This document shows, one piece after another, positions 1-51,728 of a stretch of 51,728 bases of DNA (position 1 is its first letter; each line of letters opens with the position of its first letter). The stretch is from Vicugna vicugna (lineage: Eukaryota): assembly GCA_013265495.1 (NCBI GenBank), contig MU057454.1, positions 1-51,728 on the forward strand, in the 5' to 3' direction. Both the position numbers and the translations under genes were made by a program. Below the pieces are notes generated by a model. The model was not told the DNA's origin. It was given only the letters and a program-made list of their open reading frames with translations, and searched no databases.

Positions 1-569
1 AAAGAGAGGGCTCCAGTGATGGTGACTTATTCAATTCCAAAACCATGGCTGGGGAAAGGCACATGCAGCAACTAGAGCAGCATCAGCTGTAGGAAGGCGA
101 AAAGAGCTCACAGGAGGGCTCAGGGGGTCAGCCTCATTTACTTTCAATCGATAAAACAATAAACACACTCTAAAAATACTACCATACAATGGATTTGCTC
201 TTTCTTGACATCTAGCAATTTTCCACAGCCCACATGTAACATTATCGTGAACCAGTGAAAGGAAGAGTCTACAGACAGGGAAAATCAATGCCACAGGCAG
301 GCTGAAACCCAGGCTGGAGTTTAGGAAGAGTAAGGGCGTAGTTAAGAAATGGGGAAAGGCTGGGAAAAAAAATCATCACAATGACTCTCAAGCATCATCC
401 AACAATCATATAATCATTCATTCAGGAGAGAGTTCCTGAGGTCGTATTCTGTGCTAGATTGGACAGCGGGCTAAGCAAGAGCGCAGCGTCCATGGTGGCA
501 GCAAGTTGCGGGGCTCAAATACACTTCTGATCCCTGTACCTTGCACAATTTTCTTCAGTATAAAGGCAA

Positions 570-900
570 AGAAAAAAAAAGTAAAATAATACTCTGTAAA
601 CTCAAAGCATTGTTGAAAAAAAAGTTAAAGAAGACCTAAATACCAGGACAGACACTCCACCCACATTCCTCTATCAAAAGACAGTACTCTTGGAATGGCA
701 GTGCTCCCCAGAGCGATCCGTATATTCAACGTGGTCTCGATCACAATCCCAGCGGGCTCCTCTGCAGAAACTGATGAGCTGCTGCTCCAATTCATATGGG
801 AATTCGAGGATCTCAGTAACAAAAACGTACTTGAAAAAGAAGAACAATTTGAGAGGACTTGTAATTCTCAATTTCAAACCTTACAACTGTATCTCCAGGT
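570..900 (+). mobile_element. Old L1 ORF2 fragment
   Basis: MAVLPRAIRIFNVVSITIPAGSSAETDELLLQFIW matches the L1 ORF2 segment MAILPKAIYRFNAIPIKIP...FFAEIDKLILKFIW. Confidence 0.88.
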
Positions 901-2299
901 GAGATTAGAGGCCATTGTGAAGTTATTACTGTGTTTATCCTTATTTACTAAATTCTCTACAATGAATATAACTGTTACAATAAGAAAAATAAAAAGTAAG
1001 TTATCCTTTAAAACATGCACACCGATTAATTCATTGGGAAAATATTATTTTATCAATAAAGAGATAAACAAATATCTAGTGAAAAAGGACAACTTAAAAA
1101 CAAGAGTGCATTTACATTTTTCATAAATTGAAAACTGAAAAGCACAAAGACGTCAAGTTTCTAGGGAGACCAATGCAACATATTAATAGTTATTTTCAGA
1201 AATTCTAATTTAACAATGAAAACTCATGAAAGGGAAAATCGTGACTGACAGCCAACTGCAAACACTTGGGGAGCAAAGGCCTAGAAATCACAGTTCCTTT
1301 AACTCTGCTACTAACTCAATAGGAGAGGAAATTCCTCACTGAGGGGAGAGTGGAATCCCATGCATAAGACAGGATACATGGTACAAACTGCACTAGAATC
1401 GGAGGTGATTTTCTTAGAAGAATTCTAAAGTTACAAAATTGCTGAAAAACTATTAAAACACTGACAGAAAGATTAAAACACACAGTCATATATATTATAT
1501 AGAAACATGTGAAGTCTGCTCCCATGTTGCATACAAATACAAACATATTTGTACATTTATAGGCACTGATTACTTTATCCCAGGTAGAAAATTTCAACTA
1601 AAACAAATAAACATTATTACACTCCTCTTGTCAAATCTAGTTGATAAGTTACTCTGCTATGTAAAAATAATGTGTCTAAGATAGATTCAAAATTAATGAA
1701 ATAATTCTTTTTATGGTTCCCTGAACTATTCTCAAAATTCAAAGCTTAATTTTAAAACAAATCTGAGCAGTAATTCTATATTACCTTTTCCCTCATGAAA
1801 TGAACAACACAGTCTGTTGTCAAAATTCTGTCCTTACAATGATTCACGAGCACCGTATCCTCACAAAACTGCTGGACAGCAAGGCACTATCCAGACACTG
1901 TGACCCAACAAATGAAACACAATGAAGACACAGTGACCCTATTCTGGAGGGCTTATAGTCTGTGTCAACACCCGGGTTTTTATTTGATTGGTTTGATTGG
2001 TTGGCAAAGTAAAATCAATCAAGTAATTTCTTCTTTGAGCATTCTGTAAGTCATGACTCTGCTGTTAGTGTCATGAGCAGGAAAGACTTAAGCATGACTT
2101 GATTAGGTCAACTAGCAACAATCATCACTGGAGAGTGTGTAATAAAGAAGTTAACTGATAGCAATGCTTCTCCCTACATGAGACCTAAAATAAATCTACA
2201 CAGATATCCGAAAGAAAAATGAGGAGATGAGGTCCCCAATGAAAAAAAAACTAACAAGAAATCAAGAAAGTAAATAGTTTTTCATTAACGATTCCTGGA

Positions 2300-2480
2300 A
2301 AGGGTGGAGCATGGTGGTAAAGAGCTCAGATGCTAGGGAAAAACATGAGGGTCTGAATTCCCACAGCACTGGGTAGCTTTGACACTGATATGTCAGTGAA
2401 ATTCTCTGCATCTCAGTCTCCGATGCATAGACTGGGGAGAAGAACAGTACTCGTCTCCTAGAACGGTCCTAAGAATTAAG
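2300..2480 (+). mobile_element. MIR SINE
   Basis: MIR core-like ggtctgaattccca...ctctgcatctcagtctc...tggggagaagaacagtac. Confidence 0.7.
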
Positions 2481-2519
2481 TTATTTTATATATACAAGTT
2501 TAAATAAAATACCTCAGAT

Positions 2520-3555
2520 ATTAAATATTACCCCAAAAGCACAAGGAAAAATGAAAACAAAGATAAATTGGAGTTCATTAAAATTTAAAACTTTGCTTCA
2601 AAGGACACCATCCAGAAAGTGAAAAAACAACACTCAGGAAAAAATTTTTTCAAATCATTTATCTGATAAGGGATTTGTATCTCAAAAAATAAAATTCTAC
2701 AGCTCAACAATAAAAAGGCAACTCAATTAAAAAGTGAATAAAAGATCTGAAAATATATTTTTCAAGGAACATATACAAATGGCCAATAAGCACAATGAAA
2801 CGATGTTGAATAACATTAGCTGTAAAGGAAATCAAGTCAAAACAACTAGGAGAAACCGCTTCACACTCACTACAATAGGTTATAATCAAAAAAAGATTAA
2901 CAAGCACTAATGAGGACACAGAAGAAGCTGAGCTCGCAGCCCTTGGTGGTGGATGTAACACAGCATGACCACTTTGGAAAACATCCGGGCACGTCTTCAG
3001 AGAGTTGAACATTTGGTTTCTGAATGATCCAGCAATTCTGCTTCCTGGGCACACAAGTAAGGGAACTGAAAACAAATGTCCACATAAAAACTCCTACAGG
3101 AATATTCACGGCGCCATTACTATTCAGAGCCAAAAAACAGAAATAACCCAAATGTCTATCACGTGATGAATGGATAAACAGTGGGGCCCAGCCATACAGT
3201 GGAATAATATTCAGCAATAGCAAAGCATAGAGTACTGACCAAGGCCACAACGTGGACAAAAATTGAAAACGTTACTCAGTATGAAAGAAGTCAGTCACAA
3301 TAGACGGTTCCACTTACATGAAGTGACTCGATTTGCGTGAAATGTTCAGCACAGGCAAATCCACAGAGAGAGAAGAGTGGCTCCCTGGGGCTGGGGGAGG
3401 ATAGGGAAGTTGATAATGTCTGCTTATGCGTATGGGGTTTCCTGTTGGGGGGATGAAAATGTTCTAAGATTGACAGGGATGCACATTTCTGGGCATAGAG
3501 TAAAATCTGCTGTACATTTTAATGGGTGAATTGTCTTAAAACTGTTAAAAAAAAA
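2520..3555 (+). mobile_element. L1M (L1MB-like) ORF2 end and 3'UTR with poly(A)
   Basis: Typical L1 3' text (ttcattaaaatttaaaac, gaacatatacaaatggccaataagcac, aacccaaatgtctatca, gatgaatggataaaca, gatgaaaatgttcta), ending in an A-run at about 3547-3555. Confidence 0.9.
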
Positions 3556-6190
3556 GCACCTCCGGCCAGTACCTTCCATAGTAAATGCAAATTGCTAACT
3601 TTTATTACAGGAAGAAGAAACTGCCCTCAGCATGAAAGCAGGAGATCAGCAAATATCAGTTAACCGAAATTGGACAAGAGCATTTCACTTGAAACTGTTG
3701 CTGAGTGTACACGAAATATTCAGACATGACAAGAAAAATCAGTTTGACATCACGAAGAAGCATTCTGCTTCAAATGCAAATCAAGGATTCGGCAAGCCCA
3801 GCTGCTACAAATGACCAGAGAAGAAACCTGGTTCTTAAAACAAGCACCAGAGCCAACAAGGAAATTGTGGTGAGGAAAGCAGGCGGCCGAAAATGTGGAA
3901 CAGTTTGCTACAAATAATTTCTCCTCTGAAAATTCAAAAATAAAATGACAGTGATGTAATGCTGTGTTGACCTCACGTGAATGGGCTTCCTATGGTGCTC
4001 GACAGTTCTGTAACCCCGAATGAGAGACTCAGGAGAATCAGCATGGCTCCTGGGAGTCCCCAAGTGACTGCCCACAAGCACGCTGACCACCATCATATCT
4101 GCCTGGGTTGAATTGCAGAGAAGAGACCAACTTCTGAAAGGCACAGGAAATATTGACAAGGGAATAAAAGGCTGCGGTCAATCCAGGGACAGAGGCCCTG
4201 AGAGCAGAGGCCAGAAGGCTGCAGGTGAACTGTAGTGGCCCTGGGGCAGGAAGGGACCACGGGGGAGCAGATCTCAATTATCTTCTCTCTCTCCCTCGGG
4301 TAGGAGAGATAAAGCCTGCATCCTTCTCACCTGGAACTGTGGGTTCTGGCTGGCAGAAGTCTTACCGACACGGAATGAATTACTAAAGACTGTGGAAAAA
4401 GGAAAGAAAGCGAGAGGGAGTAGGGAGCCAACTCCAAGAGCCTCTCAAATGCTCCCATATTTATTGTGTATAATCAAAGGAAAAAGTCATTAACAGTTGT
4501 GTGATAGTAAGCAGAAACTTGGGGAAAGACAGGATGAGACAGAGATTGTAGAATCCACCATTAGTATAAAGGCTTAGTGTATCTTTAGGAAAGTCATGGG
4601 GTGATGGGAACAAGATACATTCTTTAAACATGTTCATTACAAAGCAGACCACCAGAACAGCCAGGTCCGTGTTTTGGGGATAATAGACTAACACCACGCA
4701 GGCACAGCGTTTATAGCTCAGGGCCTGGGTCATTGCTTTGCAACCAGCAGAGTGCTATCTAAAACTTCAACTATGCAAGCAAAGTATTGTCTCTGCTTTT
4801 TAAGGCAAGGAGACAGGAATGAGGATGCACAGGCACTTGCTTACAAAGCAGTTCCTAAGCATATATTTTTCTTCTTAAAGTTGACAGGCGGCTGCGGTGT
4901 GTTACAACTTGTTAACCCAATCATTGGCTCCCACATGGAACCATTATGGAGGATATCCTAGCATGACAAATCCTGGCTCTGGGCCTTTTCCTGCCAGCTT
5001 CGGCCACTCCAGCAGGGTCTAGACACATCCCTGAGTAACGATCCCACAGGATCACCTAAACTCTTAACTCCTGGCGCTTGAACTTAATTTTAGCTCTACA
5101 CAACTTAATGTAGAAAAGTTTTAGAAATAAAAGATATTATATTCTTTTTATATCTCAACATAAGACTGATTTTTCTGATTGTTCTAATCTGCTTCTACTT
5201 GGTAAAGCACCTAATTCTGCAGGTGAATTCAGTACTTTCCTTTGGGCATAACTAGACAGTCTGGGCTGTCTGACTTCTATTGGCCAAATACCGATACACA
5301 TAATTGATTTCTTTGTTCATCAATTTCAGCCTGGAGGTGAGGGAGTGTCACTATTTTCCGCAGCCTACCCTCTACTCTTTTCTCATCAGCATCTCAGGCC
5401 TCCTGAAAACAAAACAAAGCACTTGTTTCCCTTCATCTACACTTTCTACAAAGGCAACAGGAATCATCAGCCTAGAGAATGAATTCAACACAAATGTTAA
5501 AACAAAAATCTACAAACCTGAAGCAACCCCATCTCCGAATCATGATACACAATGACATGGGAGTAAGTGTGTCAGGTACAAAGCATGCGTGAGCCTGACC
5601 ACCTCATTTCTATTCTTCAAAGGAAGGAAGGTTTTCATATTTTTTCTTATCATTCTTTGTCATTGTTTCAGATTAAGCCAAAAAATAGTTTATGAAATAA
5701 TTAAGCACTGCAATAACAGATTTTCGCTGTATCAATTATAGAAGGTATTCAGAGAGGATAGGAAAACCCACCTCTGCAAAAAATGCAAAATGTCTTCCCC
5801 TGTTAGGAACACGTACACAAAATGCAACAGAGAATTCAAATTCTTGTGGAGAGGACAAAAGCCACAGAATCAAAGCAAAGTCATTATTATGACTCAATTC
5901 AAAATTCACTGGACAAACATACTCAATGCATTCAAATAATTTGAAAGGCACACTGAAAACCATTCACTTAATGATCTGCAGCTAGAGGAAGAATTTCCCT
6001 CTTTAACAGACAACATAAATCAATAGGTTGCCCCACCAAACGAGGACCAAACTTCAGGTTTTTAACAGTTCTGATAAATCAGCATGTTCTAAAGATCAAA
6101 ATCCAGAAATTTTAAACATTCATTCACACCAGAATGAAACAAGCAGTTAAAAAAAAAAACCCAAAGAAACTAAACACATTGATCACGTAC

Positions 6191-6217
6191 CTGGATCAAT
6201 GAGAAATTCTTATACAG
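6191..6217 (-). pseudogene. TRAPPC9: TRAPPC9-like 27-nt microexon with in-frame stop
   Basis: ttcttttttccag|CTGTATAAGAATTTCTCATTGATCCAG|gtacgt. In phase 1 it reads (A)V*EFLIDP(G), against the TRAPPC9 segment GAQEVLIDPG. Order and strand are correct relative to the other two exons. Confidence 0.85.
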
Positions 6218-6553
6218 CTGGAAAAAAGAACAGGTTATAGCCTTTTACTTGAAAAATAAAACTACTTTTAAAGATAACTGCTAAAACACATAACATCATT
6301 CATGTTGCCTTGAAAAATCTGATCAGAAAAGCAATTCTGAGTATTAGTATGTTACAATTTAGTGCCAGTTTGCTTTAGAAGAAAAAAAAATACAAAGGCT
6401 ACTGTTTCTCATCCTGCACAAAGTGTAAAGTACCTCCTTGCCTCTATCTCCTCCCATTTTCTAAGCTCATGCTCCCCAACCCTTCTGAAACAATTATGAG
6501 AACCTCTTATTCCCACCAATATGCCAAATCACAAAAGAGTATCAATTTATTTG

Positions 6554-6961
6554 TGTAAAAGCTAACTCACAAATCTAAGTGTAACAAGTGTCGGATTACT
6601 GATCTGAGTTCTGCTGGGCTAACTTGTAAATCTGAGTTAATTATTGTTGGTTTGCTGATTCCCTGTTCATGTTTTTTTGCTAGCCAGCTGAATTTTCAAA
6701 GAGACATATCTGGCCTTGAAATGTTGGTTACCTGCCTCCCTGCCTCTACTTTTGTGATAATGATATTACTAAAGCTGTTCCATGCCTATTGGCCAAATAC
6801 CCCAAGCTTGTAGTTAACCCTATAAAACCTCATGCACACGTCTTGGAGGTGCTCAGAGCTTCGGAGCAGAAGCCCCTCTGAGCCCACCGGCGTAATAAAT
6901 CTGAGTACTCCAACCCTCCGAGTGTTGCTTGTTTCTTGGCTGGCCTGTCATTTCCGTAACA
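6554..6961 (+). mobile_element. Solo ERV LTR
   Basis: TGTA...TAACA termini, TATAAAA at about 6821, an R-region hairpin gctcagag...ctctgagc at about 6851-6883, AATAAA at about 6894, and flanking direct repeats. Confidence 0.8.
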
Positions 6962-7487
6962 ATAAAAGAGTATCAATTTATTTGTGTAGATATATACCTA
7001 CATCTTGAACTGGATGAGAAAGGTATCAGAAGGCTATATGGAACTTATTTCTTCATTCCTGAAATCACACACATAGAGACACAGACATATACACACTGAA
7101 TTACTGGGCACTTCACATGCTAATAACTTCCAACTTCTAGAAGATAACTTTGTAGTTAGTTTCAAATACAAAACTGTCAGCTTTTTAAAGCCTTGAACAT
7201 TGCTAAATCATCCAAATATCAATGAGACCCAATTAGCATTCTCAGTAGAATTTAATTTCCCATGATGGCAAAGCAGACCCTAAGAAGTACTGGATCCAAG
7301 ACTCGTGTTTTTCACTAGCTATGATCGTTTTTAAACACGTAAACAGATTCAGAAAGGTATATCCCTATGACATTTATTCTTATTGAAATAGCATATGTAT
7401 TCAATTGTTTATGCAGAAAATAGGTCCCATGATGGTGTTTAAGAACTATTTTGTGTATTGAAATATTTATTTTTAAGTGCAGACAAG

Positions 7488-7624
7488 GAGGGTGGGTATT
7501 ACTCCGTTGTCGAGCACCTGTTGAGCATGCACATGTTTCTGGCTTCAATCCCCAGTACCTTCATGAAAATAAATAAATACAACTGCTTATTTAAAAATAA
7601 GAATAAATTTATAAAAAAATAAAA
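7488..7624 (+). mobile_element. Camelid-type tRNA-derived SINE
   Basis: ggagggtgggtattactccgttgtcgagcacctgttgagcatgcac...ggcttcaatccccagtacct, followed by an A-rich tail. Confidence 0.8.
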
Positions 7625-9014
7625 GCAGACTAAAAACCACTGCAATCTAGGAGCCACAATTATAATAAATACAAGTGTTTCTATCAAATATTGACTATAT
7701 GCCAATCACAGAGACAACCACAAATCACACCTGATCACCATCACGTGTGATTCTCAGCAACCCTACTAAGTAGACACGGATGAGAAACCCGGCACTGAGG
7801 ATAAGGAGACGGAGCTCGGAGGAGCCGGGGACGCTGACCCTCCTGCTCCCTATGACACCGCGTCAGCCCAGGGCAAGCGCTGACAGAGCTGCACTGAGGG
7901 GACACCCAGCTGCATGGAACCTTGGGGGACTGGGGAGTCCCAGAAAACACTCAAAAGTGTTCAGTGAAAAACCAGCTCAAATATATTACACTGTGCCACA
8001 TCCACTAAACACGGAACATGAGTGAGACCTTTTTGATGCCTCCGTGTCCTTTCTGCCATCATCAATTATTTGCCCTCTCAGCGCGACCAATCATGAACTG
8101 GACCCCATACGAAGTGCACTCAGATGTCAGAGCTTTTAAAGCTGTTTTATGACGTTTGTAAGACTCTGTCTATTCCTCACACAGGCGGTCATCCATCACT
8201 TTTCACCGGTGCGGATGTACCACCTGAAATCACACCTTTCTGCTTTTTAAAATCCCTTCATGTAATACAGACTTTTAAACAGCAAAGAAGCAGCTCAAAC
8301 ACAGAGAGTGGACAGCTTTTCACCAAATGGACGCGAACAGCCCATCGGACTACCTGGAAGCCCTTTTCTTGTATTAAACACACTTCCAGGTACTTCATCA
8401 TTTTCTGATTGGTGGACTTGGCCTCTGACTGCCCTACTCAGAGAGCTCCCAGCCTCACATCCGGGGGTGGGAGAGGACCCTGCTTTTGGGGGTAATCAGT
8501 GAGGAAGGCGGACATGCTCCAGCCAGGTCTGCATAGGTAGAAAGACCACAACGTGCTCAGAAATTATACCGTCAGCACCCCTGGGCTCCCATGGACTGGT
8601 TTCACATTAACCAAACTTATGACACGCTGATGCAAGAAAACCAGAAATTTAATTTATTAATGTAACAGGAGATGTGAAACTACAAACCAGACTGCAATAT
8701 CAGAGTTCAATCATGAGTATATGTTCTCCTCAATGGCCCAATCTCGGGCAGGCAGTCACATGGCAATCGAGGACAGAAGCAGAGCAGGAAGGGATTCTAG
8801 ATTAACTCAATGGAATATATTTCTGTTATAAGAAGAGATCTGCTGCCCAGAAGACAATTAATGCCAATCACGGTGCACTCTCCATGGACAGTGGGTGAGA
8901 CACGAGTGTGAGCATCTGTATAACTCTCCTTTCCCTGTCCTTTCTGGTTTAACTGATGCACAGAGGTACAGAGGTCCAGGGATGCAGATACCTCTTAAAC
9001 ACACAAAGCCCATC

Positions 9015-9200
9015 CCTGGGAGCCTGGAAACCAGACAGCCAGTGTTTAAATCCGAGCTCTGCCACTTACTAGATTTCCACACTGTAAACCTGGGATAACA
9101 ATCAAATTTTTCTTACTCACTTGTTGTGAAGATTGAAGGATTCATTTCTGTAAAACTCTCAGAAAAGAATGTAGCACATATTTGGTGCCCAACAAATGTC
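9015..9200 (+). mobile_element. MIR SINE
   Basis: ccagacagcc...tttaaatccgagctctgccacttactag...ttgttgtgaagattgaa...gcacata...caacaaatg. Confidence 0.8.
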
Positions 9201-10585
9201 AATCTAATAAGAAAGTGATTTACAAGTCTCCCATCTAATCATCTTCTGTGTTTCATGGCTAGTCTGAGTCCCAAAGGAAATCCTTATTTCCCCTCTTATA
9301 AACTCTTGGGGAGCACCCTTCTGTTCCATCCCACCACCTGTTTAAACTGAGGGAGGGGATGCCTCCTCCCCACTCCTCTGGTCCATGGGAGACTGCTTCT
9401 CCCTTCACACCCCTGGCCCCTGGCACACGGCTAGACCTCCTCACACTAACAGATTGAGGTGTGAGTCCGGGGAGACAAGCAGGGCATATGAAACCTTTCC
9501 TTTCCCTCCAGTGTTGGCCACCCTTAGGAAGCACCCGGGATGCTCAGCTCCATGGCAAGACAGTCCTGTGCATTATGGGTCAGATCCTCTCAAGGGAAGG
9601 CTCGCTGTGGCCCAGAGTTACCTGGGACTGCGTGAGTCTCTAATTCTTGGACATAGTGTCATGACACCCACTCTCCCACAGCCCTGAATTTCATGAAGAA
9701 CGTGGCATCATCAGTAATAAAGGAGACATTTATCGCCTGCCTACTCTTTTGTGTCATCTCTCAGTTGGCTGCTGGACACAACATGTGTATAAGTATTGGG
9801 TCCCCTTAAGCCCAACATATATGAAGTAACAAAAAACTCTGTGGCTTAACATTGGTTCAGGGCAACTGTGTAACGGTCCTGACTCTGCTGATGCTAAATT
9901 ATGTGTATAGGAACTATGGAACTTCCTCAAATATCTTTCATCATAAAACCAGCTTTCCTTATTTTCCTGTTTCTCAGTAATTGCCAATGACTATCAAATG
10001 ATGGCTTCACACCAAACAGCAGTTAAGTTTATGAGCCCTCTTGACATACACACTGTGCTAAACACTTTACATAATTTCTAATTCTCACAATTCTACAAAG
10101 CAGAAATGAGTGTCCCCATCTCATAGACGAGGGGAAAACTTAGAACGAACTGACTCAGGATCACGTAGCTCAGTGGCAGCGCGTGCACGCAAACCCAAGT
10201 CAAAACACTACACCCCTTCATATATGTACCAAATCTCCTACCACCCATTGACACACAGTGGTGGGGATAATATTTAGGGAACTCAGTACACTTTTCAGCT
10301 TTAAGGTGCTCCAGAGACAGCTTCTAGCTCTTTTATAAAATCCCGGCTCACTGGTTTCTAACACTGGAAGAAAAGTCCTATGTTGCCACTGTTTGCGCAG
10401 GAAGTCTGAAATGTTCACAGCGAGATGATAGAATAAAACTATGATATAAGCAGAATAATATTTCCAGGTAGTCAGACATAATGGACGTTGTGCTATCCTG
10501 AAGCTCTAAGCAAAGGTATCAAAACAAAATAACGTTGTTTAAGCCTTCTTTTACAAACAGGAATATTAAGACTGTAAGAAGGTGC

Positions 10586-10604
10586 AACAGCGCCACCTAT
10601 GGCT
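10586..10604 (-). promoter_or_regulatory. Candidate CTCF site
   Basis: The minus strand reads AGCCATAGGTGGCGCTGTT. The 3' core (TAGGTGGCGCTG) fits the CTCF consensus; the 5' part mismatches. Confidence 0.35.
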
Positions 10605-12598
10605 AAAAAGACCTTCCAGGTTGCTGGGAAAGATGCAACACAAAAATTGCCTGTGGATCAGAAACAATAATCAGATAACTAAAAGCTTATGTAGCACATA
10701 CTGTACTTAGCTTCAGAAATGGCAGGGGTATGCAGTATTTAATCTGATATTGCTAATACTCCTGAATATATACAAAAGACACAGGCTCATGGAAACTCAT
10801 CTTTGAAGAGGAAAGAATCCAGTCCAGCCACTTCATTTTACAGGAGGGGAGACTGAGACCTGGGATCTGTCCTCCTGGCAATCGGCAGCAAACCTCTCCT
10901 AGTCCTCATATCTTGCACTGTAGCAAAAATCAACAGACCTGTACTAGGCCTATATTCATAAAAGTCACGTCTGTATTTTTCCAACAGTAGGTTATCTAAG
11001 TATCTTGCAAAATGCTTCTCAAAGAGCCAGGAAATCATACAAGTGTATTGAAATACAAAAACATTTATGTACATAATAAAACAGCATGAGCTTTTTTCTA
11101 TTAAAAAAACTGATATGTCAAATCAATGTTTTGATATTTTAAAACCAATTAAGAGTGCAGAAAAATAAATCAAAATTTTCTTTAATCACAAAAGAGAGAA
11201 GCTTATTCCCTGAAAATGATCAATGTGGATTTTTCTAAACTTAATGCTTCTGGTCAGATTCCTATGAATTTAAATGTCTGAGTGGATAGTTACACGGCAA
11301 CATGAATACTGAGTTTTAACAATACACATTCTGTGTAAATAATCTTCAAGGTCGTCTGCTTAAGTCAATTTAACTAGTCCCAGTCTCAATAGAATGATAC
11401 AGATTTCATTAAAACTTCATACTGCACGCATACACACACACAAAATCCCTGAATCCTTGTTACTTTAAGCCATATTCATATATATCCATATTGAATATGC
11501 ATCAGAAACAAGCCACCCTCTTTAGTATTCACAGTTGATCCTTCTAAACTATCTGTCATTGTGACAGCACATTTTTACTAAGCAGCTCTTGGATGCTTTG
11601 TATACAAGGCGTCTACCTCTCACAGTCAGACACGGTAAACGGCATCACTCAAATTTCACAAATGAGGAAATATACTTAAGCCATGAAAACAACTTACATA
11701 TTTATCATCAGGAGAGAAAAGAATAAAGATTTTACTTTCAATATTCACTGACAAACTTTTCCTCCATACTAAGACTACATAAAACAAATTCAGTCATTGT
11801 AAATTATTCTGTCAATAAGCACCACTAGAGAAAAACAAGCAACATCATTAACAATGGTTGGACTTTCAAAGCCAACTCCTATATTGCACTATAATCATTT
11901 TAAAGTTTTGTTTTTACTGCTTAAATAGCACTAAAATAAAGAAAACATAAACTATTTAAGTCATTACCTGAGAATGCAACATTTGTGAAAATATACAATT
12001 TTAATTTATGCCACTCTGTCTCACATTCTCACTGGTGTCTCTCCTTTGAAGGCCTCATCAGGCTGAGATCGCCAAAATTGGTCATTTATGGACTCACAGG
12101 AGTTCGGGAAACCACTCAACGGGAGGCTGATCAGAGGAGAAATTGAGAATGCATCCTGTGCAGCCTGGGTTCCAGCACCGAGCTAGGCACCGCCAGCTGC
12201 GTTTGATTTGGGACAAGCTGCCCATCTCTCAATCCCTCAGCTGCAAAATAGGAGACACTGATACCTACCGTCAAACACCTGCTTTGAAGTAAAACATGAG
12301 AAAAACATTTTAGCCTTTGGTAGGTGTCCACTCACAGCAAGCTTGGTCATTATGATGTTGAGGATTACTTTTAATAAGTTAAGCCAGACCAAAAATTAGA
12401 AATCACCATAAAGGAGAAACATTTTAACTCAATGAGCATTTCCTTTTGAATGGATTGAAGAAAGTACTATTGATTTTTTTAATAAACAAAATTTTGTCCA
12501 TTAATTATAGATTTACAGGTTCATGGACAAGTCTCCAGAAAAAGAATTAGAGGCCTCTAACCTCTGAATACTAAGAAAGTAACGTTTAAAAAAATTAC

Positions 12599-12700
12599 GG
12601 GGGAGAGTACACCTTACTTAAGAGAGTATGTGCTCAGCATGCATGAGGCCCTAAGTTCAGTCCCCAGTAACTCCATTTAAAACCTTTTTTTAAAAAAAAT
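12599..12700 (+). mobile_element. Camelid-type tRNA-derived SINE
   Basis: gggggagagtacac...gtatgtgctcagcatgcatgaggccctaagttcagtccccagtaactcc, followed by an A-rich tail. Confidence 0.8.
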
Positions 12701-13505
12701 GGAGAATTAAAGCAAAAAGATGGAGGAATACAGAATTTTTTTAGAGACTCAACTCAGATTTAAGATGGGGAATAAATATCCATTTCTCACAGGAAATCTT
12801 GAGAACTATGTAAACCGGATCTGAGTTGTCTAGTCTTTAACATTATTCATGAATTCATATTACCAAGTCTTAAAACTACCTGATAACCCACAGTGGTGAT
12901 AGTGATCATAAAACCTGCCAATGCGGATCGAACTCCGGCTAGGACTGCTCTGTTCTGACATCTCTGCCCCTGAGGCCTCACCAGGCTGAGAGCACTAAAT
13001 TTTGTCATTCATGAGCATCTCGTGTAAGTCTTCCATTTGTGCTTCTCAGTCTCCTCTCACCAGCCCCTCTGAGGGAAGCACTGTTATCATCTTCCCCACC
13101 CGCAGATAAGGCCACTGAGGCACAGAAACTAAACCTGCTCCAGGTCACATCGGCATTAAAGGACGTCTGTATTTCTGCTGTTTTGCGATTGACAAAGGAA
13201 TCTGAGATATCAATTCAAGACAGACTGTTAAATAATTAAGTCTGTCAGGTCTTTAACTCAAAGAGCAGATACTATAAATTCCTGATGTAGGATGAGGCTG
13301 CCGCCTCAAAATGACTAAGCTAGAAATTAATATCCAAGATGAAGCAGTGGATACAGGTAAATATTCACGACTTTCAACTCCACTCATGGGTCTGGGCCCT
13401 TCACTGCCTGAACGGGGGTGAAATCCCCACCCGTGTCTGGGAGGGAAGCGCAGCTCTTCGAGATCTCACCCAGGCTTCATGGGCTGTTTCCCCCAACAGA
13501 CTGTC

Positions 13506-13642
13506 NNNNNNNNNNNNNNNNNNNNNNNNNNNNNNNNNNNNNNNNNNNNNNNNNNNNNNNNNNNNNNNNNNNNNNNNNNNNNNNNNNNNNNNNNNNNNNN
13601 NNNNNNNNNNNNNNNNNNNNNNNNNNNNNNNNNNNNNNNNNN
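13506..13642. other. Assembly gap
   Basis: Run of N. Confidence 1.
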
Positions 13643-13739
13643 CCTCTCACACGAGTAGAATGGCCTCAGCACAAGATGACTCTTCACAATGCAGGATGAG
13701 AACAAAATAAAGCCGCCCCAACAGCAGGCACTCCCAGAC

Positions 13740-14270
13740 ACAGCGCTCAGCAGTCTTCTGCACACTCACGGTTGTGCAGCCCTCACCACCATCTATTTCC
13801 AGAACACTTCATCACCCCAAAAGCACACCCCTGTCACTAGCAGTCACTCCCCAACCCCCCTCCACCCAGCACCTTGCAACAATCATCTGTTCTCTGCCTC
13901 TGCATGAGCCTATTCTGGGCATTTCAGATCACTGAAATCAACAATATGTGACCGTTTGTGTCTGGTTCCTTTCACTTAACGTGCTGTTATCAAGGCTTGT
14001 CCATGTTGAAGTGGTATCAGCATGTCTCTTTTTTTTTGGAAAATGTTAAACTTTATTAGAAGGTGGTAAATACTATCAAAAAGAGTAGAGAGGAGTATAA
14101 GGGGTGGGGTTTCAAAGGGAAAAGTCCGGGTTGAGCAGTCAGGGTGGACTTCCCAGAGCAGGTGGCTTTTTTCATATTCCCCTTTATTTATTTTTTCTTT
14201 TTTATTCACTCTTATGTCTGAATAATGTCCACTAAATGGAGATACTACATTTTGTTCATCCATTCAGCAG
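13740..14270 (-). mobile_element. L1M 3'UTR, interrupted by a ~180-bp insertion
   Basis: gttgtgcagccctcaccaccatctatttccagaac...tctggttcctttcacttaac, which resumes at tctgaataatgtccact...cattttgttcatccattca. Confidence 0.8.
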
Positions 14271-14626
14271 CTATATATGGACGAGGTCAGAAGATTGAGT
14301 GTAAGTGGTGGCTAGCAGTGATGGCATTTAAGCAAAGGGCAACATGTGCTTTCAAAAAAAAAAGCGAACAATCAGAGGCACAAGGAAATTCAGCGCGTTT
14401 CTGAGAAAGGACATGGTTGTTTCAGTAGGATTGCCGTGCAGGGCTGTGGGGGAGAGTGACAGGAGACACAGTGACGGAATCACCTGAGAATATTCCCCAC
14501 TGCAAGCAGCTCAGCCAATTCTCCTCCCTCATCTTGTATTTTAGAGCCATTTTTGCTAGCTTTTCTCTTATTTCAAGTAACAATATTTTAGTTACATATC
14601 TGATCATCTGCATCAGACCACATTAC

Positions 14627-14747
14627 CTCCAAGCCACAGAAAATCATTCACTGACCGGAGCAGCTCCAAGACATAACAGTGATGGACCAGGGAGTCCTGC
14701 AGCATCCCAGCCTGCAGGCACAAACCCCACATGTTCCCTGGTGATGT
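14627..14747 (-). pseudogene. TRAPPC9: TRAPPC9-like pseudo-exon (second coding exon)
   Basis: The minus strand encodes [32 protein letters not shown], against TRAPPC9 [32 protein letters not shown]. It ends at a donor G|GTAATG (14626). The acceptor reads ttttactttccGG, so the AG is lost at 14749. About 25 nt of the KKRCQGRMRK segment are deleted. Confidence 0.93.
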
Positions 14748-14884
14748 CCGGAAAGTAAAATGCATGGAAATATCTCTCTGCTGGTGCACCACATCTGCCC
14801 CCAAATTGCCCCATATTCATGCTGGCAAAGCATTACTCAACCCTCGCTCTACCCAAAAAAAAAGAATATAAGAAGAGAGACAGA

Positions 14885-14995
14885 GAGAAAAGAAAAGAAA
14901 AGAAAAGAAAAGAAAAGAAAAGAAAAGAAAAGAAAAGAAAAGAAAAGAAAAGAAAAAGGAAAGACAAGAAAAAGAAAAGAAAAGAATAAAGCTAA
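14885..14995 (+). repeat. (GAAAA)n microsatellite
   Basis: About 14 perfect pentamer units, then degenerate copies. Confidence 0.97.
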
Positions 14996-15552
14996 GAAAA
15001 CAAATTTAGGTTCTTCCATTGAAAACCAGCAATCATCACTGCCAGTATCTGAGCTGGAATGACCCTGACTTCAAAAACCACTGTGCAGTTACTTTTCAAA
15101 CATGACAGACATATATGTATTTCATGTAGATGATATTACAGTAGGATTTTTCTTTTCGAAATTTCCAGTTGCAACATTAGCACAAGAAAGTTTATGTTTC
15201 AGCTTTAAAAAAAAATCAATTATATTTCACTTTCTTAATTTTGAACATATTATTATTTTATAAAGGGAGCTATGCTGCAGATTATAAACCAAATATTTGG
15301 CTTCTGCAAACAAGACCTATATGACTTCACTATTTCAGAGCAAGTTTTAATGATGCTTTCAAAAGTGGGGTATGGGGCGCTCACTAACAGCTCTTTAAAT
15401 ACTGACAAAGATGTGCTATTAAGAAATGCAAAGGCTCTACCTCCACATCAACTCAGAAAACCAAAGAAACTACACGAAAGCCTTAGTTTATCATTTTAAA
15501 ATTTTCCTATTATTTTGAATATTAAAGTTCTTAATAGATAAGATTTTTTTTT

Positions 15553-15571
15553 NNNNNNNNNNNNNNNNNNN
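15553..15571. other. Assembly gap within a poly-T
   Basis: Run of N. Confidence 1.
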
Positions 15572-18500
15572 TTTTTTTTGAACAGCAGTTGTATTAACTT
15601 TCCTCTCACCAAGAAAGCAATCTTTATCAAGAATTAATACCCCTATGGAAATCCAAAAAACTGGACGTTTCTAGCTAAGTGAACATACAGATCTCAACAC
15701 AAGCCTAAATCCTATCAGATCTCACTCGAACGAGCTCAGCAAAGTCCTGGGATACTCTGGAACTTAGCTCTTCTGTTCCATATGTTGGCTGAGCTAGGAT
15801 CATCACACAAGGCAGGGAAGGAGAGAAGAGAAAAGTCCACTGGCGGCCTCCATCTGTTTTTTCCAGCCACAAGGTGCCGCTAGATCGACCACGCTAACAA
15901 GCCCTCCGCATAAGGAAATCCGGTATCCACACTGCCCCTGTCGTCCCCAAGCAGCCCCGATGCCCCTCTCCCACTGGTGGCCTCCGAGCCTGTGAATGGT
16001 CTTCTAATGACCCTCCCAGTTGGTGACACCCTCCCCCTCTTCCCTGCTACACACACACACACACAGCCAAGGCAGCCTTCCCAAAGCACAAATTTGATTA
16101 CATCTCCCCCACTTCAAACCCTTCAGAGGCTCCCTGATCCCACCCCCGACCCTGCTTGCCCAGCCTCACCTCAGTACCCAGGTCCCCAGTGAACTCAGGG
16201 GCCCCATGACCTGGTACTTCCCACTTGCTTCCAGGCTCATTTTGACTGTTTGTCAAGGCAGCTTTCCTTCCCTCCAACCTCCGCACTTTGGGTTAGGTGC
16301 CCTGCTGTGTCCCTAGAAAATTCTAAACTAAGTCAACTTCTGACAATGCTAAGCTCTAAAGAAGCAAGTACATTTTGCTTACTACTGTTGGTCCACCCAC
16401 TCTCTCCTAGACACTCAGAATTGCGTGTGTTTTGAATGAATGAATGAAGGGGTGGGGCTCAAAAGGACAGGCAGAGCTGCTCTCCTGAGGGTCACTTCCT
16501 GATGAAACCCTTCACTGCCCCCTCTGTGTCAGTTCTAGTTAAAACCAAGCTCCTCCAAAGCCCTCCACCCCTAGGCCCTCTCCAGTGTCCTCCCCAGTAG
16601 GGGCACCCACCACCCTGGACCACACAGGGCACTCTCCCCGAGTCCCCACCCCACAAGCCTCCAGGCCTCTACCCGGGCTGCTTCTGCCACCTGAGTCACC
16701 CTCTTGATTCCTTCTCCTGGCTGACTCTTACTCTGTCCTCAGAACTGAATGTAGAGCCAATTTCTTCCAGGAAGTCCTCTCTGATGATGTCCTTTAGCTC
16801 TTGGCTGGGCTCCCTCTACAACAGCACTGCTTGGCGACCAACTGGTATTTGTCCACCTGCTCCTTTGAGACCATGACCTCTTGGAGGCCACGTGGGAAAA
16901 AGGAGTGAGATGACAAGAAGAGTGGAAAGAGAAAAAAACAAAATCACACCCCAAGTCCCAAATTCAAGGATTCTGTCTCAGAAAAAAAGAATAAAATGTT
17001 TCATACGTGTGTCATTTGGCTATGATTTTTGTGGCTCATGGAAAACAAGAGCTTGGTGTTCAAGTCTAAAATCCAAGTTACACGCAAAGAAATGTATATA
17101 TGCATATCCAAAGGAAATCAGAGCTGCTCAACAACAGTTTGCACTTAAAATCCAGAGGAATTTTGATAAAGGCAATCTCCCTCTCTCTTTTTATTTTTTT
17201 ATTTTATTTTATTTTATTTTTTTTTGGGTATCATATAGTTTTAGAAGTATTTGTATAACTAAGTGATGGCTACAGCCTATGATTCTGCACTGCAGTGTTT
17301 GGGACTAAGGAAGCCCAGATTACATGCACTGTGTAAATGCAATCCCACCAAAACACTGCCAGGCGACCTAGTGGCTGAGCGGAAGTTCCAAAGCAGACAA
17401 AATTACATTGGAAGACAGCTCTCGGTAGAAAGTAAGAAATGCAATGTTCTGTACTCAATTTCATTCACTTTATGGGCCATTAACAGATAGTAAATCATGA
17501 CTAATGAAACCCCAAAATATACTGTCATCTTCAATTTTCTCCATCTGACTGTTTTATGCTAACTTTGGATATCAAACCCTCACTCCATATGGAAAGCTCA
17601 GGCTTATGCGGCAGTAGGTTACATCCCGTGGAAGAAAGCGGATCAAGGGAGAACTGGAGTGTTTCCCTTCAGAAGCTGCTAAGTCTGGTTTTGCACCTGT
17701 ACGTCATTTGCAACCACGTCATCGACAAAGGATTAAGACCTTACATCTGTAGGGCGTAAAGCACTGCGGTGCTTCCAAACCATCAAAGAACGCTGAGATT
17801 TGTGAAATGGTCCTGAGGCATATAATCGTACTTTTTCTGAAAGGCTCCGAAACTGACTTACTTCACCATTCCAGGTACAACAGGGAGGTACCGGAATTAG
17901 TAGAGAGAACACGCCTTTGAAGTCTGACAAGGCCCTGCTTGAATCCTGTTACAGCATTTACTAGCCACTAAACGGACCAATTCCTTAACCACTCTGAGAA
18001 GGATTCCCAATCTGCAAAAGGGGGCTGCCACCGCCCACCTGGGAGGCATGGATGTGAATGCAACACGCAAGTAGGGCGGCCGAATGGTACCTGACACGGG
18101 GCCTGGCTAGTTTCCCCCCGCTGCCCTTCTCCCCCTTTAAACTTGCACTGTTCCCCCTGGTAAGGGTCAAGCCCACGGAACAGACTGCCCGATTCTTCTG
18201 TGTATCCCCGGATACATGCCTTACCCTTAGGAGGCCAGAAAAAGAAGTATCTCCTCCCCAGTCACTATCAATGTTCTTAAGAGTCTGGGTTTTTTTAACT
18301 CTATGTTGCAGGAAGATTATTCCAGAATTGTTCAACCATCTTTCTCCAAGATGGCTCCTCTCCCAGTGCCCATCCCTTCTTACCTCAAATCTTCTGTCTG
18401 ATTGCCTTTTGTTCATGGGAAAGAGAGTCCGCTAGGGTGTGGACTCCCTAGGCCTCCCTCCCTTCCTCATAGGAGAGTGTGACTACCTTCTCCCCACTTC

Positions 18501-19535
18501 CTACTCCGACTCCAGCTTCTGAGGATGTTCCCCTCCTGGACTCTGCAGCCTTTGGGTCTTCCCAAGATTCACAAATGTGGCCACAACCCTCCCTTCAGAT
18601 TTCTTCCTGGGTGGCCCTGTCCACCCCACCGCCCCTTAAGGATAAATGCCATTGCTCTGAAAATCACAAACACCGCTGACTGACACACCAAAGCTGCATG
18701 GTCTGGGCTTTCCTCCGAACCAGGCACAGCCCTGTCCCCCCTCAGCCACAGTTTGCACCACTTGAGATGAGCTGATCCACTTGCATGGCTGTGAACACCA
18801 CCTAAGAATGACGACTCCCAACGTGAATCTCTAGTCCAGCTCCTTCACCTCAGCCCCAGGCTCATAGACCTGAATGCCTCTTTGAAGTCCTAACTTGGAT
18901 GACAAATGGCATCTTAAAAATGCCTTATGTCAAAAAAAAAAAAAAAAGCCTTATGTCCACCATTTACTCTAGACTTCGATTCCTGACCGGTACCTCCCAG
19001 GCTCCCCATTTTAGTAACAGCCCCAGCACCAACCTAGGTATTTGAGGTCACATTCAATTTCCCCTGTTCCCTCCACCCTGCCCTGCCCTGGAATCAGTCT
19101 TGTCGTTTCTGTCGCTAAGACCATCTCAAGTCTGGTTCTGCAGGGACCACGGACGGAAACCCACAAGCTCACAGCAAGGTGCACTGAGTCACAGTACTCC
19201 GAAGGGAGCTCCCTGGATGGGGAGGCATCTCCTGCCGCCGGTCACCTCAGAAGGCACTGGATTCTCACAAAGTAGTATCAGGAGAAGGGACTCAAGGTTC
19301 TCCTGTGATCTGAGCTTTGAAGGGCCCGAGGTCTGGGGGAGCTCCTAATTAGCTGACACTCCTGCCAGTGAGCAGATGAGGATGGGGGAATCCAGGCAAG
19401 GCTGTTCTCGTTCCGAACCCTGGTCTCTCGGGAGCCACGGGAAAGGCCTGTTTCCAGGGCACAGCCCGGCCATCACAGATCCCAGCCTGCATTGCCAACC
19501 CAGACAAGCCTGGACTCCTCTTGCAGCTCTTAATT

Positions 19536-20117
19536 NNNNNNNNNNNNNNNNNNNNNNNNNNNNNNNNNNNNNNNNNNNNNNNNNNNNNNNNNNNNNNNNN
19601 NNNNNNNNNNNNNNNNNNNNNNNNNNNNNNNNNNNNNNNNNNNNNNNNNNNNNNNNNNNNNNNNNNNNNNNNNNNNNNNNNNNNNNNNNNNNNNNNNNNN
19701 NNNNNNNNNNNNNNNNNNNNNNNNNNNNNNNNNNNNNNNNNNNNNNNNNNNNNNNNNNNNNNNNNNNNNNNNNNNNNNNNNNNNNNNNNNNNNNNNNNNN
19801 NNNNNNNNNNNNNNNNNNNNNNNNNNNNNNNNNNNNNNNNNNNNNNNNNNNNNNNNNNNNNNNNNNNNNNNNNNNNNNNNNNNNNNNNNNNNNNNNNNNN
19901 NNNNNNNNNNNNNNNNNNNNNNNNNNNNNNNNNNNNNNNNNNNNNNNNNNNNNNNNNNNNNNNNNNNNNNNNNNNNNNNNNNNNNNNNNNNNNNNNNNNN
20001 NNNNNNNNNNNNNNNNNNNNNNNNNNNNNNNNNNNNNNNNNNNNNNNNNNNNNNNNNNNNNNNNNNNNNNNNNNNNNNNNNNNNNNNNNNNNNNNNNNNN
20101 NNNNNNNNNNNNNNNNN
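19536..20117. other. Assembly gap, probably a retroelement because it ends in poly-A
   Basis: Run of N followed by a long A-run. Confidence 1.
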
Positions 20118-22639
20118 AAAAAAAAAAAAAAAAAAAAAACCGGTGACTGCTTCCTCCAACAGCGTCCCCTGCAGCTGCTTAGCACCCAGCCCGCCACTTC
20201 CTCACCAGTGACCGCCGGCCAGGAAACGCCGTCACGCACGTCACACAGCAACAGCCAGGAACCGCGGGCCGAGCACGTTTGTGTAAAAGACAGAATCAAG
20301 CAAGGTGCTGCAGATTTTGATTTTCCAAGTTTAAATACTCCATGAAAAAAATCCCTCAGCAGCCACCTAAATCAATTCGCATCTCACTTCTTCAAAACAA
20401 ATAAGCAAAATTAGTAAGAGCGCATATGTCACCAAATATAAGGAGGAACAAACAGGTTCCTCAAAGGAAGGACTTCAACAGGTATCAAACACCAGTGGGT
20501 GATGGGCTAACAGAGCAAAAATTCCAAAAAACTAGAAAATAAAAAGATGACTAGGATAATATATGGATCAAGGAAACTGTTAAGTTTTTACTTTTTAAAG
20601 CGATGGAGACAGCACCGAGGGCTATCCGGCTATTTCCAATGCAGGGTGTGCACAGCCCACATTTTCAGATGCAACAACATGCTCAAAGGGTGGTATAAGA
20701 GAAAAAGGAAAATAGAAAAAGGAAAAGAGGAACAGCTAAAATTAGAAACAGACGAGAGCAAAAATAACTGACAGCATTTACAAGAATTTACGTGAGTGTG
20801 ATGAGGACAGGGACGCGGGGACGATGAGACCCACTCTCACCTCCTGCTCCAGGGAAGGCAGGGGCCTGAGGGGAGCGGCGTTCCCGGGGGACCCCAACGT
20901 GGTCAGCGCCCGAAACCAAAACTTCACCTAGATGCGTGTAGACAGCTTTTGAGCTACAAAATGTGGTCGCATTTCAAGCTGGACAATTTAATCACTCCCA
21001 CCAAGAGAAACAGAGGAGAATTAGGCTCTGCTCCTGCACCAAAGCATTGTTTTAAAAATTAATGACTGTGGAATAGTAAAAGCAACAATGGAGTAAAAGT
21101 GACTGGAGGAGAACTTGCTTGACCCGAGCTCACTGGCCGCGTTATCTCACTGACGTTCAGATGCTGGCTGAGCCCTTATGGTATCAGAACAGACAGACCC
21201 ACCAGGAGGGAGGTTTAATGTGCTGCTGTATTTTGATGCCGGGAGCCATGCCTGGTACACGAGGTTCTGGGTAAACAATGGTGACAGTGTCAACCACTAT
21301 GGGCTGAGCACACATACAGCTACTCCGCCAAATCCCAAGGACAGATTTCAAAAGGCAAAACAAGCTGGCATTCTCTGGTGGGTCTGCAGACTCAGAACCA
21401 AGCAGTTGCTGAGCAAAAATGTCACCAGTGCCTCCTATGACAAAAGAGGAGGCACTGGCCTGGGGCTGGGGAAGGGCTCCAAGCTTCCACTGCTCACCCA
21501 CCAGTCAGTCCAGGGGGAGAAGGTGGTCCCTTGCTTACGTTGCACCAAAGCACCTAACATGACTGACGCCTGGGGGCTCAGCAGGAGGTGACAGGTGAGG
21601 TGAACGGAGCAAGCCTGGGAGTGGCCCGGTGCTGGCAGCTGTGCCCTCAGCTTTGCACAGGCCACTAAACCTGCCAGCTCATCTACAAGGAGCAGAAGGG
21701 GAGTGCGGGCGTGTAGATCACAGGGCCCTGCGAAGACAAGTACAGATCATGGCCATGACATGCCTCTCCCCTTCCTTAAACCATAGAGGCATGTCCGGGG
21801 AGGAAGTGAAAATTCATCCAGAGCCCGCCAGGCACCACACGCAGGTGGGACACGGATCCCCTTTGCCTGTCACTCACAGGACTGGTGTGGACTTTCTTTT
21901 TATCAATTCTCTGGCATCTTCTCCTCCAACTTACCAACAACCAGAAAGTAGAATCTGACCATAGAATCATAGAGAATCACAGAGCACCGCCTCCACAGTG
22001 GGCCCGGAAGCACATGCCAGGTCCTCCGACCGTCACCTGTGGGACCACCATGAGCGCTCTCCAGACTCAAGGCCCGAGGCCGTAGACCGGGGGCACAGCT
22101 TCCCTCACTCTCCCCAGTAAAGGGGGACCAACTCTCGGCAAAGACATCTCACCCTCTTCTGCCCGAGGGACAGCTCGAAAGATACACAGGGAAACATAAC
22201 AGAGGGTGAGGCTCAAGGCAGCCCAGAAGAGGTCGTCTGCACTTCCAAGGCAGAGTGGGGCCTTTGATCTAATCACAGTGACAAAGTGAGGACGAAGTTT
22301 TCCCTGCTCTGTCCCATTCTCCGTGACACGCATTTCCCTGCGTAAGGAGCTCATTTGGAAGCCCCTGGCAGTGTTTCTGATATCCTAACTTGGCATGGCG
22401 GCTTTCGGGAAGGGAGAGAGAGCCTGAGCCGAACAGGTGGTGGGCCTGGGAGGCAGGAGACACAGGCTCCACCCCCAGCTCAACCAGCACCTCGTTCTGG
22501 TCTCGGGATTCAGAGTCTCATCTATAAGCAAAGGGATGAAACTCTCCCAGGACAGGCTGTCCAACAGGAATGAAATGAGAGCCATGCAAAGAAAGTTTCC
22601 CAATTGCCACATTTTAAAAGTAAGAAAAAAAAAAAAAAC

Positions 22640-22862
22640 CAGAAACTGATTTTAAGAACAGATCTTACTTATTCTACTGTATGTAAAATACTATCATTTT
22701 AACATGTAATCAATATGGAAAGTAACAAGATAGTTTACATTCTTTTTACTAGACAAGTCTCAGCGTCTGATGTGCATTTGACCTACAGCACATCTCAGCT
22801 CAGACCAGCCTCCTCCCCAGCGCTCCTAGCATCAGTGGCTGTAGCTATTCTTTGGACAGCAA
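22640..22862 (+). mobile_element. hAT-Charlie MITE (MER33/MER3-like)
   Basis: tatcattttaacatgtaatcaatat...tacagcacatctcagctcagaccagcc...gtggct...ttggacagc. Confidence 0.8.
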
Positions 22863-23097
22863 CTCCAGGGGTCCCACCAAGTGTCCTGGCTGAAAAGGGG
22901 GAGTAAGTGTCCATACTAACCCTAAAAGGATCTCTCTGAAACAAAGGCGGATTCACTTTAAACGTCTGAAAACCGGCGGGCTGCACCTTCTTCCCGCCTT
23001 TGGTACAAGACAGCCCTCCTCCATGCTGATCCCATTCTGGATGCAGGGAAGCAACCCTTCACACAGCCAGGTTGGCCGGGCCTCCAGGTAGACTTGC

Positions 23098-23670
23098 CTG
23101 CTGTCTGTGTCCAGTCCCACGAAGGCCTCCTTCTCAAACAGAATGTAGAGGAAGGGAGTCTTCTCCCCAGACTTTTCAGGGTCCCCATCCAGCCACTTGG
23201 ACTTGGGCAAGATCAAGAGTGACTCAGTGAAGTCCTCGATCCTCTTCTCCACCACCCTGCAGTCCTTGTAGATTGAAGGCCACGTCGGCGTGCGGCTGCT
23301 CGGCCACCTCCCCATACAGCACAAAGACAAAGAGCTGAGAGTCGTAGAGCGTGGTGCCATACAGCTCGTCTGTGCGTGGAGCTCCTAGAAGGTCTTGGCC
23401 AAGAGGCAGTCGTTAATGGTGACAAGGCCCACGACATTGCGGTGGGTCTGGAAGTCACTCCATCCATTCCCAGGCTCATAGTGATACCTATAGTGGATAC
23501 AGAGTGCCCACTGGGAGCCGCACGGGCTGGTCGGGCTCACCAAGGAGATTCCATTATAGATGCAAAAGAAATCCTCCTCTAAGATGATCCCCACCGGTTG
23601 GACCACAAATGGGAGAGTCTGGTGGTCCTCAGCACACTGCACGTAGTCAGGGACGCTCATGTTGCAGGCC
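23098..23670 (-). pseudogene. TRAPPC9: TRAPPC9-like pseudo-exon corresponding to the ATG-containing first coding exon
   Basis: The minus strand from ATG 23660 reads [32 protein letters not shown]...[25 protein letters not shown]. After a frameshift it reads [31 protein letters not shown], and after a second frameshift [58 protein letters not shown]. This matches the recalled TRAPPC9 N-terminus ([24 protein letters not shown]...VGLDTDSR). The acceptor is ctcccctttaggcag| at 23671 and the donor is AG|GCAAGT at 23097. Lesions: TAG at 23385-23387, in-frame loss of DWPQ, and -1 and -5 deletions. Confidence 0.95.
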
Positions 23671-24100
23671 CTGCCTAAAGGGGAGAGTAGACCGATGTAC
23701 ATACTGTGCTGCAGGCTGCAGGCCTCACTGGGTTGCGGTTACCTGGTGTGTACCAGTCAGAAGGCAGGGGAAGCCCAAGCAAATCGGGGGTAAGTTTGTC
23801 CTCAGAGTCTGCACATGGCTACTGTAGCTCAGATCACATTACCCAGCTTTTGGTCTAGACTTCCATCCCCTTCACAAAAGGGTCATTTCTTGTTTTCTGT
23901 TTCCAAGCACCTAGCTAGGCCCTGATGCAAAGTCATTGCTCAAAACTGCTGAATAAAGGAATGAATAAAGGAACTGCTTCCCCACCTCTCAGCAGGATAT
24001 AATGCAAAGAACCATAGTGGGATCAAAAGATCTGGATTTCAACTCCTATTTATTTGAACACCTAAGCTTCAGAATAATGGATAAGCAAAGCTTGCTTTGT

Positions 24101-24253
24101 GGAGGAGGGTAGAGTTCAGTGGTAGAGCACATGCTTAGCATGTACGAGGTCCTTGGTTCAATCCTCAGTACCTCATTTTAAAAAAAATGAAACAAATAAA
24201 TAAACCTAATTACCCCTCAAAAAATATTTTTTAATTCGAAATTCAAAAAAAAC
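24101..24253 (+). mobile_element. Camelid-type tRNA-derived SINE
   Basis: ggaggagggtagagttcagtggtagagcacatgcttagcatgtacgaggtccttggttcaatcctcagtacctc (A and B boxes), followed by an aaataaataaacctaattacccc tail. Confidence 0.9.
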
Positions 24254-26444
24254 ACCTTGCAATTGACACAACATTGAAAACTTGACTATAGATCAATTTA
24301 AAAAAAAATCCTTGCCTTAGAACAATATATCTGGATTATGGAAGTTTGCAAAAGTAAAATGCCTAGGGTACCATCTGCATAAGAAGAAAGAACTGTACAA
24401 ATTTACTATGCCTCCTTTATGAGCTATATTACCTTTGGGGGGTTTATAGCCTCTCAGATCTAATTTTCTCAGGTTAAAAAAAAGAAGGAAACATTACCTG
24501 ATTCTCAGTACTGCTGAAGAATCAGATAAACCTATGAAAGCATCTGACCCACAGAGTTTACTCAATAAATGCTTGTTGAATGAATGAATAAACAAGGAAA
24601 GTGAATGCTGCTCCCTGCCACAGACCATCATAACGGTACTGCCTGAAAAACCCAAGCCCACGTTTCACCCCACTCTACACTAACCATGTAGGTGACCTGA
24701 GCAGGCCTGTGTGCTTCTCTAAACCCCAGTTTAATCATAAATAGAAATGAGGGCAATAACACAAACCTCAAATTGTTAGTGAGTCATTAATGAATTGTAC
24801 CCCAACTTTGCAAGATGGAACCGTTAATTGGGCAAAGAGTCCGTAAGCCCTCTCCATATTATCTCTTACAACTACATGGGAATCTACATTATTTCTCAAA
24901 ATAAAAAGTCTAATTTATTAAAGTGGCTATTGAGATTAAATGAGCTCACTGTCTCAAATAAGGTACATACAGTACAAATAGGACAATGCCCAGCCCATGA
25001 GATACACTCAGTAAACATTCCCACTGAACCCACTGGTCCCTCCAACTTCAGAGCACAGGGATGGGTCCTCGTGGCCAGAGGCCTCTGCACCTGAAGCTAA
25101 CAAAGCTAATGGTCCCCATTTCCAAGAGTCCCTGCCACCACCGTAGGTCTAATTTTGTACTTGTAATTTTTTTCTTTTTCTAAATAGAAAACTGTAATTG
25201 TGTACCCTTCAGGTAACCAAAATCTGACCTCAGAGATCATGATGGCAGCCCTCCTTGGTGAAACTATAAAATGAAAAGCCATTTCCACATGACCTCTGTG
25301 TAAATCTACTAGGGAATTTCATCCTGGACTGAGAGGAAGAGGACTGGGGACGAGGGGGCAATCTGGGGCACACAGACCCATGGGCCACCTGTCCCACGAT
25401 GGACTTTAGACTGAATCCTCACCCTCCAGGAACTTCACAATAGACACAGACAGAGTACTGTGGACAAGTTTTTTTTTTTTTTTTTATTTAAAGAAATCCC
25501 TCATTCCCTAGCAGGTTTTGTTTCTACTGAGACACAAATGTCTTATGTGTATAATGTTTCACAAAAGCCTTAAAATATTATCACCCCAACTTGATGCATT
25601 AAGAAACTGAGGGAGAGAGGTTTATCACATTGTGTAAGATTAGAGAGAGACCACGACAGACACCATATTTAAATCCAAGCCCCTGTTCCAGTGCTCACTC
25701 AAGAAAGTGTGACATACTGCCCCTTTCCTGCCCTCTCCCTGCAATAAATCTCTGAAGAGTCTTTTCTGTGCCACCTGGAATCACAATCACTTCAATTTTC
25801 CACAAAGAGTTTTGTCACTGCTTGGAGGATGTGTCAAAATCTATATGTTGGATGGGAGGAGACATTTGCATTCTCTGTTTCTCAAAGGAAACATGGCTTT
25901 AAAAGAAACTGAAAAGCACTTATCTAGTCTAAGCCCTCATTATGCAGAGAAAGAAACGGAGGCCCAGAATAGATGAGGAAAGGGCCTTATTGACAAATAT
26001 TGCCTCAGCGCAGCACCAAGCCAACCCTGGGCACTCCTGGGGGAGGATCTGGAAGGCCCAGGAGAATGAGTGTTAGAAAACAGAAAGAGAAGAAGCATAC
26101 AAGGCCCTGTCTCTACATCACCATACCATGAAGTTCCACCAAATTACCCAGTATGGGTGCAGCCAACATTAAGGTGAGCTAAACAGGTTATAGAAAGCTG
26201 GAAGTCTCAACCATAGTGGAAATTCCAACATTTACTGTGCTTTTTTCCCAGTTCAAGCATCAGTTCAGTGGGCACTCTGTACCAGGGACTACACGAGGCC
26301 TGCAGTTCTCTCAAATGCAGATCTCTATTATCACGTGTGCAAACCACACACAGGCCCACCAGAAGAAAAACGCCCACACATAACATGGAATTACTGAAAC
26401 CCAAAGCAGCCAACCAGCATATATTACTAGGAAAACGGTGCTGC

Positions 26445-26760
26445 TAGAAATAGACTCATGGACATAGAAAGCAAACTGTTGTTAGCAGGCAGGAAAGGGA
26501 GGATTAACAGATACACATTAATAAATATAAAATAAATGACAAGGACCTACTATATAGCAATATATAGCACAGGGAACTATATTAAATTTCTTGTAATGAG
26601 TTGTACTAAGAACAATCTGAACAATATGTATATACATATGCATATGTTTATAACTGAATCTCTGCTGTACATCTGAAGCTAACATGGTAAATTGACTACA
26701 TTTTAATAAAAAATAATTTTTATAATAAGTAAAATTAAAAGCAACGCCATAAAAAAAAAA
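26445..26760 (+). mobile_element. Artiodactyl-type L1 3' end
   Basis: aatagactcatggacatagaaagcaaact...caaggacctactatatagcacagggaactatatt...actgaatctctgctgtacatctgaagctaaca, followed by an A-rich tail. Confidence 0.88.
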
Positions 26761-26932
26761 TATAAGAACACGGTAATCCCCTTCGCTGTAAGTGGTCGAG
26801 AACTCTGGTTGCAAGCACCAAGTCCACTCGATCACTCCAGCTCTGGCTGTCACTCATTCTAACCATCAGAGAGTCACTTGGCTTCTACAAGGTTACTTTT
26901 CTCTTCTGTGAAAGGCTACAATTGCATCTAAC

Positions 26933-27820
26933 GATGTATTCAATCTCATCATTCACAAACCCAAAAATTAATGAGGATTTCCCATAGGCCTGGCTCTGGA
27001 CAGATGAAAAGATAGGGTCCCAGATATATTCATGTGTAGAAAAATTTAATGCCATAAAGACATTAATGCTTCCTGATTTGATAGACAGATTCAATGCAAT
27101 TCTGACTAGAATTCCTCCCAGATATTTCATGGAATGTAACAAGTAAATTTATGGTCAGGAATAGCCAAGAAACTTATTTAGAACCAACACTGGGAAGGGG
27201 TGGATAAGTCATTCATTTCCACTGGTCTTTCTGAAGTGATGAAAACGTTCTGGAATAATAATGGTTGCACAATTGTGAATATGCTAAAAGCTGCTGAATT
27301 GTAACATTTAAGTGGGTAGACTTCATGGTGTGTGAACAATATCACAATAAAGCTGTTATATGAAAAAATCCTCCTTGATGTATTCAATCTCATCATTCAC
27401 AAACCCAAAAATTAATGAGGATTTCCCATAGGCCTGGCTCTGGACAGATGAAAAGATAGGGTCCCAGATATATTCATGTGTAGAAAAATTTAATGCCATA
27501 AAGACATTAATGCTTCCTGATTTGATAGACAGATTCAATGCAATTCTGACTAGAATTCCTCCCAGATATTTCATGGAATGTAACAAGTAAATTTATGGTC
27601 AGGAATAGCCAAGAAACTTATTTAGAACCAACACTGGGAAGGGGTGGATAAGTCATTCATTTCCACTGGTCTTTCTGAAGTGATGAAAACGTTCTGGAAT
27701 AATAATGGTTGCACAATTGTGAATATGCTAAAAGCTGCTGAATTGTAACATTTAAGTGGGTAGACTTCATGGTGTGTGAACAATATCACAATAAAGCTGT
27801 TATATGAAAAAATCCTCCTT
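26933..27820. repeat. Perfect tandem duplication, 2 x 444 bp, containing old L1 fragments
   Basis: 26933-27376 and 27377-27820 look identical by eye. The ORF track shows the same peptides twice. Confidence 0.95.
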
Positions 27821-28200
27821 GCCAATTATTTTTCCCTCTATACTACTAGTCTGTTCCACAATTTAAGGAAAGCAAAAACAAACAAAAACAAAAAAACAGA
27901 TTTTGCCAGGAGCTCTTTAGGACTTCAATGTCTCTGGATCTCCAGCGCCTGTGGTGGTGCTGTTCCTGTACACACACTAGCTGGGCTGGACTTGTTAGGG
28001 ACTGTAACTATCTTTTTAAGAGAGACGGTCTCACGTTTCACCCTGGGAGAAGGAAGGAAGAAGGATGTCACAGCCTCATGCCTTCAACTCATTTTTAAGT
28101 GAACAAAGTCCTGCTTTCACCACTGTAATCCCTATCACTATAAAAACACGTGACATCAACAAGCACCGCCATAACCCCTGAAAGTGTTCAAGGTACTTAC

Positions 28201-28990
28201 CTGGGGCAGAAACACTGAGGGAGGAGACAGAAGCTCGCTCAGCACTGGCGCTCCCTTTTCCCGACTCCGCCAGGAGAAGCTGGGCTTTACGGCCGGAGGC
28301 TCTCAGCCAGGGGAGCAGCGCCCACGCCGGTGATCTGGACCTCAGGGAGCGGGAAAGGGAGAGAAAGGCAGCCCCGGGGGGGCAGGGAGAGCTGGGGGTG
28401 GGGGACGCGGGCTGCAGCCCCGCTCGGAGGCCAGCCCCAGCCACAGCCACAGCCCCATCCGAGTCCGCAGACCCAGCCCGCCCAGGACATAGCCCGCCCA
28501 GGGGCGGGGATGGGCCGGCGGCAGAGGAGAGGCAGCCCTGGAGGAGAGGACTAGCGGGCGGGAGCGGGGAAGGGGATGCCAGCCACGGACTGAGGGGAGC
28601 CCGGCTGAGCGAGAGGCGACAGGGGCACACCTGGCCCTGGGCAGCTGTGGCCGGGGCTCCGGGGCAGGTGGCGATGGCAGAGGGGCCTGGCCCGAGCAAT
28701 TCAGCTGAACACACGCTGACGTGCACCCTCGCGGGGTGTGACACGCAGACCGCCCATACCGCAGCCGCCTGACCCCTTTCCCGAGATACCCCCACCTTGC
28801 ACTTCCACAGCCAGAGGCCCCGGCCCGGGGCAGGAGCCAAAGGCCTACCGGCGGACAGAGCTCAGAAGCCTTTGGAGCCGATCCCCGGCTCGGACATGGA
28901 GCTTCCAACCAGCGGTCCGACTGGCAGCAACTGCCCATGCGCAGGAGGGCCAGCGATCCGCTCTGGGTTCTGCGAGAGAAGGTGGGGAAT
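28201..28990 (-). promoter_or_regulatory. CpG-island promoter and probable non-coding first exon(s) of the TRAPPC9-like unit
   Basis: Strongly GC- and CpG-rich over about 28230-28990. There is a consensus minus-strand donor CAG|GTAAGT at 28201/28200, 4.5 kb upstream of the ATG exon, and a second candidate donor CCG|GTAGGC near 28848. Motifs: CAACTGCC (MYB-type) at 28928-28935, GCCCATGCGCA (NRF1-like) at 28933-28943, TGACGT at about 28717, and a CACGTGAC E-box at about 28147. Confidence 0.75.
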
Positions 28991-29618
28991 CGAGGGAAAG
29001 AGAATATGGGAGGAGGAGGGGAAGAGGGGAAAAGTGGTAGGAGACACATGGACAGGAGGAGCAGAGAGAAGTCATGGATCTGGAGTTGGGAGGGGAGTAG
29101 CAGAGATGGGGAGAAATCCTTTTACCTCTGGGGGCACCCTGAAGGAGGCTGCAGTCCTGCCTCTGCACTATTCTCTCACCCATCAATGCCCACAGCACAT
29201 ATTTTATGTCTGGCCTAGCCCTCCAGCTAAGGTCTCTAGCAGAACCCCTAAGGGTATCACACCATTTGCCCCCGCGCGGAGCTGGCTTTCCTGTTGCTCC
29301 GGGAACCAAGCACCCGCAGGTGTTGTTGCTCAGAACTACCTTGGGAAGAGTAAATATTCCCCTTTTACACGCTGGGAAATAGGCAGGCACGATCTCTGCC
29401 TTAGCTCCACTGTTCCAAGTGTTGGGCTGGCGGGGAGCGGGAGGTAAAATGTCAGAGCCCCAGAAGGAGCAGACTGCCTGAGTGTTGGTGCATAGTCCCC
29501 ATCCCTCCTGGGTAATCCACACCCCACCCTCGGGGAATAACCAACGGCTCACAGTAGGCCCCTGGGTGTGGGAGAGCTGCCCTCAGTTCCAGTGCCCAGC
29601 TTGCTAGGTAGGTAGAAG

Positions 29619-30108
29619 TGTTACTGAGTCCAAATTCATTCTCCTCAGTGCAGGACTGGCCAGTAAGTTGGGAGACCAGGTGTTGGGGCATGGAATAGCA
29701 AGTTTCTGTAGACCAAGATGGCAAACTAATGTCCTGGAAAACCATCTCCCCAAGTCACAATTCAGGCTCCTTTTCTATGTGCTTGGTTTTTGCAAACTTC
29801 TTGGTGTAGGAATTCCTTCTTGTTAGAATCCTTTGTTCTTGCAGCTATCTGCCTGGGTCAGATCCCTGTAAACCTCCAACAAAACAAACGTTATTTTCTA
29901 TTCTGCAACTAGTTATCTTTATATGAATGGAAAAGTGTTAAATACCCTTAAAGGTCAGAGCCTTCAGAATAGGCTCTCCTGCATATTTTAGGCTCTAGGC
30001 AACATTGTTTTACAAGCAAGATGAAGCCTAGGAGACATAGCACAGGGTTAAATTCAAAGGAACAGATCTAATATGGAGTCAGATTTGTTCTGTTCTATTA
30101 CCGGGGCA
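29619..30108 (-). mobile_element. ERV1 solo LTR (MER34/MER4-group-like) with 4-bp TSD
   Basis: TG...CA termini, with GAAG on both sides (29615-29618 and 30109-30112). The 3' end reads ttggactcagtaaca. It is homologous to the LTR at 30749-31272. Confidence 0.85.
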
Positions 30109-30748
30109 GAAGCCACTTGAGGGTTTAAATCCCTTTAAGTTAAAGATAAGCAAAACTTTAAAGGAATTTACATACATTGGTGGGAATGTGCATAGCATAT
30201 CTGGAAAAGCACACAAATGTTTGTAAACAGTGGCATCTCCAGGGAGGCGTGTAAGAACAGAGGATGAGGAAAAAGTCCTTTCACTTGTGTATTTTGTGCT
30301 CTCTTTGAAATTTTTTAACCATATGCATATATTTCTTTTTCAGTTAAAATAAAAGTGTAATGGAGCAAACGAGTAACTAGCTCAGCAAATACAGCAGCCA
30401 TGGAATCACTGAGTCATCATTTTTGATTTAAGCCAGGAAGCATTGATTGCCTCTCTCCTATGTGCCCAATGCTGTTTTAAGACTTCTTTCATATTTTTTT
30501 ATAATATAATAACATGTTAACACTCACCCCTGCCCAGGGCTGGTGGAAAACCAACTGAGTTTTTATTGAGTTGTTTTCCAAGGAGTAGAGATGAGTTATA
30601 AACAGAACACATCTTCAGGGCAATAGAGGCGGAGTGCTTTTCCAGCAGGCCAGATAGCAATGACCGGTTTTCAATAGAGGCGCACAGAGGCTGAGAGAGA
30701 AAGTCTCCAGGACCCTACAGAAAGCTGCCCAAAGTGCCTTCTCCATGG

Positions 30749-31272
30749 CACTACTGAAATAGGAAAGAACAAATCTGACTCCATATTAGATCTGTTCCTT
30801 TGAATTTAACCCTGTGCCCTTTTTCCTAGGCTTAGTCTTGTTGTTTCTGCACCTTTTGTGAAACAGTGTTGCCTAGAGCGTGAAATGTACAGGAGACCTT
30901 ATTCTCACGGCTCTGACTTTGAAGGATATTAACACTTTTCCATTCGTATAAAGATAACAAGATACAGAATAGAAAATAACATTTGTTTGTTGGAGGTTTA
31001 CACGGATCTGACCCAGGTGAAGAGCTGCAAGAACAAAGGATTCTAACAACAAAGAATTCATACACCAAGTTTGCAACAACCAAGAATTCCTGCTTCCCGT
31101 TTTTAATATAAGAGCCTGAATTCTGACTTGGGGTGATGGTTCTCCAGGACATTGGTCTACCATCTTCTCAGCTGGCTTTCCAAATTAAAGTCGCTATTTC
31201 TTGCCCCAAAACCTGGTCTCCTGATGTGTTGGCCTGTAATGCACGAACAGAACAAGCCTGGACTCGGAAACA
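30749..31272 (+). mobile_element. ERV1 solo LTR (MER34/MER4-group-like)
   Basis: aaatctgactccatattagatctgttcctttgaatttaaccctgtgc...attaaagtcgctatttcttgcccc...ggactcggaaaca. Same family as 29619-30108, in the opposite orientation. Confidence 0.85.
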
Positions 31273-32276
31273 CAAACAGACATTGAAAGTACCCATTTGG
31301 TATATTAAATGACCTGCTTGCACTCGTCTTCCTGACGTTTTCTTTTCTTGACCACTCCTGGTATGTTTATGAAAAACCTGTCATGTGGACACATTTCCAT
31401 CTCTAGTCACTACCCTTCCAGGTAAGAACTGATGCCAATAATGCAATGGAAGTTGCTAGAAGATATTACCTGGCCAAAAAATTGCAGAATTGGTTTCTGG
31501 CTGATGTTCAGGAGCAGGCTGTGACACCTGACAAGATGTCATAAGTATGGATAGACAGCTGGGCACCAAAGGAGAAGCTTCTAAACTTCCATGAGGGACT
31601 TGTTGGATAGGAAGGAAAAGTCCCAGACTATAGCTCTGATCCCACCACGAGCTTCCTGGGTGAGGCTGGGCAAGTCATTTAAATTCTCTAGGCCCGTGCT
31701 GTCCAACATGGGAGCCACCAGCCACATGCAGGATTATGATGTTATTCTGTAGCCAGACAGAATTATAAATAAACATTTTATTGCAAAGGGTCAGCAGGTA
31801 TAATAGTTAAAAACATTATTGGTTATCTTGCCCTAACAAGTTATTTTTGTATGTCTAGCTTTCTGTGGTTTGCAATGCCTGCGACTAATGATTCCCTTAC
31901 AGTGAGATATTTTGAAATTATAAGTTACTGGACACAGTGCCCACATATCACACTTGAAAAAAATTGATCCACATAAGCAAGGTGATCTGACTTACTAGTT
32001 ATGAGCAGGGGCTCTGGGGCCAGACTGCCTGAGTATAAATTCTCACTCTGCCTCCAGGGGGTTCTGTGTGAATCTTGGAAAAATTGTTGTTGTTATTGTT
32101 GTTGTTGTTGTTGTTATTTGTGCCTCTTTTTCCTTCCCTTTTAAATAGCGAGGAATATGTAGACTCTATCTCGTACCGTGTTGCCAGGATTAAATGAGTA
32201 AACGTCTGTGCTGCCCACTTCCCTGGGTTTCAGCATTCTCCAGGCAATCAGTGCCAAACTCAGAGGCATTCTCCAC

Positions 32277-32628
32277 TGTCTTCGTCAGTCTGGGATGCTG
32301 TAACAAATTACCGTGGGTCGGGTGGCTTAAACAACCAGCATGTTCCTTAAGTTTTGGAGGCTGAGGTCAATGTATCTTGGAGAGGATAGCCTTCATGGCT
32401 CGAAGATGGCTGTCTTCCCACAATCTTCGTGGGCCTGAGAGCAGAAAGAAGCAAGCACTCCGGGGCCCTGTATAAGAACACTAATCCCATTCATGAGGGC
32501 TCCACTCTCATGAATTCATTTTATCCTACTAATCACCTCCCAAAGGCCCCGCCTCACAATACCATCACCCTGGGAGATGGGGTTTCGACATATGGATTTT
32601 GAGGAGATGCAAACATTCAGTCCACACA
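32277..32628 (-). mobile_element. MaLR LTR (MLT1A-like)
   Basis: tgctgtaacaaattac...ggtggcttaaacaac...cactaatcccattcatgagggctccactctcatga...cacctcccaaaggcccc...aaacattcagtcca. Confidence 0.88.
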
Positions 32629-32946
32629 TCGGCTAACTCTCCCCAACATGCAGTCATCAAACATGTAGCTAATTTCAAAGTAATGTTTGTATCTCTCTGC
32701 CCATTTCTATTCCTACATCCACCAACACCGAAGCCCTGTTACATTTTATTCCTTATTTTTCTGGTAGAGATTTATTTGATTCCTCTAACTCCAATGCTTC
32801 CCTCGCTCCAGTCTGCTTCACAGCCATGCCAGGTAGGTCTTCCTTAAAACACCATCCCACTTCACCTGGTTGTTTTTTAGGTGTAAATGTCAGAATCCTC
32901 TCCACACCCCATCCTAGACCTTTAATCCCTTACACTGCGGCTCACT

Positions 32947-33710
32947 ATGTTATTTTCCCATTACCACTGTTACAAATTTCCATAAGCTTAATAGCTTAAA
33001 CCAGCACAGATTTATCAGCTTACGGCTGTGTAGGTCAGAGATCCAACACAGTTCTCATTGGGCTAAATTCAAGGTACAAGCACGATTCCTTCCTTCTAGA
33101 GGGTCTAGAAGATAATGTTTCCTTTTTTTTTTTTCCAGTTTCCAGAGGTCACCCACCTTCCTTAGCTTGTGCCACTCAACTTTCTCCATTTTCATGGTCA
33201 ACAGCCTTTCTGAACATTGCTCCATGGCTACACCTCCCTCTGACTTTAAACTCAGCTGGGAAATATCCTCCATTTTATGGACCCCTGTGATTACATTGGG
33301 CCCACCTGGACAATCCAGGCTACTCACCCTATTGTCTCATCTCAGGATCCCCTTGTCCCATCCCACTCAGGAATTATGTATGTGGCTGTGACACTCACCT
33401 TGTGTAACATTTCCTCTCATGAGCAATTCATAGTTCAAGGCACTTATAAGTGACTTTTTGTTTTTCTTCCTTATCCTTTCTACATTCAGTATGTCTGGTG
33501 AGATTATATGAATCATTTTTATTTGTGCCCCTGCTCTAATCTTTAATAATGTATCATGGGATTAAAAGGCTAACTAATAGACAATTTAGGGGACAGAAAT
33601 CCTCTAAGATATTTGTCCTAAAATATCTGTCATCCCTTTTGCCATGTACAGTAACATGTCACAGGTGGCTACCCTGTGGCCAGGGAGGGACATGATTCTG
33701 CAACCACAGT
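32947..33710 (-). mobile_element. MaLR LTR (MLT1D-like), split by a ~290-bp insert
   Basis: ttacaaatt...agcttaaaccagcacagatttat...tgtgattacattgggcccacctggacaatccagg, which resumes at atctgtcatcccttttgccatgtacagtaacat. Confidence 0.75.
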
Positions 33711-34813
33711 CCCCTCATTCTCACCAATATGCTGATCACCTAACCAAGGATCTATGCTCCCCGCTTCGCTCACTTCCTCCTCCTTCCCATTGACTATCCT
33801 GTTCCCACTATTTCCTTCATTCACCCCATCAGGATTTCATGACCACATTCTTCTCTAAATGAAATGGGTATCCTGCATTTAATGTCTGACAGCAGTTCTT
33901 AATGTATATGCACACACTGACCTACACATAACCCCGTCCATCTCTTTATTTTCCTAGAATCTTCCAGAGGAATCAGTTCCATGATGATGATGATGATGAT
34001 ACTGACAATGATGACAGGGGCCTCTCAAGGATTCTGATAAAGAGGGAATCAATAAAGGGAGGGAATCACTGCAAAATTGCCCCAGAAACAGGCTTAAAGG
34101 TAAATAACTGCTAAAGTGTTTAATGAAATTGACTAATATTTAACTATTTTTAAAACTTTATATCACTGAATTTAAAATTTTAATGAGAATTTTCATTCAC
34201 CACTAACCAAGGTTCAACTCTAGGACCAAAATCTAAGGATTTCTGCCTTCTAACAAATTGTCCACTAGCGTTTTAAACACGTGATCCTTTTAAAAAGCTT
34301 TGGGCTGGGCTGAAAATAAGAAGGATTCATATAATCTCATCAGACACAGTGAATGTGGAAAGACTAAGGAAGAAAAAAAAAAGCCATTCATAACGTCTTG
34401 AACTTTATGTTGCTCACAGGAGAAAATGTTAGCCAAGGTGAGTGTCACATCAACATGAGGCCTGAGTGGGATGGGGAAGCTGATCTGCCTCATCAGACAT
34501 TTATGCTGATTTGTAAGATGCCAACACAGTTTCCTCATTGGATTTGCTTCTAACAAGTATGGAAGAATTTATGTTCTACAAAAAGCAGGCTAAATATTTT
34601 CCCCTGCTGTCAGGTCTCTGAACTGAATGTCCCCACAAGAAGGATATGATTATGTTTCATAGGGAAGTCTTACTGAGAAGCAACAGGTTTTTCTAGGGCA
34701 GAACTGCAGGGCCCCCCGTGGAGGGCTGGAGGAGGGCTAGAGGGGACACTGGAAAAACAGCAGGAGTGAGTTTAGATACTGCTACTCAGGTCGCCAAAGA
34801 CAGCATTGCTTCC

Positions 34814-35710
34814 TCTAATGATATGACATTCTCCCAAAAGTTCCATGAGTGAAGAAGCCTGTGAACACTAAGCAGGTTGTTAAGACACAGCAGCACATAA
34901 TTTGCGTGACAACACAATTAGAGTATGATTTGATATTTGGAAAATAATTAGCCCATTGTTCTTTGAAACTGCAGCAGTAGCAATAGAAATAAAAAAGACT
35001 GAGCCATCTTGGGGACAACAAGCAATAAACAATTCTGAATCTGCAGGATTCCTTGACAATTTGCAAGCAATGAGCTAGATGTGTGCTGCAGATACCTCTT
35101 ACTGCAGGGCTCACTCCTGCAAAGTATAGAACTAGTTTCTCAGCAGACAGGGGGAACCAAGTCAAGATTCCTAATCTTGAGAGGTTTACTATATGGCAGG
35201 AAAGATCAGACAAGTACATACAGCCAAATATGAATAAATGTAATCAAATATTATCAAATGTATCTAATGATATGACATTCTCCCAAAAGTTCCATGAGTG
35301 AAGAAGCCTGTGAACACTAAGCAGGTTGTTAAGACACAGCAGCACATAATTTGCGTGACAACACAATTAGAGTATGATTTGATATTTGGAAAATAATTAG
35401 CCCATTGTTCTTTGAAACTGCAGCAGTAGCAATAGAAATAAAAAAGACTGAGCCATCTTGGGGACAACAAGCAATAAACAATTCTGAATCTGCAGGATTC
35501 CTTGACAATTTGCAAGCAATGAGCTAGATGTGTGCTGCAGATACCTCTTACTGCAGGGCTCACTCCTGCAAAGTATAGAACTAGTTTCTCAGCAGACAGG
35601 GGGAACCAAGTCAAGATTCCTAATCTTGAGAGGTTTACTCTATGGCAGGAAAGATCAGACAAGTACATACAGCCAAATATGAATAAATGTAATCAAATAT
35701 TATCAAATGT
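34814..35710. repeat. Near-perfect tandem duplication, 2 x 449 bp
   Basis: 34814-35262 and 35263-35710 match, with one internal mismatch seen (a at 35191 vs c at 35640). Confidence 0.95.
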
Positions 35711-35829
35711 GATTGGAGCACAGATAAAAGGTAAATTCCTTTCACCTGGGATCTAGAGAGACTTCTTTAGAAAATGTGGCTTTGGAGATGGCCAAAGACA
35801 TGGGTGGAATTTTGGCAGAACAAGATGTA

Positions 35830-37422
35830 AGGAATTTAAAAACTGATCCTAAATTAATATAAAAATTCAAAGGATCCAAATATCCAAAACAATTTTGAAC
35901 AAGAAAAACAAAGTTGAAAGACTTGCACTATCTGATTTTCAGACTTTTTTACATAAAGCTACAGTAATCAGAATGTATGTTGTTGGTGTAAAACAGGAAA
36001 ATAGAATAATGGAACAGAATAGAATGTTCAGAACTAAACAAACACCTATATAGACAATTGATTCTCAAAAAGGATGCAGTGAAGAAAAGAAACTTTTCAA
36101 CAAGTATTGCTGGAACAATTAGACAGTGATACGCACAAAAAAAAAAAACCAAAAAAACATGAACTTTGATCCACACCTCACAAAATATACAAAATTTAAC
36201 TCAAAATGGATCATCGATCTTAATAGGAAATCTAAAACTATAAAACAGCTAGGAGAAAAAGCATATGCTTAAGCTTTATGACCTTGGGTTTGGCAAATAT
36301 TTCTTATTGGCAAATATTGCTATGACACCAAAAGTATAATCTATTTTAAAAAGAAACTGATACAGTGGACTTTATCAAAATGAAGACTCTTCAAAGCTCT
36401 TCTAAACACTGCTAATCAAATGAAAAGATAAGCCATAGACAGAAGTTATTTGCAGATCAAATATCTGATAAATGTCTCTCTTTGTATCTGATCCAGAATA
36501 AAGAGGTCTCAAAATTCAATAATAATGCAAACACCTGAATGAAAGAATGAGGCCAGGAAACACAATTCAGTAAAGATATCCAGATGGATAATAAGCATAT
36601 GAAAAAATGCTGATTAAAGATGCCATTAATCATTAGAGAAATGCCTTTAAAAACCACAGTGAGATCCTAGTTCACATACATACAAGAATGAATACGATTA
36701 GAAAGACTGAATTTACAAAGTGCTGGCAAGGAAGTAGAGCAACCAGAACTGATACACACCACGAGGAATTTACAATAGTACAACCATTTAGGAAAAGTCT
36801 TTAACAGTATCTTTAAAAAAGGTAAATACCTATCTACCATATAACCCAGACATTCCTCATCTGGTGTTTTAGAAAAGAAAAGCATATGCCCATACAAAGA
36901 CTTGTAACCAAACATTCACTGCAATTTTATTTATAATAGCTCAAGTTGTAAATAACCCATGCATCCATCAAGAAGTAAATGGAGAAACAAATGATGGTCT
37001 ATACAAACACAGCTCACAATAAACTATTCAGTAAAAACTCAGCACTAAACAATACTCTGCTATAAGACAAATAAGCTATTACTACAACAACACAGATGAC
37101 TCTCAAAATAATTACACTGAATGAAAGAAGTCAGACAACACAGAGTAGATACTGCATGAATCTATTCATACAAGGATCTTGAAAATGCAAACCAATATGT
37201 TGTGATAGAAAGCAGATCAATGGTTTCCAGGGGAAGAGATGGGGAGGGAGGGAGGGAAAACAAAAGGCAGAAGAGAAGCTTTGTGGGTGATGGGTATGTT
37301 CACTGTCTTGAGTGTGGTCATGGTTTTTGGGGATATACTTATGTCAAAATGTATTAAGCTGTACACTTTAAACGTGTGAAAATTATTTTGCCAAGTATAC
37401 CCCAAAGCTGTTTTAAGAAAAA
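35830..37422 (+). mobile_element. L1M ORF2 C-terminus and 3'UTR
   Basis: caaaacaattttgaacaagaaaaacaaagttg...aaagctacagtaatcaga...aactcaaaatggatca...aaaaccacagtgagat...tgaaagaagtcagac...gctgtacactttaaa. Confidence 0.92.
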
Positions 37423-38109
37423 AGGCACTTCAGGCCTGATTCACCTCAGCGCCTGATGTAGTGACATGATCAGTCCCCCACCCTGTCTGCCTAACGGGAA
37501 GGTAGAAAACCTCTCACGGAAGGTAACATATGGATTTTTCATTTTCAATGTCTGCCATGTAATAAAGAATTTCTAGACATGCAACATGTCAAGACTATAT
37601 GACGGATAATATGAGAATAAGAAACATTAGACAAAGGATGTAAACCTCCAGGTGATGTAGGCATCAGGGTTACCAATAAAGGCTATAAAATACTTTTAAT
37701 ATATTCAAGAATATAAGGAAATGATGGGAGAATAGATAACAGGGTAAAGACTTTCACCAGAGAAATATACTGGAATGTATTTTTAAGAAAAATCTAACAG
37801 ATACTCTAGAACTGAAGCTTTCAGATCTGGAAACAGGTAAACAGAGTTAATTAAGATCCCTTTTAAGTAAAACTTTCAGTAATGCCGGATAAAATACAAC
37901 AACAAAAGTAACACAGAGCTAACTATGGAGAGAGAAGTTCCCAGGTGACAATACAAAGGGGACACTTAAAGCCCAGAGTGGTAATCTTGTGAGCTGATGC
38001 CTCCGCACCCTGGAGGCAAGGGGTTTTAATCTGCACATAAATAGGGATACAATGTCCACTTAGGAAAAAGGGTCCATACCAGATGTAGAAGACTCCTCCT
38101 TTATATCTA

Positions 38110-38388
38110 TATAGTCAGAGACAGAGATGTAAAGTGGCAGCAGAGGTCACAGTGACACAGGGCCCTGGGCCAAGGAGTGTGAGCACCTCTGCAAGCTGGG
38201 AAAGATAGGAAGATGAATCCCTCCCTAGAGCCTCGGTGTGGAACATAGCCTTGGCCACACGTTGGTTTTAGCCCACTGACATCGAATTTGCAATTCTGCA
38301 CCCTAGAAAGTGAGACTATGAATGTGTATTGCTTTAAGCCACTGAGTCTGTGGTCCTTTGTTACAACAGCAATAGGAAAGGAACTCAG
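38110..38388 (+). mobile_element. MaLR LTR (MLT1-like) 3' part
   Basis: gccaaggagtgtgagcacctct...gaatcctccctagagcctc...tgtgtattgctttaagccactgagtctgtggtcctttgttacaacagcaataggaaa. Confidence 0.85.
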
Positions 38389-40197
38389 GAACCAACATGA
38401 ACATGAACCACAGGCTGCCTGCTGTGCTGGCATGAAGTCCTTTGTCTCTGATCCTGGGGGAGTGTCCTGTCTTCTGGCAGCATCCACAAACTACCTCATG
38501 CTAACTTGGCAGCTTGCAGAGGGTTAAATCTTATCCCTGCACAGTTCTTGATATTTAGTTAATAAAAATGATGGTGTCATCATGGGTATTTTTCCATCTT
38601 TTAAATACACTTCAGTCTTCTAATCGAGAGACCGTGTAAATAGTTTTCAATCTTCATAATAAATAACTGATTTTATCTGGTTACTTAAATTATGAATAAT
38701 AATATTCACATTTGCAAAAGTTATTAAAATCAACATTGTTTAATGAAAATATCATTTCTTTTCGCACGAACATATATTAACTACAAGAAATGTTCCATGC
38801 TTTGTTCTACGATTTACTGTTAGAGCCTTAAAGAATAATATTTTCCTCAAAAGATATTACGGCGAAGGGATTTCTTTTGGTGGAACAGTTCCGGCATCAA
38901 ATCTGGTGCATGGCTCAGGCCACTGGGAACATAGAGATGATAGAAATTAGGAGGCATTATAAACACAGAATCACTTTTAAAGGAATTAAAAAAACTGGAT
39001 GTGTGAAAACAAAGAATCACAGAATATTCTGGTGAAATAAATGTATTTTTCAGCTTAAGCAAGACACAGGGTGAATAAATCTAAAATGAAAAAAACCACC
39101 CACAGATTAACAGCGAGTCATGCATGCAGTGTGAATGATCAAAACCAAGTTGTTTCCAAATCAGTGTGCAGGCTTGATGCCTTCATGAATCAAATCTGTG
39201 TGGCAACAGGCCACCTCGAATACATGTTGATGAGGTATACATAAGCCCTTCACCATCCCAAATCAAAGCCCACACACGAGCCACAAGACCATCACCTACA
39301 CATTTGCAAAACACACAGCATGGTGAATAGCACTTTTCTTGTTCAGTAGCCGGTGGCAGGGAACTGTGAGCAGACAGAGATACAGGGACACAGAGGCACC
39401 TCCCCTCACTCAGCTGATAAACTTCCGTGCATTCCTGGGGACAGGATTGTCATAAAATGCACCATGGATTGATCCTCCTCCTCAGAAAGGAACAGTAGGG
39501 CTGTCCTCAGGTTTGAGCAAGGGTGGCCGGAGGATCTCAGAAGAGCTGTTTCAGCACAACCAATAGAATTGTCGGCCACTGTGACCACGAGAGACAAGTC
39601 TCCTGCCATCCAGGTAGGCACTTGGGCTCCTGACAAAAGCTGGGCTCAGTAAAGGGTTGAGTAGAAGGCACACACCTGAGGGATGCCCCAGCAAGAGACA
39701 GGAGGTAGGGCCTGGTTTATACTGCTCTGGGTGTATCCCAGCCTCATCCGAATACAAAATCAGAAATTTGCAAAACAGCAGAGCTGGGATGGATCATCTA
39801 CTCCAGACTCCTCACCTTACAGTTAAAAGGGTGGCAGCTCTGACAGGCAAAGCAACGTGCTAAAGGCAGAGCATGGAAGTGGCAGCGCCATATGAAACGC
39901 ACCGTGCCAACCCCCGTTCAAGGGAGCTGACACTGAGGACGAGGCCAAGGTTTCCAACGAGGAGAATGAGACAATGTAAATACTGTGTTCCCCCCAAAAC
40001 CCCAAATGTTTTTTAAAGGCAGAAAAATTCACCTTAACTAGCTCTCTTCTGAGGGGGCTCTCTTCTGTCTCCGTCTTTCTGTCTGTCTCCATTTCTCTCT
40101 CTCAGATACAAACACATACAATTTTGTGAAAGGTTACTTCCTGCCATACAAAGACAGAATTCACATCTTCAGAAAGACACTTGACAAATCACGTTTC

Positions 40198-40587
40198 TCA
40201 ATTCAATTCTTTGTGTGAGGTCTGGGCAACTGGCTTATTTTCTAGAACAATCGGTGTTTCCAAAATCAGGAGACCATCTCTTCCAAAGGAAGGGTTCTGG
40301 TCCGTGTTGATGAAGTTGGGGATGTCACATTTCATGAGCCTGTTCGGCTCCTCCTCTGGCCACCGGCTGCATCTGAAGGTTTCCTTGAGCCGAATATCAC
40401 TGTCAAGGGCAATGGTTGAGATACCAGCTTTGGCCTTGTCCAAGTGATCCACTTCATTCACGTAGCAGTGAAAGAGGGACTTAGATTCGTCATTGCCCTG
40501 CCAGAGAACACCTTGGGCACCAGCAATCTTCCAAAGTCTGACACAAATCTGTTCAGTCTGAATCTGTTCTCGGGAGACTCTGCATTG
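40198..40587 (-). pseudogene. MRAP2: MRAP2-like terminal coding exon with 1-nt frameshift (diverged paralog or pseudogene)
   Basis: The acceptor is ttttattttggttttctttatag| at 40588. In phase 2 the exon reads NAESPENRFRLNRFVSDFGRLLVPKVFS. After a 1-nt deletion near 40502 it reads QGNDESKSLFHCYVNEVDHLDKAKA...LMKCDIPNFINTDQNPSFGRDGLLILETPIVLENKPVAQTSHKELN* (TGA 40198-40200). This matches the recalled MRAP2 last exon (NAESSEKRFRMNSFVSDFGRP...LMKFDIPNFVNTDQN...QTSHKDLD). I did not find the upstream transmembrane exon in the window. Confidence 0.92.
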
Positions 40588-40821
40588 CTATAAAGAAAAC
40601 CAAAATAAAATATCGCTCACACTCTAGCTCGGTGACCTGAAGAATCATAGTTTTTGCCATCTACTGAGTGCAAGTCCCTGCACAGAGCATGCTGACAAGC
40701 ACTGGAAGTGAGAGACATCACTTCTGAACACATACAAATAAACCCAAGGCAAAAGTGAGGGCCCCTGGACCATCCTGAAAAGACATCACTCCCTGAGAAC
40801 CAATATTGGTGCCTCGCACAC

Positions 40822-40995
40822 CAGTGTTTCTCAGTGGGACACTCAGATCATCTTCATAAGAATTAGTTTAAGCGCTTCTTAAAATGCAGAATTCTGGGGT
40901 GCACACCCTCAAGGTCTCCAGAGGTAGGGACCGGTAGTCTGCATTTTCATAGCCACCAAGATCACTAAACACGCTCAGATTTAGCACCGCGGTCT
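40822..40995. mobile_element. MER5-like hAT MITE
   Basis: cagtgtttctca...cttaaaatgcagaattctgggg...tctgcatttt. Confidence 0.7.
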
Positions 40996-42389
40996 ACATC
41001 GGGTCACCTGAGCATCGACAATGCTGTCTCACGGGGTTGGGGTGTTGCCATGTGTGTCAGGGTGCTGTCCAACCCACGTGTCTCCTCTGATTCTCAGAAC
41101 TGACAGTGCAGCCCCATTGGGCAAGAAATACCACCATTTCACAATACATATGCAGGGCGCCCAACTGACAGATACAATCAGTGATAGGAGAGGGGACAAA
41201 ACTCAGCTTCTTGATACCTTGTTTCACTTACTGTGGGACAAATGATCAACTCAAGTGTAATAAAGCAGTGAATGAGTGAATAACATGACTCTCGTTAGTC
41301 CCACGAGTGCCTGGAAGAGCGAGCCTGGGCACACTGAGAACCATAACAGCCCATCTAATTTATTGCCATCCTCCCCAGATCTCTGTAAAGTTTATTTCCA
41401 CCCAGGCAGTGAATCCTGAAGGGCAAGAATCATGTCTGAACACAGTCTAAAATTCAGAACAGAACCTGACAACAATTAGGCTCTGGAGTCTGTGTAAAGC
41501 GAGTGTGGAATCTCAGTGATTCCAGCTGTTACATCTTGCCTTCCCATCCCACCCTTCACGATATGGCCCTTATGATCAGTTCTCCCGGGGCTGGGGCCAC
41601 GGAATGCATTTACAGGATTGGAAGAATCTGATCATGTAAACCATCCCACAGATTATAATCAAGAGTCACCTGCATTTCAGGGATCAGTAATCCCAGAAGC
41701 TTTGCAGTTCAGGCAGCTGAGGGAGTTTTATATCAGCTCTGTCTTCTACTGTGACTGCCTGGGTGACATCAGACAAGGAATTCTCAAAAGCCTGAGCTTT
41801 TCCTTTCAGAGAGCTTTTCCGGAATAATCTAATTAACGAATCTCATTGACCACTCAACAAATGTGATGTGAAGATCAATGATTTACACAGGAGTACAACA
41901 TTCACTAAGTAGTGGATTTAGAATCAGAGAAAAATCATATGAGAAAGATTGACAGAATGTAGCTTTAATGCGAATTTAAGTTTTCTTAACTTTCAGTAAA
42001 TCATCTTCCCCTACTTATCACTTCACCCAAGTTTAAAAGATGTTTGAGAACAGAGATGAGTGTGCCAGGAATCTGTGACCCAATAAATGTCACCTAGGAA
42101 AAAGAGGGGAGTAACACATTTTTAAAAAGCATAGTGAGGATGGCGGGGCCATCCCCCAACTCCAGACTAAGAAGCTCTGAGTAATAGCTTTCCTACCTGC
42201 CTGGGGCATCAGCTGATGTGAAAACCCACCCAGAAACCTCACTGTCCAGCAGGTCTTCCATAACACAGGCTACAATTTCTCAGAATTAACAATTGCGTCC
42301 AGTAACCACTTCGCTGAAGAATAAACACAAAGGAGAACAAGAGAGTTCTGCCCCTCCCAAGGGGAGAGCCCAGACTTTGGGCTGCATGC

Positions 42390-44320
42390 ACTGCGCCCAC
42401 CTCTCAGGAGAAGAATAAACTGGAGAAGGGCGTTCTGCAAAACTGGGGCAGCAAAGGTTGAGATGGGAACAAATTGACCAGCTGTCCTGGGATAGCCCCC
42501 TTTGTCACTGCCTTGGCAGCTGCCTCTGCCGCCTCAGCACATCCTGCCCACCTCCAGTGGCTAAGCTGTCAGGGAAACTGTGCTTTGCGACCTGGGGCAA
42601 CAGAGGCTGCCCCAGGCCAAGCTGCGGGGGAGATGGGAGCTAAACCACCAGCTCCCAAGCAGCAGGGTCCATACCCCCGCCAACACCCCGCTGCCCCCGC
42701 AACCTACCGCACCCCCGGGGCAATATGACCCGGAGAAGGGTGACCTGGGAACGAGGGGCAGCAGAGGCCGCCCCCACGTCAGGCCTCCAGAGAGATGGGA
42801 GCTTATCCTCCAGCTCGCCAGGGGCAGCCCCCTTCTCCTATCTACCCCCTGATGTCACCGCGCCCACCTCCCAGGAGCAACCTGACCTGGTGTGGGGTGT
42901 CAGGCGAATCTTGGGCGGGAGGGGCCGTCCCCAGGCCAGGTCAGGGGAGAAGAGAAGAAGTGGCCCCATTAGGAGGGGCAGCCAGACGTCGCAGCTGCCT
43001 CTGCCCCTCGACCGCATCGCGCCCGCCTCCCAGGAGCAAGCTGATCTGGAGACGGCCATCCGGCTTCTTTGGCAGCAGAGGACTCCCCCAGGATTGGCCC
43101 TGGGGAAGATTGGAGCAAATTGACAGGCTCCGCACTGCAGGTCCTCTACCCCCGCGGTCGCCACCCCCGCACTTTAAAGGCACCGCCCAGGGCGCCCCTC
43201 CCTCAGCAGGCTGAATGGGACAGGTGTGTCTGGCGATCTGGGGCAGGAGAGGCCACTCCCACACCAGGCCATCGGGGAGACGGGAGCCAATCCACCAGCT
43301 CCCCAAGGCAGCACCCTACCCCCCGCAGCAGCCACCACTCTTGCCGATGACCACACAGTGGCCTCCTCTAGGGAGCAGGCTGACCTGGAGATGGACGTCC
43401 GGCGAACTTGGGACAACAGGGACCGACCCCAGGGCAAACCATGGGGGGAAATGGGAGCAAATGGACCCGCTCAATGGGAAAACCTGCCGCTGCTGCCACC
43501 ACCCCCAACGTACCACGCCCGCCTCCCGAGCCACCCCTCCACCCTGACTACCCTGCCTCCCGCCCCCAGCAGACAAAGTGGGACAGGGGTGTCCCGGGAC
43601 CTGGCGCAGCAGAGGCCGCCTGCAGGCCACACAGCACAGACAAGGGAGCTAATCCACAAGCTCTCCCGGGGCCGCCTCCCTATCCCAGCAGCCACCACCT
43701 TACCAGCCCCCTGACCGCACCACACCCATCTCCAAGGAGCAAGCTCACCTGGAGTCAGACCTCAGGCAAATCTCCAGCGGCAGAGGGGCGCCCCCAGGCC
43801 AGGCCGCGGGGGAGAGAAGAAATGGAGCAGCTCCCTGGAACGGACCCCCTCCCCCTGCCGCCGCTGCCCCCGCCTCCCAGGAGCAAGGTCACCTGGAGAC
43901 CAGCGTCCCGCCTCTAGGGCAGCAGAGGCCACTCCCAGGCTCCGCCGCGGGGGAGAGCGGGGAGAATTGACCGGCTTCCCCGAGGCAGCCACCCTATCCC
44001 TGTGGGCCCCGCACCTTAACGACACCGCCTCCACTCCGCACTCAGCAAGCTGAATGGGACAGGCGTGTCCGGCCACCTGGGGCAGCACAGGCCACTCCCA
44101 GGCCAGGCAGCCGGGACAAGGCAGCTATTCCACCAGTTCCTCAGGGGCAGCCCCGCTCCGCCCCCCTGCCACTGCCGCCGCCCACTGACCTAACCTCCCC
44201 ACCTCCCAGGAGCAAGCTTACCTGGAGTCCAACATCTAGCGAATCTCTGGCGGCCAAGGCCCCCCCAGGCCAGGCTGCAGGGAAGAGAAGAAATCGACCG
44301 GCTTGCGGGCAGCCTCCCAC

Positions 44321-44352
<32 letters not shown>

Positions 44353-44400
44353 CCAAACCATTCCACCAGCCTCCCAGGGTCAGGCTGACTGCGAGGATGT
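42390..44400. repeat. GC-rich diverged tandem array, about 13 units of ~164 bp, CpG-island-like
   Basis: The anchor cctcccaggagcaagctgacctggag (or the variant cagcaagctgaatgggacagg) recurs at about 42400, 42551, 42712, 42867, 43026, 43197, 43365, 43560, 43729, 43873, 44035, 44202 and 44370. Each anchor is followed by ggcagcagaggccgcccccaggccagg, gggagcNaatt/ccaccagctc and a C-rich spacer. Confidence 0.9.
44321..44352 (+). repeat. (CCG)n trinucleotide tract
   Basis: ccgccgccaccaccgccgccgccgccgccgcc. Confidence 0.9.
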
Positions 44401-44618
44401 GCACCTGCCTTCTGATCCTACCCAAGTGCCTGAGCACCTCCCTGCACCCCTACACTCCCTGCACCTCTACACCCCTGCCACTCTCTGCACTTCTGCACTG
44501 CCTGCACTTCTGCACCCCTGCACCCCGCATCCCCTGAACTACCTGCTCCCTCCACAGCCCCTGCACCCCTGTCACCAGTTACACTTTTGCACTGCCTACA
44601 CTTCTGCACCCCTGCATG
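44399..44618 (+). repeat. Degenerate 8-bp minisatellite (ctgcaccc)n
   Basis: Repeated ctgcaccc, ctgcactt and ctacactc units directly after the 164-bp array. Confidence 0.85.
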
Positions 44619-47600
44619 TCCCACAAACCACTTCTTGGGCCTGTGGCAGAGTCTCTGCTGTTAGACCAATGCCCAGGAACTCACATCTTTGCCAGTATAT
44701 GATGCATCAGTGGACGTCTGGGGTTGGCTGCAGGAAGGTACATGTTCCCGGTCACTAGCCTGGGCCGCTAGAGTGATCTCTGTGAGGTCACCGAGGACGG
44801 GCTCAGAGATGATGTTTTCCGGGAAGAGAGGAGTTGAAACCGGTCTTGAGGGTAGAGCTGTGCTCACCAGGCCATCCACGCTTCATGTTTTACACAAGGC
44901 TTCGGAGAATTGAAATGGATCCAGCCAAGTAAGACCAGCCTGCTGTGCGCCCACCTCAGTCCTGGGCTCTGAGGCAGACCGACTGGCTCCCACCGTCAGG
45001 ACCCAGTTTGGGCACCTGAATGGTCCCTTGTAGGCATCCTATCACTTCTCAGGAAGAAGTCTGGCTGCTTCCACCCCATGGTCCTCCCTCCCACTGTGCT
45101 GGCCTCAAGAAGATTCCTTATTTGGGGAAGAAGACAGCCCACCCCCTACCCCACCCCTCACCTTTCTCTATCCCAGGCTGGTGCTTTCTCTGCCCATCAG
45201 AGTCTGGAAAGCCATTCCTCTTCAGTTTTGTCCCTTCTGAGATGGACTTGCTTCCACTCAATTCTAGGCGAGGATGCACCATGGAATGCACTGGGTAAGA
45301 GAACCAAAATAAATAGTTTCTTCTGTGAGGTTTTCTGTTTATCTACTGGGGCTGGGCTGTGTGTAGTTTGCTACAGCTATTCATGCGAGAGGCTAAAGCC
45401 GCCTGTGTGTCCTTGTTTTCATCTCCCCGCTACCTTTGGGTTTTCTCTAGACACTCCTGAGACATTTATTTCTTTTAATTTTATTCCTGTTATTACACAG
45501 AGGCCCTACTGTCATGGAGGCAAGGTGTTGGGAGAGCGGGACAGAGCAGGGCATCTGCAGTCCTGTGAGTAGTTCTCATTGAGCCTGTGCCCTGAGCTGT
45601 GACCTCCACAAGTGTGTCTCTTTCCCCCCACCCCAATTTGGGTGACATAGAAGGGATTTCCCTTCTCCCAGGTTGTTTAGGCTCTGGTAAAATAATTTCT
45701 CATTAAAAAAAAACAAACAAATAACAACTTCCCCCCAATGAAACAGAATGTTCTGGGTGTATTTCAATAGAGCTATTTTCTCCTTTCCAGGCAGGAAGCA
45801 TGAGGAGTTTTTCTCTGACCTTCATTCTGAGAACAGGACACGGTCCTGGATTTAAAATGCATGAAAAAGAGCATGGGGCCCCTTTGACTGGCCCCCTGTA
45901 GTTGTCACACTCAGACTTCCCCAAGCTGAGCCTCCTGCTGGCCTCATGGACCTGTTAAATCTCCCTGCCCCCGGGGTTCTTACAAAAGCGGGTTCTGCCC
46001 TGGGAACTGTGACTCTCCAAGCCTGCTCAGCTGCCTCTCTGGTTTGGGAGCAGCTTTTCCCCTCAGTTTTCTGGGATCTAAGAAGAGCAGTGGGTTTGCA
46101 GCTCCCTCAGTTCTGGTGTTGTTTTCAGGACAGAAGGAGCAATTTCTCAGCTCCACACGAGCTGGACCAGAGGCTGAAATCCTCCCTTCCTCTGCCTCCG
46201 TGCAATCAGTGGCTGTGGTTCTAGCTGAGTTTCTAAAGATGCGGATTTAGAAACACACATCCCAGCCCCTTAAGGAGCATACAGTCCCATAAATCACCCC
46301 AGTTTCCACTGGTAATTACGGAGCCGATGAGGACACGGGTTTCGGGACCACAGAGGCCTGACTGCACGACTTGCTCCGTGGCATTAACGTGGTTGCTCTG
46401 GGCCTTGTCTGAAGTGGCTTGCTTACCGCACCTGGTATGTGGGAAACACAAAATAAGTACTAGAACCTTCACTTTTTCTCCCTCCAGGGCCTTCAAACAT
46501 AGGAAGTAATAAGAGAACTCAGATGGCCTAGTCACCACAATGAGGTCCGACCAGCCTGGCTCTCCTGAGTGATGGGCACTGACTTGCACCTTAACTCGGA
46601 ATAGTAGGGGACCCGCCTTCCTCTAACTGGGCATCTCCGCACAGCGGGCACGCCCTCGGCTGAGACGGGGCCAGCTCCCCCTTTGAGGTGTGTGCTAGTG
46701 GCTTCAGTGTGACCTGGCCCTGCCGGGACGTGAACCTGCAGTGAGAGAGGTGGAGGGTCGGATGGAGGGGGGTCCCTTCTGGGGTGGCAGGGGGCCCGGT
46801 AGCACCCAGCCCGTCCTGGTGCCTGGGGCTCCCTAACACCTCCTACAGCTCCTGGGTTGGCTCCGGTACTGGCCACTCCACACACCCTCCCAGTATCTTT
46901 TCATTAAGCCCCTTTTTCGCTTTTATCAGCGAGAAGTGGCTTCTGTTGCTTGTTCAGTGAAATAGTGCATCGGGAAACCAGACTATTTCTAACATCAGTA
47001 AAATACTAACCTCGGTCAGCTCGCCGGGCAGACCGCGCAGCACAGAGGCCTGCACAGGGCTGTGCGAACGGCTTATGTGAAGGGCCCTCATCATCTGTCT
47101 TCAGAGATACAGAAGCTGGTGGTTCAGGTAAAACCTCAGGGAGGGATTGAGGAACCCAAAGCTGGTTGGTTTCAAAGGCTAACTGGTCAGACCAGACCCC
47201 TGAGCTGTGGTCAGAAGCCTAGCTCAACATCCCGCAGACTCAGCGCCCTAAGTGCCGGGTGGGGCCGGTGCTGTTCCCTTTGCAGGCTCTCGTTGGGGAT
47301 TCACTGTAGCCCCTTAAATGCAGCAGAGATTCCAGCCCCAAAAACCTGAGTGTTCATGACACAAATCCCGGGAGTGTTTAATTTGCATCTTTGTTTAGGA
47401 GGATGAAGGAGGGGCAAGAGGAGACATAAATTCATACTGACTGACACATGGTCAGTCAGTACGTCCTCCACGGAGAGCTATGTGCTCCCACAGTGGTGGC
47501 TGGGGGCTGAACAGAGACCCTCTGCTGGTCCCAGAGGTACTCGCTCCTCTGGCCACAACTGATGGGTTGGACAACAGATCCAGAGGGAGGCAGAGCATCT

Positions 47601-49019
47601 TTCCTTGGAATTTGGAACTGACATACAGAAATCATGTTCACTCATCTGGGGATGGCGGAGGGGAGGGGCGGTGTTTGGAAATCAAATGAAACCAGAGCAT
47701 GAGAGAAAGTTAGAAGTGAAAGAGCGAGAGACACAGAGACTGAGCTTGTGAGAGCAAATAGTCAGAAAGAAGGCAAACAATCAGGGGACAGAGGAATTCC
47801 AGCTCCTGACTGTCTAGTCTGTCCCAGCCCATCAATGACCCCGCGGGATGCTTAATAACATTCCAGTTTTGCAGATTAGGAAACAGGCTACAGGCTGAAA
47901 GGGGGCTGGATTTGGGTGCACAGTTAATTCAAGTGCCACTGGACCCCTCACTTCCCATTGCCTGAAGGCACCCTAATCCACACTGGGACTCCTGCGGTCC
48001 CCTGACAGTCCAGCACCCTGATCAAAGGGCCCCTGCGGGAGTGGGAACCCCTCTGAGTGTGGACAGTTCCCTGCTCCGAGATGCCATGCATCAGCAGGCT
48101 CCCGCTCACCACAGGTTAACATCACCCCAGCTGTGCAGTCTCCCGACCCGCTTCCCTTCCTGCCAGGCACCCCCGTCCTTCCCACCGAGTGTACTGCAGG
48201 GATTTAGGCACAGGGATGCCCAAATCAACACGAGCCCACCGGCTGTACAAACAGCAGACTCCCAGCCCCACCTGGGTTCCGAGGGGACAGTAGGCGTCCT
48301 TAACTTTCATGTGTCTAAGACAATTTTCTTCTTCAGCTGGAGGTTATAGAGAAAAATAAAAGGTCCAAAACATAGTTCGGTGAGGAATTCCTCCATGGAC
48401 CTGACTCCAGAAACTACAACCAGGTGTACCTAACCCCCAGACTTGGGGTGAAGGTGGATTATTGATCAGCACAACCCCTGGTGGCCCAGCTCCTCGGCTT
48501 GGCTGCCCAGAGGGGGCTGGGGGAATGGGTAAGGCCAGGGCACTCAGGAAAAGCACAGAGGATCTGACCTCTCCCCTCTGCACTCGTAAACCCTTCCCCA
48601 AATCTCAAGGAATCGGACAGAGAGCCGCCACAACAATAAGGAGATGCTCCCATCTCTTCACTCAGTCCTGTCGGTTCACTTACATGCTGAGCATCCACTG
48701 GGTCCCAGGACATGACACATAGGATGGCTGATGGGACAGGCTTGGTCCTTCCCCCTGGAACCTGTTCAATCTGATCAAAGAATGATCACTCATAAAGAGT
48801 TTCTCAAAATTATACAGAGACCAAAGACCAACTGCAGAGTGAACCAAATTTAAAAATATATATGAAGATCCCCCAGTCTCCCCGCCTAAGGTTAACAGCA
48901 TAAAGCAAAAAATTCTTGCCTTTAATCACCAGGGAAGTTGTCACCCCCTCTCAGGTGGAAAGGAGAGTTATTCTTTGAGCACGTCACAGAAGTGCTCCAT
49001 CGGATTGGACCAGGGCATC

Positions 49020-51490
49020 TACATTCATTCAGCAAATGTGTATAAGCTCCTACTACATACGGGAATCTCCTAACTAGACCGTTCCCAAGGCTCTCGGGCT
49101 TTATCAGTCAACAAAATAGACATGACTCCCCATCACTGGGGGCTCAGAATTTTAGCAGAGGAAACAGGCAGCATGTTGGGGGTAGCAAGAGTTTGGAAAA
49201 ATTTTAAAAAAAGAGTGATATGAGCAAACTCGGGTGATGGCCGTGGGGTGGGAGGCAGGCAGGAGGGTATAAGGCAATCCTGGCAGATCTCATGGAGTAA
49301 TGAACTTGAAGCAGAATAGATCCGGAGGAAGAAGGAAGAGCCAGAGCCTGAGGCCCCCAGAGTGAGGGGGAGAGTGTGGGCGGAGAGGCAGAGCACTCCG
49401 GGCGGGTCCTGAGCCTTCGTGACGGACTTTGGCTCCTAATGAAATGGTGACACTTTTAGTGAGTTTTGAGGGGAGGGGTGATGTAGTCCAACTTATGCTT
49501 TTGTGTTTGTGTTTTTTGGGGGGAGGTAATTTATTTATTTTAATGAAGGTGCTGGTGATTGAACCCAGGATCTCATGCATGCTAAGCATGTGCCCTACCA
49601 CTGAGCTACACCCACCAACCCCAATATATGTTTTTACAGGCTCCCTCTGACTCTGTGTGGATGAGAGATTGTAGGAAAGCAAAGATGGAAACAGGAGGCT
49701 ATTGGTGTCCAGGAAGGGCTGAAGGTGGCTCTTAGGAGGGCGGGGAGCAGAGAGCAGGTATTTAATGAAGACAGAGTATCCAGAATTTTCTAACAAGCTG
49801 GATTTGCTGTCTGTGAACGTAAGAGAAAGAGAGAGAAAGGACATGATTCCAACATCTGGACCTGGAAATGGGAGGGATGTCCTCTCCATCCACAGGGGAT
49901 GGGACAAGGTGGGGCTGAGCAGGTGGAAAGGGGATGGTATCAGCTCAGTTCTTCAATGTCATGGTTAAGGGGTGTATTACATATTGCCACAGAAGTGCCT
50001 AATAGGCAGAGGAATCTGTTTTCTTTTTCTTTTTAACATTTAAAAATATAATTTAATTGTATTAATTGTATTAAGTGAATGATTTGGGAATTTCGTTTCA
50101 TGCCAAGGTATATGTTATATACAGCCAAATGGAAAATATATCAAAAAAGGGGAGAAATGAGGGCTTTCACATAAACTGACTGTCCGTAACGTAGGTAAAA
50201 TTTCAATAAAACCAGTCTTCAGTGCAAAAACCTCATCTCGGTGTTACATAAAAATAAATGATAAATGACTATGTTGATGTATCATTATTTCATTTTACAT
50301 AATAGCCCCAAACTAACACAGTGTTTAACTATGAGGCTTGTAGAAATACTATTCGCTTTATTCACATAAATACAGAATTGCATAAATGTTCTAAGGTAGA
50401 ATTAGCATCTTAGTGGAAATAATACATATTTGAGCATTTTACATGATATATATGTACTGATTCAAAATTTGGAAAAGTAATTACATAGTAGAACATATGT
50501 ATGAATGTGAAAGCAAGATGAATGAAAGGAAAAGAATGTGAGTCTCAGGGATAAAGGTCCAGATGGAAAGGGGAAATCAGGGAATTTTGGAGAAATCGAG
50601 AAATTGATGGCATGCCAATTTCCAAGGCTGGGTTGCTTCCACCAAAGGAATAGCAGAGAGAGAGAGGAGAGGCCCAGGAACTGACCCTGGGGCACACCCA
50701 CAGTATATTTTGGAAAAAAGAGGAGACATTGGCAAGGGACCAGCCAGCAGGACAAAAGCAGAAACAGACAGAGCGATGGGCTGGAGGTTGAGTGAAACAG
50801 GAACATGGGGTAGGAGGGATGGAAGAGCTGGGTCAAATGCTACCAAGGGACCACGCATGATGAGGAGTCAAAATTGACCACTATATTTAGCAACATGGGG
50901 TCACTGATGGCCTTGACAGGGCAGTTTCCATAGAGCGAGGGATCAGGCGAAAAGCCAGAATGGGTGTAAAAGGGGATGGCTCAAGAGAAGATGCAGACAG
51001 TGAGTTTAAACAACTCCTTAAAGATTTGCTGCAAAGACACAGGGTGGCAATTGGTGGGGGTGAATTAGGGTCAAGGAGTGCTGTTGGTTTAAGAGGATGG
51101 ACGTTTATATACTGATGGTGCCAACTAGCAGGAGAACAAAATAGATGAGGCAGTGAAAGAGAGGATGGTTTTGGGAGTGACAACCCAGAGAAGATGGGAG
51201 GGATGGGGCCCCAGGGACTTTTGGAGGAACTGGCTTTCAATGCCACTTTTAATAAGCGGTGGGGCACCGAGAGTGAGGTCACAGACATCAGAAAGCGAGC
51301 GGATGTGCTAGGAGTTGCTTGTGAAATTTCTCTTCTGTTGGCTTGTTTGCTTGTTCAAAGTAGAAAAGTAACCTTACCAGCTGAGGAACAAGGAGGAAGA
51401 AAGAGTTGCTGGAGCCATGAGCAGAAGATAAGAAAGAGCCTTCCAGGGAGAATGGGACAGTAAAAATGGCAGGTGGAGGCGGGTGAGTGA
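49020..51490 (-). mobile_element. L2 LINE, interrupted by a SINE and a ~510-bp AT-rich insert
   Basis: Begins with the cattcattcagcaaatg tail, followed by a purine-rich L2-like body (gatttagcaacatggggtcactgatggccttgacagggcagtttc). Confidence 0.8.
49499..49620 (-). mobile_element. Camelid-type tRNA-derived SINE with TSD
   Basis: ggggaggtaatttatttattttaatgaaggtgctggtgattgaacccaggatctcatgcatgctaagcatgtgccctaccactgagctacaccc, flanked by ccaacttatgctttt and ccaatatatgttttt. Confidence 0.9.
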
Positions 51491-51728
51491 GCTCCCAGAA
51501 AGTTACTTTTTCTCTTTGACGTCCCCAAATGTGTGATGTGTGATTACCCTTCCTGCTGTCTACAAAAGAAAAATTAATTATGGTTCAGAGGAAATGCTAT
51601 TTTATTCTAAGAGGCTGCCTGTTTCTCAGGAATGGTCATCTTAAACTGCAAATGTTCAAAAAATGTTGAAAAGATGAACCTGTGTACCTAAAATCCCCTA
51701 TTTTCTATTAATCTGTTTACTACTTAGT

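Follow-up and report, generated by a model that had tools for sequence, protein, structure and literature searches.

A probable unit of a large camelid segmental-duplication family, carrying an intron-containing TRAPPC9 pseudogene fragment, in the vicugna genome

The window, by which is meant the whole 51,728-nt stretch of Vicugna vicugna DNA that was analysed (assembly GCA_013265495.1, contig MU057454.1, positions 1 to 51,728), consists of a TRAPPC9-derived part, Block T, and of non-TRAPPC9 DNA that was amplified together with it, Block X (Table 1). Comparison by blastn showed positions 1-30,753 to be colinear with the real TRAPPC9 locus (C4144:1,321,385-1,356,678), introns and promoter included, at 65-88% identity per block and mostly at 77-83%. 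This colinearity is far beyond chance and reaches past both ends of the interval outlined in a first-pass annotation of the same DNA (6191..28990), whose start coordinate was set where the microexon ends. Block T matches array copies of the family on contig C4354 at 82-90%.

Table 1. Features of the window (positions are those of the whole stretch; real-locus positions refer to the TRAPPC9 locus on C4144)
Feature	Position	Strand	Basis or remark
Block T, TRAPPC9-derived part of the amplicon	1..30810	-	Colinear with real locus; cut off by window start; holds upstream region, CpG island with exon 1, first coding exon, exon-3 remnant, microexon and introns
27-nt microexon homologue, aa ~287-296	6191..6217	-	Aligned to real-locus 59,096-59,228
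Assembly gap, 137 N	13506..13642	.	At site of ~3-kb missing segment
Remnant of next coding exon (exon 3), aa ~207-244	14627..14737	-	DNA alignment to real-locus 47,362-47,475
Sequence in place of exon-3 acceptor and 5′ end, with (GAAAA)n run	14738..14990	.	Colinearity gap against real locus
First coding exon homologue	23098..23670	-	563 nt coding from ATG at 23660; acceptor AG kept
Premature TAG, codon 92	23385..23387	-	GAG in real gene
Exon-1 splice donor CAG/GTAAGT	28196..28204	-	Last exon base 28201; read from sequence
Eroding CpG island and putative non-coding exon 1	28200..29100	-	GC 0.68, CpG o/e 0.55
Inverted repeat pair, 29618-30099 and 30758-31273, ~77% alike	29618..31273	.	Cross-matches
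Block X, non-TRAPPC9 DNA co-amplified with Block T	30811..51728	.	No recognisable coding domain

The real TRAPPC9 is located on a contig of 6.1 Mb (C4144). In the first coding exon it shares 96% identity with pig TRAPPC9, and within the part compared (aa 1-764) the exons for aa 1-450 and 449-764 occur in order. The gene is apparently intact and separate from the window, as the first-pass annotation had supposed of the parent. A histone-fold match below threshold (PF00808, E=8.6e-4, 20 bits with a cut-off of 21.4) was identified ~32 kb upstream of this gene on the opposite strand, which fits CHRAC1 synteny.

Searches with the pig protein (tblastn) and DNA alignment bore out the earlier observation of three TRAPPC9-homologous exons in the right order on the minus strand. 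The first coding exon (window 23660-23094) aligns with aa 1-196 of pig TRAPPC9 (P0058, E=2e-50). It possesses deletions of 3, 12, 1 and 5 nt, all four of which are present in each of the 50 family copies aligned, and the 1-nt and 5-nt deletions place 33 codons out of frame. The resulting exon length (584 nt in the real gene) keeps the phase in most copies. Codon 92, a stop in the window, is TAG in 17 of the 50 copies and GAG in 24. With this stop and the frameshifting indels, the coding sequence is indeed broken. The CpG decay proposed alongside is also present, with CpG transitions forming 27 of the 113 exon differences from the real gene, but it accounts for only part of the divergence; R>C, R>W or R>H make up 5 of 46 residue changes. 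Start and splice signals were found in most copies (ATG in 45/50, acceptor AG in 47/50, donor GT in 38/50), with a GC donor in 9/50; the window copy belongs to a subfamily with such a donor (GCAAGT). By estimate, this survival is near the chance level for a divergence of ~6% per copy.

Further downstream, aa 212-244 of pig TRAPPC9 match window 14723-14625 (tblastn, E=1e-10). This exon-3 remnant retains its donor GT and has lost the acceptor together with the first 37 nt; it also contains small frameshifting indels, and the segment standing in place of its lost end is likewise present in array copies. No exon for aa 244-287 is present; its place is in a ~3-kb segment (real-locus 48,340-51,404) that is missing from the window. 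The same segment is missing from both array copies compared, there without any assembly gap. The microexon keeps its flanking AG and GT, and its first six bases are altered. Both window introns are ~8.4 kb long and homologous to the parental introns, in agreement with the ~8 kb given previously. Such introns, together with the promoter island, led to the rejection of a processed pseudogene (retrocopy) for the window, and the earlier reading of a genomic duplicate holds on this point. A functional TRAPPC9/Trs120 protein (PF08626 and related) was also rejected: the frame that starts at the ATG stays open for 91 codons, against ~1,100-1,150 aa for the full-length protein, and neither piece of the window exon translation matched any Pfam family. 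The duplicated exons reach only to ~aa 452 of TRAPPC9.

Across 100 kb of the real TRAPPC9 locus nothing matched Block X, and 0 of 145 ORFs from 30,835-49,435 matched Pfam, consistent with the first-pass statement that no CHRAC1-like sequence lies upstream in the window. The T/X junction, at ~30,753-30,810, is bracketed by the inverted repeat pair, and the last base there with homology to the real locus is real-locus 31,385. Block X copies (85-94%) are colinear in the same contigs as Block T copies, and a Block X marker 28-mer gave 31 matches and 0 control matches.

A family-specific 28-mer for Block T matched 81 times in the assembly and 0 times in the control, while DNA and protein searches identified 40 places and 41 paralog places, respectively. 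The union of the three comprises at least 85 copies on ~72 contigs, so that the singular "old paralog" of the first-pass annotation is wrong: the window holds one of many copies, some of them in tandem, joined to the co-amplified Block X. On C4354 the copies form a head-to-tail unit of 68.3 kb, with a junction at real-locus 87,074/31,385. Copies on the same strand are spaced 48-69 kb apart in six contigs, and some contigs of 1.2-1.9 Mb contain several copies in order. For the window copy the upstream neighbour is Block X and not another array unit, and downstream the copy runs off the window at position 1. Copies differ pairwise by 6-16%. The family is mostly found on short contigs, and three N runs occur in the window.

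Among 120 protein matches listed, the best were 24 "TRAPPC9-like" or hypothetical proteins of 162-410 aa from Camelus ferus, C. bactrianus, C. dromedarius and Vicugna pacos, spread over many contigs of differing chromosome-scale size; the remaining proteins listed were all ordinary TRAPPC9. Some paralogs are modelled in NCBI-style annotations as protein-coding, with multiple isoforms and exonised intron pieces (P0004, 410 aa; P0008, 236 aa). "TRAPPC9-like" genes are therefore already in camelid annotations, and the window is a further case of this amplified pseudogene family.

Around exon 1, the classic criteria for a CpG island (at least 200 bp, GC of at least 0.5 and o/e of at least 0.6) are satisfied in 28500-28949 (o/e 0.61-0.65, GC 0.69-0.72), while the region 28200-29100 as a whole falls short in o/e. 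The island of the real gene has an o/e of 0.75-0.88, and across the aligned 1.18 kb (28150-29330) the window has 62 CpGs and the real gene 106. The island is thus CpG-rich, as had been claimed, but eroding. Per CpG it erodes at about the rate of the exon: of its ancestral CpGs the island retains 32 out of 93 aligned and the exon 13 out of 52, and between paralogs the retained share is 0.46-0.63 (island), 0.54 (exon) and 0.44 (introns). The contrast drawn earlier, of exon decay with island preservation, is consequently weak, and this similar retention indicates that the leftover CpG richness is a relic of a very dense original island rather than the result of protection.

These features bear on the view that the locus is an old paralog with an active CpG-island promoter, where the locus or its family would work as a transcribed non-coding RNA. 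The perfect donor reported after 28201 was confirmed (the homologous site reads AC/GTAAAT in the real gene and AC/GTAAGT in one C4354 copy), and an acceptor is kept before 23670. The raised GC and o/e of the island would also suit a promoter, and the camelid models P0010, P0014 and P0022 join 29477-28783 to 23690-23349; canonical splice signals are also present close to the window sites homologous to annotated models, so at least some copies may yield spliced transcripts. Against such a role, the locus is not single, nothing in its island points to lasting protection from methylation, and the window island is only ~73% identical to the real island, less than the rest of Block T. A working non-coding RNA is accordingly considered unlikely.

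It is similarly improbable, as judged from the DNA, that the TRAPPC9 5′ block, given its promoter island and strong splice signals, is a camelid-specific core duplicon, that is, a transcriptionally active seed that would have spread with Block X to many chromosomes before the camel-llama split and would now make spliced chimeric RNAs. Were this true, the few open copies could give rise to short TRAPPC9 N-terminal proteins that might disturb the assembly of TRAPPII or have a role in the germline, and a copy-number-variable locus could lie behind some "TRAPPC9" association signals on dromedary chromosome 14.

The neutrality measures cover the first coding exon with its flanking sequence, in 50 copies out of at least 85. 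Divergence within the family was 0.121 for the exon and 0.116 for the flanking intron. The family dN/dS was 0.48 for in-frame codons 1-91; codons 92-140, which family copies mostly read out of frame, served as control and gave a matching 0.49. The pattern is neutral. By segment, dN/dS within the family was 0.48-0.65, with the control at 0.49, and on these values a core-duplicon family under positive selection was rejected. The same measures make it very doubtful that a new protein-coding family, in the style of a core duplicon, produces short selected proteins of the TRAPPC9 N-terminus (118 to ~410 aa). In favour of such a family are the 24 annotated camelid proteins, the C182 copy that is open for 235 codons, the 118 codons kept in 13 copies and the exon phase preserved in most copies. 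The consensus 118-codon ORF is kept in 15 of the 50 copies where 10.1 would be expected under random placement of each copy's own substitutions; no signal was read into this slight excess because the copies are not independent. Against it stand the dN/dS equal to that of the control, the equal divergence of exon and intron, ORFs from the ATG scattered from 3 to 235 codons with extra frameshifts in 11 of the 50 copies, the window translation without a Pfam match, and annotated proteins that run through intron-derived or frameshifted sequence. An assembly artefact, or a misassembled or error-ridden real TRAPPC9, would suit the short contigs and N runs but is extremely improbable, given the intact gene on another contig, differences between copies far above those of alleles or sequencing error, multiple ordered copies within contigs of 1.2-1.9 Mb and annotation of the same family in other camelid assemblies.

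Most probably, then, the locus is a unit of a large camelid-restricted segmental-duplication family, holding a non-processed, intron-containing TRAPPC9 pseudogene fragment that drifts neutrally. Colinearity with the gene, an apparently intact parent elsewhere and lesions with a neutral substitution pattern mark it as a duplicated pseudogene within a segmental duplication, and the copy number and the lesions shared among copies point to the family. In the order of events that we infer, a 5′ genomic piece of TRAPPC9 would have been copied first, beginning ~2 kb before the CpG-island promoter and including at minimum the exon that encodes aa 381-452, a span of about 58 kb of the real gene. Coding integrity would then have been lost through the 33-codon frameshift, the deletion of one exon and the loss of the exon-3 acceptor, followed by upstream fusion to the unrelated Block X (at least 21 kb). 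Multiplication to at least 85 copies would have produced both the head-to-tail arrays and the scattered X-T composites on many contigs, after which the copies would have drifted neutrally and the window copy gained its own stop at codon 92. This copy would be without protein function, its CpG island a decaying relic and any transcription a by-product. The intron-containing duplicate, the intact parent and the broken coding sequence of the first-pass interpretation are thereby retained, and its singular paralog and preserved island are not.

The mouse Sp100-rs cluster and the primate core duplicons NPIP and NBPF are long-range repeats built from chimeric gene fragments. The TRAPPC9 family resembles them in its units of tens of kb from two unrelated loci, including a promoter and 5′ exons, and in having tens of copies, both arrayed and in dispersed blocks; however, those systems are transcribed and some are under positive selection, whereas this family is known from sequence and its one analysed exon is neutral. 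A likely TRAPPC9 retrocopy fragment was also seen elsewhere (C7946:1,700,044-1,700,593), with three separate protein parts within 550 bp. A retrocopy and the window are both non-functional and derived from TRAPPC9, but the window keeps introns, promoter and splice sites in genomic order.

Aside from annotation labels and one table, no description of the family was found in full-text searches on TRAPPC9 in camelids, on TRAPPC9-like genes and on camelid segmental duplications, and no full text on TRAPPC9 together with alpaca was found. The table gives gene counts of 0, 4 and 8 for a TRAPPC9-like family in domesticated Bactrian, Arabian and wild Bactrian camel, respectively, labelled "melanin-correlated" and counted as annotated genes only. 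This is apparently the same family; around its table that paper gives no structure, DNA-level copy number (here at least 85) or truncation and decay of copies. In alpaca, repetitive blocks with NEK10-like, ATF5, FMN2-like and ABHD17A-like copies have been interpreted as segmental duplication followed by degeneration (Chromosome Res 2026, PMC13751797). They are similar in that many fragmented gene-derived copies occupy repeat-rich regions that are hard to assemble, with the real gene outside. The paper, which makes no mention of TRAPPC9, reports these blocks to be specific to alpaca and missing in camel assemblies; the TRAPPC9-like family, unlike them, is annotated in both Camelus and Vicugna and is scattered over many contigs.

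At least 85 copies of tens of kb each could amount to several Mb of one camelid genome (estimated as copy number times unit length), all with their source in the front of a single housekeeping gene. The camelid lineage is known for a very conserved karyotype. Camelid reads, SNPs and gene models labelled TRAPPC9 can stem from paralogs, and gene-family counts in which the copies figure as genes probably tally pseudogene fragments. Two dromedary association studies place TRAPPC9 on chromosome 14 near 31 Mb, beside genes to which it is not linked in other mammals, and this placement is a lead toward mislabelled paralogs. The family also offers a dated and traceable example of two unrelated loci that were fused and then amplified.

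A stop-to-stop ORF scan of the window, a stretch of mammalian DNA broken by three assembly gaps, placed the start of a TRAPPC9-like coding sequence on the minus strand at an ATG at 23660. When pig TRAPPC9 (P0058) was searched against the window's own 2.03-Gb assembly, one locus matched at 96% protein identity (contig C4144:1,328,481-1,329,068), and the other 41 places among the matches listed did so at 55-66%. On C4144, the exons for aa 1-450 are ordered and free of in-frame stops in the 100 kb inspected, and those for aa 449-764 follow in order further along the contig; this is the separate, apparently intact TRAPPC9 that the first-pass annotation had asked to have confirmed. A histone-fold match (PF00808; E=8.6e-4, 20 bits, sub-threshold against a cut-off of 21.4) lies ~32 kb upstream of the real gene on the opposite strand, as would be expected of CHRAC1. 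Colinearity between window 1-30,753 and C4144:1,321,385-1,356,678 includes the introns, with per-block identities from 65% (in the CpG island carrying putative exon 1) to 88%, mostly 77-83%. The window locus is thus a genomic duplicate, as had been proposed, and not Vicugna's own TRAPPC9. Allelic haplotigs are ruled out by the 6-16% separating the copies, misassembly of the real gene by the intact gene elsewhere and a retrocopy by the presence of introns.

The earlier observation of three TRAPPC9-like exons and a perfect exon 1 donor was borne out in detail by protein and DNA alignments, as listed in the table, where exons are numbered by coding order; exon 1 we take to be non-coding, as in the human gene. 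In the second-exon remnant, unrelated sequence, a (GAAAA)n run included, stands in place of the acceptor and the first 37 nt. The microexon ends exactly at the coordinate from which the first-pass feature had been drawn (6191). The window lacks the exon for aa 244-287; in the real gene this exon sits in a ~3-kb segment that is also lost in the two array copies compared. Neither half of the translated first coding exon of the window had a match in Pfam (0 families).

TRAPPC9-derived exons and splice signals of the window copy
Feature	Window position	Strand	Evidence
Exon 1 donor, CAG/GTAAGT	after 28201	minus	homologous position of the real gene reads AC/GTAAAT
First coding exon, protein match	23660-23094	minus	pig TRAPPC9 (P0058) aa 1-196, E=2e-50
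Following exon, protein match	14723-14625	minus	pig TRAPPC9 aa 212-244, E=1e-10
Second coding exon remnant	14737-14627	minus	DNA alignment to the real gene; donor GT kept
27-nt microexon	6217-6191	minus	DNA alignment to the real gene; AG and GT intact

A single duplicate or paralog, as the locus had been described, is not what the DNA, protein and 28-mer searches found. With a 791-bp exon region as query, 40 of 116 candidates were scored as places of 84-100% identity. A family 28-mer, kept in 48/50 aligned copies and 7 bases off the real gene, gave 81 matches when up to 3 mismatches were allowed, against 0 for its reversed control; with 4 places that it missed but the DNA or protein search found, the family numbers at least 85 copies, spread over ~72 contigs, and the real gene comes in addition. 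In 6 contigs, copies on the same strand follow one another at 48-69 kb, and contig C4354 carries two units with a 68.3-kb period, in which true-locus position 87,074 abuts 31,385 in a head-to-tail junction. Multiplication also extends to the exon for aa 381-452 (~55 of the 64 matches listed lie outside C4144), whereas later exons match on C4144 only, plus a retrocopy-like fragment on contig C7946. The far end of the original copy is placed accordingly: it began ~2 kb upstream of the island and ended somewhere between the exons for aa 381-452 and aa 449-497, a span of roughly 58-79 kb in the real gene. The fragment on C7946 (1,700,044-1,700,593) holds three parts of TRAPPC9 (~aa 447-494, 539-573 and 664-722) inside 550 bp and has the look of a piece of a processed retrocopy, with no relation to the amplicon.

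The state of the coding sequence was assessed in 50 of the at least 85 family copies, aligned with the real gene across the first coding exon plus the adjoining 300-400 bp of intron. Deletions of 3, 12, 1 and 5 nt are common to 50/50 copies, and the damage therefore predates the amplification; those of 1 and 5 nt shift 33 codons out of frame before the frame is regained. In the family consensus the reading frame ends with a stop at codon 119, in the window copy at codon 92, where TAG occurs in 17/50 copies and GAG, the real-gene state, in 24/50. From the ATG, ORFs range from 3 to 235 codons. Divergence within the family is taken as equal in exon (0.121) and intron (0.116), and dN/dS is 0.48 over in-frame codons 1-91 versus 0.49 over codons 92-140, a stretch mostly out of frame across the family, which thus serves as an internal neutral control. 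The consensus ORF is kept in 15/50 copies versus 10.1 expected under random placement of each copy's own substitutions, an excess not read as a signal because the copies share ancestry. Given the equal divergence of exon and intron, the match of dN/dS to the control and the scatter of ORF lengths, we conclude that the first coding exon is drifting. The ATG is present in 45/50 copies, the acceptor AG in 47/50 and a donor GT in 38/50, with a GC donor in 9/50. This GC donor (GCAAGT; GCAAGA in one copy and GCAAAT in one), found after the first coding exon at window 23097-23096 and at the same site in family loci L002-L008 and L032, is a shared derived change marking the window's subfamily; most other copies read GTAAGT.

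That the region upstream is CpG-rich holds, but the contrast drawn between a decayed exon and a kept island is weak. The island of the real gene has a CpG o/e of 0.75-0.88 with 106 CpG in 1.1 kb, that of the window 0.55 with 62 CpG, and those of two array copies range from 0.38 to 0.70. At aligned sites the window keeps 32/93 ancestral CpGs in the island and 13/52 in the first coding exon, which in the real gene is itself CpG-rich (o/e 0.93). Compared between paralogs, the island retains 0.46-0.63 of its CpGs (three pairs), the exon 0.54 and flanking introns 0.44. The island is thus eroding at much the same pace as the rest, its CpG richness being the remnant of a very dense start, and this erosion weakens the inference of an active promoter. 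Evidence on transcription is indirect: in other camelids, gene models connect the island region with the first coding exon and draw on exonised intron pieces, and canonical-looking splice signals occur in the window near the homologous positions. Intron-2 pieces homologous to extra exons of P0004, a gene model of Camelus bactrianus, lie at window 21480-23012 (minus) with AG and GT signals nearby, and suggest exonisation in paralogs.

The remainder of the window (30,811-51,728, here block X) has no match in 100 kb of the real TRAPPC9 locus. Copies of it, 85-94% identical, lie on the same contigs as the TRAPPC9 part and in colinear order with it, and the junction of the two is bracketed by an inverted repeat pair. 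A 20-kb query yielded just 3 scored candidates and told nothing of 31,301-44,800, and shorter queries took its place. A marker 28-mer gave 31 matches (0 for the control) and a 601-bp query 43 candidates. By these counts the TRAPPC9 block is some 2-3 times as common as block X, which fits loci holding both blocks with extra TRAPPC9 units in tandem. The most divergent near-full-length match (85%) is at C8256:13,972,389-13,973,008, near 14 Mb of a large contig; block X may have its single-copy parent at C8256 ~13.97 Mb, a reading that rests on this one 600-bp match. None of the block's ORFs (0/145) is Pfam-recognisable. Window 42300-44300 is GC-rich (62% GC, CpG o/e 0.41), with long proline-rich ORFs in all plus-strand frames and degenerate direct repeats (copies of 46-111 nt, 60-85% alike, spaced ~140-500 bp), which TRF missed and another repeat search found. 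A 449-bp unit is tandemly duplicated at 34814-35710 (2.0 copies, 99% alike), a duplication that is young relative to the rest of the block. Rfam analysis of the whole window returned nothing but a tRNA-like match (RF00005, 48 bits) at 49544-49615 (minus), which we guess to be a SINE derived from a tRNA and not a gene.

Flanking introns diverge by 0.20 from the real gene and by 0.12 among family copies, and the nearest relatives of the window copy are 6-8% different. In a neighbour-joining tree, built without support values, a bushy radiation sits on a long stem, so that the burst came after either homogenisation or a prolonged phase as a single copy. Annotations of three Camelus species and of alpaca include short "TRAPPC9-like" proteins, whose contigs have many different chromosome-scale lengths; among the 120 listed of 374 matches, no truncated relative came from outside the camelids. 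Alpaca proteins group next to at least 3 different subclades of copies from this genome; the tree, ~90 residues long and likewise neighbour-joining without support values, is weak, distorted by frameshifted copies and gives a hint only. With annotation in both Camelus and alpaca, and alpaca proteins beside several subclades, we infer that the amplification probably took place largely before the camel-llama split.

The locus is therefore a unit of an amplified, neutrally decaying, intron-containing pseudogene family. The first-pass interpretation was half right: a genomic duplicate with decayed coding sequence stands, and a lone paralog whose island was preserved relative to its exon is not supported. 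Full-text literature searches found no paper pairing TRAPPC9 with alpaca or naming "TRAPPC9-like"; the structure itself is uncharacterised, its kind ordinary. The text on pseudogene-rich blocks in alpaca (Chromosome Res 2026, PMC13751797) describes comparable blocks, but derived from other genes. Two dromedary association studies (PMC8027435, PMC10357240) place TRAPPC9 on chromosome 14 near 31 Mb, with POFUT2, SUPT20H, DDX27 and CSE1L as neighbours. This gene mix suggests a duplication-rich region, and the "TRAPPC9" association matches may therefore fall in TRAPPC9-like paralogs and not in the real gene.

Follow-up and report, generated by a model that had tools for sequence, protein, structure and literature searches.

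An MRAP2-derived exon of Vicugna vicugna, a probable passenger pseudo-exon in an old camelid segmental-duplication family

Segmental duplications are defined by a length of at least 1 kb and an identity of about 90% or more. They are known to amplify gene fragments, which are sometimes exonised into chimeric transcripts. The 'core duplicon' families of primates are mosaics of unrelated gene fragments present in dozens of copies, with new exon–intron structures and transcription in reproductive tissues, and several of them show positive selection or conserved ORFs. For the alpaca, pseudogene-rich repetitive blocks have been reported on chromosomes 11, 17 and 36, containing NEK10-like, ATF5, FMN2-like, uS3m-like, ACTB and ABHD17A-like copies, while MRAP2 and TRAPPC9 have no occurrence each in the main text of that report (PMC13751797, 2026). 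Table 2 of a further paper counts 0, 7 and 4 MRAP2-like models and 0, 4 and 8 TRAPPC9-like models in the annotations of the domestic Bactrian, Arabian and wild Bactrian camel, respectively, and the paper treats both families as melanin-related, with copy-number differences (PMC10568864, 2023). MRAP2 is also mentioned in a selection scan, by gene name only (PMC13564503). In the literature searched, the amplicon described below appears nowhere past the gene-count table of PMC10568864, and no analysis of the MRAP2-like and TRAPPC9-like sequences as one co-amplified, neutrally evolving block devoid of the transmembrane exon was found.

The stretch of DNA analysed here, referred to as the window, comprises 51,728 nucleotides (positions 1 to 51,728 of contig MU057454.1, assembly GCA_013265495.1, V. 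vicugna). A homologue of the last exon of MRAP2 is located at 40198–40587 on its minus strand. With good confidence, this exon is regarded as a passenger pseudo-exon that belongs to an old segmental-duplication family of camelids and is spliced into transcripts that are probably non-coding; a working receptor-accessory protein encoded by it is very unlikely. Like the primate core duplicons, the camelid family is an amplified mosaic with new exon–intron structures and transcription in reproductive tissue but, unlike several of them, it has an omega of about 1 and no conserved ORF. It also resembles the alpaca blocks as given in the main text of PMC13751797, being made of multicopy, fragmented gene pieces in large repeated domains that are read as duplication followed by decay; those blocks are reported to be absent or reduced in camel assemblies, whereas MRAP2-like and TRAPPC9-like models occur in both Camelus and Vicugna. 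The families tabulated in PMC10568864 are the same two as in the window block, but their treatment there does not extend to co-amplification in one block, absence of the transmembrane exon or neutral evolution.

A six-frame search of the whole genome with the profile PF15183 (Pfam MRAP) gave three matches, on contigs C8256 and C6350, and none on contig C193. The match at C8256:13984678–13984788 is the transmembrane exon of MRAP2, and the two exons on C6350 are taken to be MRAP itself. The last MRAP2 exon lies 10.3 kb downstream of the transmembrane exon on C8256, in frame and 96.9% identical to MRAP2 of C. ferus. The intact true MRAP2, whose position the preliminary description of the locus had left to be found, is on contig C8256, away from the window. 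Homology between this parent locus (L012) and the window is confined to 38111–42375, at 82% identity, and a short added match of 164 nt at 37937–38099; given the latter, homology to the MRAP2 locus may continue downstream past 38111. Hence, the copied piece amounts to about 4.3 kb from the MRAP2 3' end. Parental homology ends 1.8 kb upstream of the exon and the transmembrane exon of the parent falls outside the copied piece, so that no match to MRAP2 residues 1–83 was obtained in the window by tblastn with the full-length sequence P0011, whose matches start at residue 84. The profile search likewise revealed no transmembrane exon in the amplified copies, and the window copy thus lacks the N-terminal region and single transmembrane helix of the MRAP family. 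A search beyond the window for the upstream transmembrane and N-terminal exons had been suggested; PF15183 matches occur in the genome only on C8256 and C6350.

The acceptor AG of the exon is intact (tttctttatag/CAATGC, within the minus-strand context tttctttatag/CAATGCAGAGTC...) and 40587 is the first exon base. Read in the MRAP2 phase, from 40586, the exon translates to NAESPENRFRLNRFVSDFGRLLVPKVFSGRAMTNLSPSFTAT followed by a stop; the shifted frame, which starts at 40587, runs for 129 codons before its stop, and the third frame has many stops. In tblastn searches with the MRAP2 sequences P0010 (Camelus ferus) and P0011 (Kogia breviceps), the homology was divided between two frames, with residues ...NAESSEKR...DKVFS of true MRAP2 matching window 40586–40503 in one frame and QGNEES... 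to the MRAP2 C-terminus matching 40500–40201 in the next. Identity over the last 100 aa was 74% with P0010 and 72% with P0011, and the 29 aa preceding them are recognisable in the neighbouring frame. Alignment with the MRAP2 exon of the genome itself located a 1-nt deletion at about 40503/40504 and an extra 3-nt (GAC) deletion at about 40515, the latter absent from the preliminary description. Instead of the continuous frame that runs through the C-terminal tail exon in the MRAP family, homology is split by the 1-nt deletion. The open frame of 129 codons is unremarkable, because the old MRAP2 frame supplies 101 of them and the 28 shifted codons in front of these contain no stop in the parent MRAP2 either. 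The coordinates of all features are listed in Table 1.

Much of the preliminary description of this exon holds. Its coordinates and intact acceptor were correct, the 1-nt deletion near 40502 and the resulting TGA were borne out by translation and alignment, the exon is stop-free throughout in phase 0, as stated, and the estimated identity of about two-thirds to the MRAP2 C-terminus was essentially right in view of the tblastn values above. The TRAPPC9 copy noticed downstream was also recovered. In addition to the exon itself, the adjoining intron and 3'UTR are homologous to MRAP2 at 82%. Unlike MRAP2, however, the window copy has no N-terminal or transmembrane exon, has lost one codon and carries a 1-nt frameshift, and the amplified fragment exists in dozens of neutrally drifting copies, has other genomic neighbours and possesses new splice sites that make the exon internal.

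Table 1. Features of the window, with positions (position 1 is the first base of the window), strand and basis.
Feature	Position	Strand	Basis
Window, within multicopy duplicated block	1..51728	.	All thirds matched elsewhere (89–95%); C4412 collinear
TRAPPC9 5' coding-exon copy, frameshifted	22953..23738	-	Co-amplified with MRAP2 fragment
Exon D, 3' exon of the transcript recorded by L018; acceptor AG 39482–39481	37679..39480	-	Ends at start of retrocopy A-tail
Segment derived from MRAP2 locus: last coding exon, ~1.8 kb of preceding intron, 3'UTR/flank	38111..42375	-	82% to L012
Exon as used in family transcripts, 555 nt; donor AAG/GTGAAT, intron from 40032; start at 40581 with alternative acceptor	40033..40587	-	RNA joint 39932–40033, retrocopies
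MRAP2-derived coding part of exon: shifted frame of 129 codons plus stop TGA 40200–40198	40198..40587	-	Acceptor AG 40589–40588 intact
Premature TGA in MRAP2 phase, result of frameshift	40458..40460	-	Translation
Site of 1-nt deletion: TTCTC-TGGCAG here, TTTTCTCGGCAG in parent	40502..40505	-	Alignment
Site of 3-nt deletion (GAC, Asp codon) relative to parent MRAP2	40514..40516	-	Alignment
Exon B, exonised from former MRAP2 intron	41990..42093	-	Retrocopy L018, RNA contigs
Exon A of the transcript recorded by L018, in GC-rich region not derived from MRAP2	43893..44118	-	Retrocopy L018
Exon E3; acceptor from GT-AG intron 44684–44275 in RNA, donor CAG/GTAAGC inferred from database gene models	44222..44274	-	
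Exon E2, with ATG 44743 of alpaca model P0002; acceptor lost here (GGAA)	44685..44816	-	
Exon E1, joined to E2 in RNA contigs	45162..45290	-	

The assembly to which the window belongs (2.03 Gb, 12,405 contigs) was searched in six frames with the 129-aa frame as query. At least 45 matches were obtained, about 30 of them spanning residues 1–129 in a single frame with 75–88% amino acid identity; these counts are lower bounds, and 34 of the 45 matches were aligned. Twenty copies were taken with 10 kb around the exon and 13 further ones as the exon plus 200 bp, the survey of splice sites covering 18 copies and that of ORFs 15. Eighteen of the 20 copies with 10-kb flanks align to the window over 8–10 kb, far past the exon, at about 88–92% nucleotide identity. 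When the three thirds of the window were used in DNA searches, each matched other contigs at 89–95%. Collinearity with contig C4412 extends over more than 40 kb, starting at base 1 of the window and reaching beyond the exon; therefore, the entire window lies inside a duplicated block of more than 50 kb. Such long DNA-level paralogy, including non-coding flanks, is that of segmental duplications, some pairs being slightly below 90%, and the window copy retains intron and flank homology to the parent, as a processed pseudogene does not. Kimura two-parameter (K2P) distances over 4.2 kb were 0.033–0.055 from copy to consensus and 0.054–0.097 between copies, with no pair closer than 0.054, and 0.142 from the family consensus to the parent. 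These distances point to a single old burst, with a founding duplication still older. Annotated family members exist for Vicugna pacos as well as for Camelus, in keeping with a camelid-stem origin. A search for 1:1 orthologues between database camelid models and the 34 copies gave best identities of just 84–91%. A location in a sex-chromosome amplicon was considered and dropped, database relatives being placed on several long contigs of 23–114 Mb. In a sequencing-run index, the shares for the stretch were small, 0.22 or less.

The age of the frameshift was examined in an alignment of the window with 34 sequences, namely the parent, 31 DNA-level copies and two retrocopies. The 1-nt deletion was present in 31 of the 33 aligned family copies, counting the truncated L018 (L019 does not cover the site). 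The two basal and most divergent copies, L020 and L021, have the deleted nucleotide but carry TGA where the parent has CGG (Arg). The GAC codon is absent in all 33 family copies covering it, basal ones included, and RNA contigs from independent data sets that cross 40477–40596 show no indel relative to the window. The deletion is therefore ancestral and not a sequencing error, the alternative that the preliminary description had weighed, and the copy was in consequence dead as an MRAP2 reading frame before amplification.

The best database matches of the ORFs at 22953–23738 were camelid 'TRAPPC9-like' models, with 71–80% identity, while genuine TRAPPC9 of many vertebrates gave 60–69%. This TRAPPC9-like exon has 123 matches in the genome and, in 23 contigs including those of the two basal copies, it is found on the same strand as the MRAP2-like exon, 13–20 kb downstream of it. 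Joining of the two fragments therefore preceded their amplification, and for this reason CEP162, the usual neighbour of MRAP2, is not adjacent. TRAPPC9-like copies repeat at a spacing of about 60–65 kb on several contigs and outnumber the MRAP2-like ones, so the MRAP2 piece is present in just some of the units. TRAPPC9-like copies with apparent open frames of 450–1162 aa were considered as full-length retrogenes; for the one examined, on C6718, this was rejected, as its open frame of 1162 aa is due to a run of N. A Pfam scan of the 213 stop-to-stop ORFs of at least 70 aa in the window detected nothing credible; the single match, a weak one to CLN3, fell far below the cut-off and involved a Lys/Glu stretch of low complexity.

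Four RNA data sets, one of them consisting of raw single-cell reads, were mapped on window 37500–45500. Minus-strand GT-AG introns were detected at 45161–44817, 44684–44275 and 40032–39933, and RNA contigs link the 5' end of the exon (40587, or the alternative acceptor 40581) to an upstream exon ending at 41990. Loose contig ends occur at 40581 and 41990, and also at 45291–45293, where they indicate more exons upstream of E1. The raw single-cell reads were oriented as expected of minus-strand RNA. Over the 5' part of the exon, all reads and contigs are 95–99% alike, with differences from the window at 40511, 40525, 40526 and 40530, and are therefore evidence for the family and not for the window copy. 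Family transcripts are abundant in some RNA runs. Two intron-less retrocopies were identified. L018 joins window-equivalent segments 44118–43893, 42093–41990, 40581–40033 and 39480–37679, and has a flanking AAAAATCT target-site duplication, ATTAAA and a short A tail; L019 joins 40501–40031 to 38930–38718. From the GT-AG joints, the joint of exon B with the exon in RNA contigs (95–99%) and the two retrocopies, some copies are spliced into multi-exon, polyadenylated and germline-expressed transcripts in which the exon is internal.

The splice sites used by these transcripts are in part new. In the window and each of the 18 DNA-level family copies checked, the donor at 40033/40032 begins with GT (AAG/GTGAGT; GTGAAT in the window). 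The corresponding sequence in the 3'UTR of the parent is CTGAGT, and the GT donor is therefore an innovation of the family; the acceptor at 39482–39481 is likewise new relative to the parent. The donor of exon B is GT in 12 of the 18 DNA-level copies and TT in the window copy, where it is therefore probably unusable.

The transcripts might act as RNA, as germline lncRNAs or as decoys for microRNAs or RNA-binding proteins that target MRAP2, in which case the coding frame would be irrelevant. They share about 2 kb of sequence derived from the MRAP2 3'UTR, exon D itself coming from MRAP2 3' sequence; the post-duplication splice sites are well kept, as seen for the 40033/40032 and exon B donors; and transcripts were obtained in several RNA runs from different studies, with germline expression attested by the two retrocopies. 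A role of this kind is nevertheless considered unlikely, since an ancestral GT retained over about 4% divergence requires no selection, the window copy is devoid of two family splice sites, and an identity of about 82% between this 3'UTR and that of the parent is poor for shared microRNA sites.

Selection was estimated from 30 full-length copies of the major clade, with 261 unique substitutions relative to the consensus and an expectation conditioned on base change and CpG context. The values come from unique events and not from a tree, and the copies were pooled, so that constraint on a small subset would be hidden in them: omega was about 1.17 for the shifted frame over the whole exon and 1.14 for its MRAP2-derived part alone, compared with 0.96 and 1.02 in control frames 1 and 2. 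The purifying selection on coding sequence expected of an MRAP-family member is not seen. Stop-creating substitutions numbered 9 against 14.6 expected, a mild depletion that is in the direction of constraint but not significant. The acceptor AG is kept in the parent and in 17 of the 31 family copies covering the site and is lost in the other 14, 10 of which have the same TG. The shifted frame is open in 13 of the 30 major-clade copies and broken in 17, and only five of the 30 combine AG with an open frame (the window, L013, L017, L024 and L035). Each copy has about 16.5 substitutions over the 390 nt, at which level, by our own estimate, roughly 40–50% of the copies would be expected to remain open by chance. 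The substitution pattern shows neutral drift of the exon within the family since amplification.

Coding potential was assessed by applying the splice patterns seen in RNA and retrocopies to the sequence of the window copy. From the ATG of E2, translation crosses E3, enters the exon in its third frame and ends after 48 aa; an ATG in E3 starts a peptide of 47 aa in the MRAP2 phase; the E1-E2-E3-B-C model has an ORF of 60 aa that ends inside exon B; and no ORF begins in A or B of the A-B-exon-D isoform. The longest ATG-initiated run of the MRAP2-like frame in the window copy is 45 aa, from an internal Met. None of the modelled isoforms of the window copy contains an ORF with MRAP2-like sequence longer than 48 aa, nor an in-frame start that reaches the 129-codon frame, and the two alternative products announced in the preliminary description are thus unsupported. 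The MRAP2-phase product had been predicted to escape nonsense-mediated decay (NMD) because the exon was thought to be terminal. This terminal position was not confirmed, family transcripts ending the exon at the 40033/40032 donor. The stops of the shifted frame and of the MRAP2 phase lie 165 nt and 425 nt, respectively, upstream of the exon junction and, under the rule of about 50 nt for NMD, the argument for escape is undercut; it fails for the isoforms observed. As to the choice offered between a paralog or pseudogene and a truncated MRAP2-like accessory protein of metabolic interest, the pseudogene stands, whereas a single second paralog is contradicted by the at least 45 matches in a duplicated block, and the accessory protein by the missing transmembrane and N-terminal exons. 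A plain dead fragment with no transcript, also envisaged, does not agree with the family transcripts present in RNA-seq contigs. Database models of the family carry four different and incompatible 5' ends, the typical product of gene prediction on pseudogenic sequence, and the family transcripts look non-coding.

Some members, possibly including the window copy, could still be protein-coding chimeric genes. Their product would be a soluble protein of about 165 aa, composed of a short new N-terminus from E2/E3, 28 shifted residues and, at its C-terminal end, 101 residues that complete the MRAP2 tail, which could titrate partners of the MRAP2 C-terminus. The alpaca model P0002 (166 aa) and the longer model P0008 do read the exon in the shifted frame from an upstream ATG, residues 1–19 of P0002 match window 44743–44687 at 19 of 19 positions, copies L017 and L027 have P0002-like ORFs of 166 and 164 aa from the same E2 ATG, the E2–E3 intron was confirmed in RNA, and the slight depletion of stop-creating changes goes in the same direction. 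However, these are only two of the 15 copies tested: E3 varies from 52 to 57 nt across copies, and the E2 ATG is therefore linked to the shifted frame in just 2/15 testable copies, while in L017 the E3 donor region is aligned as gap only. In the window copy, the E2 ATG leads into the third frame, as described above. No joint of E3 with the exon is listed in the four RNA runs; the joint seen is that of exon B, with an in-frame stop four codons upstream by our reading of L018. Moreover, omega, at about 1.2, is no different from control frames, the acceptor has been lost in 14 of 31 copies, and the protein would be without the transmembrane anchor, the defining element of MRAP-family action at receptors. 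Protein-coding chimeric genes are accordingly judged quite improbable.

An equally doubtful proposal is that the block is the camelid counterpart of a core duplicon, that is, an old germline-transcribed mosaic of GC-rich promoter and exons, MRAP2 3' and TRAPPC9 5' fragments, whose amplification would have been driven by its own transcription unit and in which a minority of copies might encode either the soluble protein of about 165 aa with the MRAP2 tail or a regulatory RNA, acting on MRAP2-dependent receptor signalling in reproductive or neuroendocrine tissue. Finally, the window exon can hardly be the true syntenic MRAP2 ortholog with a sequencing or assembly error as frameshift, a reading already refuted: clear MRAP2 homology of the exon and nothing more speaks for it, against an intact MRAP2 with transmembrane exon and in-frame last exon on C8256, the deletion in 31/33 family copies and in RNA contigs from other data sets, and 14–18% divergence from the parent over 4.2 kb.

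For the passenger pseudo-exon, the preferred reading, the following history is proposed. At an early stage of camelid evolution, a DNA-level copy of about 4.3 kb from the MRAP2 3' end would have come to lie beside unrelated sequence. The copied piece would have comprised the last coding exon together with some of the intron before it and the 3'UTR, with no transmembrane or N-terminal exons, and would have acquired as new neighbours a GC-rich block on its upstream side and, on the downstream side, a TRAPPC9 5' fragment. The order of changes was probably the loss of one codon, then the change of the Arg codon and then the 1-nt deletion. The mosaic would then have been amplified within a block of more than 50 kb, giving dozens of copies that are dispersed or clustered. 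New splice sites in the former intron and 3'UTR allow some copies to be spliced into multi-exon RNAs. The window copy has probably retained its acceptor and open shifted frame by chance, and both the E2 acceptor and the exon B donor of the family are lost in it. With these two sites lost and no start for the 129-codon frame, the window copy therefore most likely makes no MRAP2-like protein; if transcribed at all, it would give a non-coding or NMD-prone RNA.

These data carry a warning for camelid genomics. The 'MRAP2-like' and 'TRAPPC9-like' models of camelids are indicated to be co-amplified, neutrally decaying fragments without the transmembrane exon; such models should not be taken for extra melanocortin-pathway genes, nor enlisted in arguments on camelid energy metabolism or pigmentation. 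The family offers a natural example of exon capture, of splice-site birth in a former 3'UTR and intron, and of retrocopying of chimeric RNA. It is also a further large and old duplicated block in camelid genomes, whose duplications have been little studied.

The family of MRAP2-like exon copies was aligned with the intact parental MRAP2 gene of the same genome, and the alignment showed that point changes within the former MRAP2 3'UTR gave rise to new donor and acceptor sites for splicing, one of each. The 5' exons of the family transcripts, the minus-strand spliced RNAs that carry the MRAP2-like exon internally, come from a GC-rich stretch with degenerate internal repeats, in which cross-matches by copies between 42.6-43.4 kb and 43.5-44.35 kb reached 65-75%. 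Spliced family transcripts were also the source of two processed retrocopies, L018 and L019, the former bearing a AAAAATCT target-site duplication, ATTAAA and a short A tail. Coordinates are detailed in the table.

Features of the window and related loci of the same genome (G000)
Feature	Position	Strand	Remarks
TRAPPC9 5' coding exon copy, frameshifted	22953-23738	-	six-frame genome search and database protein matches
GC-rich block	28000-29600		GC 0.58
Direct duplication, two units	34818-35243 and 35267-35692	-	offset 449 bp
New splice acceptor	39480-39483		AG in family, GG in parent
New splice donor	40030-40035		GT in family, CT in parent
GC-rich stretch, degenerate internal repeats	42400-44600		GC 0.62
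CCG run	44321-44352
Short tandem array	44438-44576		43-nt unit
L018, processed retrocopy	C1708, 4440-7146
L019, processed retrocopy	C4026, 4436-5118
L020, basal family copy	C7120
L021, basal family copy	C3009

The basal copies L020 and L021 were without the 1-nt deletion, their former Arg codon being TGA, and the TRAPPC9-like exon was already present in them 18-19.5 kb downstream. The six-frame search yielded 123 matches to this exon across the genome, as a lower bound, and camelid "TRAPPC9-like" models ranked best among its database matches. Approximately 5 kb upstream of it, in the minus-strand sense, lies a GC-rich block in which both strands carry long Pro/Gly/Ala-rich ORFs that overlap; this block could have been copied from a CpG-island promoter or a first exon.

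Each unit of the direct duplication gives one 142-aa ORF, both ORFs being near-identical, and both units were also matched by copies elsewhere in the genome. Runs of N at about 13500-13640 and 19530-20140 are assembly gaps, which show up as stretches of X in the listed ORFs.

Towards the upstream ends of the family transcripts, RNA contigs stopped at 45291-45293, with at least three differing upstream continuations, which suggests that the exons further upstream are alternatives or that the transcripts stem from different copies.
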